Source: a virus. From it: a DNA stretch of 56,765 bases. Shown here one piece after another: positions 1 through 56,765 of this stretch. Both the position numbers and the translations under genes were made by a program. The DNA is taken from the IMG/VR virus record IMGVR_UViG_3300045988_138309, one strand, 5' to 3'. How positions within the stretch are numbered: position 1 is the stretch's first letter; every line of letters begins with the position of its first letter. The notes beneath the pieces were generated by a model. It ran no database searches and had not been told where the DNA came from. It saw only the letters and a list, made by a program, of their open reading frames with translations.

Positions 1-55
1 GTGGGGTAGGTGGCGGTGGGGCGGTCGGTGCTGGGGCGGTCGGTGCTGGGGCGGT
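1..55. repeat. Terminal overlap identical to 56711-56765, indicating circular closure of the contig
   Basis: First and last 55 nt compared by eye and found identical. Contains about 2.5 copies of a 15-nt unit GGGGCGGTCGGTGCT. Confidence 0.95.
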
Positions 56-71
56 TCGTGCAGGTGCTCAT
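1..71 (-). CDS. 5' end of the junction-spanning gene (start codon is complement of 69-71). N-terminus MSTCTNRPSTDRPSTDRPTATYP continues into 56710 and downward.
   Basis: The reverse-complement reading frame runs without a stop into the 55909..56481 frame once the 55-nt overlap is collapsed. Total is 873 nt (290 aa). Confidence 0.7.
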   Translation of the reverse strand, partial: MSTCTNRPSTDRPSTDRPTATYP

Positions 72-77
72 GCCCCT

Positions 78-107
78 ACTGTATGCCGGCATACAGTGGG
101 AGTGCAA
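78..107 (-). promoter_or_regulatory. Promoter of the junction gene, apparently leaderless
   Basis: On the minus strand: TTGCAC (102-107), 18-nt spacer, TACAGT (78-83), 6 nt, then ATG at 71. The palindrome GTATGccggCATAC (81-94) overlaps the -10. Confidence 0.55.
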
Positions 108-418
108 GCCCGGGCCAGGCACGGGGGCGGGCTCCAGCCATGACCGTCCTCACAGGCAGGGACGCCCCTTCGTGCACAGGTAGGGCACTCCTATGGGTAG
201 GCCCCTATACATAAGCATGCACGATGGTGGGGGTCGGGGCCCGCCAGCCGCGCGCTGACCGCGAGCGCGAGCCCGTCCACTCATAGGCATGCCTGATGAG
301 GTGGCACGACCACGAAGGCCCGATCGATCGGCCCGAGCAGCCGGGGCCGAGCCCGCACCCATAGGGTTTCTCGATGTTCACGGCCGGATTGATAGGGAGG
401 GGGTGGGCTAGGCCCCCC

Positions 419-467
419 TATAATCTGCACATATAAGCCACCCTCAACCTTTTGTATGGGAGCATAC
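419..467 (+). promoter_or_regulatory. TATAAT box plus operator-like palindrome over the RBS of the first late-region gene
   Basis: TATAAT at 419-424 with no good -35. GTATGggagCATAC at 454-467 contains the GGGAG Shine-Dalgarno for the ATG at 468. Confidence 0.35.
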
Positions 468-983
468 ATGTCACCTTCAACCCCTTCCCCCGCGTCTGCG
501 GGAGCGCCCGGCAGCGCCTCACGGGCGCTGGTCGACGCGGCTCTGCTCGCCGTGGACTCCCTCCTCCTGACGGGCGCGGCGCTGCGCGTCACCCGCTTCG
601 CCACGACCGACGTCCTGGGCGGCTGGGTCCTGTCGGACCCCCTGCACCGGCTGGCCGAGCGCCTGGAGCCGGCCACCCCGCCCCACCCCTTCGGCTACCT
701 CGCCCCGCCCTCGGCGCCGCTGCACCGCCTGGTCTCAGCCCTGGACTGTCCGTTCTGCGTCGGCACCCAGGCCACCCTCGTCATCGGCCTCGGCATGGCT
801 CTGACCTCGTCCCGCGCCCGCCGCCGCTCCGGCCTCGGCCTGGCCCTGCGAGCCGCCTCGGCCTCCCTCGCGGCGGCCTACGTTGTGGGCCACGTCTCCC
901 ACCGGCTCGACACGCCCGCCGCCACGCCGGCACCTGCCCAGCCTCAGCCCGCCCCCGCACCGACAGCGAAGGACTCGAAGTGA
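468..983 (+). CDS. DUF1360-like integral membrane protein
   Basis: LRVTRF..D and CPFCVGTQ motifs flanked by hydrophobic helices. GGGAG lies 5 nt upstream of ATG 468 (the track lists 456). The stop overlaps the portal start (GTGA). Confidence 0.55.
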   Translation: MSPSTPSPASAGAPGSASRALVDAALLAVDSLLLTGAALRVTRFATTDVLGGWVLSDPLHRLAERLEPATPPHPFGYLAPPSAPLHRLVSALDCPFCVGTQATLVIGLGMALTSSRARRRSGLGLALRAASASLAAAYVVGHVSHRLDTPAATPAPAQPQPAPAPTAKDSK

Positions 984-2776
984 CCGTCCAGAACGTCTCC
1001 AGCCTCGACGCCTACCGCTCCCGCGCCCTGGCCCGCCGCGGCGTCATCGTCCAGCAGGCCCCGGCCCCCCGCACCCTGACCGCCGCGGCCTCCCGACCCA
1101 CGGCGGCCGCTGCCCGTTCCCGCACCACGCCCCCGGCCGGCGCCTCGCGCGGCTCAGCGCTCGGCTCGCGCTCGTGGCAGGCGGAGGCGTGGGCGGCCTA
1201 CGACGAGGTCGGTGAGGAGCGGTTCCTGGCCTCGACCCTGGCCGGCCGCCTGTCCCAAGCCCGCCTCTACGTCCAGCACAAGCCCGCCACCGGCCCGCAC
1301 TCGTCCCTCCGCGACGACGAGACGGATGCGACCGACACCGCCGCCGGCCCCACCGCCCAGCTGGCCGAGGCGGTCCTCGCGGCGCTCGGCGCCAGCCAGC
1401 AGGACCTGGGCCAGATGCTGCAGAGGCTCGCGACGAACCTGTTCGTGGCGGGCGAGGGCTGGCTGGTCGGCGTGCCGCGCCATGTCATCGACGAGGTGTC
1501 CCCGTCCGCGGCGCCGGCGGTCACCGCCCCCTCACCCGATCCCTCCCTCACAGATCTCGTGTGGCGCGTTCTGGCCGTCACGGAGGTCTCCTCCGTCGGC
1601 TCCGACGGGCGCACCGTGCGCCTGAACCTGGGCACCGACGGCTCGGCCCCGGTCGAGGTCTCCGCCGACGAGGTCTACATGGTCCGCGTGTGGCGCCCGC
1701 ACCCCGCCCGCTACTGGGAGGCGGACTCGCCCACGAGAGCCTGCCTGCCGATCCTGCGCGAGCTCATTGGCCTGACCCGCCACATCAGCGCCCAGATCGA
1801 CTCCCGGCTGGCCGGCGCCGGCATCCTGGTCGTGCCCTCCTCGGCCTCGGCCGCGCTGGCCTCGGACGCCGCGGACTCCAACGCCTACGGCGCGCCGGAC
1901 CCGTTCGTGGCCGCGCTCATGGACTCGATGCTGCGGCCGATCGAGAACCGGGACGACGCCTCCGCCGTCGTGCCCCTCGTGGTGACCGTGCCGGACGAGG
2001 CGGCGGACAAGATGAGCCACCTCACGTTCTCCTCGGCCCTGGACTCCGGCGCCCGGGACCTGCGGGACGAGGCGATCCGGCGCCTGGCCCTGGCCCAGGA
2101 CGCCCCGCCGGAGCTGCTGCTCGGCTCGGGCGCCATGAACCACTGGGGCGCGTGGCTGACCCGCGAGGACACGGTGACCACGCACATCGAGCCGGTCCTG
2201 GCCCTCATCTGCGACGCGCTGACCAGCCAGTACCTCCGCCCGGTCCTGCTGAGCGCGGGCCTCTCGGAGGATGAGGTGCGCACCCTCTCGGTCGGCTACG
2301 ACGTGTCGGCCCTCGTGGCGAGACCGAACCGCTCGGAGGAGGCACTGAACCTCCACCGCGCCGGTGCCGTGTCGGACGAGGCGCTGCGCGAGGCGTCCGG
2401 ATTCGACGACTCCGACGCCAAGCCCCTGGACGAGCGGGCCCTCATGCAGGCCCTCGCCATGGTCACCAAGCGTCCGGACCTCATGGGCACGCTCGGCATC
2501 GGCCCACTGACCGAGGAGATCCTCAAGGCCTACAAGGGCGACTATTCGGCCCCGTCGGAGGCCCTTCGCGAGCTCGCCCTGCCGCCGACTCCGCCGGCCC
2601 CCGCAGCCTCTCCCGAGGACGGCCCCTCAGCCCCCAAGCCCGGCCAGGACGGCCCCGGCCGCCCGCCGAGTGGCGCCGACGCGGCCGAGCCGGGTAGGGT
2701 GCCCGGTAGCGAGGCGCCGATCTCATCCGGCGACGCTCGCCCGGAGTCATCCACCACGGCCCCTGCCGGGGCCTGA
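980..2776 (+). CDS. Portal protein
   Basis: GTG 980 is preceded by GAAGGA. The sequence WQAEAWAAYDEVGEERF is portal-like. Lies at the head of the morphogenesis block. The first 176 codons of track ORF 452..2776 are out-of-frame overlap with the membrane gene. Confidence 0.7.
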   Translation: MTVQNVSSLDAYRSRALARRGVIVQQAPAPRTLTAAASRPTAAAARSRTTPPAGASRGSALGSRSWQAEAWAAYDEVGEERFLASTLAGRLSQARLYVQHKPATGPHSSLRDDETDATDTAAGPTAQLAEAVLAALGASQQDLGQMLQRLATNLFVAGEGWLVGVPRHVIDEVSPSAAPAVTAPSPDPSLTDLVWRVLAVTEVSSVGSDGRTVRLNLGTDGSAPVEVSADEVYMVRVWRPHPARYWEADSPTRACLPILRELIGLTRHISAQIDSRLAGAGILVVPSSASAALASDAADSNAYGAPDPFVAALMDSMLRPIENRDDASAVVPLVVTVPDEAADKMSHLTFSSALDSGARDLRDEAIRRLALAQDAPPELLLGSGAMNHWGAWLTREDTVTTHIEPVLALICDALTSQYLRPVLLSAGLSEDEVRTLSVGYDVSALVARPNRSEEALNLHRAGAVSDEALREASGFDDSDAKPLDERALMQALAMVTKRPDLMGTLGIGPLTEEILKAYKGDYSAPSEALRELALPPTPPAPAASPEDGPSAPKPGQDGPGRPPSGADAAEPGRVPGSEAPISSGDARPESSTTAPAGA

Positions 2777-2809
2777 CCGCCCACACCGACCATCACCTCA
2801 GGAGAACCC

Positions 2810-3340
2810 ATGGCACCTCACCCGCCCACAGCCGACGCCGCCCGCGCCTACGCGGCGGCGTCGGCCGCTACCTCCCCCGCCCTCTCCCAGCCGCGCCGCA
2901 ACCCCGACGCTCGCCTGACCGCTCACGGCCGGGACGTTGACGCCACGGCGCTGGTCGCCGTCGTTGACGTCCTGGTCGTCAAGGCGCTGGAGGCCGTCGG
3001 CAAGCGGATCGTGCGCGCCGACAGGGCCCGCTTCAACGCGCTCAAGGGCCGCCCGTTCCACGAGGCTCACGTCCTGTGGCCGACGGACATCATCACCGTG
3101 AGCAAGGCCACGAAGGGCGCGTGGGACGTCGTTCCGGCCCTGCTCGACAACCACGGCTGCCCCGGCGTCGAGTCCGGCCGCGTCGTGACCCTGCTGGACG
3201 CCTACGTCTCCCAGGTCGCCACTCACGGCGTCCCGCACCGCCTGGACCGGCTCGTGACAGCTCTGCGCTACGTCCTGCCGGAGAACGCTCTCATCCGCAC
3301 GCCGTCCCTTAACCGGGCGTCCCTTGAGGAGGTGCGATGA
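2810..3340 (+). CDS. Hypothetical protein in the head module
   Basis: AGGAGAA RBS, high GC3, ATGA-type overlap with the next gene. Confidence 0.6.
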
Positions 3341-5712
3341 CTGGCTCCGCCCCGACCTCCCACGACGTCGATCTCCTGGCCGAGGGCCCAGCGGACTGGG
3401 AGTCCCTCGAGTCGGTGTCGGGCTGGCGCGACGCGATCGAGGACCAGTACCTCGACCTGGCCGAGCCGGTCCTGAACGACTTCCTGCGCCGCGTGCGCGC
3501 CCTGGCCGAGGACGCGCTGGACTCTCCGGTCCTGACGGCGGCCGGTGACCGGGTGCCGAACCAGTTCGCATGGACATCTGTTCGAAGTGCATGGCAGGCC
3601 GCCATACGCGACCTCGTCCGCGACGACCGCGGCCGGCGGCGCCTGCCTCAGTACGCGACCGTGCAGCGCATCCTGGAGGACTCCGGCCTGCCGGTCGCCG
3701 TCTACGAGGACGTGCGCGCCCTCCTCAAGCGCGCCGCCTCCGAGGGCTGGGGCGAGCGGAAGACGAAGATCGAGCTCGGCCGGCTGCTCGGCACCTCCCG
3801 CCGCAAGGGCGAGGCCACGACCGCCTACGCCGCCCGTCTGCGCACCCTGGCCCGCACCGCGGCGACGGCGAACGCCGCCCACCGCATGGCGACCTCGGAC
3901 CTGGCCCGCAGGCGTGGCCGACTGCGCTGGGTCACGGTCCACGACAACCGGGTGCGGCCTACTCACGTCGAGGCCGACGGGCAGGTGCAGGACCTCGGGA
4001 CCCCGTTCCACGTCGGGGACTCCCTCCTGCTCTATCCGGGCGACCCTGCAGGGCCTCCGAAGGAGGTGGCTAACTGCCGCTGCATCCTCATCCCGACCGA
4101 CGCACGCCCCGCCGTCAACCAGGCCGTGAACGTCAAGTACTCAGCCGCAGACATCGAAAGGACAGCCATGAAGCTACGCATTGAGGAGACGGCCCGCCGC
4201 GTGGGCGAGTTCTCCGACCTTCGGGCCGGGGACTCGGAGCCCGTCGGCGACACCGTTCCCGACCCCGCCCCGACGCCTGACGCCCCGGACCCCGCCCCCG
4301 ACGGACGCTGGGAGGGCGTCATCGCCCGCGAGGGGGAGATGACCGGCGACGGCCGCCTCATCGAGGACGGCGCCCTGCGCTGGGACGGCCTCCCCATCCC
4401 GCTGCGTGTGGCGTTCAAGGACGTAGGCGGCCACGACGGCGCCGAGGTCTGCGGCCGTATCGAGACCGTCGAGCGCCGCGACAATGGCGACATCTACGCC
4501 ACCGGGACCTTCGACCTAGGCAGTGCCGTAGGGGTCGAGGCGTACCGGCAGGTCAGCGAGCAGATGTCCAATGGCGTCTCCATCGACACGGACGACGTGA
4601 CTTTCAGGATCATGGCGAAGGCAGACATGCCTGAGGCCGACGTTGCAGATTCCGGCAACGACTCGGACGACGAGCCCGGCCCCGATGGCCGGGTCAAGGT
4701 CGCCGCCATGTCGTCCTCGGACGAGCTGATGGTCATCGAGTCGGCCCGCCTGCGCGCCGCCACCCTCGTGGCCGTCCCCGCCTTCGCCACGGCTCGCGTC
4801 TACGCCGCTGGGCAGGCCCCCGGCACCTCGGAGACCCCTGAGCGCGACGAAAACGTCGATTCTGAGACAGAAATGGCTCGCTCAGCAGATGCCTACCCGC
4901 TGAGCCGCGACGCCCTGACCGCTGCGGCTATTCCTACAGCCCCGCCGGAGGCTTGGTTCAAGGACCCGAACCTGACCGGCCCGACAGCCCTCGTGGTCGA
5001 GGACGACGGTCGCGTCTACGGCCACATCGCGGCCTGGGGCACCTGCCACATCGGGCAGGTCGGGAAGTGCGTCGAGCCGCCCACGTCCCCCTCGAACTAC
5101 GCCTACTTCCGCACCGGAGCGCTGCGCACGGCCGAGGGCACGTCCGTTGCTGTGGGGCATCTCACAATGGGGACAGGTCACGCCGGTCCTCGGGACTCCG
5201 CCAACGCCGCCGCCGAGCACTACGACAACACCGGGACCGTCTTCGCCGACGTCACGGCCGGTGAGGACGCCTACGGCATCTGGGTAGCCGGGGCTCTCCG
5301 CCCCGGCATCACCGCCGAGCAGGTCCGGGTGGCCCGCTCCGCCCCGATCTCCGGCGACTGGCGCACGATTCGTGGAGCTCTCGAGCTCGTCGGCGCCCTG
5401 GCGGTCAATGTCCCCGGCTTCCCGGTGCCCCGCCCACAGGGCCTCCTGGCTTCTGGCGAGGTCCGCTCCCTTCAGGCCTCCGGTGTCGTGGCTCACGACG
5501 ACTCCGCCGCCCGGGCTGCGCACCCCTCGAGCCGGATGGCGGGCGACGGCCTCACGCTCGGGGACATCTCCTACCTGAAGCGCCTGGCGGAGTCCGAGCG
5601 CCGGCGCGACCTTCAGCGCGCGACGGCCGCCGACAGGATGCGTGCCCGAGTCGAGCGCGCCGGTACACTGGCCAAGGCGGCGTCCATGGCGCGCCGTCTC
5701 GGATCCATCTGA
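3337..5712 (+). CDS. MuF-like head morphogenesis domain fused to a capsid maturation protease
   Basis: MuF/SPP1 gp7 signature HDNRVRPTH...PGDP...NCRC. The C-terminal part has [10 protein letters not shown]...C..PP, typical of actinophage prohead proteases. Confidence 0.7.
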
Positions 5713-5729
5713 GGAAAGGAACAGAAATC

Positions 5730-5849
5730 ATGGGATGCGGATGTGGACGTACTACAACTCCCCCGGTAGGCACCGAGCCCCGGCCGCTGGCCGATGGCAC
5801 CCTGCCCGGTGATGGCTCCAAGGACTCCTCCCCGATCACCCGCTTCTAG
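5730..5849 (+). CDS. Possible 39-aa small protein (MGCGCGRTTTPPVG...), not in the ORF track
   Basis: GAGGAAAGGA RBS about 10 nt upstream of the ATG. Followed by a strong terminator. Confidence 0.3.
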   Translation: MGCGCGRTTTPPVGTEPRPLADGTLPGDGSKDSSPITRF

Positions 5850-5928
5850 GCGTAGCGCCATCCATCGTCATCGGCTATGATGGTCCCCGTTAGAGGTCTC
5901 ATGGACTCCTGACGCTGGGTGGATCAGG

Positions 5929-5971
5929 CAGAACCCCCGCACCGTTTGCTCATGGCGGTGCGGGGGTTCTG
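5929..5971 (+). terminator. Intrinsic terminator hairpin
   Basis: CAGAACCCCCGCACCG / CGGTGCGGGGGTTCTG 16-bp stem followed by TTCGTCTT. Confidence 0.7.
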
Positions 5972-6100
5972 TTCGTCTTATGAGGGCCATCCCACTCATA
6001 GGTGTATCCTTTAAGCCAACGGCATGGCAGCAGGGCCTCGTGTGTACCCCGCTGGGGACGGGAACCCTGCCCAGCAACGAGACACGAAGGACCCCTCAAC

Positions 6101-7978
6101 ATGCGAAAGCACTTCGATATCACCGTCTTCGCCGACCAGGCCGACGACGCTCCGGTCGAGACCTTCGACCTGGAGATCCCCGAGAACCTGTCCGACCTGA
6201 GCGCCGCCGACCTCGGCGACCTGCGCTCCAAGGCCGTTGACGCCTTCCAGACCCTCTACGCCGGCGGCGAGTTCACCGACGAGGACCTTGCCACCCTCGG
6301 CACCCTGACCGACGGCATCGAGGTCCTGTCCGCTGAGATCAGCGCCCGCGAGCAGGCCGCCGCCGAGCGCGCCGCCAAGGCCGCCGAGATGGCCGCCAAG
6401 GTCGGTGCCGACAAGCCGGCCGACGACTCCAAGCCCGCTCCCGCCGATGACGACGAGGACGACGCCCCCACCGATGACTCGGACGACGCGGACGACACTC
6501 CGGCCGAGAAGAAGGCCGACGCCGCTGAGGACGAGGCCGAGCGACAGGCTGCCGAGAAGAAGGCCAAGGCCGCCGCGGCCGACGTCGAGCCCGAGACCGT
6601 CACCGCTGCCGCCCCTCGCGGCCCCATCAAGCTGTCCGGCATCCGTCGGCACGTTCACACCCCCGCACCTGCGATCACTGAGGAGACCTCCGTGGAGGAC
6701 ACCGCTAAGGCCCGCCTGACCGTGGCCGACGTCCCCGGCTTCGCCGCCGACTCCGACGCTTCCTTCGAGGACCTGGCCGTCGCCCTCGACCGCCGCCTCC
6801 AGGGCTTCAACTCCGGCGCCTACGCCGCCGCCGCTCGCGCCGGCCGCGCCATGAGCGAGCGCCACAGCCTCGCCGTCGTGCGCAAGCACTTCGACGAGCG
6901 CGCCACCGTCTCCTCCCCTGAGAGCGCCGACGCCGCCATGGCCTTCGCCGTCAACGAGAAGAACCTCCCCGGCGGCTCCCTCGTCGCGGCCGGCGGCTGG
7001 TGCGCCCCCTCCGAGACCGTCTACGACCTGCTCGAGGACGAGTCCCGCGACGGCCTGATCTCCCTGCCCGAGATCAACGTCACCCGCGGCGGCATCAAGT
7101 TCACCAAGGGCCCCAAGTTCGCCGACCTCTACGCGGCTCCCTCCTTCAACTTCACCGAGGAGGAGGCGAAGGCCGGCAAGTACGCCCCCACCTCCGCCAC
7201 CGACCCGACCAACAAGGTCGGCCCCAAGCCCGTCTACAGCGTGCCCTGCACCGAGTTCGAGGACGTCCGCCTCTCCGCGGCCGGTCTCCACATCCAGGCC
7301 AACCTGCTCCAGCAGCGCGGCTACCCCGAGCTGGTCGCCCGCACCATCCGCGGTGCCCTCGTCGCTCACGAGCACAAGATGAGCGAGCGGATCATCGCCT
7401 CCATGGAGCGCCAGTCCACTGCCGTCTCCATGGACACCGGCCAGATCGGCGCCGCCGCCCCGATCCTGACCGCCATTGAGCTGCAGGTCGAGCACTACCG
7501 CTACGCTCAGCGCCTCTCCCGCTCCACCACCCTGGAGGCGGTCTTCCCCTACTGGGTCCACGGCGCCATCCGCACCGACCTGTCCCGCCGTCAGGGCGTC
7601 GACCTCACCGACGTCAACGACGCCCGCATCGACGCCTGGTTCAAGGCCCGCGGCGTCAACCCCCAGTTCGTCTACGACTGGCAGGCCCTGACCGGCGCGG
7701 CCGGCGACTTCAAGGTCTGGGGCTCCAGCCTGAAGTTCCTGCTCTACTCGGCGGGTACCTTCGTCAAGGGTGGCCAGGACGTCATCACCCTGGACACCGT
7801 CTACGACTCGACCCTGCTCGGCCAGAACGACTACACCGCCCTGTTCACCGAGGAGGGCTACCTGGTCGCCAAGCGCGGTCACGACGCCCGCGTCGTGACG
7901 GTGCCGATCAACCCGAACGGCGGCACCGGCACCGGCATCAAGCTCCTCGCCAACGGCACGGCTGACCCGGCCAAGTGA
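6101..7978 (+). CDS. Major capsid protein with a long acidic/coiled-coil, scaffold-like N-terminal extension
   Basis: ATG 6101 with GAAGGA RBS. The N-terminal roughly 200 aa are rich in A/E/D/K. The C-terminal part has GGWCAPSE and matches my recollection of actinophage capsid proteins. A strong terminator follows. Confidence 0.6.
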   Translation: MRKHFDITVFADQADDAPVETFDLEIPENLSDLSAADLGDLRSKAVDAFQTLYAGGEFTDEDLATLGTLTDGIEVLSAEISAREQAAAERAAKAAEMAAKVGADKPADDSKPAPADDDEDDAPTDDSDDADDTPAEKKADAAEDEAERQAAEKKAKAAAADVEPETVTAAAPRGPIKLSGIRRHVHTPAPAITEETSVEDTAKARLTVADVPGFAADSDASFEDLAVALDRRLQGFNSGAYAAAARAGRAMSERHSLAVVRKHFDERATVSSPESADAAMAFAVNEKNLPGGSLVAAGGWCAPSETVYDLLEDESRDGLISLPEINVTRGGIKFTKGPKFADLYAAPSFNFTEEEAKAGKYAPTSATDPTNKVGPKPVYSVPCTEFEDVRLSAAGLHIQANLLQQRGYPELVARTIRGALVAHEHKMSERIIASMERQSTAVSMDTGQIGAAAPILTAIELQVEHYRYAQRLSRSTTLEAVFPYWVHGAIRTDLSRRQGVDLTDVNDARIDAWFKARGVNPQFVYDWQALTGAAGDFKVWGSSLKFLLYSAGTFVKGGQDVITLDTVYDSTLLGQNDYTALFTEEGYLVAKRGHDARVVTVPINPNGGTGTGIKLLANGTADPAK

Positions 7979-7985
7979 TGACTCC

Positions 7986-8017
7986 GGGGCGGGCGGCGGC
8001 CAGTCCCCGCCCGCCCC
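7986..8017 (+). terminator. Terminator hairpin after the capsid gene
   Basis: GGGGCGGGCGG / CCGCCCGCCCC 11-bp stem. Confidence 0.6.
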
Positions 8018-8058
8018 GTGACCATCCCTAGCCAATCACCGTCCAGCAAGGAGGACAG

Positions 8059-8898
8059 ATGCCCATCATCGCACCGAAGCAGCGCATCGAGGCGCCGGTC
8101 ACTCAGCGCCTGAAGGGCGGCCTCTTCTCCCGGTTCGCCCCCATCGAGGACTCCTCGATCCGCTGGGAGAACGGCGTCACCTGGGAGGACGTCGCGCGCA
8201 CCGACGTCGGCACCATCGGCCAGTACCAGAAGCCAGGCACCGTCAAGGGCCTGCCCAAGGTCCTGGACAAGCCCAAGGGCGTGACCGTCGAGTCGATGGA
8301 GCCGATCACCGTCTACGCCACGTTCCGCACCACTCCTCTCGACCACTCCCCGGAGGAGGCCGTCGCCATCGCGGCCCAGCGCCTCGCCCAGTACGAGGAG
8401 TACGCGGTCGAGAAGGCGCTGTGGAACGGCGTCGGCGGCGCGGGGCCCGCGCTCAAACGCGCTCAGGAGTGGGCCAACGACGCGGGCGCTCAGCCGGCCG
8501 AGGGCGCTTGGAACGCCGCCGAGAAGTACGCCCACACTCCGGGCGTGGCCCCGACGTTCCACCTCTCACAGCGCCTCGGGTCGATGCTGGCCGGGCGCAT
8601 GTACATCGACACGGACCCGCGGACCGGCGAGTCCTACACCCGCATGGGGACTCCTGTGGTCTTCGGCGACGGGTACGACGACACCCCCCCGATCATCGCG
8701 TCCACCGGGCCGATCCTGATCTACCGCGGGGACGTCTTCACCTCGACCAACGGGGCGGGCGGCTTCGACAAGGGGACGAACGACCTGACGGCTGTCGCCG
8801 AGCGGCAGTACGTCATCGCGTTCAACCCGGACGACGCCTACTTCGTGAAGGTGTCCACGGACCCCGGCACCGGCAAGTACGTGGCCCGCCAGTTCTGA
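8059..8898 (+). CDS. Virion structural protein, capsid-associated or capsid-fold candidate
   Basis: AAGGAGGA RBS. Position in the head module and an EEYAVEKALWNGVGG-type motif reminiscent of HK97-family proteins. Assignment is uncertain. Confidence 0.35.
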   Translation: MPIIAPKQRIEAPVTQRLKGGLFSRFAPIEDSSIRWENGVTWEDVARTDVGTIGQYQKPGTVKGLPKVLDKPKGVTVESMEPITVYATFRTTPLDHSPEEAVAIAAQRLAQYEEYAVEKALWNGVGGAGPALKRAQEWANDAGAQPAEGAWNAAEKYAHTPGVAPTFHLSQRLGSMLAGRMYIDTDPRTGESYTRMGTPVVFGDGYDDTPPIIASTGPILIYRGDVFTSTNGAGGFDKGTNDLTAVAERQYVIAFNPDDAYFVKVSTDPGTGKYVARQF

Positions 8899-8952
8899 GC
8901 CCAGATGACCTACTCACCAACTCCAACACCAACGGGAAGGATGCGCTGAGCC

Positions 8953-9654
8953 ATGGCTAAGACGCACTCATACACACCAGTGCTGGGGAAGCGCATCCGC
9001 GTCACCCCGCTGGACACCTGCGGCAAGTTCGACAAGGCGCAGCACAAGCCGGTGGCTACCTCCGGCTTCGTGTCGGTCAAGCTCGCCGCCGAGGTCGAGG
9101 ACGGCACGGAGATCACGGTCCGCAAGGCCGACGGCTCCCTGTGCGTCAACGAGAAGCAGTCGAACACCTTCAAGTACTTCACGGTCGAGCTCGAGTTCTG
9201 TGGCGTGAACCCCTCCGTCCTGGACATCGTGACCAACGCCACGAAGTACCTGGACCACGCGGGCGACACCGCTGGCTTCAAGGTCGCCTACGGCAAGATC
9301 GAGAAGAAGTTCGCCCTCGAGCTGTGGACCGGCCTGTCCGGCCAGGCGTGTGCCGAGGGCGCTGAGGACGCCAGCGGCTACCTGCTGCTGCCGTTCATCA
9401 CCGCCGGCACGATCGGCGACATCGAGGTCACGGGTGAGGACGCCATCTCGTTCTCCATGACCGGCGCCGTCACCAAGTCCGGCAACGCCTGGGGCACCGG
9501 CCCCTACGATGTGGTCAAGAAGGCCAAGCAGGGCGGAGGCGGCTTCGAGAACGCGAAGCTCCCGACCCCGCTCGACCCGCTCGACCACCTCCTCATGATC
9601 GACACGGCTCTCGCTCCCCCGCCGGACAGCGACCAGCCCGTCACCGTCCCCTGA
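8953..9654 (+). CDS. Putative major tail (tube) protein
   Basis: 233 aa, beta-rich, tail-tube-like pattern. Followed by a nested terminator, as expected for an abundant structural gene. Placement before the neck genes is atypical. Confidence 0.4.
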   Translation: MAKTHSYTPVLGKRIRVTPLDTCGKFDKAQHKPVATSGFVSVKLAAEVEDGTEITVRKADGSLCVNEKQSNTFKYFTVELEFCGVNPSVLDIVTNATKYLDHAGDTAGFKVAYGKIEKKFALELWTGLSGQACAEGAEDASGYLLLPFITAGTIGDIEVTGEDAISFSMTGAVTKSGNAWGTGPYDVVKKAKQGGGGFENAKLPTPLDPLDHLLMIDTALAPPPDSDQPVTVP

Positions 9655-9676
9655 GAAACCCCGTCTCAGAGGCACT

Positions 9677-9716
9677 GACAGCCCCGTAGAGCGCACAAAC
9701 GCCCTGCGGGGCTGTC
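9677..9716 (+). terminator. Terminator hairpin, nested inside a 10-bp outer inverted repeat (9665-9674 / 9741-9750)
   Basis: GACAGCCCCG / CGGGGCTGTC stem extendable to about 13 bp. Confidence 0.55.
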
Positions 9717-9848
9717 GCCGTATAGGTTCCACGTGAACCTGCCTCTGAGGGCCTTAGGCGCCGCCTATAGGTATACTCATCCGTGCGGGCACCGCCTATA
9801 GCCGGCGGCGTAGCCATCCCGCACCACGCACGCGTTGTAGGAGAGGGC

Positions 9849-10706
9849 ATGCAGGACATTGACAGGGGCTACGGCCCGGGAGACTGGCCGGTCTCCTACA
9901 GCGCGTGCGAGGACTTGCGGGAGTACCTGGACGAGGCCGGCAGGCCCGAGCAGCAGCACACCTTCGAGGCCATGGCGACCCAGCTGCTCTGGGAGTGGAC
10001 GGGCCGCCGCTTCGGCACCGACATCGTCGTGATCCGGCCCGAGCCCGCCGACTGCGTGCCGCCGCCCACCTACCAGTTCCAGGACTACCTGCGCAGCTTC
10101 CTCCCGTTCCGTCTGGGAGGCGTCCTGCACGACGTCGTGTGCGGCCTGTGCGGACCCTACTGCACCCACACTCACGGCACCCCGGCCATCCGCCTGCCGG
10201 GCAACGTCCACCGGGTGCACCAGGTCACGGTCAACGGCAAGGTTCTCCCGCTGGGCTCGTACCGGCTCATCAACCACTCCGTGCTCCAGCTCACAGGGCG
10301 CACCTCCCCAGCGGGCCCCGACGTTCCGCCTGTATTCCCCCCGGTACAAGACCTATCCCGGCCGACGACGGAGGAGGGCACCTGGGAGATCCGCTACTCG
10401 CAGGGCGTTCCCGTCCCCGAGGGCGGCCAGGTTGCCGCCGGCGTCCTCGCGCTCGAGCTGGCGAAGGCAGCCTGCATGGATCGCGACTGCGCTCTGCCGG
10501 CGCGCCTCCAGTCGGTCACCCGGCAGGGCGTCACCGTCCAGGTGCAGGACGACTTCGACGAGATGCAGGAGGGCCGCACCGGTATCTGGCTGGTGGACTC
10601 CTGGGTCACCTCGATCCGTAAGCCTCGACAGGCCGCTCGGGCCTACAACCCTGACGACTACGCGCGCCGACAGGCGTCTGGCCGCCGCGGCGGGGTGATC
10701 TGGTGA
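9849..10706 (+). CDS. Head-to-tail adaptor
   Basis: ATG 9849 with GGAGAGGG RBS. The patterns LLWEWTGRRFG and V..V.VNGKVL are typical of actinophage adaptors. Confidence 0.55.
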   Translation: MQDIDRGYGPGDWPVSYSACEDLREYLDEAGRPEQQHTFEAMATQLLWEWTGRRFGTDIVVIRPEPADCVPPPTYQFQDYLRSFLPFRLGGVLHDVVCGLCGPYCTHTHGTPAIRLPGNVHRVHQVTVNGKVLPLGSYRLINHSVLQLTGRTSPAGPDVPPVFPPVQDLSRPTTEEGTWEIRYSQGVPVPEGGQVAAGVLALELAKAACMDRDCALPARLQSVTRQGVTVQVQDDFDEMQEGRTGIWLVDSWVTSIRKPRQAARAYNPDDYARRQASGRRGGVIW

Positions 10707-11239
10707 GCCCCGCGCCGCGCCTGACGCGCCGTAACCGGCAGCCGAGCGAGGACTACGCGGCCCTGTCGGGCCGAGTCGCCTCGCCAGTGCCGTCCATCGT
10801 CCACTCCACCGCGCTCGCCCTGCTCAAGGGCGGCGCCCAGGCCCTGTCCAACGCGGTCTCACAGGCGTACGTCGCTCCGGGCGCGGAGGTGGCCTGGGAC
10901 GAGTGCTGCGCCGGGCACCTCTATGTGCGCACTGTCTCCGTCTCCCCCGTCTTCGGCCCCCGCGCCGCCGACGGCGAGGCCTGCTCGGTACGCTACTGGG
11001 CCGCTACCTTCGCGCTCGGGACGCTGCGCTGCGTCGAGGTCGTGGACGACCGTGGCCGAGGCCCGCGCCCCTTCGACCTGACGGCCGACGCGGCCGTTCT
11101 GCACCAGGACATGGCCGACCTGGGCACGTTCCTCACGTCGTCCACGAACGCGGACTCGATGGAGTGGGACGCTCAGGGTCCCGACGGGGGCTGCGTGGCC
11201 GGTGAGTGGACCTTCACGGTCCGGCTCAGCTGCCCGTGA
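10703..11239 (+). CDS. Head-tail joining (neck) protein
   Basis: GTGA overlap with the upstream gene. The motif PGAEVAWDECCAGHLYV is seen in actinophage neck proteins. Confidence 0.45.
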   Translation: MSPAPRLTRRNRQPSEDYAALSGRVASPVPSIVHSTALALLKGGAQALSNAVSQAYVAPGAEVAWDECCAGHLYVRTVSVSPVFGPRAADGEACSVRYWAATFALGTLRCVEVVDDRGRGPRPFDLTADAAVLHQDMADLGTFLTSSTNADSMEWDAQGPDGGCVAGEWTFTVRLSCP

Positions 11240-11265
11240 CGCCTCTCCCGGGCTAGAGGTGTGAG

Positions 11266-11673
11266 ATGGTTCACGTAAGAGTGCGGTTCAAGGGCCCCAT
11301 CCGGGAGGACAAGGTGGCCCAGATCACTAAACAGGCAGCCTTGAAGGCGGCTAAGCGCACGCAGGGCCGTATCCAGCGCAACATCCGCGCCAAGGGGCGC
11401 GTGAACTCCGGCCGGATGGTGAACTCCGTCACCGTTGAGAGGGTCCCCGGCAAGCACCCGCTCAACCCGACCTTCGAGATCGGGGCGCGCACGCCGTACG
11501 CCGCCTATCAGGAGAAGGGCACCCGACCGCACGGCCCGGTCAGAGCTCAGCGCATGGTCTTCACCCCGAAGGGCTACAGCCAGACCGTCTTCGCGAAGTG
11601 GGTCAAGGGAATCAAGGGTGCGCACTTCGTCCGCGACGCGGTACGGCTTATCAAGCCCTCTGACTTCCATTAG
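11266..11673 (+). CDS. HK97 gp10-like tail completion/neck protein
   Basis: The signature GARTPYAAYQEKGT is characteristic of the HK97 gp10 family. Confidence 0.6.
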   Translation: MVHVRVRFKGPIREDKVAQITKQAALKAAKRTQGRIQRNIRAKGRVNSGRMVNSVTVERVPGKHPLNPTFEIGARTPYAAYQEKGTRPHGPVRAQRMVFTPKGYSQTVFAKWVKGIKGAHFVRDAVRLIKPSDFH

Positions 11674-11682
11674 AATCGCCTC

Positions 11683-11994
11683 ATGGCTACTATCACGATC
11701 CCCGGCAAGACCCGGAAGTCCATCACTGTTGAACTGGTAGGTACCGAGTACAAGGTCCGCCCGCCCAAGACCGCTGTCGCCATATTCCTGTCCCAGGCGC
11801 TCAAGGACGCCGGCGAGGACTCTGAGAAGCTCATCGACGGCCTGGCGAAGTGGTGCCACGTCCTCTTCGGCAAGGAGACCGGCGCCGAGGTCGTCAAGCG
11901 GCTGAAGAGCCCCGCCGACGACCTCGACATCCCCGACCTGACCGACCTCATCTCCGCCGTCATGGAGGAGGCCGGGGAGAACCCCCCTACGTAG
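11683..11994 (+). CDS. Tail assembly chaperone (G-like)
   Basis: Lies immediately upstream of the tape measure gene and overlaps an open -1 frame. Confidence 0.7.
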   Translation: MATITIPGKTRKSITVELVGTEYKVRPPKTAVAIFLSQALKDAGEDSEKLIDGLAKWCHVLFGKETGAEVVKRLKSPADDLDIPDLTDLISAVMEEAGENPPT

Positions 11995-12275
11995 TCCAGC
12001 GCCTTATGGCCTCGGCCCACAAGGAGTGGGACTACATCGACGGGTTCTGCCTCGGGCACGGTATCGACCTGGAGACCCTGCCCCTGAACCGGTTCTGCCA
12101 CGTCATGTGGTGGATCCTCACCCGCAACGCCGAGGACGAGGGCGCTACCGATAAGCTGAAGAGGGACCTGTGGCTCCCGCCCAGGGGCGTCGAGGTCACC
12201 GACCCGCGCAGCCCGTGGTACTCCGGCAACGAGTCATCGGGCTTCGGATCCCTTAAGTCAGCCCTCGGGATGTGA
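11683..12275 (+). CDS. Tail assembly chaperone G-T fusion made by a -1 frameshift at 11982-11988
   Basis: The -1 frame is open from 11850. No RBS precedes the ATG at 12006. The frameshifted junction would read ...GENPPYVVQRLMASAHKEW. Confidence 0.6.
11982..11988 (+). promoter_or_regulatory. Slippery heptamer C CCC CCT for the -1 frameshift
   Basis: X XXY YYZ pattern in the G frame, 4 nt before the G stop codon. Confidence 0.55.
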
Positions 12276-12374
12276 CAGCACATATAGGACACGCCTATGC
12301 GGGCGGTATCATGGCCTCAGACAGGAGTCGGGCCGCGATGCCGCCCGCTCGACGTACGAGCGGGGAGGTAGCCC

Positions 12375-15300
12375 GTGGCAGACAAGATCGGCGAGGTAGT
12401 CGTAGAGGTCGGCGCTGACGCGCGCGACTTCCGCGGCGACGCTGAGCGGGGCATCGAGAAGAGCCTCAAGAAGATCGGCAAGCGGATCGAGCGCGCCGCT
12501 GAGAAGTGGGCCCGCGAGATGCGAGACTCCGTCAAGGACGCGCTTGACGGCCTCGTGCTCCAGGTCAACGCGAGGATCGACCCGAAGGACCTGCGCCGCA
12601 TCGAGACGGCCATTGCCCAGACCAAGGCGTCCCCGGAAGTCGACATCTCAAAGCGCGATCTGGAGGAGATCAAGCAGAAGCTCCGCCAGGCCGACTGGCG
12701 CACTCCGGTCAGGCCGGTCCTCGACGACAACGCCGTGGCCAAGCTGGGCCGTGAGCTGGACGAGATGAAGGCTGCGATCAAGGCCCGCGTCGACCTGGAC
12801 GAGAAGTCGCGCCAGAAGGCCCTCGACGCGATCCGCCGGACTGAGGCCGCCATTGATGCCAAGATCGAGATAGACGGCAAGGACGTCGCCGAGATCAAGG
12901 AGCGCATCGCCAACATCAAGTCGGACATCCGCGTGGATGTCTCCCTTGAGAAGGCCGCGCAGCGCAAGATCAAGGAGCAGATCGCCAAGCTTGACGCGAA
13001 GCTGAAGGCCGAGGCCGAGCTTGACGACGCCTCCAAGAAGAGGCTCCAGGCCGAGCTGAAGAAGCTCGGCGGCGACATCGAGGCCCACGCGCACCTGTCC
13101 GAGGCGTCCAAGCGGAAGCTGAAGCACGAGCTCGACAAGCTCGACGGCACGGCGACCGTCAACGTCGACCTTGACGACGGCAAGGCCCGCTTCGACCTGG
13201 CCCGGCTGACCAAGAAGCCGCGCTACATCGATATCCACGTCCGCCTGGCGAAGGCGTCGCTGGCGAAGGTCGCCGCCGAGCTGAAGGCGCTGGCCGGCGG
13301 GAACATCTTCGGCAACCTGAAGAACTCGCTGAACGACATCTTCACCAACCTGGACACCTTCTCGGTGAAGATGGCCGGGGCGGGCACCGCGATCCTCGGG
13401 CTGGCCTCTGCCGCCGGGGCGGGGCTGGGTACGGTCGCCCAATTCGGGATGAGCATCGCCCACACGCTCCCGGCCCTGCTCGCCATGCCGGGCATCCTCG
13501 GAGCGGCCGCAGCCGGCGTGGGCATCTTCGCCGCCGCCATGTCCGACGCCTCGACCGTCCTGGAGGACCTGGGCCCCTCCTTTGAGGCGCTGCAGGACTC
13601 GATCTCTACGTCGTTCTGGGGCGAGGCTGAGGGGTCGGTCCGGTCCCTCATCGTCAACGGCCTGGAGGCCTTGACGCCCGCCATCTCGGAGGTGGCGGCG
13701 AACATGGGGTCGATGACGTCGGCCGTCGCGTCTGCTGCTCAGGACCACATCCCCGGCTTCCAGGCGTCGCTAGGCTACCTGGCCGAGGCCATGGACATCG
13801 GAGGCGACGGCGCGGGAGCCTTCACCGATGCTCTGCTGAGCCTGGGTGAGGTAGGGGCGAAGTACCTGCCGTCGATAGCCTCGTGGGCCAACGACGTCGC
13901 CTACTCCTTCCAGTCGTGGGTGCAGGCCAAGACCTCCTCCGGGGAGATGGACCAGGCCATCCAGGCTGCCGCCAAGACCTTCGGCACCCTGAAGAACATC
14001 GTCTTCGACCTAGCCGGCATCCTCGGCGGGGTCTTCTCCGCCATGGCCTCTGGCTCCACGCCCCTGAGCGCCATCGCCGACGGGCTCGACAGGGCCAACG
14101 CCGCGGTCAACGGCCCGCTGTGGCAGGGGACTCTGTCCAGCATCTTCAGCGCGATGGGTACGGCTGCGTCCTACGCCTTCCAGGGCGTCGGCTCGCTCGG
14201 CCAGGCGTTCGTTTCCTTGGCCCCCACCCTCTCCACGATCCTGCCCCTCGTGGGCCAGATCATTGAGGTCGGGCTCAACGGGATCTCTACGGCTCTCCAG
14301 AACCCGGCCTTCCAGGGCGGCCTGGAGTCGTTCTTCCAGAACGTGCTGATCGCCGTCCAGGCGCTAGCGCCGGCCATGCCCGCCCTGGGCGAGGCGTTCG
14401 GAGCACTGGCCACCGTCGGCGGGGAGCTGCTTGCGGCCGTCGCCCCGCTGATCGCTCAGCTGGTGGAGCAGCTGGCCCCGGTCATGACCCAGCTGGCCGA
14501 GCTGCTGGCCCCGATCATCGAGCAGCTGGCCGCGGCACTCATGCCGGTCATCCAGGCTCTCGGCCCTGTGCTGTCGGCCTTGTTCGCGGTGCTCGGCCCG
14601 CTAATCAACGACCTGCTAGCGGCGATCGTCCCAGTCATTGGCCCGATCGTGTCGGCACTGACCGCCGCCCTGATCCCGGCGTTCCAGCTGGTGGGGACGG
14701 TGGTTAAGGCCCTCATGCCGATCGTCGTTCCGATCATCACGGGCATCAAGAACACCATCGTCAGCGCGATGCAGGTGATCCAGGGGATCATCAACCTCGT
14801 AATGGGCGTCATCACGGGCAACTGGTCTCAGGCGTGGAACGGGATCAAGCAGATCAGCTCCGGAGTCTGGAACTTCATCAAGGCGCAGTTCACGGGATTC
14901 GGCCAGATTCTGGTCGGCATCGCCAGGGCGGCGTGGAACCTGCTAGGAAGCGTCATCTCCGGCGGATGGAACGCCATCAAGTCCGGAGCCTCGGCCGCGT
15001 GGAACGGGATCACGTCCACCATCTCCTCCGGAGTCAGCCTGGCCGTCAACTTCGTACGGAACCTGCCCAACAGCATCCGGAACATATTCTCCAACGCCGG
15101 TTCCTGGCTGATCAGCGCCGGTAAGAACATCATCAATGGTCTTCTGAACGGTATCTCGTCGATGATCGGGGCGGTCAAGAACAAGCTGAGCAGGCTGACC
15201 AGCATGCTCCCGTCCTGGAAGGGTCCGGCCCCCGTTGACAAGGTTCTGCTCACCCCTGCCGGGGAGATGATCATGCAGGGCCTCATCAACGGCCTGGAGA

Positions 15301-15572
15301 GCCAGTACGGGGCCGTGCGCTCCTCGCTGCAGGGCCTCACCGAGGACCTGACCAAGCCCGCCACGATCGGCCTGAGCGCCGACGTTCAGCCGCTCCCGGC
15401 GCGGGCCTCGGCCGGCCGCCCGAACCCGGCCCCGGAGTCCTCCGGATCGTTTGATAAGGGAAGCCGATCAGGCGCTACAATCAACATCACCAACAACTAT
15501 CCGCAGGCCAAGCCGGACTCCAAGACTCGCGACGAGGTCGCCGAGGGGCTGAGACTGGCCGCGATCATCTGA
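12375..15572 (+). CDS. Tape measure protein
   Basis: 1065 aa. N-terminal coiled-coil repeats, Gly/Ala-rich hydrophobic centre. Follows the chaperone genes. Confidence 0.9.
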   Translation: MADKIGEVVVEVGADARDFRGDAERGIEKSLKKIGKRIERAAEKWAREMRDSVKDALDGLVLQVNARIDPKDLRRIETAIAQTKASPEVDISKRDLEEIKQKLRQADWRTPVRPVLDDNAVAKLGRELDEMKAAIKARVDLDEKSRQKALDAIRRTEAAIDAKIEIDGKDVAEIKERIANIKSDIRVDVSLEKAAQRKIKEQIAKLDAKLKAEAELDDASKKRLQAELKKLGGDIEAHAHLSEASKRKLKHELDKLDGTATVNVDLDDGKARFDLARLTKKPRYIDIHVRLAKASLAKVAAELKALAGGNIFGNLKNSLNDIFTNLDTFSVKMAGAGTAILGLASAAGAGLGTVAQFGMSIAHTLPALLAMPGILGAAAAGVGIFAAAMSDASTVLEDLGPSFEALQDSISTSFWGEAEGSVRSLIVNGLEALTPAISEVAANMGSMTSAVASAAQDHIPGFQASLGYLAEAMDIGGDGAGAFTDALLSLGEVGAKYLPSIASWANDVAYSFQSWVQAKTSSGEMDQAIQAAAKTFGTLKNIVFDLAGILGGVFSAMASGSTPLSAIADGLDRANAAVNGPLWQGTLSSIFSAMGTAASYAFQGVGSLGQAFVSLAPTLSTILPLVGQIIEVGLNGISTALQNPAFQGGLESFFQNVLIAVQALAPAMPALGEAFGALATVGGELLAAVAPLIAQLVEQLAPVMTQLAELLAPIIEQLAAALMPVIQALGPVLSALFAVLGPLINDLLAAIVPVIGPIVSALTAALIPAFQLVGTVVKALMPIVVPIITGIKNTIVSAMQVIQGIINLVMGVITGNWSQAWNGIKQISSGVWNFIKAQFTGFGQILVGIARAAWNLLGSVISGGWNAIKSGASAAWNGITSTISSGVSLAVNFVRNLPNSIRNIFSNAGSWLISAGKNIINGLLNGISSMIGAVKNKLSRLTSMLPSWKGPAPVDKVLLTPAGEMIMQGLINGLESQYGAVRSSLQGLTEDLTKPATIGLSADVQPLPARASAGRPNPAPESSGSFDKGSRSGATINITNNYPQAKPDSKTRDEVAEGLRLAAII

Positions 15573-15588
15573 GGAGGGTCACCCACCC

Positions 15589-16404
15589 ATGGCCATCTAC
15601 TCACTGGACGGCACCGACCTTGACGACGTGCGTCAGCGCTGGGTGCTAGCCGAGGGGACGACTCTGTCGACCCGCGGCGAGCCCTGGAACGCCTCCGTGG
15701 ACATCCCCGGACGGTTCGGCGTGCTGCCGATCGCTCCGAGCGTCCTGAAGTCCGCCACCGTCGCCCTGAAGTTCACCGTGTTCTCCTGGGCCGACGGCCG
15801 AAACGGGAACCGCTGCAAGGAGGGCCTGGAGGTCCTGGAGCGCAACTACCAGGACCTCCTGCGCCGCCTGTACGCCTTCGGACGGCTCCAGACCCTCCAG
15901 TACACGCCTAAGGGCTCCCCCGCGAGGGAGGCCCAGGTCCGGCCCACATCCTCGGTGGAGCCTGCCTTCGACCCGCACTCCGAGACGATAGCGTTCGCGA
16001 TCACCTACGAGATCGTCGCCGGCCTGTGGCGCGGCGTGGCGGACATCGAGGCCCCTCTGACGGACCTGTCGGCGTTCAACGGCTGCGTGATGCCTATCCC
16101 GGACGGGAAGCTGATGCTGGAGCCGTCGTCTACCTCCTGCACCGTCAGGGACAACGTCTCCGGCACCTCGTTCACCTTCAACGGCTCACTGAACGTCGGC
16201 GAGAAGCTGATCGTGGACATCGCCCGGTACCGGGCCTGGAAGAACCCCTCCCAGGAGTGGGAGATCCAGTCGAACGCGCGCAGCGCTGACGGGGAGATCT
16301 CTATGAGTCCCGGAGGCTTCCGGGCTACGCCGAACGCCGACGGCCACATCTCGATGACGCTCACTAACGTGTCCGGCCGCTTCCGCGGAAGGATGGCCTA
16401 CTGA
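15589..16404 (+). CDS. Distal tail protein (minor tail)
   Basis: Position directly after the tape measure gene; size 271 aa. Confidence 0.55.
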   Translation: MAIYSLDGTDLDDVRQRWVLAEGTTLSTRGEPWNASVDIPGRFGVLPIAPSVLKSATVALKFTVFSWADGRNGNRCKEGLEVLERNYQDLLRRLYAFGRLQTLQYTPKGSPAREAQVRPTSSVEPAFDPHSETIAFAITYEIVAGLWRGVADIEAPLTDLSAFNGCVMPIPDGKLMLEPSSTSCTVRDNVSGTSFTFNGSLNVGEKLIVDIARYRAWKNPSQEWEIQSNARSADGEISMSPGGFRATPNADGHISMTLTNVSGRFRGRMAY

Positions 16405-18473
16405 TGCCCCGAAACACCTCCTTTGCGCGTGGCCTGGCCATGCGCTACGTCGCCTACGACCAGGCCACCGGCGCCCGCCTCGGGGTGCTTCCCGACGCCC
16501 TGGCGGGCACGTTCACGTGCCCGCGACAGGCCACGCCATCGCTTACCCTGTCCTACCCGAACGGGGGCATGGGCGTGCGGGGCGAGCTGCTCGACTCCGC
16601 CGTGGAGATCGCCGTTGAGCTCTGCTACGACGGCCAGACCTGGCGCGAGCCTTACAACGCCCGCTTCACCAACCTGTCCTCCGAGTGGAACCTCATTGAC
16701 GACGGCACCGAGCGGCGCCACGCCGACCTCATCCACATCGGGCACCGCCTGGAGGGCGCCCTCGTGTGGGAGGTCCCCTTCGCGGCGATGGACAAGGACG
16801 GGAAGTACCGGTTCCGAGACCGCAACGCCGGGGAGATCCTTCGCACCGTGTGGGACGCCGCCGTCAAGCGGGGCTGGGGTACTGGCCTCACGCTAGACGT
16901 CTCCACGTCGGCCGACTCCGCCGGACAGCGCTGGGCACTGATCACGACTATCGCCTTCGACCCGTCGGTGTCGATCAAGTCGATCCTGGACTCGCTCATG
17001 AACATGGGCATGATCGACTACCGATGGCGAGGCCGCACCCTTCAGGTCTACAACCCGGACGCGGCGCTCAAGCGTGAGAACCTGGACGTCGTGTGGCGAC
17101 TGACAGCGGGGACGAAGTCGGCCCCGGAGAAGCTGGACTGGTCCCAGCTGTGCACCCACGTCCTTGTGAAGGGTGACGAGGGCAAGACCTGGACCTTCCC
17201 CAACCCTGAGGCACCCAAGGACATGCCCCGCACTGAGAAGGTCGTCAGCGCCGGCGGCGTGACTCTGGAGACCACGGCCCGCCGCGTGGCAGACCTCACT
17301 CTGAAGACCGGAGCCACGCCCGCCGCGGAGGTCAAGCGCGAGTGGGAGGCCGACGACCTGCAGTGGCTCCCCTTCGAGGACTACGCCCTGGGCGACTGGA
17401 TCCGCGTGGAGCGGGCCGGTGGTCTGGAGAAGATGCGAGTTACCCAGATCTCCATCTCGGTGACTGAGAACGGCCGCTGCCAGGGTCACACAACGCTGGG
17501 CACGATGCTCGACGACGTCCTGGCTCGCCTGGCCAAGCGCCAGAAAGGCGTCCTGGGGGCGGTCAACTCCGACGGTAAGAACCCTCGGCCGGAGAAGCCG
17601 AAGAGCAAGAACGCCCCCAACCCGCCCCAGGGGCTCGTGGTCACTTCGGACGCCGTCATCGGCGCTGACGGCTACCCTCGCGCCGCAGCCTCACTGAAGT
17701 GGGAGGCGGTGACGACGGACACCCTCGGGGTTGCCGTGGACGTGACCGGATACGAGATCGCCTCCCGGAAGCTGCCGCTGCTGTCGGGCCCGATGAGCAC
17801 GTCCAAGGAGACTACGGGGCAGCTGGACGGGCTCACTCCGGGCGCCCGCTACGCGTTCGCCGTGCGGGCCGTCACGGCCGACACCACGGGCGCGTGGTCG
17901 CGGGAGGTCGAGGCCACCATGGCCTCGGACGTGACCCCTCCGCCGGTGCCGACGGTTCCGGTCCTCACGCAGACCCTGGGCGTGCTCGGGGTCTACTGGG
18001 ACGGTAAGGGTACCGGCGGGGCGGGAATGCCTCTCGACTTCGCAGGCATCGAGGTGTCCGTGCGCAAGCCGGGCGAGCCTCCGATCCGGTTCACGGACAT
18101 GCCGGTGCCGGTGCAGAGGACCAACCTCGCGGGCCTCGAGATCCGGGAGTGGGAGGTCTGCCTCCGGTCCTACGACCGCTCCGGCAACCGGTCCGCGTGG
18201 GGGCCGACGGCGCGCATCACGCTCGAGCAGAGCATCGACGCCGACGCGATCGCCAAGAAGGTTGAGGAGAAGCTGGCCGCCAGCGACGCGGTGCAGCGGG
18301 CGGCGCGCGCCGAGACCCTCAAGGAGATGAACAAGCTCACCGAGGGCATGACCCAGGTGGCCCTCTCCCTCGTGGAGACCGGCCCGTACCCGCCCGACAA
18401 GGGCGTGGTAGACAAGACACAGTGGGTGTCGCCAGACGCCCGCATCTTCGTACTGAAGAAGCAAGGAGACTGA
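16404..18473 (+). CDS. Tail-associated/minor tail protein with FN3-like repeats
   Basis: 689 aa; ATGA-type overlap with the upstream gene. The segment PPQGLVVTSD...WEAVT...GYEI...L.PG..Y.F.VRAV is FN3-like. Confidence 0.6.
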   Translation: MPRNTSFARGLAMRYVAYDQATGARLGVLPDALAGTFTCPRQATPSLTLSYPNGGMGVRGELLDSAVEIAVELCYDGQTWREPYNARFTNLSSEWNLIDDGTERRHADLIHIGHRLEGALVWEVPFAAMDKDGKYRFRDRNAGEILRTVWDAAVKRGWGTGLTLDVSTSADSAGQRWALITTIAFDPSVSIKSILDSLMNMGMIDYRWRGRTLQVYNPDAALKRENLDVVWRLTAGTKSAPEKLDWSQLCTHVLVKGDEGKTWTFPNPEAPKDMPRTEKVVSAGGVTLETTARRVADLTLKTGATPAAEVKREWEADDLQWLPFEDYALGDWIRVERAGGLEKMRVTQISISVTENGRCQGHTTLGTMLDDVLARLAKRQKGVLGAVNSDGKNPRPEKPKSKNAPNPPQGLVVTSDAVIGADGYPRAAASLKWEAVTTDTLGVAVDVTGYEIASRKLPLLSGPMSTSKETTGQLDGLTPGARYAFAVRAVTADTTGAWSREVEATMASDVTPPPVPTVPVLTQTLGVLGVYWDGKGTGGAGMPLDFAGIEVSVRKPGEPPIRFTDMPVPVQRTNLAGLEIREWEVCLRSYDRSGNRSAWGPTARITLEQSIDADAIAKKVEEKLAASDAVQRAARAETLKEMNKLTEGMTQVALSLVETGPYPPDKGVVDKTQWVSPDARIFVLKKQGD

Positions 18474-18477
18474 GACC

Positions 18478-19170
18478 ATGGCCTACACCCCCAGCACCTG
18501 GAAGGACGGCCCGGAGGGCCGCACACCGATCACCGCCGCGGCGCTGACCAAGATCGAGAACGGCCTGGCCACGGCCGCCTCGGTCGCCGACACGGCCAAC
18601 ACGAAGGCCAGCGCTGCGGCCACCAACACCCTGGCCCAGCAGATCCAGCAGCAGGTCCAGAAGATGATGAACTACGTCATCCCGATCGGTGGAGTCATCC
18701 CGTTCTACGGGACGCTGCAGCCCGACGGGTGGCTCCTGTGCAACGGCCAGGCGGTCAGCCGCACCGCCTACTCGGAGCTGTTCGCCGTCATCTCCACCCG
18801 TGGCGGGGGCGGTAACGGTTCGACCACCTTCAACATCCCGGACCTGCGTGGCCTGGTCATCTACGGCCACGGCCACGGCCGTACGCCCAGGCTGGGCGCC
18901 ACCGTCGGCGAGTTCGACCACAAGATCACCGTGGGCGAGATCCCGCCGCACTCGCACAACATCGGCGAGGTCGAGGACTCTGGCCGCCGCTTCCAGGCCC
19001 GCACCTCCGGCCAGGACATCGGTATCGGCTCGAGCGGGTACACGTACCTGACCTCTACCGGTAATAATGCCTCGGGCCGCTCCCCACAGGCGATCGCCGA
19101 GGGCAGCCAGTCGAACATGCAGATCTTCCCTCGCGGCTCGGTCGCCATGTACATCATGCGCGCGAAGTGA
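18478..19170 (+). CDS. Tail fibre protein with a phage tail collar domain
   Basis: IPFYG...PDGWLLCNGQAVSRTAYSELF...FNIPDLRG is the tail-collar signature. Confidence 0.7.
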   Translation: MAYTPSTWKDGPEGRTPITAAALTKIENGLATAASVADTANTKASAAATNTLAQQIQQQVQKMMNYVIPIGGVIPFYGTLQPDGWLLCNGQAVSRTAYSELFAVISTRGGGGNGSTTFNIPDLRGLVIYGHGHGRTPRLGATVGEFDHKITVGEIPPHSHNIGEVEDSGRRFQARTSGQDIGIGSSGYTYLTSTGNNASGRSPQAIAEGSQSNMQIFPRGSVAMYIMRAK

Positions 19171-19176
19171 TGCCGC

Positions 19177-21042
19177 ATGGCTGAGATCAAGGACGAGTAC
19201 ATTCAGTGGCCGGGACCGGCCACGTTCCCCGGCGTCACTACGACGCCGGCCTACGACCGCTACGCGAACGGGAACACCCTCGTCCACTCCCACAAGGGCT
19301 GGGAGTGGCAGGAGGTCGACTCCCCCTACCAGAAGGCCGCCGCGGCGCTGGCGCAGTCAGCCATCGAGACCGCGGTGCAGCGCGCCTCCACGGTGTTCGG
19401 GACGGTCTACTACCAGCGCGGCAACTCCGCCGACAGGCCCGACTTCGACGGCAAGGCGATCGGGGACACGTGCCGCATCCAGGACCCGCAGACCCTGAAC
19501 ATCGTCGCTGAGTGGCGTTGGGACGGCTCTGGCTGGGAGAAGATGCAGGTCTCCGGCGAGCAGGTCAGCAACCTCGACGTCGGCCGCCTGACGGCGGGCT
19601 CCGCGGCGATCAACGAGCTCGCGGCTCGCAAGATCGCCGCGGACACTGGCCAGTTCCTCCAGCTGACCACGGACCAGCTGACCGTGACCGGCAACGCGTC
19701 CTTCGTGGACGCCACGGCCCGGCACGTGTGGGCCAAGATCGTCAGCGCGAACGAGGGCGAGTTCCAGAAGATCCGAGCCGGAATGATCGCCGCCAACGCG
19801 ATCAGCGCCGACAACCTCCAGGTCGGAGCCCTCGACGGCAAGGTCATTACAGGTGCGACTATCCAGTCGGAGCGAGCTTCTAACCGCGGCATCAAGATCT
19901 CCAGCGCCGGCATGCAGGTGTACGCCTCGAACGGCTGGAAGGCCCTGGACATCAATGCCCAGAGCGGGGACATCTCCATCGCAGGGCGTATCTCGCGTCG
20001 CGACACGTGGTCGGAGGTCTGGTTCAATGACATCATCTCCCGCTGGTCCGGCACGGATGAGTATCAGGGCCTCAAGCACGGCTGCGGCCTGTCCTTCAAC
20101 TCTCTGGAGGACGACTGGTGGGAGGGAGCCATCGGAATCCTCAAGGCGTCCACCGGGGACCCGGCCTTGAGGCTGCAGGGGCCACTGCCGAAAAGATCGG
20201 GCAAGGTATCCCCATACATGACCGTCGGCACGTCGGCAATCGCCATGTACACCCCCGCGGGAAACAGCTCGTTCTCCTTTAACAGCCTGGGGGTAAATCT
20301 CCAGACGAAGTCCGTGTACTGGTGGATGAACGATCAGGGGTTCTCCTACGGCACCAAGAGTGACAATACTCCGAGGTTCTACCTTGACCGCACCTACCTG
20401 GATATCAAGCCCTTTAAGAGCACCGCCACCTCGGGGGCCCGCATCTGGGCCGACGGATCGAAGATCGCGATGCAGTTCAACCAGGCCAATCAGGTCTGGA
20501 TCAGCTCCGAGGGGGTGCACCTGACGGGCAACAAGCAGTTTGCCATGCGGGTGCCTAAGGCCACCAAGGCGCGTGGCGGGATGTGGCTTACCCACTCCTG
20601 CACCGAGTCTCCCTACGATGGGCTGGAGTACTGGGAGAACGTGACTCTAGACGAGTCGGGTCACGCTACCTGGACGCTCCCAGACTACGTGCCGCTGATC
20701 GCCTCCGCCAAGGCCCCGTGGGTTGTCTTCGCCAGTGACGGCGCCCGGGCGGAGCTGGACCGCTCCAACCCCGAGGAGTGGCGTGTGAACGTCACCGGCA
20801 CGCCCGGCTCGACCGTCGCCGTCCTCGTGAAGGGGGCTCGCATGATCGACCACGACACCGACGAGTCCGGCGAGCCGATCATGCGGGACTACGCCCGAGA
20901 GTCTATGTGGATCCTGCCCCCGTCCTCCGGGGTCTCTCAGGGCGGGGGCCCGGAGGAGGGCAATATAGCCTACGAAGACCCAGTTACCCTGGGGGGTAAC
21001 TACTACGGCCCCACCCCGAACCCGGCACCGGAATCAAACTGA
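19177..21042 (+). CDS. Minor tail / receptor-binding candidate
   Basis: 621 aa in the tail tip module. Confidence 0.5.
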   Translation: MAEIKDEYIQWPGPATFPGVTTTPAYDRYANGNTLVHSHKGWEWQEVDSPYQKAAAALAQSAIETAVQRASTVFGTVYYQRGNSADRPDFDGKAIGDTCRIQDPQTLNIVAEWRWDGSGWEKMQVSGEQVSNLDVGRLTAGSAAINELAARKIAADTGQFLQLTTDQLTVTGNASFVDATARHVWAKIVSANEGEFQKIRAGMIAANAISADNLQVGALDGKVITGATIQSERASNRGIKISSAGMQVYASNGWKALDINAQSGDISIAGRISRRDTWSEVWFNDIISRWSGTDEYQGLKHGCGLSFNSLEDDWWEGAIGILKASTGDPALRLQGPLPKRSGKVSPYMTVGTSAIAMYTPAGNSSFSFNSLGVNLQTKSVYWWMNDQGFSYGTKSDNTPRFYLDRTYLDIKPFKSTATSGARIWADGSKIAMQFNQANQVWISSEGVHLTGNKQFAMRVPKATKARGGMWLTHSCTESPYDGLEYWENVTLDESGHATWTLPDYVPLIASAKAPWVVFASDGARAELDRSNPEEWRVNVTGTPGSTVAVLVKGARMIDHDTDESGEPIMRDYARESMWILPPSSGVSQGGGPEEGNIAYEDPVTLGGNYYGPTPNPAPESN

Positions 21043-21052
21043 TAGGAGAACC

Positions 21053-21208
21053 ATGGAAGAGCAGAGCAGCCAGGTCGACGCGATCCTCGTTATCGAGGCG
21101 CTGACCCTGGAGATCGCAGCCCTGACACGCCGCGCCGTCATCGCGGAGCAGCGTGTCGCCGTCCTGGAGGCCGAGAAGGCTAAGAACCGAGGCAAGGAGA
21201 GCAAGTGA
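21053..21208 (+). CDS. 51-aa coiled-coil protein, not in the ORF track
   Basis: AGGAGAA RBS before ATG 21053. The stop overlaps the endolysin start (GTGA). Confidence 0.4.
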   Translation: MEEQSSQVDAILVIEALTLEIAALTRRAVIAEQRVAVLEAEKAKNRGKESK

Positions 21209-22938
21209 GCGTAGGATCCGTTACCGCCGAGATCGCTCGGCGCATCTGCGACGAGCAGAACGTCGGCTACAGCCAGCCCGAGCGCCGGTCGTGGTACGCC
21301 GCGGCCGACGCTCACGGGCGCGTCTCCAGTCCGCAGAACGCGGACTGCTCGAGCCTGGCGTGCGGTGCCATCTCGTATGGCATCCACCACACCTACGGAG
21401 TGCCGTGGGGCCACGCCGCCCTCCTGGAGATCAACGACTACTGGACCGGCAACATGCGTGCCGGGATGGAGTCGCACGGCTTCAATGAGGTCAGCTGGTC
21501 CGACGAGAACCTGACTCCGGACGGCGGCTTCCAGATCGGCGACATCATCCTGTCGGCCGCGAACGAGGGCGGTGTCGGCCACGTCGTGATCGCCGTCGAG
21601 GGCGGCGGCGACCCGCTCGTGGCGGAGGCGTGGATCGCTGAGGACGGCTCGATCGCGGGCACCGCGGGGGACCAGACCGGGCAGGAGACGCGGACCGAGC
21701 GCTACAGCGAGCACCCGCACACTCAGCGCGGCGCGTGGACGAGCTGCCACCGTTTCAGTGAGGCGAAGTTCCTCCAGCAGTGGCCCGCCTTCGCCAAGCG
21801 GAAGGCGTCGGCTCCGGCTCCCCGGCCGGCCGCTCCAGCGTCACAGGCTGCCGCGCCACAGCACGCCCACGGCATCGACATCTCCAGCCATCAGGCGGGC
21901 CTGAACGTGGCAGGCATCTGGGCCGACTTCGTCATCGTCAAGGCGACCGAGGACGACGACTACGTGAACCCGTACATGGTCTCCCAGGCCAACGCCACGC
22001 TGGCGGCCTCGAAGCGGCTCGGCTTCTACCACTTCGCCCGCCCGGGTGACGCGGCCGCGCAGGCCCGCTACTTCGTGTCCGCCGTCGGCGCTCTCCGCAG
22101 CAGGGCCACCCTGTGGCTCGACTGGGAGGACAACGCCGTCGCGCAGGGGCCCGGCTGGGCGAAGTCGTTCCTGGACACCGTGAAGTCTCTGACGGGCTCC
22201 ACGCCGGGCATCTACATGAACGGCAGTGCCGTCAACGGCTACGACTGGAGCGCCGCGGCCTCCCAGTACCCGCTGTGGTACGCGGGCGGCCCGGACTACT
22301 CGGACTACGGTCGGCCCTACTCGGACCCCGCAGTGCCGTCGGTCTCCTACTGGGGCCAGCCGCTCATCCACCAGTACACGGAGGATGGAAGCCTGCCCGG
22401 CTACTCGGGCACTCTCGACCTGAACCGGCTGCGCGACCGCTCGGCCTGGGACCGGATGATTAACGGCGGAGCCGTCACCGCCGCGCCAGCGGCATCCGCG
22501 GCATCCTCTTCGACGTCGGCGAGTCCCTACACCGGCAAGAAGAACAGGTCCGACGGGCAGAGCGAGCTCGTGTGTAACGGGAGCTTCGGCGTCGCCACGA
22601 TCGGCCGGCTCCAGCAGGTCATGGGCACCGCGATCGACGGCGTCCTGGACGAGGACGGCTCGCCGGCGGTTGAGCGGCTTCAGGCGTTCCTGAACTCGGC
22701 CGTCCCGGCCGACACGCAGACCGCGCTGAACGAAGCCTCCCGCCTGGCCGAGGACGGCGTGTTAGGGGCGGCCACGTGGCGCACGCTGCAGTTCCTCATC
22801 ATGGCCTGGCACAAGGAGTACCTGCCCGACGGCTGGGACTTCGCTGACTGGGTCGACGGTGAGGCAGGCACTGCCACGATCGGCGCTCTCCAGCGGGCGC
22901 TTAACAACTCCAAGGCCAACTCTCGGAGGCTGTGGTGA
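21205..22938 (+). CDS. Modular endolysin: Cys/His peptidase-like N-terminus, GH25 muramidase, peptidoglycan-binding repeats
   Basis: NADCSSLA...GHVVIAV; GIDISSHQ...FVIVKATE...FYHFARP...LDWED (GH25); C-terminal GVLG..T...LQ repeats. Confidence 0.8.
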   Translation: MSVGSVTAEIARRICDEQNVGYSQPERRSWYAAADAHGRVSSPQNADCSSLACGAISYGIHHTYGVPWGHAALLEINDYWTGNMRAGMESHGFNEVSWSDENLTPDGGFQIGDIILSAANEGGVGHVVIAVEGGGDPLVAEAWIAEDGSIAGTAGDQTGQETRTERYSEHPHTQRGAWTSCHRFSEAKFLQQWPAFAKRKASAPAPRPAAPASQAAAPQHAHGIDISSHQAGLNVAGIWADFVIVKATEDDDYVNPYMVSQANATLAASKRLGFYHFARPGDAAAQARYFVSAVGALRSRATLWLDWEDNAVAQGPGWAKSFLDTVKSLTGSTPGIYMNGSAVNGYDWSAAASQYPLWYAGGPDYSDYGRPYSDPAVPSVSYWGQPLIHQYTEDGSLPGYSGTLDLNRLRDRSAWDRMINGGAVTAAPAASAASSSTSASPYTGKKNRSDGQSELVCNGSFGVATIGRLQQVMGTAIDGVLDEDGSPAVERLQAFLNSAVPADTQTALNEASRLAEDGVLGAATWRTLQFLIMAWHKEYLPDGWDFADWVDGEAGTATIGALQRALNNSKANSRRLW

Positions 22939-22992
22939 GGTCGTGACCTCGTCGTGACCTATAGAAGGCTCACAGACTCATAGGGATACACT

Positions 22993-23024
22993 AAGGGCGG
23001 GGACTCACGAGGGTCCCCGCCCTT
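22993..23024 (+). terminator. Terminator hairpin between endolysin and holin
   Basis: AAGGGCGGGGAC / GTCCCCGCCCTT 12-bp stem. Confidence 0.55.
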
Positions 23025-23043
23025 ACCTATGGAAGGAGAACAT

Positions 23044-23304
23044 GTGAAGTACGCAACCGCGACGTTCTGGGAGGGCCTGGCCGAGCGCGCCATCTCCACC
23101 TTTGCGCAGTCCCTCGTGGGCGCCTTCGGTGTCGGCACCTCGCTCTTCGGCCTGGACTGGAAGGGCGCCCTCGGCATCGCCGGTGCGGCCGCCCTGGCGT
23201 CGGTCCTGAAGTCGTTCTCCCTGCCCGAGGAGACCGACCGAGCCGTGGCCTCGGCCGAGGTGGAGGCCTACAACCCCCGCCACGCCTCCGGCCTGGCCGG
23301 CTGA
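23044..23304 (+). CDS. Holin (r1t-holin-like)
   Basis: GTG 23044 with GGAAGGAG RBS. WEGLAERAISTFAQSLVGA plus two hydrophobic segments. Confidence 0.6.
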   Translation: MKYATATFWEGLAERAISTFAQSLVGAFGVGTSLFGLDWKGALGIAGAAALASVLKSFSLPEETDRAVASAEVEAYNPRHASGLAG

Positions 23305-23313
23305 GGTAGTCCG

Positions 23314-23802
23314 ATGACCTCGGCAGAGTCGTCCCCGTCGGCAATCGTCGCGATGCTGGCCTCCCCGGACGTGATCGCGGCGGGGACGGCTCTGCTGGTT
23401 GCTCTCATCACCTGGCTCAGGGTCACGATCAAACGTCAGCAGCAGCGCCTGGAGGAGAGGATGACGCGGATGAGCGCCCACGTAGTGAGGGCGGCCAATG
23501 CGGCGGAGTCAGCTTCGGAGGGCGTCCACAACAACCACGACTCAAATCTGCGGGACGACCTCGACTCAAAGTTCGGGAAGGTCCTCGACGGCCTGGCCCG
23601 CCTGACCGCGTCGGTCGACGACCTGCGCGAGTCGGACCGGCAGCACGACGCCCGCATGGCCCGCCTGGAGACTCAGATCGAGGGCGTCCGCAATGACGCC
23701 CGTACTGATAGGTCCCACCTATACACGGAGGTCCAGTCATTACATGATCGTATTGATAGGGTAAAGTCTGAGACGAATCCGTTACGTCAGGAGCCCCGAT
23801 GA
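23314..23802 (+). CDS. Membrane-anchored coiled-coil protein in the lysis cassette
   Basis: N-terminal TM helix (AAGTALLVALITWL) followed by a long coiled coil. Confidence 0.5.
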   Translation: MTSAESSPSAIVAMLASPDVIAAGTALLVALITWLRVTIKRQQQRLEERMTRMSAHVVRAANAAESASEGVHNNHDSNLRDDLDSKFGKVLDGLARLTASVDDLRESDRQHDARMARLETQIEGVRNDARTDRSHLYTEVQSLHDRIDRVKSETNPLRQEPR

Positions 23803-24272
23803 CCTCCCCCACCGCAACGATCACCGGCCGCGTAGTAGGCCCTGACGGCCTGGGGCGCCTGGGCCGGATCACCTTCACCCCCGCCAGTCTCGGAGCCCTG
23901 CTGCCCGCACGCGACGTCGTCGCAGGCCGGACGTCGATCCGCATCGACACCGACGGATATCTAGTAGGCCCTTCGGGCCGGTCGGTAACCATCTCCCCCG
24001 GGAACTATGAGATAGATCTCAATATTCCTGGAGACCTCGGAGCCCATGTCCGGACAACCCGAGCCCTGGCCGACAGTGACGTGCTCAACATCGCCGATCT
24101 CCTCACGGCGGCGCCCGCTCCCCCGCCCCCGCAGCCTCCGAGCCCAGACCCCGGCCAGCCGCCCACTCCTCGGGAACATGGTGTCCGCATTGCGGGACAG
24201 CCCGGTATCCTTGAGGCTATAGATAGGTCGGAAGTCATAGACCTAGGCAATGGAGTACTCACCTGGAGGTAG
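23799..24272 (+). CDS. Hypothetical protein
   Basis: ATGA overlap with the upstream gene; high GC3. Confidence 0.5.
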   Translation: MTSPTATITGRVVGPDGLGRLGRITFTPASLGALLPARDVVAGRTSIRIDTDGYLVGPSGRSVTISPGNYEIDLNIPGDLGAHVRTTRALADSDVLNIADLLTAAPAPPPPQPPSPDPGQPPTPREHGVRIAGQPGILEAIDRSEVIDLGNGVLTWR

Positions 24273-24279
24273 GACGGCT

Positions 24280-26292
24280 ATGGCCGATCTCACATGGTAC
24301 AGCCGTGAAGGCGCCGATCAGCGATTCCTGACGAAGACCGAGGCGGCCGGCCTGGCCTCTAAGACCGAGAGCGCTCAGGGCGACGCCGCCCTCGGCAGCA
24401 GGATCGACGCCGTCGAGGCCGTGGCCGGGGCCGCACTCCCCTCGACCACGGCGGCCTCCACCTACGCCACGAAGGCCGAGGTGGAGGCCGTCAAGCAGAC
24501 CATCCCGACGGTTCCCGCCGCGCCCGACCTGTCCGGCTACGCTACCAAGTCCGAGATGCAGGCCGCCGACGGCGCCCTCGGTCAGCGCATCGACAGCGTC
24601 TCCAGCGCCGCCGCCGCCGCGGCCACGAAGGCCGAGCTGGCTCAGTACGCCACCATGGCGACCGTCTCCAGCACCTACGCCACCAAGGAGGCCCTAACCG
24701 GCTACCTCAAGTCCGCCGACGCGGCGGACACCTACGCCACGAAGGAGGCCCTGGCGCAGGCCCAGCTGGGCGGGGGAGGCCAGGCCCCCGACCTGTCGGG
24801 CTTCGCCACCAAGGCAGAGATGCGCCAGGCCGACTCCGCCCTAGGAGCCCGCATCGATCAGGTCAAGGCCACCGCCGACGGCGCCTTGCCGGCCACGGCA
24901 GCAGCCTCTACCTACGCCACCAAGGCGGAAGTGGGGAGCATCCGCACCCTGGCAGAGGCGGCCCTCCCTAAGACGGAGGCCTCCACCAAGTACGCCTCCA
25001 AGGATGACCTGAAGGGCTACCTCACCTCGACGTCGGCGGGGACGACCTACGCCACCAAGTCGGATCTGGCCGGGGTCCGTGCCTCCATTCCCCCGGCCAC
25101 GCCGGCGCCGGACCTGTCCCCCTACCTCCGCTCAGCCGACGCCGCCAGAACTTACGCGGCCAAGACTGCCTTGGCCGACTACGTCACCCGCTCTGACGCC
25201 GATCAGGTGTACGCCACCAACGACAACCTTCAGCGCGAACTGGGGCAGAAGGCCGGCCTGACTGACCTGAACGACGTTACCCGCCGAGTCGACTCCCTCG
25301 GTGCCGCTCTCTCACCCTTCAAGCCTGGCGAGCGCTACTACTCCCCCGTGACGTACTTCTGGCCCGACTACTACGACGACGGCAAGCCAGGCAAGACGTC
25401 GAAGTGGGCGCAGATCCTGAAGTTCGCCGGCTCGCTCGGCATCGTCATCCTCAACCGCAACAGCGGCAACTGGGACGAGTTCAACGTCGACTTCAAGAAG
25501 CAGGCCGAGCTGGCGCTCGCCGCCGGCGCTAAGCGCGCCGTGTTCTACGTCAAGACCCAGTACCTAGCCGCGACCCTCCCGGCAGGCGACCCAGGCCGGG
25601 CCAACGTCCCCAACGTCGACAAGTACACGCCAGACTACATCCTCGGCCAGATCGAGAAGGCGAAGACCCAGTACGGGGATGTCTGTCAGGGCGTGTTCCT
25701 CGACGAGGCGATCAACGGCTGGGGCACCCAGGCAGGCCGCATCCCCGCCTACAAGTCCCTGATCGACAGGATCCGCGCCAAGTACGGCAAGGACTTCCTC
25801 ATCGTCGTCAACTCGGGCTCGAACATCTCCGAGGACATGTGCAAGCTCGACTTCGACGTCTGCATGATGTTCGAGAAGGACGCGACGGCGTTCCTGAACG
25901 AGGACCCCGGTACCCCGATCCTCCCTGACCACATGAAGGCGTACCCCTCCACGCGCTGGTGGGCCGTCGTCCACGGGGTCACCTCGGAGAACTACCGCAG
26001 GGTCTTCGACAAGGCCGACAAGCTCGGTATCGCCCACCTGTACATCACCGACGGGCAGCTGCGTGAGGACCCGCAGCAGGGCGGCCAGTGGGAGCCTGTA
26101 GGCAACCCCTACGCGAACCCGCCATCGGTCCACATTCTTAAGCTCGTGGTTCCGTGGCTGAAGGGCTACCTGCCCCTGAAGCTGGAGGTGGACGAGCTGC
26201 GCTCCCGGCCGGCGGTCCTGTCCCTTGGGAAGCATGAGGCGGTCCCTGCTGGGACGAAGCCTGGAACGATCATCGTCAGGAAGGACGTGTAG
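24280..26292 (+). CDS. Fibre-like protein with YATK(A/S)E repeats and a spherulin-4-like (GH135-like) C-terminal domain
   Basis: ATG 24280 after GGAGGTAGG. At least 10 repeats of the S/TYATKxE type. The C-terminus (VTYFWPDYY...VILNRNSGNW...FLDEA...LYITDG) resembles the spherulation-specific family 4. Confidence 0.55.
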   Translation: MADLTWYSREGADQRFLTKTEAAGLASKTESAQGDAALGSRIDAVEAVAGAALPSTTAASTYATKAEVEAVKQTIPTVPAAPDLSGYATKSEMQAADGALGQRIDSVSSAAAAAATKAELAQYATMATVSSTYATKEALTGYLKSADAADTYATKEALAQAQLGGGGQAPDLSGFATKAEMRQADSALGARIDQVKATADGALPATAAASTYATKAEVGSIRTLAEAALPKTEASTKYASKDDLKGYLTSTSAGTTYATKSDLAGVRASIPPATPAPDLSPYLRSADAARTYAAKTALADYVTRSDADQVYATNDNLQRELGQKAGLTDLNDVTRRVDSLGAALSPFKPGERYYSPVTYFWPDYYDDGKPGKTSKWAQILKFAGSLGIVILNRNSGNWDEFNVDFKKQAELALAAGAKRAVFYVKTQYLAATLPAGDPGRANVPNVDKYTPDYILGQIEKAKTQYGDVCQGVFLDEAINGWGTQAGRIPAYKSLIDRIRAKYGKDFLIVVNSGSNISEDMCKLDFDVCMMFEKDATAFLNEDPGTPILPDHMKAYPSTRWWAVVHGVTSENYRRVFDKADKLGIAHLYITDGQLREDPQQGGQWEPVGNPYANPPSVHILKLVVPWLKGYLPLKLEVDELRSRPAVLSLGKHEAVPAGTKPGTIIVRKDV

Positions 26293-26795
26293 TGGCAGAT
26301 AGCGTACTCCCCGCATTTAGTCAGTGGTGGAGAGGTAACGGGGTCCCGGACGGCGACGGCGCGCTGATTCGGGCCGGCTCATCGTCGACCCTCTTCGACC
26401 AGTACGCGCTCCCCGCAGGCGGCCGGAAGTGGACGGTCGAGTATGAGTACTCGACCGACGCCGAGGCCGTCGTGTGGGTCGTGGTCAACAAGTACACGAC
26501 TGCGAACGTGAAGATCGGGGACGTCGCCATCCATGACCGGAGGCTGCCCGCTGCGCAGAACGCTCGTGTCGTCATCGACTTCGACCTGCCTGCGGCGGTT
26601 GACGCGAAGTGGCTCCCGTCCATCGTCGTGCGCGAGTCGACGGACGTAAAGTTCAACTACGTGAAGGTCTATGAGACGCCGGTGCCGTCTGGCCCGACCA
26701 CGACCGTGTGGACCGGCACCGATGAGGTCGCGGCATCCGTGACCGTGTGGGACGGCACTCGCGAGATCTCCGCATCCCTAGAGATTCAGGCCTGA
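26292..26795 (+). CDS. Hypothetical beta-rich protein, possibly a carbohydrate-binding module
   Basis: GTG start overlaps the upstream stop by 1 nt; high GC3. Confidence 0.45.
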   Translation: MADSVLPAFSQWWRGNGVPDGDGALIRAGSSSTLFDQYALPAGGRKWTVEYEYSTDAEAVVWVVVNKYTTANVKIGDVAIHDRRLPAAQNARVVIDFDLPAAVDAKWLPSIVVRESTDVKFNYVKVYETPVPSGPTTTVWTGTDEVAASVTVWDGTREISASLEIQA

Positions 26796-26806
26796 GGGAG
26801 GAAACC

Positions 26807-27691
26807 ATGGCAGATGAGAAGACCGGATACTGCGGCCCGTCGCAGGTGACGATCAACATTGGCACGAGCGGTGTCAGGATCAATGACGAGGGCAAGCCGC
26901 AGCCGGGCCCGGACCCCGCCCAGTACGTGACCCGGAAGGACTTCCTAGACGCACTGGAGCTGCGGCCCACCCGAGATCAGGTAGAGACCCAGATTGCGGG
27001 CGTCCGCACAGACGCCGCGAATGCTTCCGCAGCCTCGGTTGCGGCTAAGGCTGTCGCGGAGGAGGCTCGGGCACGGGCGACGGCGGCTGACAGCGCGTCG
27101 TCAGAGGCGTCTGCCAAGGTGAACGCCCTCTCGGCCACAGTGGCGGCCACCCCGCGCCTGCTGCGCCTAGACCGCGAGGCTCTCGTGCCTGAAGGCACAC
27201 CTGTCGGCACGATTATCGTGCGCCCGGCTGAGCTCATCAGCAGCGGCGAGAACTCGTTCCCGCCCGTGACCGAGTGGCCCGGCGTCACTGCATCCCCGGC
27301 TGGTGATGGGGTCATCGTTGACAAGGAGCACACCCCGCTCCACCCGGCGCCGGAGCAGATGCGCTCGGCCAAGGGCACCTGGGACATCGAGATCCGCTAC
27401 TCCTACCCCGGATCGGGTGAGGGCGAGGAGGAGGCCTTGGTGCCTCTGCGTATCGGCCGCCTGTGGGCCGCTGAGGACCTGATCGAGGTTCGCCGCGGCG
27501 AGGAGTTCGTGAAGTTCCGAGCGTTCCCTGGAGACAACAAGCTCTACAAGGCGAAGATCACCCCGATGGAGGTCGACAAGCACATCGGCATGTTCAAGTT
27601 CGCCGAGAAATGGGGGCCCTTCATTGAGTCCCACGAGCCCGGCGGCGTGCCTGTCGTAATCCACGACATCAAGGTCACCGAGGCCGCATGA
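26807..27691 (+). CDS. Hypothetical fibre-associated protein
   Basis: ATG 26807 after GAGGGAGGAAA. Shares the motif P.GT..GTIIVR with the C-terminus of 24280..26292. Confidence 0.5.
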   Translation: MADEKTGYCGPSQVTINIGTSGVRINDEGKPQPGPDPAQYVTRKDFLDALELRPTRDQVETQIAGVRTDAANASAASVAAKAVAEEARARATAADSASSEASAKVNALSATVAATPRLLRLDREALVPEGTPVGTIIVRPAELISSGENSFPPVTEWPGVTASPAGDGVIVDKEHTPLHPAPEQMRSAKGTWDIEIRYSYPGSGEGEEEALVPLRIGRLWAAEDLIEVRRGEEFVKFRAFPGDNKLYKAKITPMEVDKHIGMFKFAEKWGPFIESHEPGGVPVVIHDIKVTEAA

Positions 27692-27706
27692 CGGTAGACA
27701 GACTAA

Positions 27707-27736
27707 GGCCCCGCCACTAGCCAGAGTGGCGGGGCC
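27707..27736. terminator. Bidirectional terminator between convergent genes
   Basis: GGCCCCGCCACT / AGTGGCGGGGCC 12-bp stem followed by TTGTTT. A perfect palindrome GTTTCACGTGAAAC (27739-27752) is adjacent. Confidence 0.7.
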
Positions 27737-27752
27737 TTGTTTCACGTGAAAC

Positions 27753-28913
27753 CTACGAGTAGAGCTCCCAGGCGGAGGCGTTCCCGCCTCGAGCCTCGAA
27801 GGTTAAGATGGCCGGCTTGGTGGAGTCCCCGCTGATGTTGGTCCACCAGTCGGATCCCCGGTCTGCCGACGGGCAGGAGATGATCCAGCGAGAGTCACCG
27901 ACCTGGCGCACGCCGAAGTTGTGCCAGTGCCCGTGCACGAGGATCCTGGCGTCGTAGAGGCCACTCCGGCGGCCGAAAGCAAGGTCCCTGAACCAGGTAG
28001 GCACCTTACTCTGGGAGCCCGCCAGATGCCCGTGCGTGAAGCCGATGCGGGTGCCGTCGGCGGCATCCACGGTGACAGCCTCCTCCCACTTCTCAGGGCG
28101 GTGGAAGGTGACGTGCTCGTAGCCCTCCCGGTCCTCGATGATGTCCTCGATGTTCTTCGAGATCATGATGCCGAAGTCGTCATCGGGGGCGTTGGCGCGA
28201 GCGTTCTTGCCGGTCCCGGTCCTCACGGCGCAGTGGTTGGAGGGGACGGCGACGTAGTAGAGGGATGAGCACAGTGGGGCGAACGTTAGCAGGGCCTCGG
28301 CGTAGAGGCGCTGCACGACGCGGATCTGGTCGGTTAGGCTGAGGTCGTTGGTCTGGGCCTGGCTGGCGACGTTCCAGAACCCCTCGGTCGAGTCCCCGAC
28401 GTCGGCGAGAATGATGCGATTGTAGTGGCCTCGGAAGAGGATGTCGTCGGCGATGTCCTTGATCGCCCTGCGCACGAGCCGGACCGTGTCCTCGGTGCCG
28501 CCGCCCTGCCCGGTTTTCCCGGCCTGAACGTCCGCCATGCAGACGACAAGCGTGTCATCCTCGATATTGGCGGACACCTGAGGAATAAGGGGCTCCTGGA
28601 AGACGGGCTCCAGGTCCTCGTAGGAGAGGCGCTTGGCCTCCTCCATCTCCAGGGTGCCGGGGCGGTACTCGATCTTCTCGTAGGAGCCGTCGGCCAGGCG
28701 GACGGTCTTGCCCCGCTTCGTGATGGCGCCGACGGGGAGGTCGAAGAACTCGTCCCGGCTCAGCTCGTCCCGGCCCTTGCGCTTCAGCGCCCGTCTGTGT
28801 CGTCGCACGGTCGCCTCAGAGGTGTTGAACTCCTCGGCCAGGTCGATGTTCGTCTTGCGCTCGCGCTCGGGGAGCGCGTCATTGGCGATGATCGCCTCAT
28901 CCAGCGGGCTCAT
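27753..28913 (-). CDS. N-terminal HTH fused to a calcineurin-like metallophosphoesterase
   Basis: HTH DLAEEFNTSEATVRRHRRAL. Phosphoesterase motifs: ADVGDSTEG, PSNH, THGH, HGHWH. Motif I is atypical (MADVQ). Start chosen at MSPLDEAII with a GGAGA RBS; the track Met at 29015 lies in AT-rich intergenic DNA. Confidence 0.6.
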   Translation of the reverse strand: MSPLDEAIIANDALPERERKTNIDLAEEFNTSEATVRRHRRALKRKGRDELSRDEFFDLPVGAITKRGKTVRLADGSYEKIEYRPGTLEMEEAKRLSYEDLEPVFQEPLIPQVSANIEDDTLVVCMADVQAGKTGQGGGTEDTVRLVRRAIKDIADDILFRGHYNRIILADVGDSTEGFWNVASQAQTNDLSLTDQIRVVQRLYAEALLTFAPLCSSLYYVAVPSNHCAVRTGTGKNARANAPDDDFGIMISKNIEDIIEDREGYEHVTFHRPEKWEEAVTVDAADGTRIGFTHGHLAGSQSKVPTWFRDLAFGRRSGLYDARILVHGHWHNFGVRQVGDSRWIISCPSADRGSDWWTNISGDSTKPAILTFEARGGNASAWELYS

Positions 28914-29041
28914 GGGTCTCCAATCTAGAGGTTGCTGGGAATACTGAGGACAGTTTATCCCCGTCCCCAACCTTTTCCACAAATCCTTGCGCGTATTGAT
29001 ACCTAAGTTACGCAAGTCACATCAGTGAACTTATGCAGATA

Positions 29042-29070
29042 TTGTCCCCGCCTCACCACCGATGTACAGT
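29042..29070 (+). promoter_or_regulatory. Candidate early promoter
   Basis: TTGTCC, 17-nt spacer, TACAGT, located 45 nt upstream of ATG 29115. Confidence 0.35.
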
Positions 29071-29114
29071 CGACGTAGGCCGAGATACGGCCGACCCGGC
29101 AGATAGGTCCCACC

Positions 29115-29615
29115 ATGAAGAACCAGTACGAATACACAATCAACTCAACGGAAGACATCTCCAGAGCGCTGGCCGAGGCCGATCGCGAGGGTTACGACCT
29201 CACCCACTACAACTCAGCGTTCTACCTCCGAGGCACTGCCGGAGAGTCGATCTCCGTGGACGACTCCCTAGCGCACCTCTTCGTCACGACTTACGGCCCC
29301 GCTCCGGTGTGGGTCTCGGGCGAGGGTGAGGTGACGGTTAGAGCTGTGGAGAATGCCGTCGTCTACGCCACGGAAGGCAGCTTGGTAGACGCCTACGACT
29401 CTGCCACCGTCTACGCCTATGACCGCTCTCAGGTAGACGTCAGCATGGAGGCATCCGTGTACGTGGCCTCAGATGACGTGGACGTGAAAGCCTTCGGCAA
29501 CTCCGAGGTGTACCTCCCCAGCGATGGAGTGGCCGGGTCTCAGGCACAGGTGTTCCTGCAGGACTACTCCAATATCACTCGAGGCGTCGACGTGCCTGCG
29601 GTCCTCACCAACTGA
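29115..29615 (+). CDS. Hypothetical protein with short beta-strand repeats
   Basis: Periodic V.A.D.A.VYA repeats; high GC3. Confidence 0.5.
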   Translation: MKNQYEYTINSTEDISRALAEADREGYDLTHYNSAFYLRGTAGESISVDDSLAHLFVTTYGPAPVWVSGEGEVTVRAVENAVVYATEGSLVDAYDSATVYAYDRSQVDVSMEASVYVASDDVDVKAFGNSEVYLPSDGVAGSQAQVFLQDYSNITRGVDVPAVLTN

Positions 29616-29627
29616 TAGGAGAATCCA

Positions 29628-29948
29628 ATGACATCCCTCTCAACCAATCACCTGGCCTTCCCCGGCAACTTCAACCCACTCACCGAGCGCCGCGTGTCTG
29701 CCCAGTCCTGGGCCAACGCCCTGCGCCCCTACCTGCGCTACGTAAGCACCGTGACGAAGGACGACTCCCTAGCCGTCCTGGCGGAGAATGGCCATGACCT
29801 TGTCCTGACCTTCACCCAGTCCGAGGAGAAGCGCGGCCGCTGGCCTCTGTGGACACTGGAGGTCTACTCGCGCTCCACCCGCGTCGAGTACTCGTACCAG
29901 GTCGGCAACCTTCAGGACGTGCTAGTCTCTCTCCTGCACGAGCTCTGA
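29628..29948 (+). CDS. Hypothetical protein
   Basis: AGGAGAA RBS; high GC3. Confidence 0.5.
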   Translation: MTSLSTNHLAFPGNFNPLTERRVSAQSWANALRPYLRYVSTVTKDDSLAVLAENGHDLVLTFTQSEEKRGRWPLWTLEVYSRSTRVEYSYQVGNLQDVLVSLLHEL

Positions 29949-30002
29949 GCCATTACCACCGCCTAGTCAGCGGGCCAGGGCTCGCCAGGCGATGGAGCCG
30001 CA

Positions 30003-30040
30003 CAGAAAACCCCCACGGTCAAGGTCGCGGGGGTTTTCTG
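30003..30040 (+). terminator. Terminator hairpin
   Basis: CAGAAAACCCCC / GGGGGTTTTCTG stem followed by TTG. Confidence 0.6.
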
Positions 30041-30150
30041 TTGCCCAGATCACGCTTGTAAAGTTGTTAGCTCTTTACCCGTCACCTCACAAGATGTAGG
30101 CTGGACCCATCACCCGGCGACGGCTACCGCCGTCCCAGATAGGAGCAGTC

Positions 30151-33100
30151 ATGCGCATCATGGACCTGGAGAAGGTCGTGAGCCAGGCCAGGAAGGCCGC
30201 CCAGGGCTCACACACGCCCTGTGGCCCGATCACGTGGGTCTGGGGCAAAGAGGACCTGAAGGCCCTCGTCAAGGCCGTCCACGCCTCGCAGAAGGTCGTC
30301 ATGGACCTCGAGACCACCGGCCTGGACGAGTACGCGGAGGCCGGCGGCGACACCAACGGCAGCTACCCCGCACGGATCGTCCTGGCCTCCCTGACCCTGC
30401 CCAGTGCCGAGCGCGCGGCGGCCGGTGCCTACAACTGGCGCAGCTTCGACGGCGAGCAGCCGATGACCTACCTAGTGCCTCTCTCGCACCCGGCCAGCCC
30501 CCTGCTCGGCTCGTGGAGGAAGGTCATGGCGATCATCGGCCGCGAGATCAACCGCAGCGGCAAGCCCTTCGTCAACGCGAACATCAAGTTCGACGCCCGG
30601 TGGGTCTTCGCCCAGGCCGGCGTGGACCTGTCCGACCGCATCGAGTGGGACACGACCGTCTCGTCCCAGCTGGTGGACACAGAGGCCCGCACCCGCCTCA
30701 AGATTCGCGCCGCGCGCGACTTCGGTATCGAGGAGTGGGACGACTTCGACCTAAGCACTCCAGGCGCCGCCGAGCAGGTCGACCTGATCCAGCTGGGCGA
30801 GTACGCCGCCCGTGACACCTACTACACCTGGAAGATCGAGGAGAAGCACCGCGACCAGATGTTCCTCGCCGGGGACGAGGAGCCCTTCGACTCCGACGAC
30901 ATCCAGATGGCCCGCCTAGGTAAGGTCGCCACCTACGTCGCCATGCCGACTGTGAAGACTCTCACAAAGGTGGAGCAGCGCGGCTTCCTGCTCGACGTCG
31001 ACTGGGTCCACGCCAAGATCGAGGAGATGGACGCCCTGCGCCTGAAGGCCTGCGAGGACATCCTCGGCCTGTACGGCACCGCCCCGGCGCCTGCGCCGGC
31101 GAAGGACGGCGTCACCACGGCCGCGACGTCGAAGTGGTTCCAGGGCTTCGTGGCCCAGGCCATCGAGGCCGGCGACCTGCGTGTGACGGCCCGCACGGAC
31201 TCCGGAAACGCTCAGTGGAACAAGGCGGTCCTCATCGCCCAGCAGCGTCAAGGCAGCCCCGCCGCCGACGCGTTGCTGCGCCACCGCGACGCGACGAAGA
31301 CGCTAGAGTTCCTGCGCTCGTGGCTGGAGCTCCGTGACCCAAACAACGTGATCCATGCCACATACAACGTGGGATTTGTAAAGACGGGAAGATTAAGTTG
31401 TGCCTCCCCGAATCTTCAACAGTGCCTACACGGTGCTGACGAGGTTCTTACCCGCTCCGGGTGGGTGCGGCTTGACGCTCTCGAGCACGGGGTCGAGATC
31501 ATGCAGGTCTCGGAGACCGGGGAGGGCTCCTGGGTCGTGCCTACCGGTTACGTGGACAAGCCCTACGCGGGAAACATGGTCCGCATGAAGTCGGATTGGA
31601 TCGACGTCCTCATGACCCCGGATCACCGCCTCCTGACCCACACCCGTGGCGGAGCTCCTCGCTGGGAGCGGGCCTCGCAGTGGGTGGGGACTGCCGGAAA
31701 GATCGTTGACCGCAAGTTCATCCGCGCTCTGACCTCCGCCCCAGATGCCCCCGACCTTACGGAATCTGAGCGCCGGGAGGTGCGCATGGCCATCGCCATG
31801 CAGGCCGACGGGTCGAGCTCCCGTAAGTCATGGCAGGCGACCGTCGTTAAAAAGCGGAAGGGGGAGGCCCTGATCGAGATGGGAGGAGAGTACCGCGCAG
31901 GATGGGCACGCCCCTGCTACACCCTCCGGGTCCCTAAAGAGAGCCTGTCCAAGTGGCTTGACCCGGAGAGCAAGAACTTCCGGCCCGAGGCATTCCTCGC
32001 TCTGAACCGGAAGGACTGCGCGTGGGCGCTCGACGAGATTCTTCGCTGGGACGGGGACTCTACTCGGGGGTGCACCTACACCCAGAACCAGGCACGCCGC
32101 CCCTCCGTAGACCTGGCACAGGCGCTGGCCGCAATGTGCGGGCGCTCGACCACTCTCTACCGGAAGCAGGTCGATGGGGTGACCTATCCCACGGCCAACT
32201 TCCACCGCAAGGCGATCCGCTACGCGTCCCGGATGTGGGTCACGGAAGAGCCCTACGACGGGCGGGTTTATTGCGTCTCTGTCCCATCGGGCGCCTTCCT
32301 GGCTCGGAGTGGTGGGACGGTCTGGGTCACCGGCAACTGCTCTGCGTCACTAAAACCTGCCTTCATCCCCCGTCCGGGGCACGTCCTGCTCGACCTCGAC
32401 TACAGCCAGGTCGAGCTGCGGGTGGCGGCGTTCATCTCCCGCTCTCAGCCTATGATCGAGGCATTCCAGCGTGGTGATGATCTTCACAGGCTCCTTGCTG
32501 CGAAGATCGCCGGAAAGGCGCCGGAGGACGTCACCAACCTGGAGCGCAAGCGGGCTAAGGCTGGCAACTTCGGCCTCCTCTACGGCATGAGCCCCGGCGG
32601 CTTCCAGTCCTACGCCGCCACCGCCTATGACGTTTCTCTCACTTTGGCGGAGGCTCAGGCCGTCCACAGCGCGTTCTTCGAGATGTGGGATGGCATGCGC
32701 CAGTGGCACGAGCGCGCCAAGCGCCGGGCCTACGAGCGCGGTTATGTGACATCCCCTATCGGGCGCACGCAGTGGCTGAGCGACCTCTACTCGAAGAGCT
32801 CGTTCAAGTCCTCCCACGCCGAGCGCAACGCCCTGAACAGCCCCGTGCAGGGCTTCGGCTCGGACCTCATGCAGATGGCGGCCGCCTCGATCATGGGGAC
32901 CCTGCCCGGCTACCCGCTGCCCCGAGTAGAGGGGGCGCACGTCGTTGCCACCGTCCACGACGAGATCTGCATCGAGGTGCCGGAGGACCGCTGGCAGGAG
33001 ATCCTGATCGAGTGCAAGCGCCGCATGGAGGACGTGAACACCTTCCTGCGCCCGCTCGACTGCCAGATGGACGTCCCGATCGTGGCCGGCCCCTCGGCCG

Positions 33101-33159
33101 GGACGCGCTGGGGCGTGCACGACCTGCACGACGAGGATGACCCGCTCCCAGCAGTCTGA
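30151..33159 (+). CDS. polA: Family-A DNA polymerase (3'-5' exonuclease plus polymerase) interrupted by an intein
   Basis: Exo I motif MDLETTGL; TGRLSCASPNLQQ; motif A DLDYSQVELRV; motif B KRAKAGNFGLLYG; motif C VHDE. 697 aa without the intein. Confidence 0.9.
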   Translation: MRIMDLEKVVSQARKAAQGSHTPCGPITWVWGKEDLKALVKAVHASQKVVMDLETTGLDEYAEAGGDTNGSYPARIVLASLTLPSAERAAAGAYNWRSFDGEQPMTYLVPLSHPASPLLGSWRKVMAIIGREINRSGKPFVNANIKFDARWVFAQAGVDLSDRIEWDTTVSSQLVDTEARTRLKIRAARDFGIEEWDDFDLSTPGAAEQVDLIQLGEYAARDTYYTWKIEEKHRDQMFLAGDEEPFDSDDIQMARLGKVATYVAMPTVKTLTKVEQRGFLLDVDWVHAKIEEMDALRLKACEDILGLYGTAPAPAPAKDGVTTAATSKWFQGFVAQAIEAGDLRVTARTDSGNAQWNKAVLIAQQRQGSPAADALLRHRDATKTLEFLRSWLELRDPNNVIHATYNVGFVKTGRLSCASPNLQQCLHGADEVLTRSGWVRLDALEHGVEIMQVSETGEGSWVVPTGYVDKPYAGNMVRMKSDWIDVLMTPDHRLLTHTRGGAPRWERASQWVGTAGKIVDRKFIRALTSAPDAPDLTESERREVRMAIAMQADGSSSRKSWQATVVKKRKGEALIEMGGEYRAGWARPCYTLRVPKESLSKWLDPESKNFRPEAFLALNRKDCAWALDEILRWDGDSTRGCTYTQNQARRPSVDLAQALAAMCGRSTTLYRKQVDGVTYPTANFHRKAIRYASRMWVTEEPYDGRVYCVSVPSGAFLARSGGTVWVTGNCSASLKPAFIPRPGHVLLDLDYSQVELRVAAFISRSQPMIEAFQRGDDLHRLLAAKIAGKAPEDVTNLERKRAKAGNFGLLYGMSPGGFQSYAATAYDVSLTLAEAQAVHSAFFEMWDGMRQWHERAKRRAYERGYVTSPIGRTQWLSDLYSKSSFKSSHAERNALNSPVQGFGSDLMQMAAASIMGTLPGYPLPRVEGAHVVATVHDEICIEVPEDRWQEILIECKRRMEDVNTFLRPLDCQMDVPIVAGPSAGTRWGVHDLHDEDDPLPAV
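31423..32337 (+). mobile_element. Class-1 intein (305 aa) with a LAGLIDADG-type homing endonuclease domain
   Basis: Inserted between PNLQQ and motif A. Block A CLHGADEVLT; block B LMTPDH; DOD motifs AIAMQADGSS and ILRWDGDST; blocks F/G VYCVSVPSGAFLA...VWVTGN followed by a +1 Cys. Confidence 0.8.
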
Positions 33160-33161
33160 TT

Positions 33162-33370
33162 GAGACTTACATCTCAAAACCTCAAAACCGGGAATACGTT
33201 GGAAACGCTGGGGAAAGTCCAGTATTCCCACATTCTCGGAGACATGCGTCACACTTTCACCCCACATCCCCTGAGACATACGTCTCAAAACCCGGAAACC
33301 GGGAATACGCAGTGATTGCAACGTTTAAGGCCTATTCCCAAACCACTCAGAGATCTACATCACACTTTTA
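33162..33370 (+). repeat. Two copies of an approximately 111-bp tandem module in an AT-rich intergenic region
   Basis: GAGACTTACATCTCAAAACCTCAAAACCGGGAATACG (33162-33198) matches GAGACATACGTCTCAAAACCCGGAAACCGGGAATACG (33273-33309). Each copy also carries GGGAATAC...(G)TATTCCC and TCACACTTT. Confidence 0.8.
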
Positions 33371-33379
33371 GGAGACACC

Positions 33380-33871
33380 ATGCGCAACGCGCTGCGCACC
33401 TACCCCGCCCGCAAGGCCACTATCCAGGGCCGCCCCGCCGTCCAGGTCCGGGACACGAAGAACGAGATCGAGTACTGGGTCGAGATCACCGACGAGCCGG
33501 ACGCCGGCGGCCGCTACCACGTCGTGAACCTCCTGTGCCGCCCAGACGCGGGCGTTCGCTTCCCCGATAGTGTCCCCCACAGGACCCTCTGTGAAATCGC
33601 CGCAAACGTGCTTGAGAGGGCCGAGAAGCCTGCACGGGGTGGCAACCAGTACCGAGGGGCCCCAGTCGAGACCCTGCGCGCGATGGTCGAGGAGGGCAAG
33701 ACCCGCACCGACATCGCCAAGGAGCTTGGCCGCAGCGTCTACACCGTGGACTCGTGGCTGCGCCGGGCTCGCCGCATCGACCCGACCTTCCCAGGCACGA
33801 TGACGAAGGGCGGGGCGCGACGCCCGGCTCGCAACCGGACCCCCTACCGAAGGGCTCCGAAGGGCGCCTGA
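33380..33871 (+). CDS. HTH DNA-binding protein with a basic C-terminus
   Basis: The segment TRTDIAKELGRSVYTVDSWLRRAR is HTH-like. GGAGACACC RBS. Confidence 0.55.
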   Translation: MRNALRTYPARKATIQGRPAVQVRDTKNEIEYWVEITDEPDAGGRYHVVNLLCRPDAGVRFPDSVPHRTLCEIAANVLERAEKPARGGNQYRGAPVETLRAMVEEGKTRTDIAKELGRSVYTVDSWLRRARRIDPTFPGTMTKGGARRPARNRTPYRRAPKGA

Positions 33872-33885
33872 GCCCCCTCTCCGAA

Positions 33886-33916
33886 GGGCCCCAGCCATCG
33901 CGGCTGGGGCCCTTTT
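33886..33916 (+). terminator. Intrinsic terminator
   Basis: GGGCCCCAGCC / GGCTGGGGCCC stem followed by TTTT. Confidence 0.75.
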
Positions 33917-34217
33917 GCGTGCCCTAGATCACGTCCCCGCCGTCCGTCCACATCCTGAGACAGGTGTCCGCATAGTGAGAAAGTGAGGGCGGTCACGGCG
34001 TTTTAAGCACGGTTGGAAGGGTAACTAATACTTATGTCAAAATGTGTATGCCAAGTTACAAGTTCCCCCGTACTCGGGCGTGTCGCACTACAACTTCCGC
34101 GTGTCGGGCCCCCTTACTGGGATTAATCAGTATGCCTGCATACTATTCCCAGATATGGGTGTGATGAATGTCTAACTTTTAAACCCCGATTCCGTGAACA
34201 AATTCACCAATTGGCTA

Positions 34218-34247
34218 TTGAAATGGCCCCCCTGAAAGTGCTATCAT
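34218..34247 (+). promoter_or_regulatory. Candidate promoter firing into the palindrome and desert
   Basis: TTGAAA, 18-nt spacer, TATCAT, at the edge of the AT-rich patch. Confidence 0.4.
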
Positions 34248-34262
34248 GCGCGCCCGCGCGCG

Positions 34263-34347
34263 CCCACACACACTCGCGCCCCCGGGTCTCCTCCCCCTGA
34301 CGGAGTCAGGGGGGGAGGAGACCCGAGGGGCGCTCGTGTTGTGTGGG
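34263..34347. repeat. 85-bp near-perfect palindrome (about 37 bp of pairing, 3-nt centre)
   Basis: CCCACACACACTCGCGCCCCCGGGTCTCCTCCCCCTGAC gga GTCAGGGGGGGAGGAGACCCGAGGGGCGCTCGTGTTGTGTGGG. Flanked by GCGCGCCCGCGCGCGC on one side and ATATATGTGTATATAT on the other. Confidence 0.85.
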
Positions 34348-35808
34348 TAGTGGAATATATGTGTATATATGAGCCAGGTCACACCTAGTGCCGAGCCCGT
34401 TTCCGCACCCGTTGCCGGTTCCGACCCGACCCCTCGCTCCGCTGCGCTCCGCTTCGGGGTCGGGTCCTTGAACCCCGGTCCGATCCGTGCCCGTCGCTAG
34501 CGCCGGGGAGCCTTCGCCCCTGCGGTGTCCGCGTGAAGGGCGCTGCGGCGCTGGGGCGCCGGTCGCCCACGCGTCCTCGCAGGTTCTTGGCTCCAGGCGG
34601 AGAGGCTTTCCTCGGGTCGCCGTGTTGAGGCTCGCTCCGCTTCGCTGCGCTCGGTCAACACGCCCGCCCCTCGGGCCTCTCTGCGACCTCGAGCGCCGAC
34701 GGCGCCCCGTCGAGATCCTGCGAGCCGGGACCTGAAAGCCGTGCCGCCGCACCTTCGTGCCGGGGATAGGGCCGCACATGCCCCCCAGAGGCCGTGTAAG
34801 CGATTCTGAGGGACTTTTACCTCGCCTCCGCACTCCGGGAGGGGTCCGGCCCTGAAAGGCGCTCAGAATGGCTTAGAACGCTCCTGAGGGATTCCGGCGC
34901 CGGGCCGCCCCGAGCCACGCCCACGCACCTTCGTTCCGGGAGGGGCCGCGCCGCCACCACGAATGTGATGACACTCACCCGAGAAATGGCCGCGTCGATT
35001 TGCATCGGGCCCCCGGATGGTGTTTAATAGACCCATCACCGCCGAGGGAGCGAAACTCCCCGGATTGGCCGCCGCAAGCCGGCGGCGGAAGTCCCTTTCC
35101 GGATGAGGAACTAACCCAAGGCGGTAGAGATACCCAGTCAGCTGGGAGGCTTTGCGAGTACGCGATGGCCTGGACGGACGGGACTCAGACGGGACACGCC
35201 TCCCGGGGTCCTAAGCCAAGTCGACCACCGCTATAAGGCCCGCACGGCCTGGATAACTGGATTCCGCCAATCATCACCACCGGCGTCGGGAAAGGCCTTG
35301 TGTGTTCCCCGTAGCCCCCGGCTCGTAGTTAGGGGTGGGCCGCCAAACGAGTCTCCGAAGTCGGTGAGGGTGTAGGACCGTGGGTTGAAGGCCCCGAGGT
35401 TCGCCGAGAAGCAAGCACAGGTCAGTGCGAGGGGACGGGGACCGGAGGACAACCTGAAACGCGATCCGTGACGCAGTCGACAGGTCCCGGTACGCGGGGA
35501 GAAGCGGCTCTGCAAGGAGCGCCCCGCTGAAACGCTTCCTCGGGAAGGTCCCCGCTAGACGAGCCCTTCGAGTGTGCTGTCACCACCGGCAGACTCGATC
35601 CGGTGAGACTGGCCCGGGAAGTCCCCCGAGCGATGGGAACCGTCTCTACGGGACCGTCCGGCCTGTGGTGGGCCTGGCGGCGACGTACGCGGGAAACTGA
35701 GACCGGATTCACCCGGACGTCTAGTCAACGTCTCATGAGCCTTCGTAATGAATGGACTTCCAGCCGCGGGACGCGGCAACGCCGGCCGGTAACGGCCCCT
35801 GGAACCTC

Positions 35809-35850
35809 TTGAGGTTCCACTACCCTTCGAGTAGTGTATGCGGGGCATAC
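35809..35850 (+). promoter_or_regulatory. Promoter with an overlapping palindromic operator
   Basis: TTGAGG, 17-nt spacer, TAGTGT. GTATGcggggCATAC (35836-35850) covers the -10 and +1. GGAACCTCTTGAGGTTCC (35801-35818) overlaps the -35. Confidence 0.45.
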
Positions 35851-35869
35851 ACCCGACAAAGGAGATGAC

Positions 35870-36214
35870 ATGCCCCGCCCCAGCAAGGACAAGCTCGTTC
35901 CCTACGTGGACGACCGCCCAGACCTCGACCAGCGGTTCGCGCCGTTGGATGCCCCCACATCGATCGACTTCGGCCGGAAGCCGGGAAACCCTTCCAGTCC
36001 TCGAAAGTCGGTGACCTTCACGATGAGGGAGGCTACCTGGGAGAGAGTCGTTCGCCGGGCAGAGCGCCAGGGCCTGCAGCCTAGGATCGTCCTAGCACGC
36101 CTCATGGAGGCGTACGGGAATCGCGAGCTCGACCTCGCACCTCACCCCTCGGGAATCAAGGTGACTCCCCACCGGACCACCTTCACCAATCCAGACAACC
36201 CCTCGAACCGGTGA
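35870..36214 (+). CDS. Small DNA-binding protein candidate (ribbon-helix-helix-like)
   Basis: ATG 35870 after AAAGGAG. The segment KSVTFTMREATWERVVRRAERQGL...IVLARLMEAY is RHH-like. Confidence 0.4.
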   Translation: MPRPSKDKLVPYVDDRPDLDQRFAPLDAPTSIDFGRKPGNPSSPRKSVTFTMREATWERVVRRAERQGLQPRIVLARLMEAYGNRELDLAPHPSGIKVTPHRTTFTNPDNPSNR

Positions 36215-36278
36215 CCGGCTGACTACCGGTCACCGGTTTCAGGGCATCTACCCGCCCGACACCTAGCACCCAGGACCC

Positions 36279-38735
36279 ATGAGCACAACTGAGCAGCACA
36301 ACGCGGCCGTCGTAGAGGCGGCCCTTGACGCGTACCGCAGGGGGCTGACGCCCCTGCCCATCCCACGACACTCCAAGAGCCCGACAATGGCCAGCTGGAC
36401 TAAGCTCCGATGGCCGGACCCCACGACCGACACCGGGGAAGGTGAGGACGCCGTCCGTGCCGCCTTCGAGGAGTACACGGCCGGCGGCTCCACCAACCTC
36501 GGAGTCCTCCTCGGCGAGGCGTCGGGAGACCTCATCGACGTCGACCTGGACCACCCCGCCGCGGCGCGTCTGAAGTCGTACCTGCTGCCCCACACGGCAG
36601 CGGTCCACGGCCGCGAGACGTCCCGCAAGTCGCACTACTGGTACCGCGCCAAGCCGGGCACCCTGCCAGCTACGCGGCGCCTGCGCATCCCCGACAAGTC
36701 GGGCCGCGGCTCGGGCGTGTCGGTAGAGATCCGCGGTAACGGCGCACAGACCATCGTGCCGCCCTCGATCCACCCCGCCACGGCGGAGACCTATGAGTGG
36801 GAGGGTGAGCCGTGGGGCGGCGACGAGGGCCCCGCCGTCGTTGACGGCACCGAGCTCCTCGCGCAGGTGACCCTCCTCGGCCTGTGCGCCGTCCTCCTGG
36901 ACGCCTGGCCCGGGCCCGGCCAGCGCCACGACGCCTACGTCGCGCTTGCTGGCGGTCTCCTTCGTTACGGGGACTCGCAGACCGTGCACCCGTTCTGGGA
37001 GCGCAACGCGGGCCTCGTCATCCGCATCCTCGCTCAGGCCACTCACGACGAGGACGGGCCCGAGCAGCGCGAGCGTGAGGCGATCTACACGACCAAGCGC
37101 CGCCTTCGTGAGGGCGGGGAGGCTGTAGGTTTCACCCGCCTGGCCGAGTACATCGGGGAAGAGAGCGTGAAGGTCCTCGAGCGCCTAGTGCGCGACGCGG
37201 AGGCGGTGGCCGGCTTCGTGCCGGACGTGGCCGGTGACGTGCCAGGATGGCAGCCGCCGTGGGCGAAGCAGTGGGACGGTCTGACCATCGAGCTCGATGA
37301 GGACGCCCCCGCCCCCGCCTTCGTTGACGGGGACGATTCCTCCGAACCGCGGTCCTTGGGGGCCATTCGCCCGGACAACAGGCAGCCGGTGGCCGGAGAT
37401 GAGCCGTACGGGAAGGCTGGGGAGGCTGAGGAGGCCAGCCCGGACGATGACGTCGATGATGCTCGGGAGGACCTGGACCCCCCGGACCCCCTGGACGCTC
37501 GCCCCTCGTCCTGGAGCCCTGTCGACCTGGAGCCCTACCTGACCGGGAAGCTTAAGGTCCCGGCCCCGGAGGTCTGCCGCCGCAACGACGGCGCCTGCCT
37601 GATGTACCGAGGCCGCGTGAACATGCTCTTCGGTAGCAGCGAGTCGGCCAAGTCGTGGATCGCCATGGCGATCTGCCTTCAGGAGATTGAGGCCGGCGGC
37701 CGGGCCCTGTATCTCGACTTCGAGGATGAGCCGGTCCAGACGCTTAACCGCCTCCGCCTGCTGGGCGCCGTGGACGACGACCTTCGGGCTCAGTTCTCCT
37801 ACATCCGCCCCGAGGGGCCGCTGGCCGATATGCAGCGCAACAAGTGGGGTAAGGACCAGCCCACGAAGAGCGGAGAGTTCGCCCAGGACCAGTTCGACAT
37901 GGCGCTTCAGACCCTCGACCCGGACATCATCGTGGCCGACGGTATGACCGCCCTCTACGGCCTGCACGGCCTGGACGCGAACGACGCCGTTAGCACTGAC
38001 GTCATCACGTCTTGGCTGAAGCGTCTGACCCGTAACGGGCGCTCGACCGTCATCATCATCGATCACCAGGCCAAGAGCGCCGAGAAGGGATCCATGCCCA
38101 TCGGCTCGCAGCACAAGGTCGCCATGGTCCAGGGCACCCTGCTTCAGGTGTGGCCGATCAAGCAGCCCATGCCTGGCGACGTCGGTGAGATGGAGCTCGT
38201 CGTACTGAAGGACAGGCCCGGCCAGGTCCGCGCCCATTCCCAGAAGACCGGCGGGCGCGGCAAGGCGCAGGTGGCCGGAGTGGTCACTCTCGACAGCCGC
38301 ACCGAGGGGCGCTCGTCCCTCGTCATCACACCCCCTCGTCGCACCCCTTCCGGAGGCGGCGGCGGGCTGAGAGCAGACGGCGAGGACGTGAACGATGCCG
38401 AGAGGCGGGTTGAGCTGGACTTCACCGACATGTCCAAGGTGATGGAGAAGATGGCTCAGCGGCAGGACGACGAGGACACGGTCATCGGGGCGTTCAAGGG
38501 CGAGATAGGCGCCGAGCTGAGCTCGCGAGCCCTGTACGACCTAGTGGACGCTGACCTCCCGAGGAGCAGAACCAAGTCGGCCCTGGGCCGCCTTATCTCG
38601 CGAGGTTGGATCATGGCCGTAAGAGGCCGGGGAGGCAACCAGTACACGCTGGCCGCTGTGGGCGAGGACGGTACCGAGGAGCGGGACCTAGATGCCGCCG
38701 AGAACGGGAAGGAGAGTGAGGACGCCGGTGCGTGA
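36279..38735 (+). CDS. Bifunctional primase-polymerase (PrimPol) plus RecA-fold replicative helicase/ATPase
   Basis: N-terminus: GLTPLPI...K.P...W, DVDLD, SHYWY, VEIRGNG.QTIVPPSIHP. C-terminus: Walker-A-like GSSESAKS and IIIDHQAK. Confidence 0.8.
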   Translation: MSTTEQHNAAVVEAALDAYRRGLTPLPIPRHSKSPTMASWTKLRWPDPTTDTGEGEDAVRAAFEEYTAGGSTNLGVLLGEASGDLIDVDLDHPAAARLKSYLLPHTAAVHGRETSRKSHYWYRAKPGTLPATRRLRIPDKSGRGSGVSVEIRGNGAQTIVPPSIHPATAETYEWEGEPWGGDEGPAVVDGTELLAQVTLLGLCAVLLDAWPGPGQRHDAYVALAGGLLRYGDSQTVHPFWERNAGLVIRILAQATHDEDGPEQREREAIYTTKRRLREGGEAVGFTRLAEYIGEESVKVLERLVRDAEAVAGFVPDVAGDVPGWQPPWAKQWDGLTIELDEDAPAPAFVDGDDSSEPRSLGAIRPDNRQPVAGDEPYGKAGEAEEASPDDDVDDAREDLDPPDPLDARPSSWSPVDLEPYLTGKLKVPAPEVCRRNDGACLMYRGRVNMLFGSSESAKSWIAMAICLQEIEAGGRALYLDFEDEPVQTLNRLRLLGAVDDDLRAQFSYIRPEGPLADMQRNKWGKDQPTKSGEFAQDQFDMALQTLDPDIIVADGMTALYGLHGLDANDAVSTDVITSWLKRLTRNGRSTVIIIDHQAKSAEKGSMPIGSQHKVAMVQGTLLQVWPIKQPMPGDVGEMELVVLKDRPGQVRAHSQKTGGRGKAQVAGVVTLDSRTEGRSSLVITPPRRTPSGGGGGLRADGEDVNDAERRVELDFTDMSKVMEKMAQRQDDEDTVIGAFKGEIGAELSSRALYDLVDADLPRSRTKSALGRLISRGWIMAVRGRGGNQYTLAAVGEDGTEERDLDAAENGKESEDAGA

Positions 38736-39057
38736 CTTCTACAAGCTGCCCCTCCTGACGCCGGAGGAGGCGTTCGAGAGGGCTTGGGATGATCATCGTG
38801 AGCGCCCGCTCTTCGATCTCGGCTATCGGGTGCGCAACCCTGCCGCCTGGAAGACCATCGAGTCGCTGCTGCGGCAGTATGACGTGCGGACGATCGCCAT
38901 AGCGTCCTTCGGCCTGAAGAGCCCGGATGACGCCCTTGACGTTCTCTCCATGCTGTCGGACCGCGGGTGGCTGGTAGGGCAGACATCGGCAAATGTTTAC
39001 GTCGGCGGTGAGCGCAGAACCATCCAGGCCTTCAAGGCCGAGCATCTCGGAGACTAG
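38692..39057 (+). CDS. Hypothetical protein (start uncertain; GTG 38716 or 38728 are also possible)
   Basis: Overlaps the end of the primase gene in another frame; high GC3. Confidence 0.45.
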   Translation: MPPRTGRRVRTPVRDFYKLPLLTPEEAFERAWDDHRERPLFDLGYRVRNPAAWKTIESLLRQYDVRTIAIASFGLKSPDDALDVLSMLSDRGWLVGQTSANVYVGGERRTIQAFKAEHLGD

Positions 39058-39086
39058 CCAGTAAATCGGCCACATTCCAACGGAAT

Positions 39087-39116
39087 CTACCCCAGTGACT
39101 CAAGTCACTGGGGTAG
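39087..39116 (+). terminator. Terminator hairpin
   Basis: CTACCCCAGTGACT / AGTCACTGGGGTAG 14-nt arms. Confidence 0.6.
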
Positions 39117-39130
39117 ACCTTTACCGGGGC

Positions 39131-39160
39131 TTGCATTGTGGCATACGCGCTGCGTAGTCT
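39131..39160 (+). promoter_or_regulatory. Member of the conserved promoter family
   Basis: gGGCTTGCAT, 18-nt spacer, TAGTCT. Confidence 0.5.
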
Positions 39161-39205
39161 TGAGCCATCAAAGGAACGACCGCTGCGGCGGGAAGGAGAA
39201 CTGAA

Positions 39206-39421
39206 ATGGCACGCAAAGGCTCCATGCGAGCGCAGCGCAAGCGCTGGGCGCAATGGGAGGCGTACCGCAACGATATGTACGTGACCTACGAGAAGGCCCT
39301 CGCCCGCGCCTACCGGGAGTACGACCTCACCGGCGTCCTGGAGGACCCGCGGACCGGAGACCGGTACTGCCCTTCCTGCGAGAAGCCCGAGCAGTACTGC
39401 GACTGCGGGACCGCAGCCTGA
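39206..39421 (+). CDS. Small Cys-containing protein (possible zinc ribbon)
   Basis: GGAAGGAG RBS; contains CPSC...CDC. Confidence 0.5.
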   Translation: MARKGSMRAQRKRWAQWEAYRNDMYVTYEKALARAYREYDLTGVLEDPRTGDRYCPSCEKPEQYCDCGTAA

Positions 39422-39479
39422 GACCGATACCTGCCCATAACTGACACCTATCAATCCGCACCACCCAGAAGGAGAAACC

Positions 39480-39779
39480 GTGAGCCCTAAGGCCGGAACC
39501 TACTCCCTGACCTCGCCCAACGCCGTCCACGCTAACCACGCCCTGAACCACGCCTACTGGGCCGTAGGCGCCACCCTCTTCGTCATGGTCCTTCACACCT
39601 GGATCCCGTCCGGTGAGCTCCTCGACCTTCTCTGGGGTGCCTGGGTGCTGTTCGAGTTCTCGCAGATCGTCCGCTACGGAATCAAGGCCATCAAGGCCGG
39701 CATACGGGACCGCAGGGTCCTGACCTTCTCGATCCGTGAGGGTGCTCTCGTCTCGATCCCGGAGGACGCGGCCCAGTGA
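39480..39779 (+). CDS. Small membrane protein with two predicted TM helices
   Basis: GTG start after GAAGGAGAAA; two hydrophobic segments. Confidence 0.5.
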   Translation: MSPKAGTYSLTSPNAVHANHALNHAYWAVGATLFVMVLHTWIPSGELLDLLWGAWVLFEFSQIVRYGIKAIKAGIRDRRVLTFSIREGALVSIPEDAAQ

Positions 39780-39837
39780 GAACGGTTCTGAAAGTTCTGG
39801 CATCAATCATCAAGACCTATAGAAGGAGGAGGACGCA

Positions 39838-40140
39838 GTGAGCCGGCACATCGTCAGCGCTGAGGAGATCATGCGCCGCGTGAAGGCGTCCCCTACCGGG
39901 GACGTCCGGGACGCCGACATCGCGGCCGTCAAGGGCAAGAAGCCCATCTCGTACGTCCCCAGCCGGCGTGTCGGCCGCGAGAGGACCAAGGCCGAGCTCG
40001 TCGGCGAGTACATCCGCTACCTGACCGACATCCACGATCGCCGCCAGGACCTGCTGAGGATCTCGGAGGAGAAGCGACAGGCGCACATCCTCGCCGAGGC
40101 TGAGAAGGCTGCGGCCCAGCATCTGGAGGAGGGCTCATGA
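39838..40140 (+). CDS. Hypothetical protein
   Basis: GTG start after GAAGGAGGAGG; high GC3. Confidence 0.5.
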   Translation: MSRHIVSAEEIMRRVKASPTGDVRDADIAAVKGKKPISYVPSRRVGRERTKAELVGEYIRYLTDIHDRRQDLLRISEEKRQAHILAEAEKAAAQHLEEGS

Positions 40141-40721
40141 GCTCGGAAACGTCTCTACTTGCGAGCGCCTTGGACGACTACGAGACGATGCAGGGCATCG
40201 GCGATCAGATCAAGATCCGGCGTCTCGGCGATATCTGCTGCCAGAGCGAGTACGTCCTGCACTGCTCGCGGTGGTGGCTGGTGCGCGAGGCAGCAGACTC
40301 CTCGGAGGGTCTGGAGGCTTTCATCTTGGAGATCGCGGGGCCCCGGGATCCTAAGAATCCGGAGACTGACATCCTCACCGGTCGGGCGGATGACCTTGTC
40401 ATCTACGCCGGGGCCGGCGCCGGGCTTCAGTTCCAGAGCGGAGTTCTACAGGGCGTGCTGTGGCCCGACTCGGACCTCATCTACGTAAGGAGCGCCCGTC
40501 GTAGGTCTATGTGGAGCGGAATCGATGAAATGGTCTCCGGGCTGTTCTCTCGACGGTACGACAGCGACGGGGATGCGTACTACGCCCCGGTCGACCCAGA
40601 GTCCCAGCCCAAGGTTCAGGCGCACTGGATCCTCGACCCCGAGTACGACCTGATCTTGGATTGGGAGCTGGTGGACGTGTCGAGGCTTCTGGAGGAGCTC
40701 GGAGGAGACGGGCGCGGTTAA
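40137..40721 (+). CDS. Hypothetical protein, paralog A
   Basis: Shares C..WW, LQF..G, WPD.DLIYV and GLFSRRYD..GD..YAPV.PE motifs with 40786..41337. Confidence 0.6.
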   Translation: MSSETSLLASALDDYETMQGIGDQIKIRRLGDICCQSEYVLHCSRWWLVREAADSSEGLEAFILEIAGPRDPKNPETDILTGRADDLVIYAGAGAGLQFQSGVLQGVLWPDSDLIYVRSARRRSMWSGIDEMVSGLFSRRYDSDGDAYYAPVDPESQPKVQAHWILDPEYDLILDWELVDVSRLLEELGGDGRG

Positions 40722-40785
40722 GAACGATACTCATTTAGCACCATCAAAAGACTTAGAGACAGAAGCATAGGAGAGAGGAAATCTC

Positions 40786-41337
40786 ATGAGCAGCTCCGAG
40801 TACGTATCCGACAGTCAGCTGATTGCCCTGAGCAAAAGCATCTTCCTGAGGCGCGGGAGCGATATCGTCGCCGACGCGATCATCTACCACGGTGACTGCT
40901 GGTGGAAGGTCCTCGGGAACGGGGCCACGGCGGAGAGCGAGATCCTGTACGTCGAGAAGGCCGGCAGCACCGAGTACGACGTCGAGGAGGTAAAGATCCC
41001 CATCGACGACGCCAAGACGTACCTGACCGTCCTGGAGGGCTCTCCGCTCCAGTTCCGCGGCGGGGACCTCATCCCAACCGAGTGGCCCGACAAGGACCTG
41101 ATCTACGTGGACAAGGCGCTCCGCAAGGCCGTGTCGAAGCGGGACGGCGTCTTCGAGGAGGACGAGGTTCACGGGCTGTTCTCTCGACGGTACGACGCCA
41201 ATGGAGACTGCTCCTACGCGCCGGTCGAGCCCGAGGACCAGGGCATCGACAGGAACTGGCTGCTGGTGGAGCACCTGGACCTCATCCTGGAGTGGCGACC
41301 GGTGAATATCGCCTCGGTCCTGAGCGAGGCGGTCTGA
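40786..41337 (+). CDS. Hypothetical protein, paralog B
   Basis: Tandem paralog of 40137..40721. Confidence 0.6.
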   Translation: MSSSEYVSDSQLIALSKSIFLRRGSDIVADAIIYHGDCWWKVLGNGATAESEILYVEKAGSTEYDVEEVKIPIDDAKTYLTVLEGSPLQFRGGDLIPTEWPDKDLIYVDKALRKAVSKRDGVFEEDEVHGLFSRRYDANGDCSYAPVEPEDQGIDRNWLLVEHLDLILEWRPVNIASVLSEAV

Positions 41338-43008
41338 GTGACGGCGTTCCAGTTCGGAGGGCCGCCGCGCTTCGCCCACCAGAAGCGCGGGCTGGCGAAG
41401 CTCATCGCCTGCGACGGCGTCGGTGCTCTCCTCATGGAGCCTGGCACCGGGAAGACCGCGGTCACGCTGGACTACTGCTCACTGCTGGCGCTGTCCTCGC
41501 CCCGGCGCGAGGCCCGTGTTCTCGTGATCGGCCCGCTCGCCGCCGTCGACCAGTGGGCACTACAGGCGCCGAAGTGGGTCGGCCCTCAGGTCAACGTCTG
41601 GGCCGAGGCCCTCGGTGGCTCGGTCATGCAGCGCGTCGAGGCCCTCCAGTCCCGCGGAGGCAAGATGCCCAGGAAGATCACCGGCGGCAAGGGTCGCGGG
41701 GCCAGTGACAGCGTCCGCGCACTCCACGCCAATCGGGCCTGGGCGCTGGCCGCTCGGCGAGACGGCGTCGAGCTGGACCGTGAGGTGGCGGCCAAGGCCG
41801 GCCCGGACGTGCTTGGCGACGCCAAGCCCCGCCTGGTGATTGAGGCGATCAACCTGGACACGCTCTCCCAGCGCCGCCAGGTCGGGTCCAAGACGATGGC
41901 CGACGTCGTGCTGGGCGCCGTCATGGACTTCGACCCCGACCTCGTAGTGATCGACGAGATGCACAAGATCAAGTCGGTCGCCTCCAACGCGTCCCGCCTG
42001 GCGGGACGGATCGGCTCACGGGTTGAACGCCGGATCGGCCTGACAGGGACTGTCATTCCCCACAGCCCGCTCGACGTCTACGGCCAGTGGAGGTTCCTCG
42101 ACCCGAAGGCCTTCGGCCGGGTGCAGCCGAACGGTGAGCGCCGCGTGGCGACTTTCAAGCACTTCAAGGAGGACTACGCCGAGATGGGCGGGTACATGGG
42201 GCACGAGGTCGTCGGCTTCAAGAATCTAGACCGCCTGGAGGAGATCATGGGCGAGCGCTCATCGGTCGCCATCAAGGAGGAGTGCCTGGACCTGCCCGAC
42301 GCCGTCGACACCGTCCTCCCCGTCGCACTGAGCCCTAAGGAGCTGAAGGCCTACGAGGACATGCGCACCAGGCTTCAGGTCGAGTTCCGCGAGGAGGACG
42401 ACGTCCGGGAGTCCGTCGACGGCGGGGACGCCGCTACCGCAGCCAGCCGGCTGGTCCGCATGACCCGCCTTCGTCAGATCACGGCAGGCCACCTGCCGGA
42501 CGACGAGGGCCAGGTCCGCGAGATCGGAAGGTCCAAGGCGAAGACCATCGCCTCCCTGATCCACGACACGCTGGAGGACGAGCAGCGCATCGTCGTCTTC
42601 GGCAGCTTCACTCACGAGCTGAAGGCCCTGGAGGAGGAGATCGCCGACAAGCGGACCACGGTCCTGAGGATCGACGGCTCCACGAAGCCTGAGGACCGCC
42701 TTGCCATGCGGCAGCGTTTTGGATCGGACGACCCGGCTCGGCTCGTCATCGTCGCCCAGATCAAGACCCTCTCGGTCGCGGTGAACGAGCTGGTCACGGC
42801 CCAGAACGCCATCTTCGCCTCGCTGCCGTGGCAGCGGGACGACATCGTGCAGGCCCGCGACCGACTCAACCGCCTCGGCCAGAAGAGCGCGACCACGTTC
42901 TGGTACGCGCTTGCACCTGGCACCGTGGACGACCTAGTCTTCCAGGCCTATCAGGACCGAACGGACCTGGAGAAAACCCTTATGGACCACATCTACAACG
43001 ATAGGTAA
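41338..43008 (+). CDS. SNF2-family helicase/translocase
   Basis: EPGTGKT (motif I), VIDEMHKIKS (motif II), GLTGT, and a C-terminal helicase domain (QARDRLNR). Confidence 0.8.
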   Translation: MTAFQFGGPPRFAHQKRGLAKLIACDGVGALLMEPGTGKTAVTLDYCSLLALSSPRREARVLVIGPLAAVDQWALQAPKWVGPQVNVWAEALGGSVMQRVEALQSRGGKMPRKITGGKGRGASDSVRALHANRAWALAARRDGVELDREVAAKAGPDVLGDAKPRLVIEAINLDTLSQRRQVGSKTMADVVLGAVMDFDPDLVVIDEMHKIKSVASNASRLAGRIGSRVERRIGLTGTVIPHSPLDVYGQWRFLDPKAFGRVQPNGERRVATFKHFKEDYAEMGGYMGHEVVGFKNLDRLEEIMGERSSVAIKEECLDLPDAVDTVLPVALSPKELKAYEDMRTRLQVEFREEDDVRESVDGGDAATAASRLVRMTRLRQITAGHLPDDEGQVREIGRSKAKTIASLIHDTLEDEQRIVVFGSFTHELKALEEEIADKRTTVLRIDGSTKPEDRLAMRQRFGSDDPARLVIVAQIKTLSVAVNELVTAQNAIFASLPWQRDDIVQARDRLNRLGQKSATTFWYALAPGTVDDLVFQAYQDRTDLEKTLMDHIYNDR

Positions 43009-43013
43009 GACCA

Positions 43014-44198
43014 GTGAGTACCTCCCGACGTCCCGAGGAGGACGTCATCACGGCCGAGAAGGCCACATACTCCTCACTCACTCTGCACCGCCGCTGCCCT
43101 CAGGCGTGGAAGTATCGCTACATCGACGGCCTGCGTCGCGCCCGGTCCGAGGTCACGCCGGCCCTGGACTTCGGGTCGTGGTTCCACGCCACGCGTGCTG
43201 CCGACCGCCTGGCCAAGGGCCGTGCCGAGGGGACCTTGAAGGTCGAGCTCGAGTCGATTCAGACCACGGATACCGGACCGACTTTCCCCGGCACAGTCTC
43301 ACCGGATGAGATCATCTCAGCCTCTCAGGACTACTGGGACCGGCTCGGGGAGGCGGCTCGGGAGACCTGGCTGGAGTGGCTGGGTCAGCCCCTGCCCCAG
43401 CGCCTCGCCCACGTCTACGCCGAGTGGTGCGAGCGCTGGGCCGAGGACTCCGCGAACGAGGCCGTCATCGCCGTCGAGCAGCGCTGGGAGCGGGAGATCC
43501 CCGGCACCGGCGTCACGCTATGGGGCTACGCGGACGAGGTCTACCAGGACCGTAAGCGCGGCATCGTCGTGGTGCGGGACTGCAAGACGTCCGGCACGCT
43601 CGGCCAGGTCACGAGCCTGGACGAGATGATGGACAGCCAGGTCCAGCTCTATGCGTGGGGCCTCGGTCCCCTGTGCGACGAGTGGGACGTGCCCCGCCCC
43701 CGCGCCGTCGCCTTCGACCGAGTGAGGTCCAGGGCGCCGAAGACACCCAAGATCACGAAGGCCGGCAAGCTCTCGGCGTCGGTCAAGGACTACGACCTGA
43801 GGACGTACCTGGAGTGGTGCGCCGACGGCATCCCCTTCGAGGGGATGAAGAAAGACGGCAGCGCCGCGGGAGTCTACACGGCCGAGGAGGCCGAGATCGA
43901 GCGGCTTGCCTCGCAGCAGGTGGTCTCGCAGTGGCTTGCCCGCCACCTGACTCCAGTCAGCCCGTACCTCGTTCGCTCGCACCTCCAGGCTGCGGCCGAC
44001 ACGTGCTCGGACATCTCCCGGACGCGGGTCCGTGCAGACCGCCGCGGGGAGGCGCCGCGTAACTTCGGGAAGGCCGCTTGCCAGTTCTGCGAGTTCGCCG
44101 ACCTGTGCCGCGCTCAGATGGTCGGCGGATCGGGCGGCGAGTACGCACCGGAGGAGTACGGGCTCCGCTACCGTGACCCGTCTAACAGCGGCAGGTAG
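43014..44198 (+). CDS. PD-(D/E)xK exonuclease of Cas4/RecB type with an Fe-S cysteine cluster
   Basis: N-terminal HRRCPQAWKYRY; core GYADEV...VVVRDCKT; C-terminal CQFCEFADLC. Confidence 0.7.
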   Translation: MSTSRRPEEDVITAEKATYSSLTLHRRCPQAWKYRYIDGLRRARSEVTPALDFGSWFHATRAADRLAKGRAEGTLKVELESIQTTDTGPTFPGTVSPDEIISASQDYWDRLGEAARETWLEWLGQPLPQRLAHVYAEWCERWAEDSANEAVIAVEQRWEREIPGTGVTLWGYADEVYQDRKRGIVVVRDCKTSGTLGQVTSLDEMMDSQVQLYAWGLGPLCDEWDVPRPRAVAFDRVRSRAPKTPKITKAGKLSASVKDYDLRTYLEWCADGIPFEGMKKDGSAAGVYTAEEAEIERLASQQVVSQWLARHLTPVSPYLVRSHLQAAADTCSDISRTRVRADRRGEAPRNFGKAACQFCEFADLCRAQMVGGSGGEYAPEEYGLRYRDPSNSGR

Positions 44199-44208
44199 CC
44201 TTCTAGGC

Positions 44209-44238
44209 TTGCACTGCCCGCCGGCATACACCTACAGT
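44209..44238 (+). promoter_or_regulatory. Member of the conserved promoter family
   Basis: aGGCTTGCAC, 18-nt spacer, TACAGT. A CATAC half-site lies in the spacer. Confidence 0.5.
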
Positions 44239-44271
44239 TAAGTCATCCACCCAATAGCGGAAGGAAATTCA

Positions 44272-45132
44272 ATGACCAGTTTCGCCGGCGTCAACATCGT
44301 TGACGTTGAGGAGGAGGCGGCCGACTATGGTCGGTGGCTGATCCTCGGGGCACCCGGTTCTGGAAAATCGAGCCTGGCCTCGACCGTCGCCACGATGGGC
44401 AAGACATTGTTCATCGACCTGCCCGGTGAGAAGGGCACCCAGAGCTTCAAGAACGCGCCCTACGCTAAGAACATCGACGTGGTCCGGCCGGAGAGCGTCA
44501 CAGCCCTGGACGACATCTTCTGGAGCCTGGACAAGGGCGGGCACGGTTACAAGGCCGTCATCATCGACAGCCTCACCGCCCTCCAGAAGATGACGATGCG
44601 CTACCTCACCGGTTTCTCGGAGACGGCGGTGCGTGAGATCAAGCAGGGCACCGCCCCGGCCGACCAGCGCACGTGGGGCCAGGCCCTCGACATCATGACC
44701 GACACGGCCGTCTTTTGGTACGGCCTGGCCGACGGCAACCGCCCCGAGCCGATGCACGTCGTCATGACGGCCCAGGTCAAGATGGTCGAGGACGAGATCA
44801 ACGGCGGCGTACGCCGCTCCCCCGACGTCCAGCGCGGCGCCCAGTCGATCATCCGCGCCACGCCGAACTACATCATCTACGCCGACGTCGAGGAGGACCT
44901 TGACAACCCCGGCCGCGACGACGGCCCCTCGTTGAAGCACATCGTGCGCTTCGGCACCGACCCGGAGTACGGGACCAAGGCCCGCATCCCCTACAACTTG
45001 CGGGGTAAGATCCCGCCCGTCCTCGGGCGCGACCACCCCGTGACTCTGGAGAAGCTCTCCCGCTTCCTCGGAGTGGGCGGAGTCCCGGAGCGCAAGCCCG
45101 CCGCCAGCAAGTCGGCCAAGGTCGACAACTGA
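44272..45132 (+). CDS. Sak4-like RecA-fold ATPase (recombination)
   Basis: Walker A GAPGSGKSS and Walker B VIIDS. Adjacent to a DUF669-like gene. Confidence 0.65.
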   Translation: MTSFAGVNIVDVEEEAADYGRWLILGAPGSGKSSLASTVATMGKTLFIDLPGEKGTQSFKNAPYAKNIDVVRPESVTALDDIFWSLDKGGHGYKAVIIDSLTALQKMTMRYLTGFSETAVREIKQGTAPADQRTWGQALDIMTDTAVFWYGLADGNRPEPMHVVMTAQVKMVEDEINGGVRRSPDVQRGAQSIIRATPNYIIYADVEEDLDNPGRDDGPSLKHIVRFGTDPEYGTKARIPYNLRGKIPPVLGRDHPVTLEKLSRFLGVGGVPERKPAASKSAKVDN

Positions 45133-45164
45133 CCCAGTAACCCAACCTCACAGGAGAAACACCC

Positions 45165-45701
45165 ATGGCTCTGACCTTCGACTTCACCAACTACAAGGAC
45201 ACCTCCACCGCCCACGTCGCCCCCGGCACCTACCACGCCGAGGTCTCCGACTTTGAAGAGACGACCTCCAAGGCCGGCAACACGATGTTCGTCATCTACC
45301 TGGAGATCACGGAGGGCCCGCACGCCGGGCAGCAGATCATCGATCGCCTCCCGCAGACGGAGAAGGCCATGTTCCGCTCGGCCGCGTTCCTCCAGGCTCT
45401 CGGAGTCAAGATCGCCAAGAAGAAGATCGCCCTGAACCCGCGCAGCCTGGTCGGCCGCCCGGTCGACATCGTCGTGGAGGATGGCGAGCCCTACAACGGC
45501 CGCGTCAAGTCCGAGGTGCGCGAGTACCTCCGCGCCGCCAAGCCGGCCAAGGCTGAGCCCGAGACCGACCCCCTGGCCGGCGAGGACGAGACCGAGGAGG
45601 CCTCTCCGGTCGCCGAGGAGCCCGCTAAGGCCGCGCCGGCCGAGGAGGACGCCGTCGAGCTCGACGTGGACGCTCTGGACATCGACGACCTGGACCTCTG
45701 A
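45165..45701 (+). CDS. DUF669-like ssDNA-binding candidate with an acidic tail
   Basis: The N-terminal pattern GTYHAEV...SKAGN.M..I.LEI and the acidic C-terminus ending DIDDLDL are typical of phage SSB-like partners of Sak4. Confidence 0.5.
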   Translation: MALTFDFTNYKDTSTAHVAPGTYHAEVSDFEETTSKAGNTMFVIYLEITEGPHAGQQIIDRLPQTEKAMFRSAAFLQALGVKIAKKKIALNPRSLVGRPVDIVVEDGEPYNGRVKSEVREYLRAAKPAKAEPETDPLAGEDETEEASPVAEEPAKAAPAEEDAVELDVDALDIDDLDL

Positions 45702-45713
45702 GTCCTTAAGCAC

Positions 45714-45739
45714 GGCGGCCCCGCTACGGCGGGGCCGCC
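45714..45739 (+). terminator. Terminator hairpin
   Basis: GGCGGCCCCGC / GCGGGGCCGCC stem. Confidence 0.6.
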
Positions 45740-45761
45740 CCATATCTGAGAAAGGAGTGAC

Positions 45762-46145
45762 ATGGCTAGCAAGGAGAGCGGCGTCGTGGACGCCATCCGG
45801 CGCCGCATCGCTCAGGTCTGGCCGTCCTCGGTCACCTGGAAGATGCACGGCTCGGTCTACATGGAGGCCGGCATCCCTGACGTGCTGTGCTGCGTCGAGG
45901 GTCGCTTGATCTTCCTGGAGGTCAAGCACCAGAAGCCGGGCGAGTCGCGCGGCCACGCGCTGGCCCGCACATCGGTAGAGCAGGTACGCCAGATTCGCCG
46001 GGTGCGCGCCGCCGGTGGGGCCGCCTGCACCGTCCTGGACGCCGACGAGGCCGAGTGGGCTGTGCGTGAGGCCCTGACCGGCTCCACCCTGTCGAGCATG
46101 TACCCCGTCGTCGGGGCCGGAGGTGATCTCAGTGGCGAGGGCTAG
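45762..46145 (+). CDS. VRR-NUC domain nuclease
   Basis: GIPDVLC...LIFLEVK is a PD-(D/E)xK signature of the VRR-NUC type. Confidence 0.65.
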   Translation: MASKESGVVDAIRRRIAQVWPSSVTWKMHGSVYMEAGIPDVLCCVEGRLIFLEVKHQKPGESRGHALARTSVEQVRQIRRVRAAGGAACTVLDADEAEWAVREALTGSTLSSMYPVVGAGGDLSGEG

Positions 46146-46146
46146 G

Positions 46147-46536
46147 ATGACGGCGACCGAGTTCGACTTCGTGCGCCAGCTGGAGTGGGAGAAGATGACT
46201 CCGGCCCAGCTGAAGTCCGCTCGCGAGACCTGGAGGACCGGCGCCGTCTACCAGGACGAGGTGAACCCGCGGGTCTGGTGGGTCCGTTCCTACTCGGCCC
46301 GGAACTCCGGGGAGGTCCGGGACGGGTCTGGCAAGAAGTTCCACCACGTGGTTCTTAAGTCGGATCACGGGTACCCGAGGTTCACGTGCACCTGCAAGCA
46401 CGGGCAGAACTCGCGCTGGGCCTCGTGCTGGCACGCCAAGACCGTGGCCCGCATCTACAGGATCATGGTCGACCAGAGGAAGCAGCAGGAGAAGGAGGAT
46501 CTGCTCCGTGAGTACCGCAGCAAGAGAGGTAATTGA
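46147..46536 (+). CDS. SWIM zinc-finger protein
   Basis: FTCTCKHGQNSRWASCWH matches the CxCxnCxH pattern. ATG 46147 follows GAGGG. Confidence 0.6.
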   Translation: MTATEFDFVRQLEWEKMTPAQLKSARETWRTGAVYQDEVNPRVWWVRSYSARNSGEVRDGSGKKFHHVVLKSDHGYPRFTCTCKHGQNSRWASCWHAKTVARIYRIMVDQRKQQEKEDLLREYRSKRGN

Positions 46537-46774
46537 TGATATCCCGGAGCAGCCTGAGCGCGGGTTGGCCGACGCCGGAGACTCCCTCATGGTCGCCGGA
46601 GACACCATCCTCTCAATCACGGCCGCCTGCGCCGGTATCCGTATCAGGATGGTCCGCGAGCAGGGCTGGAGCCCAGAGTTCGCCGAGCAGTTCGCCCAGG
46701 ACCTTGCCCGCGCCCTCGTGAACCAGTCCCTGGCCCCGGCCCAGGACTGGCACTCAGCGCTGGAGGGGCTGTGA
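46508..46774 (+). CDS. Hypothetical protein (start uncertain)
   Basis: High GC3. The stop overlaps the terS start. Confidence 0.4.
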   Translation: MSTAAREVIDDIPEQPERGLADAGDSLMVAGDTILSITAACAGIRIRMVREQGWSPEFAEQFAQDLARALVNQSLAPAQDWHSALEGL

Positions 46775-47367
46775 CTACCGCGAAGCCGCCGGCGCCCCGC
46801 AAGCCTGCCCCTCTGGACTACACCCGACCGATCTGGAAGCGTCAGGACGGCGAGACCGAGGCCGCCTACGCGTCGTTCAAGATCTATCGGGACATGGAGC
46901 GCCGTCGGGTGCGGGACGCGCCCAATGGGAACTCCTACTCGGCCCGGTGGTCATGGAAGGAGCGCGTCGAGGCGTGGGACAAGCACATGGCCGACAACGA
47001 GGCCAACGAGCTCGTCCGCTACCGGATCGCCATGGGGGACCGCCACCGGGCCCTCGGCCGCAAGGCGCTGGAGAAGGCCGAGATGTGGCTCGACAGCCTC
47101 ACCAAGGACCGGATCGCCAGGATGAGCGCGAACGGCATCGTCCAGATGATGGACGTCGCGGCGCGAATCGAGCGGGAGGCGGCCGGCGCCGGGGCCGAGT
47201 CGGCCAAGGTGCAGATCGAGGTCTCCTCGAACCTGGCCGAGATGACGGCGTCGGCCACGACGTCGAGGATCGAGCAGCTGGTCGCTGAGGTCGAGCGTCG
47301 CAAGCGTGAGCAAGGCCTCATAGACGTCGGCCCGGCGGACGTTGAGGTGATAGATCCCGAGCAGTAG
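46771..47367 (+). CDS. terS: Terminase small subunit
   Basis: The pattern EAAYASFKIYRDM...R...SYSARWSWKERVEAWD is typical of small terminases. Lies upstream of terL. Confidence 0.65.
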   Translation: MTTAKPPAPRKPAPLDYTRPIWKRQDGETEAAYASFKIYRDMERRRVRDAPNGNSYSARWSWKERVEAWDKHMADNEANELVRYRIAMGDRHRALGRKALEKAEMWLDSLTKDRIARMSANGIVQMMDVAARIEREAAGAGAESAKVQIEVSSNLAEMTASATTSRIEQLVAEVERRKREQGLIDVGPADVEVIDPEQ

Positions 47368-47388
47368 AGTGGGCTCGGGACATTGGGG

Positions 47389-47428
47389 CAGAATACCGCC
47401 ACCCTCGGCATGGGGTGGCGGTATTCTG
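47389..47428 (+). other. 16-bp-stem hairpin between terS and terL
   Basis: CAGAATACCGCCACCC / GGGTGGCGGTATTCTG. Confidence 0.8.
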
Positions 47429-47467
47429 TATCTATATGAAAGTCCGCCTCAGCGATAGGAGACACCT

Positions 47468-49159
47468 ATGCCCCGCGTGAAGAAACCGATGGAGCCGTGG
47501 GAGATGACTCCGGCCCAGCTGGAGGAGGAGTTGGAGGCCCTCATCAAGCGCCAGGCGTGGCTGGAGAACCAGCCGAAGTGCGCCCGCCCGTCGTGCGACG
47601 GCAAGCCTCACGCCGGGGCGCCGTACCCCCATGACCCGACCTACCGCCAGGCCTCCAGCCCAGTGGAGAGCGCGCAGCAGCTCGATGAGGCCTATGCCGG
47701 CCGGCCCCACATCCAGTACCTCTCCGACCGCCTGACTGAGGCCGTGCGCGCCGTCGAGGCCGGCGAGAATCGCTACATGACGATCTCCATGCCGCCGCGC
47801 ATGGGCAAGTCCACGCTGACCTCGATCAACCTGCCGATCTGGCTGCTGCGTCAGCATCCGGACTGGAAGATCGGCCTCATCTCCCACTCGCCGCAGCTCG
47901 CCACGGCTTGGGGCCGCCAGGTCCGGCGCTTCGTCGAGGAGGACGGCGAGAAGTGGGGACTCAAGATCGCGTCCGACGCCGGCGCCGTGAGCGAGTGGCA
48001 GACGACTCGTGGCGGCGGAATCGTGTCTAGGTCGGCACCCGGCCAGTCGATCACGGGTCTCGGCTTCAAGGTCATGCTGATGGACGACGTCGTGAAGGAC
48101 TTCGCCGACGCTCACAGTGAGTCCAAGCGTGAGGCCATCTGGGACTGGTGGCAGGCCAACGCCGTGACGCGTCTGGAGCCGCCGTTCCTCTGCATCGCTA
48201 TCGCCACCCGCTGGCACGAGGACGACTTCATTGGCCGCCTCCTGAACCCGGCCAAGAACCCCGACGCCGATAAGTGGGAGAACGTGATCTTCCCGGCCAT
48301 CGCCGAGGAGGACGACCCGCTCGGGCGAGAGCCGGGCGACCCGCTCTACAGCCCCCTCGTCGAGGAGACTCGTGAGGAGGCGCTGGAGCGCTGGGACTCC
48401 CTGAAGCGCTCGGTCGGCTCGTACATGTGGGAGGCCTTGTACCAGCAGCACCCAACTCCGGCGGACGGATCGATCTTCAACCTCGGCTGGCTGCGGTTCT
48501 GGACGACCGACCCGTCCAAGGTCAAGGACGGCGACGACTCGGTCATCCTCCTGCCCCGCGAGCGGTTGGAGCGCGGTCAGTGGCTCGACTCGTGGGACCT
48601 CACCTTCAAGGGCAGCTCGACGTCGGACTACGCCGTCGGCCAGCGCTGGTGTAGGCAAGGTCCCGACCGGTTCCTGATCGCACAGCAGCGCGGCCAGTGG
48701 TCCTTCACCCAGACGCTGGAGAAGATGCTGCGCTGGTGCAATGCCGGTGACCTAGATGACAAGGCCTCCCCAGGAGGGTCGTCCGTTCATCAGCGCCTCG
48801 TGGAGGACGCCGCCAACGGTACGGCGGCCATCGACGTGCTGCGCAAGAAAGTCGCCGGCATCAAGCCGGTCAAGCCCCGCTCGTCCAAGGAGGTCCGGGC
48901 ACGCGCCGTGACGCCGGAGATCGAGTCCGGCAACGTCTATCTGCCTCACCCCTCCGACCCTGGCAACGGCTGGGTGAACGAGCTCATCTCCGAGATGCGG
49001 GCGTTCCCGTCGGGCCGCCACGACGACCAGGTGGATGCGCTGAGCATGGGGCTGCTCGGCCTACGTGACGCGGGGCAGGCATCCCTGTTCGTCCCGCGGG
49101 GGACGATCCGGCGCGCTGTGAGCGGTCTCTCACTGGCTGGCACGGTTCCGCGGTTCTGA
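47468..49159 (+). CDS. terL: Terminase large subunit
   Basis: Walker A region PPRMGKST; WHEDDFIGRL; nuclease motif GRHDDQVDALSM. Confidence 0.9.
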   Translation: MPRVKKPMEPWEMTPAQLEEELEALIKRQAWLENQPKCARPSCDGKPHAGAPYPHDPTYRQASSPVESAQQLDEAYAGRPHIQYLSDRLTEAVRAVEAGENRYMTISMPPRMGKSTLTSINLPIWLLRQHPDWKIGLISHSPQLATAWGRQVRRFVEEDGEKWGLKIASDAGAVSEWQTTRGGGIVSRSAPGQSITGLGFKVMLMDDVVKDFADAHSESKREAIWDWWQANAVTRLEPPFLCIAIATRWHEDDFIGRLLNPAKNPDADKWENVIFPAIAEEDDPLGREPGDPLYSPLVEETREEALERWDSLKRSVGSYMWEALYQQHPTPADGSIFNLGWLRFWTTDPSKVKDGDDSVILLPRERLERGQWLDSWDLTFKGSSTSDYAVGQRWCRQGPDRFLIAQQRGQWSFTQTLEKMLRWCNAGDLDDKASPGGSSVHQRLVEDAANGTAAIDVLRKKVAGIKPVKPRSSKEVRARAVTPEIESGNVYLPHPSDPGNGWVNELISEMRAFPSGRHDDQVDALSMGLLGLRDAGQASLFVPRGTIRRAVSGLSLAGTVPRF

Positions 49160-49163
49160 CGGC

Positions 49164-49208
49164 TTGCATCTCCTGAGGGGTGGACGTATGATTACATACG
49201 TCCACCCC
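49164..49208 (+). promoter_or_regulatory. Promoter embedded in a 14-bp-stem hairpin directly after terL
   Basis: GGCTTGCAT, 17-nt spacer, TATGAT. Hairpin GGGGTGGACGTATG atta CATACGTCCACCCC (49177-49208) contains GTATGattaCATAC. Confidence 0.5.
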
Positions 49209-49227
49209 AGTTACGTTAGGAGATCAA

Positions 49228-49713
49228 ATGAATCGGCATGAACTGATCACCCGTGCCCGGATGGTCCAGGTGTGGGAGGAGGGGTGCGGGAGCTTCCCCT
49301 CGGAGCGGACTTCCTGGCCGAAGTCCGGGCCGGACTATCACCTCTCCTGGATGCTGCACCATGCCTCCCGGCTCATTGACCGGAATGCCGTAGAGCCGGA
49401 GATTGTACGGGGGTGGTTGTGGAAGATATCTAACGCCGCCTCCCGATTGCTGCCTGAGGGCTCCGACGTCCCCGTCCTCGCCCTGGAGGAGTACTCCCGA
49501 GCCGCGCGGAAGCACCCCGGCATGACTCTGGAGTGCGACGGCCACACCGACGCCACGCGCCTGTTCGCCCTCGTGGAGGAGATCGGTGAGGTCGCGGCGT
49601 GCCTGACCTACGACAACGACGCCGAGACCGGCCATGGGTCGGACCTAGAGTCCGAGGTGATCCAGGTCATCGCCCTGGCCCTGGCCTGGGCTACCCGCTA
49701 CCTGGACGACTGA
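49228..49713 (+). CDS. MazG-like nucleotide pyrophosphohydrolase
   Basis: LVEEIGEVAA ... ESEVIQVIALAL matches the EExxE...E/D helical pattern. Confidence 0.55.
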   Translation: MNRHELITRARMVQVWEEGCGSFPSERTSWPKSGPDYHLSWMLHHASRLIDRNAVEPEIVRGWLWKISNAASRLLPEGSDVPVLALEEYSRAARKHPGMTLECDGHTDATRLFALVEEIGEVAACLTYDNDAETGHGSDLESEVIQVIALALAWATRYLDD

Positions 49714-49730
49714 ACCTATAGGAGATATCT

Positions 49731-50219
49731 ATGACATCCATCAACGACGTTGCAGACCTGCCCAAGCTCCTGGAGGCGTGGGCCAGCGGCAAGGGATACC
49801 GAGAGTCCTTCGGGATCGACGCCGAGCGCTCGATGGCCGAGGACCTGCGCAAGCTGCTCTCTCTGACCGTCCAGCAGGCGAAGGCCCTGGAGGACTCTCA
49901 GGAGCGTGCCAACGCCTTGGAGCAACGCCTCCCGACCTCTCAGACCGACGACCTGGAGCCTGAGTTCAGGGTTGAGTCTATGCCCGCCGATCCTCTAGAA
50001 GAGGCTGCACGACTCGACCGCAAGGCTCGTCGGGACGCTAAGCTCGCTCGCGCCGCCCTTCAGCAGGAGGTCCTGGCCGCCTACTCACGCGGCGTGTCGA
50101 AGTCGGCTCTGAGCACGGTCTCCGGCATGACCCGGCAGACCGTGGACAAGGTCCTCGGCCAGTGGAAGCGCAAGCCGCCGAAGATCGACGACGGTGAGAC
50201 GCCTATAACACTGATCTGA
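49731..50219 (+). CDS. Coiled-coil protein with a C-terminal HTH
   Basis: The C-terminus GVSKSALSTVSGMTRQTVDKVL is HTH-like. Confidence 0.45.
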   Translation: MTSINDVADLPKLLEAWASGKGYRESFGIDAERSMAEDLRKLLSLTVQQAKALEDSQERANALEQRLPTSQTDDLEPEFRVESMPADPLEEAARLDRKARRDAKLARAALQQEVLAAYSRGVSKSALSTVSGMTRQTVDKVLGQWKRKPPKIDDGETPITLI

Positions 50220-50230
50220 TCTCTGCGGGC

Positions 50231-50259
50231 TTGCTCTGGGACGTATGACGGCATACACT
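50231..50259 (+). promoter_or_regulatory. Member of the conserved promoter family, with operator
   Basis: GGCTTGCTC, 17-nt spacer, TACACT. GTATGacggCATAC at 50243-50256. Confidence 0.5.
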
Positions 50260-50298
50260 TAGGGCAAGCCCGCACCGGCAACTACCTAGCGAGGAAAC

Positions 50299-50571
50299 AT
50301 GAGCACCGAGACCTCACCGACCAAGACAACCTGGACCCGCGTCTTCCAGCACCCTCAGGCGCGAATCAAGCCGCTCGATGCGGGCACCCTGCACGAGGCC
50401 AAGACGTGCCTCGTCTACGAGGACGGCTCCGCCGTCGCCCAGCTGAAGCGTTGCGGGCAGCGCTGCTGGGGCGTCTACCCGACAGGCATGACGATCCCCG
50501 TTGCGTTCGGAGCCTCCGCCCTGGAGGCCGTGACGGCGTGGATGAGCGCCCGGGATGGGGGCGAGCGATGA
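50299..50571 (+). CDS. Hypothetical protein
   Basis: GAGGAAAC RBS; high GC3. Confidence 0.5.
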   Translation: MSTETSPTKTTWTRVFQHPQARIKPLDAGTLHEAKTCLVYEDGSAVAQLKRCGQRCWGVYPTGMTIPVAFGASALEAVTAWMSARDGGER

Positions 50572-50804
50572 GCGCCCCGTCCAGTATCCTAGAGAAGCTG
50601 CGGGACTACGAGTACGAGAAGAACGGTTGTGGGGGAGCGGTCGGCGACATTTACGCCCTCATCCACCGCATCGCCGACCCTGAGGAGGAGATCGAGGACC
50701 TGAGAGTCGAGGCTCGCGAGTCAGGCGTCTGGCGGGGCCGCTACTACGCACTTCTGAAGGAGTGCGAGTCCTCCCGACCGCCTAGTCAGGAGGTGGCCAG
50801 GTGA
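50568..50804 (+). CDS. Hypothetical protein
   Basis: ATGA overlap with the upstream gene. Start taken at the internal ATG of track ORF 50406..50804. Confidence 0.45.
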   Translation: MSAPSSILEKLRDYEYEKNGCGGAVGDIYALIHRIADPEEEIEDLRVEARESGVWRGRYYALLKECESSRPPSQEVAR

Positions 50805-50941
50805 CCTCCTCACTGCTGGCCACGACCGTGGCCCTTACCGCCGGCCTACAAATCTTCGCGCTCGGAGAGCACGTCCGGAAGCGCCGAGAGCGACGCCCAC
50901 GCAGCCGCCGCGCAGCATTCACCCGAAAGGACGCGCTATGA
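50801..50941 (+). CDS. 46-aa membrane/basic protein, not in the ORF track
   Basis: GTGA and ATGA overlaps with both neighbouring genes. Hydrophobic LLATTVALTAGLQIFAL followed by an Arg-rich tail. Confidence 0.35.
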   Translation: MTSSLLATTVALTAGLQIFALGEHVRKRRERRPRSRRAAFTRKDAL

Positions 50942-51708
50942 GTAAATACGTATTTTTCGACCGCCGGGCTAAAGACGCCGACGCCCTAAAGGCCGCCTAT
51001 CGCGGAGCCCTGGTCGAGGGTGGGGGCAGCATCCTCCTGGAGGGCGGGGCCTTCGTCATCGACCGGAAGGACTTTCCGAACCTGAATCCATCCGTTGAGC
51101 TATACCTCGGGGACGGCGCCTGGCTGGAGGTCCGGGACGGGCTCACTCCCAACGTCCATCTCACGCTCCCTGAGGAGTACGTTGAGGCCCTGGACAAGGA
51201 CCCCATCGGACCAGAGCAGTCTCGCCGCCTCTACTGGTCCGCGCCCATCCCTCCGCACGGCCTGGACGACCCGACCCAGAATCCCTACGGCTACGGTGAC
51301 GTCACTCTGTACGTCCCGGAGAGCCTGGAGCCCTCCTACCGCGGGAAGGGGTTCTCTGAGTGGGGCACGCCTAGCCGCCGCTACCTGGAGATCTGGGAGG
51401 GCTACGAGCCCGCCCAGGGCGCGGATGCGGAGGGGCCGGCTGGGGAGTCCGAGGCCGTCGAGTCCCCGAATCACTACACATGGCTCGGGCAGTCGCTCGC
51501 CGCGCTCGGCCTGAGCGACGCGGCCAACGTCGAGTCGTGGGACGTGCTCGACGCGGCCTTCCCCTCGGACCCACTGCTGTGGAACTGCGGCAAGTACCTA
51601 CTGAGGCAGGGCCGCAAGGGAGGCGAGGAGAAGCGTCTTGAGGATCTGCGCAAGGCTCGCCAGTACCTAGACCGACAGATCACTCGGCTGAGTCGGGGAG
51701 GTGAGTAG
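50938..51708 (+). CDS. DUF3310-like protein
   Basis: The C-terminal pattern SPNHY...WNCGKYLLR.GRKG...EDLRKARQYL matches the DUF3310 pattern. Confidence 0.55.
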   Translation: MSKYVFFDRRAKDADALKAAYRGALVEGGGSILLEGGAFVIDRKDFPNLNPSVELYLGDGAWLEVRDGLTPNVHLTLPEEYVEALDKDPIGPEQSRRLYWSAPIPPHGLDDPTQNPYGYGDVTLYVPESLEPSYRGKGFSEWGTPSRRYLEIWEGYEPAQGADAEGPAGESEAVESPNHYTWLGQSLAALGLSDAANVESWDVLDAAFPSDPLLWNCGKYLLRQGRKGGEEKRLEDLRKARQYLDRQITRLSRGGE

Positions 51709-51711
51709 GCA

Positions 51712-51972
51712 ATGCCCGAGGTCATCCCGGTTGGAGCCTCCGGAAAGATCGACGTGATCGATGCGGGAGACCTGCGGGCCGGCATGGTCTTGCTCGACTC
51801 TACGTATCTCACCTACAACACCATCTCTGAGATTCGGCGCATCTACAAGGACGGCGGGCGGGGAGGCCACTATGAGTACCGCCTGAAGGGCGAGAGCAGG
51901 TTTCTGCCTCCGAGCATCCTCCCTCTCGGATGTGCCGTGGTGGTGGTGACAGAGCTCACTGGAATGCAGTGA
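51712..51972 (+). CDS. Hypothetical protein
   Basis: High GC3; GGGGAGGTGAG upstream. Confidence 0.45.
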   Translation: MPEVIPVGASGKIDVIDAGDLRAGMVLLDSTYLTYNTISEIRRIYKDGGRGGHYEYRLKGESRFLPPSILPLGCAVVVVTELTGMQ

Positions 51973-51981
51973 TAGTCGGGA

Positions 51982-52007
51982 TAGCGCCGTCCTTAGGGGC
52001 GGCGCTA
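51982..52007 (+). terminator. Terminator hairpin
   Basis: TAGCGCCGTCC / GGGCGGCGCTA stem with one G-T pair. Confidence 0.45.
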
Positions 52008-52057
52008 GCCTTATCTTGTAACCAGCCAACCGATCCACTCACAAAAAGGAACATGAT

Positions 52058-52654
52058 ATGGGCTACACCGAGATCGCCCGGGCACGGGCAACCGCTGAGA
52101 CCCTCGCCGGAAAGATGGACCGGATCGCCGCCGAGCTGCTGGACGTCCTGCGCGACGTCCTCGGCCCCGAGCGGCGCCTGCCGAGGCCGCGAGCCGCCTA
52201 CGCCCGCTACGGGGACCACTCCGTCACCGTGCGTGACGGCGAGAACGGCCGCGTCGAGGTGACCGCGCACCTGACCGGCTCCGGCACCGTGCGGGAGTAC
52301 TCGGCCCGCCTCACTCACGGCGACAGTGACAGCCGGCCGTGGGCCGCCGTCGGGCCGCTCCGCATGGACTGCTCGGAGGATCCCGAGGAGCACCCCACCC
52401 TCACCTACGTCCTCCCCCTCGTCGTTCGCCTGGAGGTGGGGGCGGGGCGCCTGGAGGACGCTCGGAAGGCCCTCGAGGCCGTCGGCCACGCTGTCGAGGA
52501 GTGCGGCCCCAACATCGTCCTGCGCGAGCCATGCGCGTGGGGGACGCGGAACGTAGCCACCGTCGAGCTCGACCCGGACAACGGCTTGCTACGCGTCCAC
52601 GGCCAGGGCGCTGAGCGGGTGCGGGAGATCCTGTACCAGGCCAAGATCTTCTAA
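52058..52654 (+). CDS. Hypothetical protein
   Basis: AAAGGAACA RBS-like sequence; high GC3. Confidence 0.5.
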   Translation: MGYTEIARARATAETLAGKMDRIAAELLDVLRDVLGPERRLPRPRAAYARYGDHSVTVRDGENGRVEVTAHLTGSGTVREYSARLTHGDSDSRPWAAVGPLRMDCSEDPEEHPTLTYVLPLVVRLEVGAGRLEDARKALEAVGHAVEECGPNIVLREPCAWGTRNVATVELDPDNGLLRVHGQGAERVREILYQAKIF

Positions 52655-52690
52655 AGTGACGCACGTCACTGAATACGCCCCGCTAGCGGC

Positions 52691-52720
52691 TTGCTGGCGG
52701 GGCGTATGCGTGCATACGCT
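52691..52720 (+). promoter_or_regulatory. Promoter plus operator driving a leaderless gene
   Basis: GGCTTGCTG, 18-nt spacer, TACGCT, 6 nt, then ATG 52727. GTATGcgtgCATAC at 52704-52717. Confidence 0.55.
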
Positions 52721-52726
52721 AGAGCC

Positions 52727-53197
52727 ATGAGAACGAACCGCCCCGCCCGCCAGACCGCCCGCCCCGCCCACCGCGCACCCCGCCCCACCCTTGCCTCGAT
52801 GTTCGTAGCCGCCACCGCAGCGGCGGCCATCGCCATCCTCGTTACCGTCGCCGTGGTCGCCCTGGCCTGCTACCTGGCCGGCACCTCGTCAGCCACCGCC
52901 CTCCGAGGCGGCCACTCCTCGCAGGCCTCGACCGTCTCGGCCTCCCCGCTGATCGCCCCTACTGCCGGTCGAGGGGCGGACTCCGCCACCTGCAGGCACG
53001 CTCCGCGCTCGCCCCGCTGCATGCGGGAGGGAGGCACCGCCGCCGTCGTGCGCGACCACGGTGTGGCCCGCCCGGCCGATGGCGGCGACGACCAGACCGT
53101 CCTGCTGGGCGGGGAGGACGTCCGGCCGGCCGAGGTGCCCAGCCGCGTGCCCGGCCGCGGCGGGTGGGTGAGCGAGCTCGGCCCGTCGCGGGCCTGA
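52727..53197 (+). CDS. Single-pass membrane protein, apparently leaderless
   Basis: TM helix MFVAATAAAAIAILVTVAVVALACYL. No Shine-Dalgarno. The ATG lies 7 nt after the -10. Confidence 0.5.
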   Translation: MRTNRPARQTARPAHRAPRPTLASMFVAATAAAAIAILVTVAVVALACYLAGTSSATALRGGHSSQASTVSASPLIAPTAGRGADSATCRHAPRSPRCMREGGTAAVVRDHGVARPADGGDDQTVLLGGEDVRPAEVPSRVPGRGGWVSELGPSRA

Positions 53198-53228
53198 CCT
53201 GCAAAGACGCCCCGATTCGGACGAGGAC

Positions 53229-53258
53229 TTGCACCCAGATCGTATGCCGGCATACGCT
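53229..53258 (+). promoter_or_regulatory. Promoter plus operator driving a leaderless gene
   Basis: ACTTGCAC, 18-nt spacer, TACGCT, 6 nt, then ATG 53265. GTATGccggCATAC at 53242-53255. Confidence 0.55.
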
Positions 53259-53264
53259 GTAGCC

Positions 53265-53621
53265 ATGATCGATTCACGCACCGCCCAGCAGCCCACCGAC
53301 CACCCCACCGCCCAGGAGCCCACTGTGACCCAGACCACTACCCCCACCGCCCCCACCGCCGACCAGCTGACCGACCAGATGAAAGTGATCGCCGCCACCG
53401 CCTCCGCCACCCTCGACCTGACCCGGGTCGATGAGTGGCGCACCGGCCGAATCGGCCTCATCAAGGAGCACAGCCCGCTCCAGGCCCGCATGAGGGTCGA
53501 GGACGGCCAGGTCGTGGCCCGCCTGACCGGCCGCGAGCGCGGCGGCCTCGAGGTGGCCGGGGGCATGGCCGATGTGCTGGACGCCCTCGCGCAGCACTTC
53601 GAGGCGCCCCTGCCCTCCTGA
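53265..53621 (+). CDS. Hypothetical 118-aa protein, apparently leaderless
   Basis: Same promoter-to-ATG geometry as 52727; high GC3. Confidence 0.5.
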   Translation: MIDSRTAQQPTDHPTAQEPTVTQTTTPTAPTADQLTDQMKVIAATASATLDLTRVDEWRTGRIGLIKEHSPLQARMRVEDGQVVARLTGRERGGLEVAGGMADVLDALAQHFEAPLPS

Positions 53622-53652
53622 CCGGGCGGCCGCCGGGAGGCGGCTTGCAGCA

Positions 53653-53684
53653 GGCCCCGCTCACCTGAGGAGGTGGGCGGGGCC
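53653..53684 (+). terminator. Intrinsic terminator
   Basis: GGCCCCGCTCACC / GGTGGGCGGGGCC stem followed by GTTTC. Confidence 0.6.
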
Positions 53685-53916
53685 GTTTCATGCCCGTGAA
53701 GGGGTCTAGGAGCCTGACTGACGGACTTTCAGGGCCGGGCAGGGCCGTCATACGGGTGGGGAGGTTCTAGGCCGTCAGAGAGGCTCTCACGGCCTCACAG
53801 GCGGCGGTCCCTCCGTAGGAGGGACGCGAGGTGCAGGGCAGCGGCCGCCCCGCTCGGGAGAGGCGGCCGAGCGGGGCGCGGCCTCTGAGGCCGCCAGAGC
53901 CCCTGAGACGGCCGAA

Positions 53917-53948
53917 CGCCCCGGTACCTAGGTGCAGGTACCGGGGCG
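53917..53948 (-). terminator. Terminator hairpin after the reverse-strand gene, nested in a 14-bp outer inverted repeat (53900-53913 / 53958-53971)
   Basis: CGCCCCGGTACC / GGTACCGGGGCG stem. Confidence 0.55.
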
Positions 53949-53972
53949 CGGGTGCTAGGCCGTCTCAGGGGC

Positions 53973-54509
53973 TTACAGGGCCGTGGAGAGGCGCTGCAGG
54001 GCGAGCCGGGCCGAGGGGGCGTGGGCCGCGGCCAGCGCGTAGCGGTCCTGCCAGCGGGTGAGCTGGTGCGGGTGCACGGCCCGAAGGGGGCTGTCCGGGG
54101 CCGGGCGCCGCCCGGCCGGGACGTCGTCCCAGGAGATCGGGACCGCGAACCACGTCCGTACGGACAGGCCGCCGTCGGCCAGCAGCTCCTCGGGGATCCC
54201 GTCGAGGGCGTGAGGGTCCTCTCGACGGACCGTGGACGCGGGGGCGGCGGCCCAGGCCGGGACCTGCTCGATCCGGGCGATGGAGTGGCCGCCGATCTCG
54301 CCCCACGTCCGGACCCGCCCCTCGCCCTGGACTTTGTAGGCGGGGGACGGGGAGGCCACGACGCTGACCGGCTGCCCGGCCAGAGGGTGCGGAGAGCCGT
54401 TAGGCAGGGTGGCCGGGTGCAGGGCCGGCTCGTCGTCGAAGGCGTGGTCGATGACTCGGTAGGTGGTTCGAGGGCTGTCGGTCTGGCTGAGGGAGTAGCG
54501 GTTGCTCAT
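53973..54509 (-). CDS. Hypothetical 178-aa protein, apparently leaderless
   Basis: Start MSNRYSLSQ at complement 54507-54509, 7 nt downstream of the -10. No Shine-Dalgarno. Confidence 0.5.
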   Translation of the reverse strand: MSNRYSLSQTDSPRTTYRVIDHAFDDEPALHPATLPNGSPHPLAGQPVSVVASPSPAYKVQGEGRVRTWGEIGGHSIARIEQVPAWAAAPASTVRREDPHALDGIPEELLADGGLSVRTWFAVPISWDDVPAGRRPAPDSPLRAVHPHQLTRWQDRYALAAAHAPSARLALQRLSTAL

Positions 54510-54516
54510 GGGTAGC

Positions 54517-54545
54517 AGTATGCACGCATACGCCGTCAGCTGCAA
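54517..54545 (-). promoter_or_regulatory. Promoter plus operator for the reverse-strand leaderless gene
   Basis: On the minus strand: GGCTTGCAG, 17-nt spacer, CATACT, 7 nt, then ATG. GTATGcacgCATAC at 54518-54531. Confidence 0.5.
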
Positions 54546-54586
54546 GCCGTCGAGGCGGGTCTGAGGGAGCTTGGGCCGGCTGCGCG

Positions 54587-55197
54587 AACCTGGGAGAAAC
54601 CTGGGAACGTAGTGTGGCGCCAGCCACAGGTCCTTATTGTATCTATGGCTTCCCCTCCCCTACGGGGAGGGGAAGCCTATTAGAGAATATGTAACTTAGC
54701 ATACAACCGCGCCATTCCAACGGAAAGTACGTATGCCCTGCATACATTAGGTACCGGCAAGTGTATGCTAAGTTACGTGTGACCCAGATCTCATGCAACC
54801 AGGCATACGTCACTTTGAGAAATTAATTTGAGTGACGGCATTCACATACCTGGAGGTACAGCGGGGGAGAAACCTGGGAGAACCCTGAGAAACCTGGGAG
54901 AACCCTGGGAACCGCTACGGCCCTGAGAGGGTCCGAGCTGGGCGGGCGGGTCCGGCCGAGCGGGGTCGGGCAGCCCTCTCGGAGAGGTCGGGAACCTGTA
55001 CCGGACCGGCCCGGGGCGTCTACGTACCGCCCCGCCGCCGGCGGTCGGACCGAGGAGAACGGAGCAGAGAGGCAGGCCGGACGGAAAGCGGCGCAGCGCT
55101 GGCGGGGCTGGCGGAATACCGCGGAAAACTGGGACGATGTATGCCGTCATAACGGACTTTTCGTTGCAATCCCAACGGTCGAGAAAACCTGGGACGG
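54587..55197 (+). repeat. Iteron-like AACC(C)TGGGA repeats, including a perfect 20-bp tandem duplication at 54867-54906
   Basis: Copies at about 54587, 54598, 54871, 54881, 54891, 54901, 55125 and 55185. All are in one orientation with local spacing of 10-11 bp. Confidence 0.75.
54691..54776. promoter_or_regulatory. Composite operator: two inverted 14-mers flanking a central palindrome
   Basis: GTAACTTAGCATAC (54691-54704), GTATGccctgCATAC (54731-54745) and GTATGCTAAGTTAC (54763-54776), in an AT-rich patch. Confidence 0.5.
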
Positions 55198-55363
55198 AAT
55201 TAGGCATGCCGTGGACCGTCCCCGCACCCACACCCGTTGGCTAGGCTAGCCGTGGCCGTGGTCACACAAGATGGCTGGATAGGCGGTGCCGGTCCGGTGC
55301 CGCTTGCCCCCGGCCGCCGCGCAGCGCGGCGGCCGCGGCTGCGCGCGAGCGCCCTCGGCGCCA

Positions 55364-55572
55364 GTGCATGACACGGTGCACCCTCATCGCTACGGCGCCT
55401 GCGCTCCGCTGCGCTCCGCGGCGCGGGCGCCTGGGCGATGAGTGCGCAGCGATGTCATACACGCGCCGTCGGGCACTCGCCCCTCGGTCGTACGGGCCCT
55501 GGCGGAGGCGTGCATGCCAGGGTGCACCCGCCTGCGCCTAGGGGCTCCGGCGGGTGCAGCCATGGCATACAC
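55364..55572. repeat. Two related long imperfect hairpins (55364-55462 and 55509-55572)
   Basis: Arms GTGCATGmCA..GGTGCACCC pair with ..TGkCATACAC. The apex of the first hairpin carries the 18-mer CGCTCCGCTGCGCTCCGC. Confidence 0.7.
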
Positions 55573-55687
55573 GCCCCGGCAGGGGAGGGCTGTGCGGGGC
55601 GGCTCACCTCGAGGCGGGGTGTCGATCGGGCTGGCGCCCTCTCGAACCGCCTCGGGCTCGGGGTGCCCGCTACGCCCTCAGGTCCGG

Positions 55688-55840
55688 TCAGCCGGAGAGG
55701 CTGAACGGGTTGGAGAGCAGCCCTCCCAGGCAGAGCCCGGCCGACAGGAGGGCGACCGTGAGCATGAGGAGGAACAGGCGGTCAGAGACGCTGTGAGCGG
55801 CCCTGGGGCGGCGATGGCGGGGGCGGTCGGGGGTAGGCAT
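55688..55840 (-). CDS. 50-aa membrane protein, not in the ORF track
   Basis: AAGGAGACC RBS. MPTPDRPRHRRPRAAHSVSDRLFLLMLTVALLSAGLCLGGLLSNPFSLSG. Lies directly downstream of the junction gene. Confidence 0.45.
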   Translation of the reverse strand: MPTPDRPRHRRPRAAHSVSDRLFLLMLTVALLSAGLCLGGLLSNPFSLSG

Positions 55841-55908
55841 GCCAGGTCTCCTTAGAGTGCGTGAGAGGGGCTGTCAGGGGTAGGCGACGGGACGGCTGGG
55901 CGGGCGGC

Positions 55909-56765
55909 CTAGCGGCGGGTCAGGCCGCTCATCGAGCCGTCGTGCTCGAGGAGGACGGCTCGCCGGGAGTCGGAGGAGACGTGGGCCAGGCAGGGCAGGG
56001 GGGTGTCCGGCGCGGTCGTGCAGCGGGGCAGGTCGAGAGGGGAGGCGGACGGGTCGGTGCGGTCGTAGGGGGCGTGGGTGTCGGAGGTGACCCAGGTGGA
56101 GGCGACCGTAGTGGCCGGGGCGGGGGACTTGGAGGCCGGGGAGGGCTGAGTGGAGGGGGAGGGTCTGGTAACGCGCGTTAGCGCCGGTCGGGTGGAGGGA
56201 GATGGGGCCCCTGAGGGGGTGGAAGCGGGGGTATGTGGGGATGAGGGGAGCTGCTCGGGGACGGGGGTGCCGGATCCGGCGGGGCGGCACTCGCTCTGGG
56301 CGCGGTCCCGGTCGCTCACGACCAGGGCGTGGCAGTAGGCCCGAGCGGTGCGGTGGGCGTTGATGGCGGCCACGTTGCAGGCGCCGATGATCGCGGCCAC
56401 GAGGGCGGCGCCGATGGCGAGCTGCATGAGGGAGGGGTGCCACGCCATGGAGGGGCGGCGCAGGATGCCGGGGCGGCCCATGTCCTGGAGCGGGGTCTCC
56501 TGCCCGGGCTGGGAGGGGGCCTGCTCGGGCCGGGCGCCCTGCGCGCCGGGGCGGCTCGGGCGGAGGATCGAGCGTCGGGCGGGGAGGGGGAACGCGGCGG
56601 TAGGGGCCGCGTCGGCCCGGCTGAGGCGGGGGCCGTCGGCCGGGTCGGCCGGGTCGAGGTATCGGCTGGGGCGGGGGTCGACCCGCCACCCTTCGGGCAG
56701 GGGGTAGCCGGTGGGGTAGGTGGCGGTGGGGCGGTCGGTGCTGGGGCGGTCGGTGCTGGGGCGGT
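55909..56765 (-). CDS. Remainder of the junction-spanning gene: Pro/Ser/Thr-rich single-pass membrane protein, function unknown
   Basis: TM helix LMQLAIGAALVAAIIGACNVAAI with high GC3 in this frame. The competing 271-aa frame (55874..56689) is R/P-rich shadow sequence. The frame stays open upstream of the listed Met at 56481. Confidence 0.7.
   Translation of the reverse strand, partial: RPSTDRPSTDRPTATYPTGYPLPEGWRVDPRPSRYLDPADPADGPRLSRADAAPTAAFPLPARRSILRPSRPGAQGARPEQAPSQPGQETPLQDMGRPGILRRPSMAWHPSLMQLAIGAALVAAIIGACNVAAINAHRTARAYCHALVVSDRDRAQSECRPAGSGTPVPEQLPSSPHTPASTPSGAPSPSTRPALTRVTRPSPSTQPSPASKSPAPATTVASTWVTSDTHAPYDRTDPSASPLDLPRCTTAPDTPLPCLAHVSSDSRRAVLLEHDGSMSGLTRR
56711..56765. repeat. Second copy of the 55-nt terminal overlap
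   Basis: Identical to 1-55. Confidence 0.95.

Follow-up and report, generated by a model that had tools for sequence, protein, structure and literature searches.

A recurrent GTATG-N4/5-CATAC dyad at the promoters of a high-GC siphovirus: candidate operator of a phage-encoded regulator

A recurrent dyad in non-coding DNA

What reads a short palindrome that recurs at promoter after promoter of a single phage genome? The window (the whole stretch of DNA analysed, 56,765 nucleotides) assembles as a circle and represents the complete 56.7-kb genome of an uncultivated oral siphovirus of high GC content, which is probably lytic. A first-pass annotation had reported eight exact copies of GTATG-N4-CATAC and two of GTATG-N5-CATAC, together with one near-site, all of them intergenic, and had proposed that they form the operator of one dimeric DNA-binding protein. 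A pattern count over the whole window recovers every exact copy where it had been placed (Table 1), the near-site is present with one mismatch, and on the gene map all eleven fall within the 13.5% of the window that is non-coding. Fewer than one site per genome had been expected by chance, which agrees with dinucleotide-preserving shuffles, where the N4 form occurs 0.01 times on average (maximum 1) and the expectation for the N5 form is equal, at 0.01; the enrichment therefore holds against a matched composition. For the non-coding DNA alone, arithmetic from base composition gives ~0.003 sites.

When up to two mismatches are allowed, the window holds 21 matches against 7.2 expected, and the additional ones include a recurring degenerate form, GTATGC(T/C)AAGTTAC, at 34046, 54691 and 54763. 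In a count of all palindromes with 5-bp arms and gaps of 0 to 8 nt, GTATG-N4 ranks first among the A/T-containing dyads of the window, and it does so again in the related Dulem virus 38. Most copies have C at motif position 5 and G at position 8, which brings the consensus closer to GTATGC-N2/3-GCATAC, and a distance of 9 or 10 bp, roughly a helical turn, separates the arm centres.

Table 1. Dyad sites, their predicted promoters and the candidate binding proteins
Feature	Position	Strand	Predicted promoter elements	Context
N4 site GTATGCCGGCATAC	81..94	-	-35 TTGCAC 107..102; -10 TACAGT 83..78, overlapping one arm	minus-strand sigma-A-like promoter; leaderless ATG 71..69 of a 290-aa ORF across the assembly junction, end 55909
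N4 site GTATGGGAGCATAC	454..467	+	TATAAT hexamer 419-424	centre GGAG doubles as Shine-Dalgarno sequence for the portal gene; portal ATG 468
Degenerate site GTATGCCAAGTTAC	34046..34059			2 mismatches; form shared with 54763
N4 site GTATGCCTGCATAC	34130..34143			ORF-poor 33.9-35.9 kb region; flanked by imperfect CTGGGA/TCCCAG extension
N5 site GTATGCGGGGCATAC	35836..35850	+	-35 TTGAGG 35809-35814; -10 TAGTGT 35832-35837, abutting left arm	promoter of gene 35870-36214, covering about -8 to +7; Shine-Dalgarno 35859-35864
N4 site GTATGATTACATAC	49186..49199	+	-35 TTGCAT 49164-49169; -10 TATGAT 49187-49192, within left arm	27 nt past terminase stop codon; ahead of genes 49228-49713 and 49731-50219
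N4 site GTATGACGGCATAC	50243..50256	+	-35 TTGCTC 50231-50236; -10 TACACT 50254-50259, overlapping right arm	ahead of gene 50299-50571
N4 site GTATGCGTGCATAC	52704..52717	+	-35 TTGCTG 52691-52696; -10 TACGCT 52715-52720	leaderless ATG 52727; 156 aa
N4 site GTATGCCGGCATAC	53242..53255	+	-35 TTGCAC 53229-53234; -10 TACGCT 53253-53258	leaderless ATG 53265; 118 aa
N4 site GTATGCACGCATAC	54518..54531	-	-35 TTGCAG 54545..54540; weak -10 TACTGC 54520..54515	gene 53973-54509, ATG 54509..54507
N5 site GTATGCCCTGCATAC	54731..54745			in 1.4-kb non-coding hub
Perfect 15-nt inverted repeat around the 54731 site	54691-54705 and 54762-54776			carries degenerate sites GTAACTTAGCATAC and GTATGCTAAGTTAC
Near-site GTATGCCGTCATAA	55139..55152			in right arm of 34-nt inverted repeat, left arm 54714-54747 holding the 54731 site
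Degenerate or half sites	34046, 54691, 54763, 39141, 44224
Favoured candidate binder	49731..50219	+		162 aa; two long helices, C-terminal helix-turn-helix (helices 124-131, 135-147)
Second candidate	35870..36214	+		114 aa; probable ribbon-helix-helix core, residues 46-82; site-bearing promoter
Third candidate	33380..33871	+		163 aa; HTH_23 / sigma-70 region-4-like HTH, residues 96-133

Promoter context and a proposed mode of action

The dyad is embedded in promoters of the form TTGnnn-16..19-TAnnnT, with the logo GGCTTGC-N9-GTATGC..GCATAC-AcT-N6-ATG. Half of the unique N4 contexts (129/258) fit TTGnnn-16..19-TACnnT with an arm serving as the -10 box, compared with 7/258 when the flanks are shuffled. 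These promoters and the leaderless starts were called from consensus alone, and a generic promoter scan at a stricter threshold called none of them. The overlaps described in the first-pass annotation are borne out, with sites lying on a -10-like hexamer or a predicted transcription start and one on the ribosome-binding site (GGAG) of the portal gene; that several site-bearing promoters are predicted to drive leaderless genes had been overlooked. Relative to the predicted start, the dyad centre ranges from about -16 to about +35. Such variation is typical of repressors, and a repressor operator accounts for it better than an element of the promoter does. The left arm does not hold a mirrored second -10 box (its position -3 is not A), so the symmetry of the dyad is not due to divergent promoters.

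Variable placement with respect to -35 and -10, together with invariant arms around a free centre, fits an operator. With moderate confidence, we interpret GTATG(C)-N4/5-(G)CATAC as the operator through which one dimeric DNA-binding regulator, encoded by the phage and probably acting as a repressor, would control nearly all of the host-type, sigma-A-like promoters. The core of the original proposal is thus supported by the shuffles and by the conserved positions described below, although its list of binders needs revision. A dimer would place one reading head on each arm and, once bound, block access to the -10 box or the start site at nine promoters. For the portal gene, whose site lies ~30 nt downstream of TATAAT and on the ribosome-binding site, the bound protein would act as a roadblock. 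The predicted targets, which we infer to be early promoters, would be the replication operon starting at 35870, the terminase-to-portal gene cassettes, several of which are leaderless, and the operon of the regulator itself, resulting in negative autoregulation. A role in early-gene shut-off alone sits awkwardly with a repressor site on the ribosome-binding site of the late portal gene.

Conservation among relatives

Dulem virus 38 and over 100 metagenome contigs, the majority of human oral origin, are related to the phage, and they bear the dyad at the same positions. Their sequences were anchored on the neighbouring gene and not on the motif. Compared in this way, diverged relatives retain both 5-bp arms and the spacing peculiar to each site, whereas the centre and flanks have drifted apart. 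The dyad is found downstream of the terminase stop codon in 63 of 65 unique sequences, and upstream of the 35870 homologues in 45 of 48, across proteins that are 69-100% identical; at this promoter the centre is lineage-specific (CGGGG, CCATG, AGAGT) and both the -35 box and the spacer diverge. In one lineage the left arm of the 35870 promoter is gone, with no obvious consequence. Upstream of three other genes the dyad occurs in 14/16, 14/14 and 34/42 sequences, and the position equivalent to the 34130 site is occupied in most relatives. Dulem virus 38 carries the same sequence as the 454 site upstream of its own portal gene (L001, position 8716), as well as an imperfect site, GTATGCCGTCATAT, similar to the near-site at 55139. 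Upstream of the terminase gene, no site was seen in the relatives' loci examined, which span up to 10 kb of replication genes per locus.

Hairpins at two sites, and alternative explanations

Two of the sites coincide with strong hairpins. The 49186 site forms the tip of a hairpin with 14-bp arms (49177-49208, -28.2 kcal/mol), and the 50243 site the tip of another (50225-50273, -35.4 kcal/mol), which begins 6 nt past the stop codon of 49731-50219; both have z of about -7 and directly follow stop codons. These co-varying structures had been overlooked in the first-pass annotation, and the two elements probably combine terminator, promoter and operator. Their stability, the co-variation of their outer stems and the Shine-Dalgarno sequence in the loop at 454 are what would be expected if the palindrome acted as an RNA hairpin in termination, processing, stability or translational control, with no DNA-binding protein involved. 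We nevertheless regard this as highly improbable. In the post-terminase element, compensatory changes occur in 8 of 11 outer stem pairs while the five arm pairs are invariant; because stem pairs co-vary and arm pairs never do, the arms are under selection for sequence and not for pairing, and conservation this strict speaks for DNA being recognised by its sequence. At 454, 35836 and 54731 the isolated 5-bp stem is not stabler than in shuffled controls. The orientation-specific flanks are promoter elements, and for the leaderless and 35836 classes the predicted start falls downstream of the dyad or inside it, so that the dyad would be transcribed incompletely from its own promoter. Even less probable is that the promoter-plus-dyad segments serve mainly as recombination linkers for cassette swaps between terminase and portal genes, with no regulatory reader. 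That region is indeed mosaic among relatives, with differing site spacing and gene content, and the cassettes are bounded by ~50 nt of common sequence reaching into the first codons (ATGAGCAC). However, this would leave unexplained the dyad symmetry, the invariant arms around a variable centre, the conserved sites in the non-mosaic central region and the site at the portal ribosome-binding site; any use as a linker would follow incidentally from the conservation of regulatory DNA.

A DNA-binding reader could also come from the host, as a transcription factor that the phage recruits to its promoters, for instance so that infection is tied to the physiology of the host, in which case no phage protein would bind. 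In favour of this, the phage promoters resemble sigma-A promoters of the host type, and no characterised relatives were found for the HTH-bearing phage proteins, which are candidate binders. Yet the motif is limited to one phage group and is missing from more distant relatives, which probably infect similar high-GC hosts, and it co-occurs with an orphan HTH family exclusive to the group. We know of no actinobacterial regulator with such an operator, and a literature search for the operator sequence returned no match to any regulator. We consider a host factor unlikely, and a similarly low probability attaches to the dyad being a positive promoter-specificity element that requires a phage activator or RNA-polymerase appropriator such as 33380-33871. 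Nearly every recognisable promoter bears the dyad, the largest class holds it in fixed register with -35 and -10 across a slightly long 18-nt spacer, and 33380-33871 matches Sigma70_r4_2 and HTH_23 at threshold. Activators, however, need fixed geometry, whereas the dyad sits on the -10 box, the start site or the ribosome-binding site depending on class, and it overlaps the -10 box instead of lying upstream. The MerR-like geometry is not present and ~30 window proteins compared with Pfam gave no MerR-family match; moreover, the sigma-A-like promoters at 39131 and 44209 carry a half-site only, and 33380-33871 is surrounded by a distinct repeat of its own, GGGAATA/TATTCCC.

Which protein binds the operator

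If the dyad is the operator of a phage-encoded regulator, we tentatively favour the orphan HTH protein 49731-50219 as its binder, although this identification is itself rather less probable than not. It fits best among the four proteins that had been put forward. Its recognition segment, G-M-T-R-Q-T, is essentially invariant, and none of the 38 HTH variants, whose overall identity falls as low as 53%, departs from RQT. Confined to this phage group, the family accounts for only 8 of 1.84 billion representative clusters; distant phages that lack the motif also lack the gene. Its most distant member (45% identical, L197) stands behind a TTGTAG-17-TATGCT promoter with GTATG-N5-CATAC.

The protein 35870-36214, probably RHH-like, is disfavoured because its predicted DNA-facing residues 47, 49 and 51 vary between lineages that share identical operator arms, and 33380-33871 has its own repeat, as noted above. 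The gene at 27753-29015 was rejected, as it encodes an exonuclease (phrog_284, E 1e-55) whose wHTH match is sub-threshold. The three remaining candidates are universal in the phage group, so co-occurrence cannot tell them apart. The structure models were weak (pLDDT 68 and 47) and gave no significant fold match.

Comparison with known systems

The dyad adds to a kind of element already known in other phages. Cluster O mycobacteriophages carry a 17-bp dyad repeat, TGTTCGGNNNCCGAACA (Cresawn et al. 2015, PMC4351075). In both cases an actinobacteriophage genome holds many inverted-repeat copies with invariant arms and a variable centre, SigA-like promoters are predicted in their company, a few of which would be leaderless, and the binder of the repeat is still to be named in Cluster O as it is here. 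The geometry differs, with 7-bp arms and a 3-bp centre in Cluster O against 5-6-bp arms and a 4-5-bp centre here, as do the sequences. Cluster O genomes have more than 30 copies genome-wide, many within or at the ends of ORFs, whereas this phage has ~10, none of them in coding sequence and most of them on core elements of promoters.

In Cluster A phages (L5/Bxb1/TipsytheTRex), the immunity repressor reads an operator and stoperators (PMC9283540, PMC6550527). The likeness lies in one phage protein serving many copies of one short site genome-wide, some at promoters and others downstream, where they block elongation; the portal-leader site described here could act likewise. Stoperators, however, are asymmetric, 13-14 bp long, read by a monomer and orientation-dependent, in contrast to a dyad. 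Cluster A phages are temperate and encode, besides the immunity repressor, an integrase or a partition system, whereas no integrase or CI-like repressor was found among the window proteins searched.

In the Streptomyces phage phiC31, a temperate high-GC actinophage, the c repressor binds conserved inverted repeats (CIRs) of ~17 bp at many intergenic sites of the early region, whose promoters are not known to be sigma-A-like. The CIR sequence has no known relation to the GTATG dyad, and none of the window proteins searched could be assigned to a known repressor family. With the classical dyad operators (lambda Cro/CI, LacI-type), the sites described here share dyad symmetry, half-site centres about one helical turn apart, overlap with the core promoter and, likely, autoregulation of the regulator's operon. 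They differ in showing no sequence or detectable protein homology, in having as candidate regulator an orphan whose HTH is C-terminal and follows long helices, and in the unusually large number of target promoters per genome.

Genome, relatives and presumed host

The first 55 nt of the window are identical to nt 56711-56765 (k-mer overlap), and the sequence is thus a complete, circularly assembled contig of ~56.7 kb with an arbitrary start point. Its GC content is 63-74%. Gene identities were obtained by PHROG and Pfam searches and are listed in the table with the other mapped features. Because no integrase, partition protein or CI-like/immunity repressor was found among the scanned window proteins, the phage is probably lytic. 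Among its relatives only Dulem virus 38, of lemur saliva, is annotated; it is syntenic with the window but matches just ~8% of a 4-kb query (33000-37000) at the nucleotide level. More than 100 related contigs occur in IMG/VR, ENA and Logan, many of them from human oral or HMP-type samples. Searches of 185,579 bacterial genomes returned no homologue of the 49731-50219 protein or of the endolysin; our guess for the host is a high-GC oral actinobacterium.

A 290-aa minus-strand ORF (ATG 71..69, end 55909; GC3 0.93, one predicted TM helix) runs across the assembly junction, and in ORF lists blind to the junction it is cut down to a 190-aa tail (55909-56481). The permuted 'tmRNA*' called by ARAGORN at 55519-56003 overlaps this high-GC3 ORF in part (from 55909), has no Rfam match and is likely to be spurious. 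The window's portal ORF encodes 769 aa, the portal domain beginning near residue 207; the annotation of Dulem virus 38 gives the N-terminal part as a 155-aa gene of its own, upstream of the portal gene (L001 8718-9185; portal 9314-10984), which is either a fusion or split, or else a difference in annotation.

Coordinates of genes, dyad sites and repeats in the window
Feature	Position (nt)	Strand	Sequence or basis
Portal	468-2776		PHROG/Pfam
Minor head protein	3337-5712		PHROG/Pfam
Major capsid	6002-7978		PHROG/Pfam
Tape measure	12375-15572		PHROG/Pfam
Holin	23029-23304		PHROG/Pfam
Exonuclease	27753-29015	minus	PHROG/Pfam
Family-A DNA polymerase	30151-33159		PHROG/Pfam
Primase-polymerase	36279-38735		PHROG/Pfam
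SNF2 helicase	41338-43008		PHROG/Pfam
PD-(D/E)XK nuclease	43014-44198		PHROG/Pfam
AAA_24	44272-45132		PHROG/Pfam
DUF669	45165-45701		PHROG/Pfam
Large terminase	47468-49159		PHROG/Pfam
Dyad, N4 form (starts)	81, 454, 34130, 49186, 50243, 52704, 53242, 54518		GTATG-N4-CATAC, e.g. GTATGCCGGCATAC
Dyad, N5 form (starts)	35836, 54731		GTATG-N5-CATAC, e.g. GTATGCGGGGCATAC
Dyad, degenerate form	34046, 54691, 54763		GTATGC(T/C)AAGTTAC, e.g. GTATGCTAAGTTAC
Direct repeats	54587-54608, 54860-54912, 55120-55136, 55180-55196		AACCTGGGAGAA/AAACCTGGGA

A non-random dyad in non-coding DNA

The first-pass annotation had described eight exact GTATG-N4-CATAC palindromes, two N5 forms and a near-site at 55139; a pattern count in the window returned every exact copy at the same position and confirmed the near-site as one mismatch away. 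It had also proposed a comparison with shuffled sequence, and this favours the motif, with 0.01 matches expected for each pattern in dinucleotide-preserving shuffles against the 8 N4 and 2 N5 sites observed. With up to two mismatches allowed there are 21 matches (7.2 expected), an excess that includes the three copies of the degenerate form GTATGC(T/C)AAGTTAC. In an unbiased enumeration, GTATG-N4 is the top palindrome with 5-bp arms both in the window and in Dulem virus 38. Every exact site falls in non-coding DNA, which makes up 13.5% of the genome on the gene map. Positions 5 and 8 of the site are mostly C and G, the half-site being effectively GTATGC, and eight of nine lone GCATAC half-sites outside full sites are likewise non-coding, although GC3 bias is expected to explain part of their scarcity in coding DNA. 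The dyad is real and strongly non-random: it is symmetric, over-represented and confined to non-coding DNA, as would be expected of the sites of a repressor-operator regulon.

Upstream of gene 29115 (29042-29088), the two-mismatch variant GTAGGCCGAGATAC follows a promoter-like TTGTCC-17-TACAGT, and a similar variant, GTAGGCCCCTATAC, lies at 197-210; both could be chance matches or low-affinity sites.

Conservation in related phages

Dulem virus 38 carries six exact and two one-mismatch N4 sites and two N5 sites in equivalent places (past the terminase, in front of both the cassette genes and the portal gene, and within the central region). Across ~1 Mb of terminase-centred loci, all 245 N4 and 26 N5 sites occur past the terminase gene; the replication genes upstream of it (up to 10 kb per locus) contain none. 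Circularity was avoided by anchoring the sequences on neighbouring genes and not on the motif. An exact site follows the terminase stop codon in 63/65 unique sequences, the exceptions being L060, with a degenerate copy, and the relative L075, with 51% identity in the terminase. Upstream of homologues of 35870-36214, whose identity falls to 69%, the N5 site is kept in 45/48 unique sequences; the -35 element and spacer of this promoter diverge, the arms and N5 spacing are fixed, and the N5 centre differs by lineage (CGGGG, CCATG or AGAGT). The site is also kept at the promoters of 52727 (14/16 unique sequences), 53265 (14/14) and 50299 (34/42), and two central sites are present in nearly all loci covering the central region. 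It is absent from the more distant phages L075, L120 and L189-L196.

The operator proposal of the first-pass annotation had been made to depend on sites at equivalent positions in related phages, and gene anchoring finds them there in diverged relatives. Such conservation at orthologous positions, with diverging flanks, is what a repressor-operator regulon would be expected to leave. Counting sites within ORFs of relatives was uninformative, as stop-to-stop frames in GC-rich DNA run far upstream of the real starts. Contigs L121, L122 and L127 were rejected as natural motif losses, since only the left arm is gone, at one promoter, and five N4 sites remain on the same contig. For the most distant lineage (P0135), viral and metagenome collections and the protein database yielded no contig longer than 2.9 kb.

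Predicted promoter architecture

At 8/10 window sites the dyad is embedded in TTGnnn-16..19-TAnnnT on a consensus reading of the flanks, and these predicted promoters appear to be of the actinobacterial sigma-A type; a generic promoter scan at a stricter threshold called none. Over all genomes, TTGnnn-16..19-TACnnT with an arm as -10 is found in 129/258 unique N4 contexts, against 7/258 with shuffled flanks. In the right-arm class, the logo of relatives reads GGCTTGC-N9-GTATGC..GCATAC-AcT with an 18-nt spacer, and the -10 hexamer TAC(A/G)CT takes the last three bases of the right arm. At 52704, 53242, 81 and 54518 (the last two on the minus strand), an ATG stands 5-6 nt past the hexamer with no Shine-Dalgarno (SD) sequence, as is standard for actinobacterial leaderless mRNAs; the 50243 site has the right-arm core but a leader with an SD. 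Elsewhere the arrangement varies, with the -10 within the left arm at 49186 (TTGCAT-17-TATGAT), the dyad abutting the promoter and spanning about -8 to +7 at 35836 (N5; TTGAGG-17-TAGTGT), and the centre GGAG serving as the portal SD at 454, where TATAAT lies 30 nt upstream of the site. No obvious promoter is attached to 34130, 54731 or 55139. Relative to the predicted start, the dyad centre ranges from about -16 to about +35.

In the leaderless class (63-71, 52727-52735, 54501-54509 and relatives), conservation reaches into the coding region (AGCC-ATG-AGC-AC), so that many unrelated cassette proteins start with Met-Ser-Thr or similar. A constraint of leaderless initiation is one possible cause, and the spread of promoter-plus-first-codon modules by recombination among mosaic cassettes another. 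Within the replication module, two sigma-A-like promoters (39131-39160, TTGCAT-18-TAGTCT; 44209-44238, TTGCAC-18-TACAGT) have a single GCATAC half-site in the spacer in place of the complete dyad. Either these are operators that are weak or vestigial, or the promoters are internal ones escaping control; both are possibilities only.

Hairpins and non-coding hubs

Two dyads form the tips of hairpins, that at 49186 with 14-bp arms (49177-49208; -28.2 kcal/mol, z -6.8) and that at 50243 longer (50225-50273; -35.4 kcal/mol, z -7.0). Both begin just past stop codons and are very stable but have no T-run, and the terminator scan called neither. Among 22 distinct relatives, 8/11 outer stem pairs of the post-terminase hairpin show compensatory changes, with a covariation score reached by 0/500 shuffles, and in the deepest relative (L197) the outer stem differs in sequence again with complementarity kept. 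The compensatory changes indicate that the outer stem is selected for pairing, and even without a U-tract it is probably a terminator or 3'-end hairpin. The five arm pairs are invariant across the same relatives, which points to selection for sequence, as DNA recognition by a protein predicts. The other eight sites are not stable hairpins, the bare 5-bp RNA stem at 454, 35836 and 54731 is no stabler than shuffles, and Rfam and tRNA scans matched no RNA family, either at the sites or in the ORF-poor regions, 33872-35869 among them.

The 54731 site lies between the arms of a perfect 15-nt inverted repeat carrying degenerate sites, and together with the near-site at 55139 it makes a 34-nt inverted repeat bracketing 390 bp of AACCTGGGAGAA repeats. 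These direct repeats and the related AAACCTGGGA occupy a 1.4-kb non-coding hub between minus-strand genes; the repeats look iteron-like and could form part of an origin or packaging site. A GC-rich inverted repeat of some length spans 34264-34345 (arms of the core, 34279-34297 and 34311-34329) in the middle of the ORF-poor 2 kb, and inside it at least 10 related IMG/VR contigs end, 410-470 nt past the 33380 homologue (L087, L089, L091, L095, L096, L101, L105, L106, L107, L112). A replication origin, a physical end of the genome and a breakpoint of assembly or coverage are all possible explanations.

Operator reading and alternatives

From sequence and comparison, the best-supported reading of the dyad is a predicted operator, which we hold to be reasonably probable. 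The variable position of the dyad suits steric repression or a roadblock, not activation, and in the leaderless and abutting classes it lies across or upstream of the predicted start, so that its own promoter would not transcribe it in full. Divergent or back-to-back promoters were considered as a source of the symmetry, and would have the second arm serve as a mirrored -10 element. In the logo, the left arm falls within the promoter spacer, a stretch that sigma factors do not contact base-specifically, and the mirror of the conserved -10 T (position -3) is not conserved; the divergent arrangement was rejected on this ground, and the symmetry calls for a two-fold symmetric reader. Operators of MerR-family proteins are centred between -35 and -10 in a 19-20-bp spacer. 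Here the spacer measures 17-18 nt, the dyad has its centre at about -16 and runs into the -10, and no MerR domain was detected in any scanned protein, so a MerR-type operator was likewise set aside.

It is distinctly unlikely that the dyad takes one of three further forms. Possibly, a single orphan HTH protein and one dyad silence every promoter of this integrase-less phage at once, a stoperator-like global control that could lead to a pseudolysogenic or non-integrated carrier state. One sequence might also be read in two ways, as double-stranded operator DNA and as the tip of an RNA or cruciform hairpin. Finally, terminator, promoter and operator could be fused in a portable cassette that insulates and co-regulates mosaic genes.

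Candidate binding proteins

Three phage-encoded proteins are predicted DNA-binding candidates (49731-50219, 35870-36214 and 33380-33871). Co-occurrence was rejected as a way to pick the binder, as every member of the motif-bearing group has all three and the motif-less distant relatives L075, L120 and L189-L196 lack them. PDB sequence searches were empty. The first-pass annotation had put forward these three and the HTH of the 27753-28913 product (27753-29015 on the gene map); of these, 49731-50219 is now favoured, 35870-36214 is disfavoured, and 27753-29015 is dropped, being an exonuclease (phrog_284, E 1e-55) with a sub-threshold wHTH match only.

The 35870-36214 protein belongs to a narrow family (13 clusters, all >=68% identical) with no Pfam, NCBIfam or PDB sequence match. 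Ribbon-helix-helix repressors in general have a core of a beta-strand and two helices with a conserved glycine turn; residues 46-82 align to six such reference sequences with an hhalign probability of 62%, which is indicative only, and AlphaFold places two helices there at low confidence (pLDDT 47 for the model). Residues 47, 49 and 51 change by lineage (S-T-T, R-V-H, T-S-T, V-K-R) with the operator arms identical, and such variation at strand residues predicted by the hhalign alignment to face DNA argues against this protein reading the arms. Speculatively, it could recognise the centre of its own N5 site, which is specific to the lineage.

The 33380-33871 protein has an HTH_23 or sigma-70 region-4-like HTH, and five of the seven genome copies of GGGAATA/TATTCCC lie within 1 kb around its gene (33190-33339, 34144-34150), a cluster that suggests a different target. 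Among these copies are two inverted pairs, 32-33 nt apart, upstream of 33380 and adjoined by GAGAC-N4-GTCTC-like palindromes (33162, 33239, 33273). GGGAATA/TATTCCC is a possible second regulatory motif, and the 33380 HTH protein might be its reader.

The best candidate binder is 49731-50219. It is modelled as two long helices and a C-terminal HTH (AlphaFold pLDDT 68 overall, about 80 in the HTH part); Foldseek against the PDB gave nothing below E 0.3, and the weak matches were all HTH domains. All 38 HTH variants keep the recognition segment G(M/L)(T/G)RQT unchanged at overall identities down to 53%, and the family has eight representative clusters among 1.84 billion. The gene always lies downstream of the best-conserved site, and its deepest relative (L197; 45% identical, 60% GC) stands behind TTGTAG-17-TATGCT with GTATG-CTGGT-CATAC, the sole such dyad in that 2.9-kb contig. 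Site positions 5 and 8 showed no correlation with the HTH variants. If 49731-50219 is the binder, its place behind a site-bearing promoter predicts negative autoregulation. In the product of 49228-49713, predicted to be co-transcribed with it, the C-terminal half is conserved and carries an EEIGE-type motif; it has no Pfam, PHROG or NCBIfam match and by eye resembles MazG-like nucleotide pyrophosphohydrolases.

Significance and comparison with known systems

Human oral metagenomes contain these phages in abundance, but none of the group has been cultured and its regulation is hardly annotated at all. For its annotation the dyad is useful, if not conceptually new, as it offers a ready map of promoters and transcription units, leaderless genes included, and a testable regulon of about 10 operators and three small candidate proteins. 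Should 49731-50219 bind the dyad, it would represent a new phage regulator family and a compact operator/repressor pair for high-GC Actinobacteria. The combined hairpin, promoter and operator is a tidy example of mosaic cassettes carrying their own control signals.

A literature search for an operator GTATG...CATAC returned only unrelated systems (e.g. KfrA direct repeats). Among published systems, the nearest is that of the Cluster O mycobacteriophages, whose 17-bp dyad repeat, TGTTCGGNNNCCGAACA, has >30 copies, some inside ORFs, with invariant arms, a variable centre, a binder that is not known and neighbouring SigA-like, partly leaderless promoters (PMC4351075). The window dyad differs from it in sequence and spacing, and has 10 copies, all non-coding. 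Another parallel is the operator/stoperator system of the temperate Cluster A phages, in which a monomeric immunity repressor binds a 13-14-bp asymmetric site oriented with transcription (PMC9283540, PMC6550527). The window dyad was not assigned to this system, since it is a perfect dyad and integrase, partition genes and an immunity repressor were not detected. The conserved inverted repeats of phiC31 are a further parallel. What differs here is the sequence, the strict tie to core promoter elements, the hairpin fusion at two sites and the finding of no lysogeny genes. Conceptually, the dyad resembles the repeat systems of other actinophages and would extend known biology, not overturn it.

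What the first reader, a model, noticed from the sequence alone, without database searches (positions are those of the whole stretch)
31423..32337. LAGLIDADG-type intein inserted in the DNA polymerase between PNLQQ and motif A
The polA reading frame contains a 305-aa insert at one of the most conserved polymerase sites. It has canonical splicing blocks: Cys1 in CLHGADEVLT, TxxH as LMTPDH, C-terminal VYCVSVPSGAFLA...VWVTGN, and a +1 Cys. It also has two dodecapeptide-like motifs (AIAMQADGSS and ILRWDGDST). The penultimate residue is Gly rather than the usual His. Removing the insert restores TGRLSCASPNLQQ/CSASLKPAFIP...DLDYSQVELRV. I cannot tell from memory whether this insertion point is already catalogued.
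Basis: partly seen in the sequence, partly recalled or inferred. Interest (0 to 1): 0.65.

Follow-up and report, generated by a model that had tools for sequence, protein, structure and literature searches.

The report
Mobile intein in phage DNA polymerase
The 305-residue insert is a real self-splicing, self-copying protein element (an intein with a LAGLIDADG homing endonuclease) that interrupts the DNA polymerase of an Actinomyces-type phage; it is a well-supported but ordinary new member of a known phage intein family.

Summary
Window 31423..32337 encodes 305 in-frame residues (Cys1...Asn305, then Cys+1) inside a 1002-aa family A DNA polymerase. More than 120 database proteins of exactly 697 aa are 96-97% identical to the polymerase with the insert removed.

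The intein reading is supported:
- A full HMMER scan found 4760 relatives. The best sit at the same PolA site.
- An AlphaFold model (pLDDT 95.5) matches endonuclease-bearing inteins: TliVMA, PI-SceI and PI-PfuI.
- The catalytic residues of both domains are conserved.

The penultimate Gly is a family trait (103/114). It is coupled to Arg at block B:11, and homologues with the same Gly splice in published experiments (Bethlehem RDF intein, AceL NrdHF intein).

Mobility is visible in silico. Another phage contig carries a 99.7% identical intein in polymerase exteins only 88-89% identical, and the identical tract ends 39 nt upstream and 17 nt downstream. In related phages, 47 alleles are vacant, 8 carry this intein, and 7 carry an HNH intein eight codons upstream.

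Verdict: new member of a known kind, of modest interest.

The parts
30151..31422 (+). N-extein of the family A DNA polymerase (aa 1-424), ending in TGRLSCASPNLQQ (31384-31422)
   Evidence: ORF. Pfam DNA_pol_A and a weak 3'-5' exonuclease hit. Intein-free 697-aa orthologues. Coordinates.
31423..32337 (+). Intein, 305 aa (Cys1 to Asn305): Hint splicing domain split by a LAGLIDADG endonuclease domain
   Evidence: family HMM E 1e-111 on this ORF only.
31423..31461 (+). Block A (CLHGADEVLTRSG); Cys1 at 31423-31425
   Evidence: C1, L9, T10 and G13 are invariant in alignment A1. Note that the 114-sequence set was selected for Cys at position 1.
31600..31638 (+). Block B (IDVLMTPDHRLLT): T65 (B:7), H68 (B:10), R69 (B:11), L70 (B:12)
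   Evidence: T 111/114, H 114/114, R 88/114; B:12 is hydrophobic, never Trp. In AceL NrdHF, Arg69 compensates for the missing penultimate His (PMC7891396).
31780..31818 (+). First LAGLIDADG-like motif (VRMAIAMQADGSS); catalytic Asp129 at 31807-31809
   Evidence: D 106 / E 8 of 114; G130 101/114. A helix at 114-129 in the model.
31849..31872 (+). Endonuclease block with conserved Arg145-Lys146 (KKRKGEAL)
   Evidence: R 111/114, K 113/114. Assignment to the conserved Lys of LAGLIDADG block D is an inference from known inteins.
32026..32064 (+). Second LAGLIDADG-like motif (ALDEILRWDGDST); catalytic Asp210 at 32050-32052
   Evidence: W209 and D210 are 114/114. A helix at 196-210 in the model.
32263..32304 (+). 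Block F (RVYCVSVPSGAFLA); Cys284 at position F:4 (32272-32274)
   Evidence: Cys 114/114. It aligns with Cys124 of AceL NrdHF, which is the class 3 branch-point nucleophile.
32317..32340 (+). Block G (TVWVTGN) plus Cys+1: T303 (G:5), G304 (G:6, penultimate), N305 (G:7), Cys+1 at 32338-32340
   Evidence: G:5 T 63 / S 23; G:6 Gly 103/114; G:7 N 96 / Q 18; +1 C 76 / S 23 / T 15.
32338..33159 (+). C-extein (aa 730-1002 plus stop): motif A DLDYSQVELRV at 32392-32424, motif B KAGNFGLLYG at 32557-32586, motif C VHDEI at 32953-32967
31384..32354 (+). Tract shared almost identically (3 mismatches in 971 nt) with IMG/VR loci L059/L060, whose flanking polymerase sequence is only 88-89% identical. It is read as the intein plus short co-conversion tracts.
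   Evidence: The nearest mismatches outside the intein are at 31383 and 32355; mismatch density is about 10 per 100 nt in the exteins.

Best explanation
Window 31423..32337 is a bifunctional intein in the only family A DNA polymerase gene of a ~56.8 kb Actinomyces-type siphophage genome.

Splicing (inferred). The polymerase is translated as a 1002-aa precursor. The Hint domain (blocks A/B at the N-terminus, F/G at the C-terminus) excises the 305 residues and joins ...PNLQQ to CSASLKP... This gives a 697-aa active polymerase. The likely route is the standard class 1 pathway:
1. Cys1 forms a thioester at the N-junction, helped by Thr65 and His68.
2. The N-extein is transferred to Cys+1.
3. Asn305 cyclises. 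Arg69 (B:11) stands in for the missing penultimate His.
4. An S-to-N shift forms the peptide bond.

Homing (inferred). The excised intein's LAGLIDADG domain (Asp129, Asp210, Lys146) cuts intein-free polymerase alleles at the PNLQQ|C codons during co-infection. Repair from the intein-bearing copy then copies the intein, with short flanking tracts, into the cut allele.

Shown here: anatomy, homology, fold, conservation, presence/absence polymorphism, and the signature of recent lateral transfer.
Inferred only: the chemistry, the order of steps, and actual DNA cleavage.
For: Insertion and restoration:
- The coordinates and junctions are exact.
- More than 120 proteins of exactly 697 aa are 96-97% identical to the spliced product. 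One is named DNA polymerase [Actinomyces oris].

Family:
- 4760 relatives at E<=1e-3. The best (49-38% identity) are in PolA at the same or adjacent sites.
- Others are in Toprim primase, helicase DE|C sites, RNR, TerL, RtcB and PhoH.

Fold:
- The AF2 model built on 38 homologues has pLDDT 95.5 and pTM 0.92.
- Foldseek top hits: TliVMA intein 7qsu (E 3.8e-13), PI-SceI, PI-PfuI (TMq 0.71), PI-TkoII, then AceL NrdHF for the splicing domain (TMt 0.71) and I-DmoI.
- The profile against PDB sequences hits AceL NrdHF at 3.9e-7.

Catalytic residues are conserved.

Splicing with a penultimate Gly is experimentally established in homologues:
- The Bethlehem RDF intein is a full-length homologue (E 6e-15, same VWCLRVP...TGN). 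It splices, and G316H impairs it (PMC5050341).
- In AceL NrdHF, G145H abolishes activity and R69A slows it (PMC7891396).

Function in nature:
- The identical 1002-aa protein is on at least 10 public contigs, mostly ~56 kb.
- dN/dS between intein lineages is 0.09-0.16 overall and 0.07-0.22 in the endonuclease domain.

Mobility:
- The intein is 99.7% identical to L059/L060, while the exteins are 88.1% and 89.3% identical, with sharp boundaries at -39 and +17 nt.
- Distribution is sporadic: the window's nearest extein relatives are intein-free.
- Allele counts: 47 vacant, 8 occupied, 7 with a different intein nearby.
Against: - There is no biochemical evidence for this intein itself.
- Pfam and NCBIfam do not recognise it at all, so the assignment rests on profile, structure-prediction and comparative evidence.
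- The invariant F:4 Cys and the G:5 Thr/Ser, together with the closest solved relative being a class 3 intein, leave open whether Cys1 is the initiating nucleophile.
- Lateral transfer could in principle come from ordinary recombination between co-infecting phages rather than endonuclease-driven homing.
- One related copy (L057) has Asp210 replaced by Ala, so endonuclease decay does occur in this lineage.
Confidence: 0.88

Rival explanations
1. This is the same element, but it splices by a class-3-like or dual-nucleophile route. The internal Cys284 (block F:4), activated by His68 and Thr303, attacks the N-junction and forms a block F branched thioester before transfer to Cys+1. Cys1 would then be dispensable or auxiliary.
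For: - F:4 Cys is 114/114 in the family, and G:5 is Thr or Ser in 86/114.
- The closest solved structure, by both sequence and fold, is AceL NrdHF. That intein has been experimentally shown to be class 3. It shares R69, a hydrophobic B:12, C-[VL]-S-V-P in block F, and T-G-N.
- WCT-type inteins that begin with Ser1 or Cys1 were already flagged as candidates for class 3 behaviour (PMC2807308).
Against: - Nearly all full-length family members begin with Cys; only about 3 of roughly 116 do not.
- The defining class 3 feature, absence of an N-terminal nucleophile, is not met.
- B:12 is never Trp.
- +1 is mostly Cys, whereas class 3 inteins nearly all use Ser or Thr.
- Kelley et al. treated the homologous Bethlehem RDF intein as class 1.
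- Cys is simply the second commonest F:4 residue in inteins generally (PMC4031507).
Confidence: 0.2
2. The element is a splicing-competent intein, but its endonuclease is no longer active. It spreads only vertically and by ordinary homologous recombination between co-infecting phages.
For: Endonuclease decay exists in the group: L057 has WAG instead of WDG. Phage genomes in this group are mosaics with about 7-12% nucleotide divergence and plenty of opportunity for recombination.
Against: - Asp129, Asp210, Arg145 and Lys146 are intact in the window copy.
- The endonuclease domain is under purifying selection (omega 0.07-0.22).
- The exchanged tract is centred exactly on the intein, with flanks of only 39 and 17 nt. 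This is what double-strand-break repair at the insertion site predicts and is not expected from random recombination.
- None of 47 vacant alleles has the reconstituted TGC-TCT target. All differ at codon +2 or lack the Cys codon, as expected if cleavable sites get filled.
Confidence: 0.1
3. The segment is a non-splicing structural insertion, or the gene is a dead polymerase pseudogene.
For: None beyond the absence of Pfam/NCBIfam hits.
Against: - The insert breaks the conserved TGRLSxxPNLQ(N/Q)-[I/V/L] motif, which is contiguous in homologues.
- Orthologues lack the insert precisely.
- All splicing residues are conserved.
- The ORF is intact in several independent ~56 kb genomes.
- No other family A polymerase was seen among the long ORFs of the window.
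Confidence: 0.02

Closest known systems
Mycobacteriophage Bethlehem RDF (phosphoesterase, gp51/gp52) intein
   Same: Full-length homologue (BLASTP E 6e-15). It has Cys1, TxxH, block F with Cys at F:4 (VWCLRVP), a T-G-N C-terminus and an embedded endonuclease domain, and it is an actinophage intein. It was shown experimentally to splice, and changing the penultimate Gly to His impairs splicing (PMC5050341).
   Different: Only about 25% identical. The host protein is different (metallophosphoesterase, GNHD|C site). The +1 residue is Ser rather than Cys.
AceL NrdHF split class 3 intein (PDB 6zgq)
   Same: It is the closest solved structure to the splicing domain by sequence profile (E 3.9e-7) and by fold (TMt 0.71). 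Key residues share numbering: S/T65, H68, R69, M/L70. Block F is C-[LV]-S-V-P. The C-terminus is T-G-N. It lacks both His F:13 and the penultimate His.
   Different: AceL begins with Ala1 and is naturally split, with a free-standing GIY-YIG endonuclease gene. It sits in an RNR beta subunit gene. It is experimentally class 3. The window intein has Cys1, is contiguous and carries a LAGLIDADG domain.
Lactococcus phage KSY1 PolA intein (annotated 'intein-containing DNA polymerase I')
   Same: Same host protein family and the same intein family: CFSGDTEILT...VYCVNVP...IQGN|C.
   Different: It is inserted in motif B (AKA|C...GN|CNFSLLYG), not after PNLQQ. In KSY1 the PNLQQ|VPQ site is uninterrupted.
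PI-SceI, PI-PfuI and TliVMA LAGLIDADG inteins
   Same: Same two-domain architecture, Hint plus a double-motif LAGLIDADG endonuclease. They are the best Foldseek matches to the whole model (E 1e-13 to 1e-9, TMq 0.54-0.71).
   Different: Sequence identity is 8-15%. They have Asp at F:4 and a penultimate His, extra DNA-recognition regions, larger size, and archaeal or yeast hosts.
HNH intein of Dulem virus 38 polymerase and six IMG/VR relatives
   Same: Orthologous polymerase (about 77-83% aa identity in the exteins). The insertion is in the same motif, only 8 codons upstream (TGRLSS|C...VHN|S).
   Different: It is an unrelated intein: classical D at F:4 (VWDMTVPEDH), a penultimate His, and an HNH_3 endonuclease instead of LAGLIDADG.

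Membership tests
Intein (Hint-domain protein-splicing element) | In-frame insertion in a conserved host protein whose homologues lack it precisely | tested here: met
   697-aa orthologues at 96-97% identity carry the contiguous TGRLSCASPNLQQCSASLKP.
Intein (Hint-domain protein-splicing element) | N-terminal nucleophile (Cys/Ser) and block B TxxH | tested here: met
   Cys1; T65-P-D-H68. H is 114/114 and T is 111/114 in the family.
Intein (Hint-domain protein-splicing element) | C-terminal Asn (or Gln) followed by Cys/Ser/Thr at +1 | tested here: met
   N305 and Cys+1. In the family: N 96 / Q 18, and +1 is C/S/T in 114/114.
Intein (Hint-domain protein-splicing element) | Penultimate His (common but not obligatory) | tested here: not met
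   Gly304; Gly in 103/114 relatives. Published work shows homologues with Gly splice, and that introducing His harms them.
Intein (Hint-domain protein-splicing element) | Hint fold | tested here: met
   AF2 pLDDT 95.5. Foldseek matches inteins, Hedgehog C-terminal domain and BIL domains. This rests on a predicted, not a solved, structure.
Intein (Hint-domain protein-splicing element) | Recognition by curated intein models (Pfam Intein_splicing/Hint, NCBIfam) | tested here: not met
   No hit at E<=1 (Pfam) or E<=10 (NCBIfam). PHROGs hits fall only on intein-bearing PhoH, ThyX and RNR families.
Intein (Hint-domain protein-splicing element) | Demonstrated protein splicing | not testable with these tools
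   Needs expression and detection of ligated exteins.
LAGLIDADG homing endonuclease (double-motif, intein-embedded) | Two LAGLIDADG-type helices, each ending in a conserved acidic residue followed by Gly | tested here: met
   QAD129G and WD210G. D/E 114/114 and D 114/114. Helices at 114-129 and 196-210.
LAGLIDADG homing endonuclease (double-motif, intein-embedded) | LAGLIDADG fold | tested here: met
   Foldseek: PI-SceI, PI-PfuI, TliVMA, PI-TkoII, I-DmoI, I-Tsp061I. Predicted model.
LAGLIDADG homing endonuclease (double-motif, intein-embedded) | Site-specific DNA cleavage and homing | tested here: inconclusive
   Cleavage is not testable here. The indirect signature is present: a 99.7% identical intein in 88-89% identical exteins with 39/17-nt flanks, sporadic distribution, and omega 0.07-0.22 on the domain.
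Class 3 inteins | No Cys/Ser/Thr at intein position 1 | tested here: not met
   Cys1 is present here and in nearly all full-length relatives.
Class 3 inteins | Trp at block B:12 | tested here: not met
   Leu70. The family has M/V/L/I/C/F and never W. AceL NrdHF, a proven class 3 intein, also lacks Trp.
Class 3 inteins | Cys at block F:4 | tested here: met
   Cys284, 114/114.
Class 3 inteins | Thr at block G:5 | tested here: met
   Thr303. Family: T 63, S 23 of 114.
Class 3 inteins | Block F branched thioester intermediate | not testable with these tools
   Needs mutagenesis (C1A, C284A, C+1A) and detection of the intermediate.

The most novel reading that the evidence does not exclude
This large phage intein family (Cys1 + invariant Cys F:4 + Thr/Ser G:5 + Gly G:6 + Arg B:11) may be the living class-1-like stock from which AceL-type, and perhaps all, class 3 inteins arose. 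Its members, the window intein included, may already be able to use the internal Cys284 as the first nucleophile. That would make two alternative entry routes into splicing available in one protein. It would also explain why loss of Cys1 was survivable, which is the step that Tori and Perler had to assume was rescued by co-infecting phages.
Probability: 0.18. Interest if true: 0.6.

Novelty: new member of a known kind. Interest (0 to 1): 0.35.

Why it matters
In itself it matters little: inteins in phage replication genes, including PolA, are known. Four things have practical value.

1. Annotation. Pfam and NCBIfam miss this whole intein family. The polymerase is therefore mis-sized and vaguely labelled in public records; the Dulem virus 38 orthologue, for example, is called 'polymerase/primase'.

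2. A natural test system for the homing cycle. The Actinomyces-phage population offers vacant, LAGLIDADG-occupied and HNH-occupied alleles of one gene. There is a datable recent transfer, and there are site haplotypes that look immune to one intein or the other.

3. Mechanism. The family combines Cys1 with the class 3 catalytic Cys/Thr. This makes it a cheap system for asking how class 3 splicing evolved.

4. Tools. A compact intein (about 140-aa splicing domain) that needs no penultimate His and accepts Cys+1 could serve as a protein-engineering scaffold, as its relative AceL NrdHF has.

Tried and rejected
- Pfam, NCBIfam and single-sequence phmmer against PDB on the insert found nothing useful. 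The word-indexed protein search with the insert also found nothing at E<=1e-3, although the exhaustive HMMER scan later found thousands of relatives.
- Single-sequence AlphaFold failed (pLDDT 36.6). Only the alignment-based run was usable.
- Model coordinates are not exposed, so Cys1-Cys284-junction distances could not be measured.
- I checked whether other genes of the window carry inteins. The family HMM hit only the polymerase, and Pfam on ten long ORFs showed none.
- I looked for a GenBank phage with this intein at this PolA site, using a query that spans the junction. None was found. Hits labelled 'DNA polymerase' (Escherichia phage JEP1 and others) are in a different polymerase at a different site. 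The Proteus phage hit is in a phosphoesterase-like gene.
- The KSY1 PolA intein, recalled from memory, was checked and lies in motif B.
- Base composition gives no contrast between intein and exteins, so it says nothing about origin.
- Minus-strand ORFs inside the intein (71 and 125 aa) were considered as possible antisense endonuclease genes. They were dismissed as typical high-GC shadow ORFs, because the in-frame LAGLIDADG domain is complete.
- Tori & Perler 2011, on class 3 inteins with N-terminal nucleophiles, is not held in the library.
- A pairwise MAFFT loop crashed and was replaced by direct comparison.
- The extein extraction for HNH alleles was misregistered, and those numbers are not used.
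Full report
**1. The observation**

The window holds one long ORF, 30151..33159 (+), of 1002 aa. Its ends match family A DNA polymerase (Pfam DNA_pol_A, E 4.8e-67; NCBIfam DNA polymerase I models, about 1e-70).

Reading the DNA and translating it shows:
- Codon 425 (TGC, 31423-31425) follows TGRLSCASPNLQQ.
- Codon 729 (AAC, 32335-32337) ends VWVTGN.
- Next come TGC (Cys+1) and SASLKPAFIP...DLDYSQVELRV (motif A, 32392-32424).

The insert is therefore 915 nt or 305 aa, at exactly the coordinates given.

**2. Is it an insertion?**

I searched with the polymerase after removing residues 425-729. This returned more than 120 proteins of exactly 697 aa at 96-97% identity. One is named DNA polymerase [Actinomyces oris]; many are on ~55 kb contigs.

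In IMG/VR I found 63 related loci. Classified by the sequence after TGRLS:
- 47 have an uninterrupted site.
- 8 (counting the window) carry this insert.
- 7 (counting GenBank's Dulem virus 38) carry a different insert eight codons upstream.

Locus L011 reads TGRLSCASPNLQQCSASLKPAFI with no interruption. That is exactly the predicted splice product.

**3. Is it an intein?**

Curated libraries do not recognise it:
- Pfam and NCBIfam gave nothing for the insert.
- PDB phmmer gave nothing.
- The word-indexed protein search found nothing.

The first hint came from PHROGs, where the insert matches oversized PhoH, thymidylate synthase and RNR families.

An exhaustive HMMER scan of 1.84 billion representatives then gave 4760 relatives at E<=1e-3 and 32 at E<=1e-30.

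The ten best are all family A polymerases. They carry a homologous 300-320-aa element in one of three places:
- at the same point (PNMQQ|C...TGN|C);
- three residues earlier (PN|C...GN|[CST]QN);
- one residue later (PNLQQL|C...SGN|S).

Further relatives sit in PolA motif B, helicase DE|C sites, Toprim EGE|C sites and elsewhere.

tblastn against 50,697 GenBank phages found full-length 25-31% matches inside primase, RNR, terminase, RtcB, PhoH and other polymerase genes. One of these is annotated 'intein-containing topoisomerase primase'. The same element in unrelated host genes, always flanked by Cys...[NQ]|[CST], is the behaviour of an intein family.

A 38-sequence alignment (A1) and a 114-sequence tabulation give these conserved positions:

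| Position | Conservation |
|---|---|
| Cys1 | present in all (the set was selected for it; about 3 of 116 full-length hits lack it) |
| Thr65 (B:7) | 111/114 |
| His68 (B:10) | 114/114 |
| Asp129 | D 106 / E 8 |
| Arg145-Lys146 | 111 and 113 of 114 |
| Trp209-Asp210 | 114/114 |
| Cys284 (F:4) | 114/114 |
| Gly304 (penultimate) | 103/114 |
| Asn305 | N 96 / Q 18 |
| +1 residue | C 76 / S 23 / T 15 |

A profile of A1 hits solved inteins. Best is AceL NrdHF (6zgq, E 3.9e-7), followed by the MJ0781 (KlbA) intein, VMA inteins across residues 15-282, the RecA mini-intein and the DnaX mini-intein.

AlphaFold with A1 gave pLDDT 95.5 and pTM 0.92. The single-sequence run had failed. Foldseek against the PDB ranks:
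- TliVMA (E 3.8e-13), PhoVMA, PI-SceI, PI-PfuI (TMq 0.71) and PI-TkoII first. All are Hint plus LAGLIDADG inteins.
- Then AceL NrdHF for the splicing domain (TMt 0.71).
- Then Hedgehog, Prp8 inteins, BIL domains and the free-standing LAGLIDADG enzymes I-DmoI and I-Tsp061I.

So both the intein call and the LAGLIDADG call are supported.

**4. The penultimate Gly**

This is a family trait, not decay. Two experimentally studied homologues explain it.

Mycobacteriophage Bethlehem phosphoesterase/RDF intein:
- It aligns with the window intein over its full length (E 6e-15) and shares VWCLRVP...TGN.
- Kelley et al. showed that it splices.
- Replacing its penultimate Gly316 with His causes precursor to accumulate (PMC5050341).

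AceL NrdHF intein:
- It has the same T-G-N end.
- There G145H abolishes activity because it clashes with Arg69 (block B:11). Arg69 contacts the C-scissile carbonyl, and R69A slows splicing (PMC7891396).
- The window intein has Arg at the same position, literally Arg69. Arg is found there in 88/114 relatives.

The phiCbK RNR intein, with its 'uncommon' Gly-Gln end (PMC3556154), fits the Gln variant of the same pattern.

**5.

Block F position 4 is Cys in all 114 relatives, and block G:5 is Thr or Ser in 86. With B:12 these positions make up the class 3 'WCT' triplet. AceL NrdHF is a proven class 3 intein with an MCT variant and Ala1.

The window intein reads L-C-T but keeps Cys1 and Cys+1. By the usual definition, which requires no N-terminal nucleophile, it is not class 3. 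Kelley et al. also treated the homologous RDF intein as class 1.

I take class 1 as the most likely chemistry. The invariance of Cys284 and the kinship with AceL leave a class-3-like or dual route open, at about 0.2. This family is the kind of phage class 1 stock from which class 3 inteins were proposed to derive (PMC3196547).

**6. Is it active and mobile?**

Evidence that the intein-bearing polymerase works in nature:
- The exact 1002-aa protein occurs on at least 10 public contigs, mostly about 56 kb, the size of whole genomes.
- The window itself looks like a complete siphophage genome. It has terminase, a Mu-F-like protein, a long tape-measure-sized ORF, a GH25 endolysin, a primase-helicase and this single PolA gene.
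- The polymerase is therefore presumably essential.

Evidence that both domains are under selection:
- Six intein copies at this site fall into lineages 76-79% identical in DNA and 78-85% in protein.
- dN/dS is 0.09-0.16 overall, 0.07-0.22 in the endonuclease domain and 0.01-0.06 in the C-terminal splicing block.

The strongest single result concerns loci L059/L060:
- They differ from the window at 3 of 915 intein positions (99.7% identity).
- Their N- and C-exteins are only 88.1% and 89.3% identical to the window's.
- Mismatch density is about 10 per 100 nt up to window position 31383. It is near zero from 31384 to 32354. It returns to about 10 per 100 nt from 32355.
- The shared tract is therefore the intein plus 39 nt upstream and 17 nt downstream. 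This is the pattern expected from endonuclease-initiated gene conversion.

The window's closest extein relatives at the DNA level (93%) are intein-free, so the distribution is sporadic.

**7. The site in the population**

Vacant alleles fall into two haplotypes:
- TGRLSC[SAD]SPN[LM]QQ-C... (29 loci).
- TGRLSSS[NS]PNVQQ-I... (18 loci).

In polymerases generally the residue after QN/QQ is Ile, Val or Leu (PNxQN[IVL]P). E. coli Pol I reads PNLQNIP, from my own knowledge. The Ile haplotype therefore looks ancestral. It cannot host this intein because it offers no +1 nucleophile.

The Cys haplotype is either a footprint of past occupancy or a pre-adapted site. No vacant Cys allele has the TGC-TCT found next to the intein. 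They have TGC-AGT, TGC-GCT, TGT-GCA or TGC-TCG. This fits survival of uncleavable sites, though that is an inference.

The HNH intein sits in the Ile haplotype in L049 and L050 (TGRLSS|...|SNPNVQQISARLKP). In Dulem virus 38 (L001) the corresponding residue is Val (SSPNMQQVSKALKP). No locus carries both inteins.

**8. Comparison with the known, and novelty**

- Inteins in bacterial DNA polymerase I are reported (PMC4760082).
- Lactococcus phage KSY1 has an annotated PolA intein of this same family, but in motif B.
- A junction-spanning tblastn found no GenBank phage with an intein at the PNLQQ site.
- The 2025 actinobacteriophage intein survey does not list DNA polymerase I among its 19 host genes (10.1101/2025.01.02.630785).

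So the site appears unrepresented among deposited phage genomes, but it is plainly common in metagenomes. I could not consult InBase.

Overall this is a new member of a known kind. Interest is modest. It comes from the clean population-level evidence for homing, the two competing inteins, the annotation blind spot, and the mixed class 1 / class 3 signature.

Noticed in passing
L001:3001-5865 (Dulem virus 38, PP511596.1); also L049, L050, L053, L054, L055, L062: The orthologous polymerase of related phages carries an unrelated 258-aa intein with an HNH_3 endonuclease, classical Asp at F:4 and a penultimate His. It lies eight codons upstream of the window's site (TGRLSS|CVSPD...ITVHN|S). The GenBank record calls the gene only 'polymerase/primase'. 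No locus has both inteins.
   Followed up: partly
window 31384-32370, compared with L002-L064: Polymerases that are 96-97% identical in protein differ sharply in DNA at the insertion site. There are two vacant haplotypes: ...SC[SAD]SPN[LM]QQ-C (29 loci) and ...SSS[NS]PNVQQ-I (18 loci). The same Ser after the Cys is encoded by AGT in vacant alleles and by TCT or TCC in occupied ones. The Cys haplotype alters the HNH intein's site. The Ile haplotype lacks the +1 nucleophile for the LAGLIDADG intein. This looks like reciprocal immunity but was not tested.
   Followed up: partly
L057 (IMGVR_UViG_3300006295_000024), intein residue 210: This copy of the same intein has WAGDS instead of WDGDS. The invariant second LAGLIDADG Asp is replaced by Ala, which may be an example of endonuclease decay within the homing cycle.
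   Followed up: no
L046 (IMGVR_UViG_3300007309_000033), from about 244 nt into the intein: The contig is identical to L047 through the N-extein and the first 244 nt of the intein. It then switches to unrelated sequence in the same frame. This is probably an assembly chimera.
   Followed up: partly
P0001 (1272 aa, best hit): This metagenomic polymerase carries two inteins: the homologue of the window's at PNMQQ|C, and a second at motif B (RAKA|CIAAGELV...LVHN|CSFGLIYG). The second has a long low-complexity middle and a classical His-Asn end.
   Followed up: no
P0021 and P0026 (417 and 415 aa): These are short proteins made of about 100 aa of PolA N-extein, ending in PNLQN, followed by a homologous intein. 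The intein starts with Gly instead of Cys, lacks the terminal Asn, and has almost no C-extein. They may be decayed or truncated alleles.
   Followed up: no
window 31423-32337, and the family as a whole: Pfam-A and NCBIfam give no hit to this intein at permissive thresholds, although the family has thousands of members. The weakly detected HNH intein of Dulem virus 38 (Hint 9e-5, Intein_splicing 1.7e-3, both below their cut-offs) shows the same annotation blind spot.
   Followed up: yes
L069:13412-16099 (Lactococcus phage KSY1 gp096): The annotated KSY1 PolA intein belongs to the same Cys1 / VYCVNVP / GN|C family but is inserted in motif B (AKA|C...IQGN|CNFSLLYG). The same site is used by several metagenomic hits (P0054, P0057, P0102 and others).
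   Followed up: partly
window 31399-31401 (Cys417) and 32338-32340 (Cys+1): In the Cys haplotype the mature polymerase would have two cysteines seven residues apart (TGRLSC-ASPNLQQ-C). Both are absent from the Ile haplotype. Whether they interact, for example through redox control of splicing or of the polymerase, is unknown.
   Followed up: no

What the first reader, a model, noticed from the sequence alone, without database searches (positions are those of the whole stretch)
33917..35808. 1.9-kb coding desert inside the replication module
Almost 1.9 kb between a clean terminator (33886-33916) and the promoter at 35809 has no credible ORF. Every frame gives R/P/G-rich peptides. The long frames I read (for example 35000..35236) are full of A/T-ending codons. 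Such gaps are rare in a tightly packed phage genome. This one sits between the polymerase and the primase-helicase. It contains an AT-rich patch with operator motifs, an 85-bp palindrome, hairpins with a conserved loop, threefold repeats and a long hairpin-rich tail. Plausible roles are a replication origin, a large structured RNA, or both. I could not match it to an RNA family by eye.
Basis: partly seen in the sequence, partly recalled or inferred. Interest (0 to 1): 0.75.

Follow-up and report, generated by a model that had tools for sequence, protein, structure and literature searches.

The report
Conserved structured non-coding region in phage
A 2-kb stretch between the DNA polymerase and primase genes of an uncultured oral actinobacterial phage encodes no protein, yet is kept in more than 100 related genomes with its hairpins preserved by compensating mutations. 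It is most likely a promoter-driven structured RNA leader, a replication origin, or both, of a kind not yet catalogued.

Summary
Window 33872-35869 is the largest non-coding stretch of this roughly 57-kb, 67% GC phage genome.

- **No coding signal.** There is no 3-base periodicity of substitutions. No ORF of 20 aa or more is conserved. GC3 is flat. Independent gene callers leave the stretch empty.
- **Conservation.** All relatives found (IMG/VR, metagenomes, Dulem virus 38) keep a 1.8-2.6 kb gap at this position.
- **Structure.** RNAalifold on 55 genomes gives 93 compensatory pairs (51 clean). The neighbouring primase gene, treated the same way, gives 9 (2 clean).
- **Anatomy, in order.** Terminator. 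AT-rich regulatory patch. Conserved promoter with an operator. 85-nt palindrome capped by a GNA triloop. AT-rich alternating tract. Two hairpins with invariant (CGCTN)x4 loops. A two-hairpin domain that is 98% paired. A 113-nt domain shared by all clades. A more variable tail. A second promoter-like site with an operator just before the next gene.
- **Database matches.** No Rfam family matches, in the window or in relatives.

The best reading is a plus-strand structured leader or ncRNA with a core at about 34250-35180, probably overlapping the replication origin. A purely DNA-level origin remains a serious rival, because wobble-pair asymmetry is weak overall. The pentamer-repeat loops recur in hairpins of unrelated viruses and bacteria. 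The function is unproven, and the finding is moderately to highly interesting.

The parts
33884..33917 (+). Intrinsic terminator closing the polymerase/HTH operon. 13-bp stem, 5-nt loop, TTTT tail.
   Evidence: Perfect inverted repeat I7. 4 compensatory pairs and 99% pairing in relatives. The T run is on the + strand only.
33990..34245 (.). AT-rich (47% GC) regulatory patch. Mosaic, with two haplotypes among relatives. Contains the first copy of the GSCCCCC-N6-KGNTWW repeat (34107-34125).
34195..34208 (.). Operator-like inverted repeat GTGAA-N4-TTCAC, about 10 nt upstream of the -35 box. The arms are invariant and the spacer varies.
   Evidence: Alignment of 74 genomes.
34218..34247 (+). Promoter-like site with TTGAAA/TTGCAa at -35, a 17-18 nt spacer and an extended -10 (TGnTAtcnn). 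It points into the structured region. The second copy of the repeat (34226-34244) lies in its spacer.
   Evidence: Scan scores 10 of 12. TTGCA, TG and TA are kept in all group-1 sequences.
34263..34347 (+). 85-nt palindrome (about 40-bp hairpin) with a conserved TC/TC internal mismatch and a tip that is always C[GNA]G on the + strand. It is preceded by a small GCGCGC hairpin at 34247-34262.
   Evidence: Tips are GGA 31, GAA 19 and GTA 5. Deletions in the two arms are matched. Present in group 2 and in Dulem virus.
34351..34375 (.). Alternating purine-pyrimidine AT-rich tract GGAATATATGTGTATATATGAGCC (32% GC). Candidate DNA-unwinding element or -10 region. An AT-rich tract follows the palindrome in every clade.
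   Evidence: A minus-strand promoter-like match overlaps it.
34423..34466 (+). Hairpin H1. 11-bp stem, with a loop made of four CGCTN pentamers.
   Evidence: 4 compensatory pairs and 99% pairing. The pentamer pattern occurs only at three places in the window, all on the + strand.
34493..34687 (+). Most conserved domain. Two long hairpins (34501-34599 and 34600-34681) are closed by 34493-98/34682-87. The second carries hairpin H3 (34621-34662) with a (CGCTN)x4 loop.
   Evidence: 98.1% of cells paired. 14 pairs changed on both sides against 8.5 +/- 1 in shuffles (0 of 500) and 1-4 when slid. Column conservation 0.88-0.98, above the flanking genes.
34780..34892 (+). Domain D, a bulged hairpin with a conserved GGCCCUGAAAGG segment. 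It is the only part alignable by sequence between the two main clades.
   Evidence: Covariance model R1 finds it at the syntenic place on the + strand in Dulem virus (85 bits) and in all group-2 genomes (27-57 bits). G.U 35 against A.C 12 cells.
35008..35026 (+). Third copy of the GSCCCCC-N6-KGNTWW repeat, preceded by TTGCAT. Possible internal promoter or binding site.
   Evidence: (D2, D5).
35036..35146 (+). Conserved hairpin 35036-35128 (nested helices, 3+2 compensatory pairs) and small hairpin 35133-35146 (3 compensatory pairs).
35375..35777 (+). Variable tail with locally conserved hairpins: 35375-35467, 35494-35527 (inner stem 35507-35520 capped by GCAA/GTAA), 35538-35632, 35685-35703 (GAAA loop), 35715-35733 and 35763-35777 (GGA loop).
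   Evidence: 2-6 compensatory pairs each. The fold energy of this half is not exceptional.
35809..35869 (+). Promoter-like TTGAGG...TAGTGT, the perfect palindrome GTGTATGC-GGG-GCATACAC (35834-35852, operator-like), and the RBS AGGAGA (35860-35865) before the ATG of the 114-aa ORF at 35870.
   Evidence: Conservation 0.96. Similar palindromes at 54729 and 55554.
55380..55440 (+). Third hairpin with a (CGCTN) repeat loop. It lies outside the finding, in the second-largest non-coding stretch.

Best explanation
The gap is a conserved non-coding control region at the head of the primase/replication operon. A regulated sigma-70-type promoter (34218-34247, with an operator at 34195-34208) most likely drives a rightward transcript. 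That transcript begins with a very stable 40-bp hairpin and continues through a series of conserved, independently folding hairpin domains. The well-supported core is about 34250-35180, and the looser tail runs to 35800. The transcript then reaches a second promoter/operator and the 114-aa ORF and Prim-Pol helicase genes.

This structured leader or ncRNA would control expression of the replication genes. Alternatively, or in addition, it would act as a pre-primer or R-loop former at an origin made of the palindrome plus the AT-rich tract, in the manner of phage T4 or ColE1.

Shown: the region is non-coding, it is conserved, pairing is maintained by compensatory change, and the promoter-like sequence is conserved. 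Inferred: transcription, the folded strand, and any role in replication.
For: - **Non-coding.**
- **Present in every relative.** Gap length is 1.8-2.0 kb in group 1, 2.3-2.6 kb in group 2 and 2.06 kb in Dulem virus. It is absent from the nearest cultured relatives, the Microbacterium phages, where polymerase and primase are close-packed.
- **Selection for pairing.** 93 compensatory columns, 51 of them clean, among 540 predicted pairs. The primase coding control from the same 55 genomes gives 9, 2 of them clean, among 612. Formal test on 34490-34690: covariation score 0.147 against 0.064 in shuffles, reached by 0 of 500 shuffles. Fold z-score is -3.96 for 34250-35249.
- **Plus-strand signatures.**
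  - The promoter is conserved in 74 sequences directly upstream.
  - No terminator lies before 35870.
  - The palindrome tip is always GNA on the + strand. The hairpin at 35507-20 is capped by GCAA/GTAA, with 4 compensatory stem pairs. There is a GAAA loop at 35692.
  - Three invariant G.U pairs lie in the best-conserved domain.
  - Domain D tolerates G.U in many genomes but A.C only in singletons. Across clades it shows G.U 35 against A.C 12.
  - CGCTNCGCT occurs 353 times on + and 3 times on - in 79 gaps.
  - CTGAAA: 5 of the 7 + strand copies in the genome lie here.
Against: - There are no transcript data.
- Across all predicted pairs, single-step G.U and A.C minority states are equal (193 against 182). 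The coding control shows the 2:1 bias that the folding program itself introduces. Pairs predicted on both strands give only G.U 410 against A.C 257 cells.
- The -10 box often lacks the final T.
- None of the predicted long-range helices has compensatory support, so there is no evidence of a global fold.
- The right-hand kilobase folds no better than shuffled sequence.
- No Rfam family matches.
- All the supported structures are local hairpins, which DNA can form as well.
Confidence: 0.45

Rival explanations
1. The region is a purely DNA-level replication origin. The palindrome extrudes as a cruciform, the adjacent AT-rich alternating tract melts, and the hairpins with pentamer-repeat loops act as single-strand initiation signals for the adjacent Prim-Pol primase-helicase. 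On the minus strand those loops read as overlapping GCGNAGC 'mini-hairpin' heptamers. Any RNA made here would be incidental.
For: - The region lies between the polymerase and the primase-helicase.
- A palindrome followed by an AT-rich tract is conserved in all clades.
- G.U and A.C minority states are symmetric.
- Only local hairpins are supported.
- GCGNAGC and GCGNNAGC mini-hairpins are documented in three settings: the primase-dependent origins of phages G4, St-1 and alpha3; RSF1010 ssiA; and N4 hairpin promoters (PMC13037366).
- Two Microviridae-like contigs carry the NAGCG repeats on the gene-sense strand, in an intergenic region.
- All three copies in this phage are on one strand.
- The slope of the cumulative GC skew changes near 36-38 kb.
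Against: - An origin does not normally need 1.5 kb of covarying hairpins.
- The palindrome tip, the GNRA caps and the G.U pattern of domain D are specific to the plus strand, while the mini-hairpin reading needs the minus strand.
- No clustered iterons were found.
- ssi signals of the RSF1010 type lie on opposite strands, and these do not.
- The same loop motif also sits in REP-like repeats of Bradyrhizobium and Asanoa, so it is not specific to origins.
- The phage has no N4-type RNA polymerase.
Confidence: 0.3
2. The region is a patchwork with no integrated function: ordinary promoters, operators and a terminator, plus palindromic REP-like hairpins that persist because they are stable or selfish.
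For: - The region alternates conserved blocks with indel-rich blocks.
- Promoter/operator-like sites sit at both ends and in the middle.
- The loop motif occurs in multi-copy bacterial repeats.
- There is no long-range structure.
- The tail is thermodynamically unremarkable.
Against: - Blocks 34380-34690 and 34780-34880 are more conserved than the neighbouring protein genes, unpaired loops included.
- The order of elements is kept across clades whose stems have fully diverged.
- Gap length is maintained in more than 100 genomes of a compact phage.
Confidence: 0.15
3. The region encodes one or more small or unusual proteins that were missed.
For: The Dulem virus 38 record annotates about six hypothetical CDS inside the homologous stretch. 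Long ORFs exist on both strands, as expected at 65% GC.
Against: - No codon periodicity.
- No ORF of 20 aa or more is conserved.
- GC3 is flat.
- Indels that shift the reading frame are common.
- No Pfam or PHROG hits.
- Gene callers skip the region.
Confidence: 0.03

Closest known systems
Large ornate bacterial and phage non-coding RNAs (GOLLD, ROOL, OLE, raiA, HEARO)
   Same: - Several hundred to about 900 nt of conserved, covarying, non-coding sequence.
- Carried by phages or prophages.
- Function unknown; found by comparative genomics (PMC5737381, PMC12286853).
   Different: - No covariance-model match to any of them.
- Here only local hairpin domains are supported. There are no multi-stem junctions, pseudoknots or long-range helices.
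- The folded strand is not established.
Transcription-primed origins: ColE1 RNA II with a primosome assembly site, and the phage T4 oriF/oriG and T7 primary origins (from my own knowledge)
   Same: - A promoter lies a short distance upstream of an easily melted tract.
- The transcript is structured.
- A family A DNA polymerase is encoded next door.
- Hairpin signals lie downstream.
   Different: - No antisense RNA I-like partner, RNase H site or persistent-hybrid G/C tracts were identified.
- The structured part is two to three times longer than RNA II.
- Nothing here was tested functionally.
Single-strand initiation (ssi) signals and GCGNAGC mini-hairpins of G4, St-1, alpha3, RSF1010 ssiA and N4 promoters (PMC13037366)
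   Same: Read on the minus strand, the loops of H1, H3 and the third hairpin are runs of overlapping GCGNAGC heptamers. They sit on hairpins next to a primase gene.
   Different: - All copies are on one strand.
- The motif lies in a large loop rather than at the apex of a short stem.
- The heptamers overlap, so only alternate ones could fold.
- The plus-strand features of neighbouring elements point to the other strand.
REP-like repetitive extragenic palindromes
   Same: GC-rich intergenic hairpins with a conserved apical sequence. The same 19-mer, CGCTCCGCTTCGCTNCGCT, caps repeated hairpins in Bradyrhizobium and Asanoa.
   Different: - There are only three copies in the phage.
- Their stems are unrelated to one another and to the bacterial ones.
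- They are embedded in a conserved larger architecture.

Membership tests
Any Rfam 15 family (including GOLLD, ROOL, raiA, HEARO, OLE, group I/II introns, tmRNA, riboswitches) | Covariance-model score at or above the family's gathering threshold | tested here: not met
   There were 0 hits in the whole window. In E-value mode only hairpin-shaped miRNA models hit the palindrome, at less than half their thresholds. There were 0 hits at E<=0.05 in Dulem virus and two group-2 loci.
Structured non-coding RNA (generic) | Base pairs maintained by compensatory substitutions above background | tested here: met
   93 (51 clean) compensatory pairs against 9 (2 clean) in the coding control. 0 of 500 shuffles reach the observed covariation in 34490-34690.
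Structured non-coding RNA (generic) | Strand-specific tolerance of G.U over A.C | tested here: inconclusive
   Met in domain D, and by invariant G.U pairs in 34490-34690. Not met over all predicted pairs: 193 against 182.
Structured non-coding RNA (generic) | The region is transcribed on the modelled strand | not testable with these tools
   The only evidence is a conserved promoter-like site.
Protein-coding gene | Conserved ORF, 3-periodic substitutions, high GC3 in this genome | tested here: not met
Intrinsic terminator (33884-33917) | GC-rich stem followed by a T run, with pairing conserved | tested here: met
   The consensus scan did not list it, because the tail has 4 T, not 5.
Theta-type replication origin | AT-rich unwinding element next to initiator-binding repeats | tested here: inconclusive
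   An AT-rich tract follows the palindrome in all clades. Three dispersed repeats exist, but not a clustered iteron array.
Theta-type replication origin | Switch of GC skew at the site | tested here: inconclusive
   There is only a change of slope near 36-38 kb.
RSF1010-type ssi pair | Two hairpin signals on opposite strands | tested here: not met
   All copies are on one strand: 353 against 3 in 79 genomes.
GCGNAGC mini-hairpin motif | Heptamer GCGNAGC present | tested here: met
   The reverse complement of the loops at 34433-34453, 34631-34651 and 55402-55420 reads as overlapping GCGNAGC. Definition from PMC13037366.
N4-type hairpin promoter | The phage encodes a virion or single-subunit RNA polymerase | tested here: not met
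   No such protein is among the large ORFs.

The most novel reading that the evidence does not exclude
The core 34250-35180 is a new class of large (about 0.9 kb or more) phage-encoded structured RNA, conserved in over 100 oral actinobacterial phage genomes, that acts as a pre-primer or regulator for the phage's own PolA/Prim-Pol replication machinery. Its invariant pentamer-repeat hairpin loops, (CGCUN)4 or (NAGCG)4 on the other strand, belong to an unrecognised, very widespread hairpin-cap motif. That motif is shared with Microviridae-like, CRESS-like and tailed-phage contigs and with bacterial REP-like repeats, and may mark priming or protein-loading sites on single strands.
Probability: 0.2. 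Interest if true: 0.85.

Novelty: new variant of a known kind. Interest (0 to 1): 0.62.

Why it matters
**Rarity.** Compact phage genomes rarely keep 2 kb without a gene. This one has done so across clades whose primase proteins are only 54-75% identical, and parts of the gap are more conserved than the neighbouring proteins.

**If it is a transcript.** It adds a new, large, phage-specific structured RNA from the human oral microbiome to a very short list (GOLLD, ROOL). It also places one beside the replication genes, which suggests an experiment: does it prime or gate replication?

**If it is a DNA element.** It is an unusually elaborate origin for a Prim-Pol type primase-helicase, whose initiation signals are poorly known.

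**Practical consequences.**
- The small CDS annotated in the homologous region of Dulem virus 38 are probably spurious.
- The pentamer-repeat loop motif deserves a systematic survey.

Tried and rejected
- **Rfam.** Searched at gathering and at permissive thresholds on the window, on three relatives and on 30 other loci carrying the loop motif. Nothing relevant was found.
- **tRNA/tmRNA scan.** Only a doubtful permuted 'tmRNA' call far from the region.
- **Protein explanations.** Pfam and PHROGs on all long gap ORFs, a periodicity test and an ORF conservation test were all negative.
- **Prophage or host search in GTDB genomes with the primase profile.** Nothing found.
- **Alignment-fold energy as a discriminator.** Useless: the coding control scored lower (-1160) than the gap (-974).
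- **Naive covariation scan counting G.U switches.** Swamped by noise.
- **Mismatch-type census in single-sequence stems.** No strand signal, and stem density equal to coding DNA.
- **Long-range helices from RNAalifold.** No compensatory support, and several are broken by uncompensated changes.
- **Shared neighbour gene for the loop motif in unrelated contigs.** None. The neighbours are terminases, capsid, helicases, Rep and others.
- **First 'hairpin context' metric for those contigs.** It was no better than its control and was replaced by a strict one. The orientation count of 11 against 2 rests on the lenient set and is weak.
- **Protelomerase target.** Considered for the palindrome and rejected, because its centre is variable and not palindromic.
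- **Fetching crAssphage to inspect its copy of the motif.** Failed.
- **Metatranscriptome evidence.** The contig look-up does not say which runs are RNA.
Full report
**Context.** The window is a near-complete genome of a tailed phage, 67% GC. Gene order is:
- portal, capsid, tape measure and endolysin;
- a family A DNA polymerase (30151-33159);
- a 163-aa HTH protein (33380-33871);
- the gap;
- a 114-aa ORF (35870-36214);
- a Prim-Pol/AAA_25 primase-helicase (36279-38735);
- an SNF2-type helicase, exonuclease, Sak4, SSB and the large terminase.

It encodes no RNA polymerase of its own. The only annotated relative is Dulem virus 38, from lemur saliva. IMG/VR and metagenome scans with the primase gave 137 further loci, mostly from human oral samples. 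No prophage was found in GTDB representative genomes. The nearest cultured relatives are Microbacterium phages (primase 46-52% identical). In those phages polymerase and primase are separated only by two small genes, so the gap is a feature of this lineage.

**The observation.**
- The terminator 33884-33914 is a perfect 13-bp stem with a T tail on the plus strand, and it keeps pairing through four compensatory changes.
- From there to the ATG at 35870 nothing behaves like a gene.
  - The fraction of variable alignment columns is flat over the three codon phases in every 150-nt window. The flanking genes show the expected excess at the third position. The same holds for the larger gap of the second clade.
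  - No ORF of 20 codons or more is intact in more than 64% of 55 genomes.
  - GC3 of the gap ORFs is 0.58-0.76, against 0.79-0.87 for genes.
  - None hits Pfam or PHROGs.
  - Gene callers used by public collections leave the interval empty.
- With a GC3 filter it is the largest uncovered stretch of the window, at 2407 nt. The next, at 54546-55908, is 1363 nt.

**Conservation.** Every relative keeps a gap between the HTH gene and the 114-aa ORF. It is 1.8-2.0 kb in group 1, 2.3-2.6 kb in group 2 and 2.06 kb in Dulem virus. Within group 1 the gap is 70-87% identical to the window, but unevenly so. Blocks 34330-34480, 34530-34680 (0.98), 34780-34880, 35030-35080, 35130-35180 and 35680-35780 are as conserved as the flanking genes, or more so. 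They alternate with indel-rich blocks.

**Structure.** RNAalifold on 55 full-length sequences predicts about 540 pairs. The energy itself is uninformative: a primase coding segment of the same length from the same genomes scores lower. Covariation does discriminate.
- 93 predicted pairs in the gap show two or more Watson-Crick types, each in at least two genomes. 51 of these have at most 5% non-canonical cells.
- The control gives 9 and 2, although the numbers of variable pairs are similar (413 and 368).

The best helices, with their counts of compensatory pairs, are:
- the palindrome;
- H1 (34423-33/34456-66, 4 pairs);
- the nested helices of 34501-34599;
- H3 (34621-28/34655-62, 3);
- 35036-43/35120-28 (3);
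- 35133-37/35142-46 (3);
- 35494-99/35522-27 with 35507-11/35516-20 (4);
- 35538-44/35625-32 (5);
- 35715-20/28-33 (3);
- 35763-68/72-77 (4).

For 34490-34690 the dedicated count gives 98.1% paired cells. It also gives 14 pairs with changes on both sides, against 8.5 +/- 1.0 in shuffles (0 of 500) and 1-4 when partners are slid. Many of those changes are linked in two haplotypes, so the number of independent events is smaller than the number of pairs.

The left kilobase folds far better than shuffles (z = -3.96). The right kilobase does not (z = -0.66). Long-range helices proposed by the program have no compensatory support, and some carry uncompensated C.A mismatches. What is supported is therefore a chain of local domains, not a global fold.

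**Anatomy from left to right.**
- After the terminator comes a 47% GC patch with two alternative haplotypes.
- It ends in an invariant inverted repeat GTGAA-N4-TTCAC and a promoter-like site. TTGCA (-35), TG and TA (extended -10) are kept in all 74 non-redundant sequences, although the last base of the -10 is often C.
- The predicted start falls at the first bases of a GC-rich alternating run.
- Next is the 85-nt palindrome. Its arms carry a conserved TC/TC mismatch. Its tip varies in length through matched deletions, but always reads C-GNA-G on the plus strand.
- The same palindrome, followed by an AT-rich alternating tract, is present in group 2 and in Dulem virus.
- Then come H1, the two-hairpin domain containing H3, a variable linker, and domain D.
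- Domain D is the only segment alignable between clades. A covariance model built from group 1 finds it at the syntenic place, on the plus strand, in every clade. It also finds weak paralogues at 53.7-54.0 kb in the window.
- A 19-nt element GSCCCCC-N6-KGNTWW occurs three times in the genome, all in the gap on the plus strand. One copy lies inside the promoter spacer.
- The region ends with a conserved promoter-like site, a perfect 8+8 palindrome and the ribosome-binding site of the 114-aa ORF. Related palindromes lie in the second non-coding region.

**Which molecule folds?**
- For a plus-strand RNA:
  - the conserved promoter, and the absence of a terminator;
  - GNA and GNRA caps on the plus strand;
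  - three invariant G.U pairs in the most conserved domain;
  - domain D, where A-U/G.U and G-C/G.U alternation is common while A.C occurs only in single genomes, with G.U 35 against A.C 12 cells across clades;
  - the strict strand specificity of CGCTNCGCT (353 against 3 in 79 gaps; 33 against 30 in the flanks) and of CTGAAA.
- Against it:
  - taken over all predicted pairs, one-step G.U and A.C variants are equally frequent (193 and 182), whereas the control shows the 2:1 bias expected from the algorithm;
  - pairs predicted on both strands give only 410 against 257 cells.

I therefore regard plus-strand folding as likely for domain D, the 34490-34690 domain and some tail hairpins. It is not demonstrated for the whole region.

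**The pentamer-repeat loops.** H1, H3 and a third hairpin at 55380-55440 have unrelated stems but loops made of four CGCTN units. These are the only matches in the window, where about one is expected by chance. Group 2 and Dulem virus also carry CGCTGCGCT in the loops of hairpins whose stems have diverged completely.

- My first test of hairpin context was no better than its control.
- A strict test asks for a contiguous stem of 7 bp or more within 8 nt of the motif. It gives 10 of 112 viral occurrences against 0.3% in controls, and 36 of 119 bacterial occurrences against 0.9%.
- The carriers include CRESS-like Rep-encoding contigs, two Microviridae-like genomes, tailed phages from 29 to 73% GC, and repeated REP-like hairpins of Bradyrhizobium and Asanoa.
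- A crAssphage primer also contains the sequence (PMC4111155).
- No neighbouring gene family is shared, and no Rfam family covers these sites.

Read on the other strand, the motif is a run of overlapping GCGNAGC heptamers. This is the 'mini-hairpin' sequence reported at the primase-dependent origins of G4, St-1 and alpha3, near RSF1010 ssiA, and in N4 hairpin promoters (PMC13037366). That is a lead for a priming or loading role next to a primase gene. It is not a test, and it points to the strand opposite to the other strand-specific features.

**Verdict.**
- The finding is real and not ordinary: a conserved, structured, non-coding module of about 2 kb with no catalogued relative.
- I put about 0.45 on a promoter-driven structured leader or ncRNA, possibly serving a transcription-activated origin.
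- I put about 0.30 on a DNA-only origin.
- I put about 0.15 on a patchwork of regulatory sites and stable palindromes.
- I put about 0.03 on missed coding.
- The decisive data would be strand-specific transcript mapping and a read-depth or marker-frequency profile. Both are feasible with public oral metagenomes and metatranscriptomes.

Noticed in passing
window 30151-33159 (roughly aa 423-738): The family A DNA polymerase appears to carry an intein-like insert of about 305 aa. The middle of the protein hits PHROGs of unrelated intein-bearing families (PhoH, thymidylate synthase, ribonucleotide reductase). Several close relatives have a 697-aa polymerase instead of 1002 aa.
   Followed up: partly
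window 54546-55908: This is the second-largest non-coding stretch.
- It holds the third (CGCTN)-loop hairpin (55380-55440).
- It holds a repeated element GTGCATG.CA.GGTGCACCC (about 55366 and 55510).
- It holds operator-like palindromes related to 35834-35852 (54729, 55554).
- GC skew is inverted here.
- A small minus-strand ORF with a strong RBS starts at about 55841.

It looks like a second control region, with leftward genes.
   Followed up: partly
window 55519-56003: ARAGORN calls a permuted tmRNA with tag DGTAGRAA. No Rfam tmRNA model matches the window, and the interval overlaps likely minus-strand coding sequence. It is probably a false positive.
   Followed up: partly
window 53690-53805 and 53881-53992: The covariance model finds weak paralogues of domain D here (19-29 bits), in a 351-nt non-coding stretch. 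One contains GGCCCTGAAAG on the minus strand.
   Followed up: partly
L140-L378 (unrelated viral and bacterial loci): Hairpins capped by (CGCTN)n, often exactly CGCTCCGCTTCGCTNCGCT, occur far above chance in CRESS-like, Microviridae-like and tailed-phage contigs. They also occur as repeated REP-like elements in Bradyrhizobium and Asanoa. No Rfam family covers them. In some bacterial copies the element could also be read as a short peptide (..ALRFAAL..).
   Followed up: partly
L136 (BNJU01003555.1) compared with L035: The primase of L136 is only 54% identical to the window's, yet its gap is 91% identical to that of L035. This indicates recombination between lineages around this region. Within group 1, the 34490-34690 domain and the 34000-34150 patch each exist as two haplotypes that reassort.
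   Followed up: no
L001 5473-7378 (Dulem virus 38, PP511596.1 42655-44560): The GenBank record annotates six short hypothetical CDS inside the homologous non-coding region. Given the tests here, they are probably spurious.
   Followed up: partly
window 35351-35356 and 35861-35866: An invariant GTCTCC, 500 nt upstream, is complementary to the ribosome-binding site of the 114-aa ORF. Because both sides never vary, the pairing can be neither supported nor refuted.
   Followed up: no
L123 (BNJU01004934.1, 131,672 nt): One relative sits on a contig more than twice the phage's length. This could be a concatemer, a misassembly, or an integrated or host-linked copy that would reveal the host.
   Followed up: no
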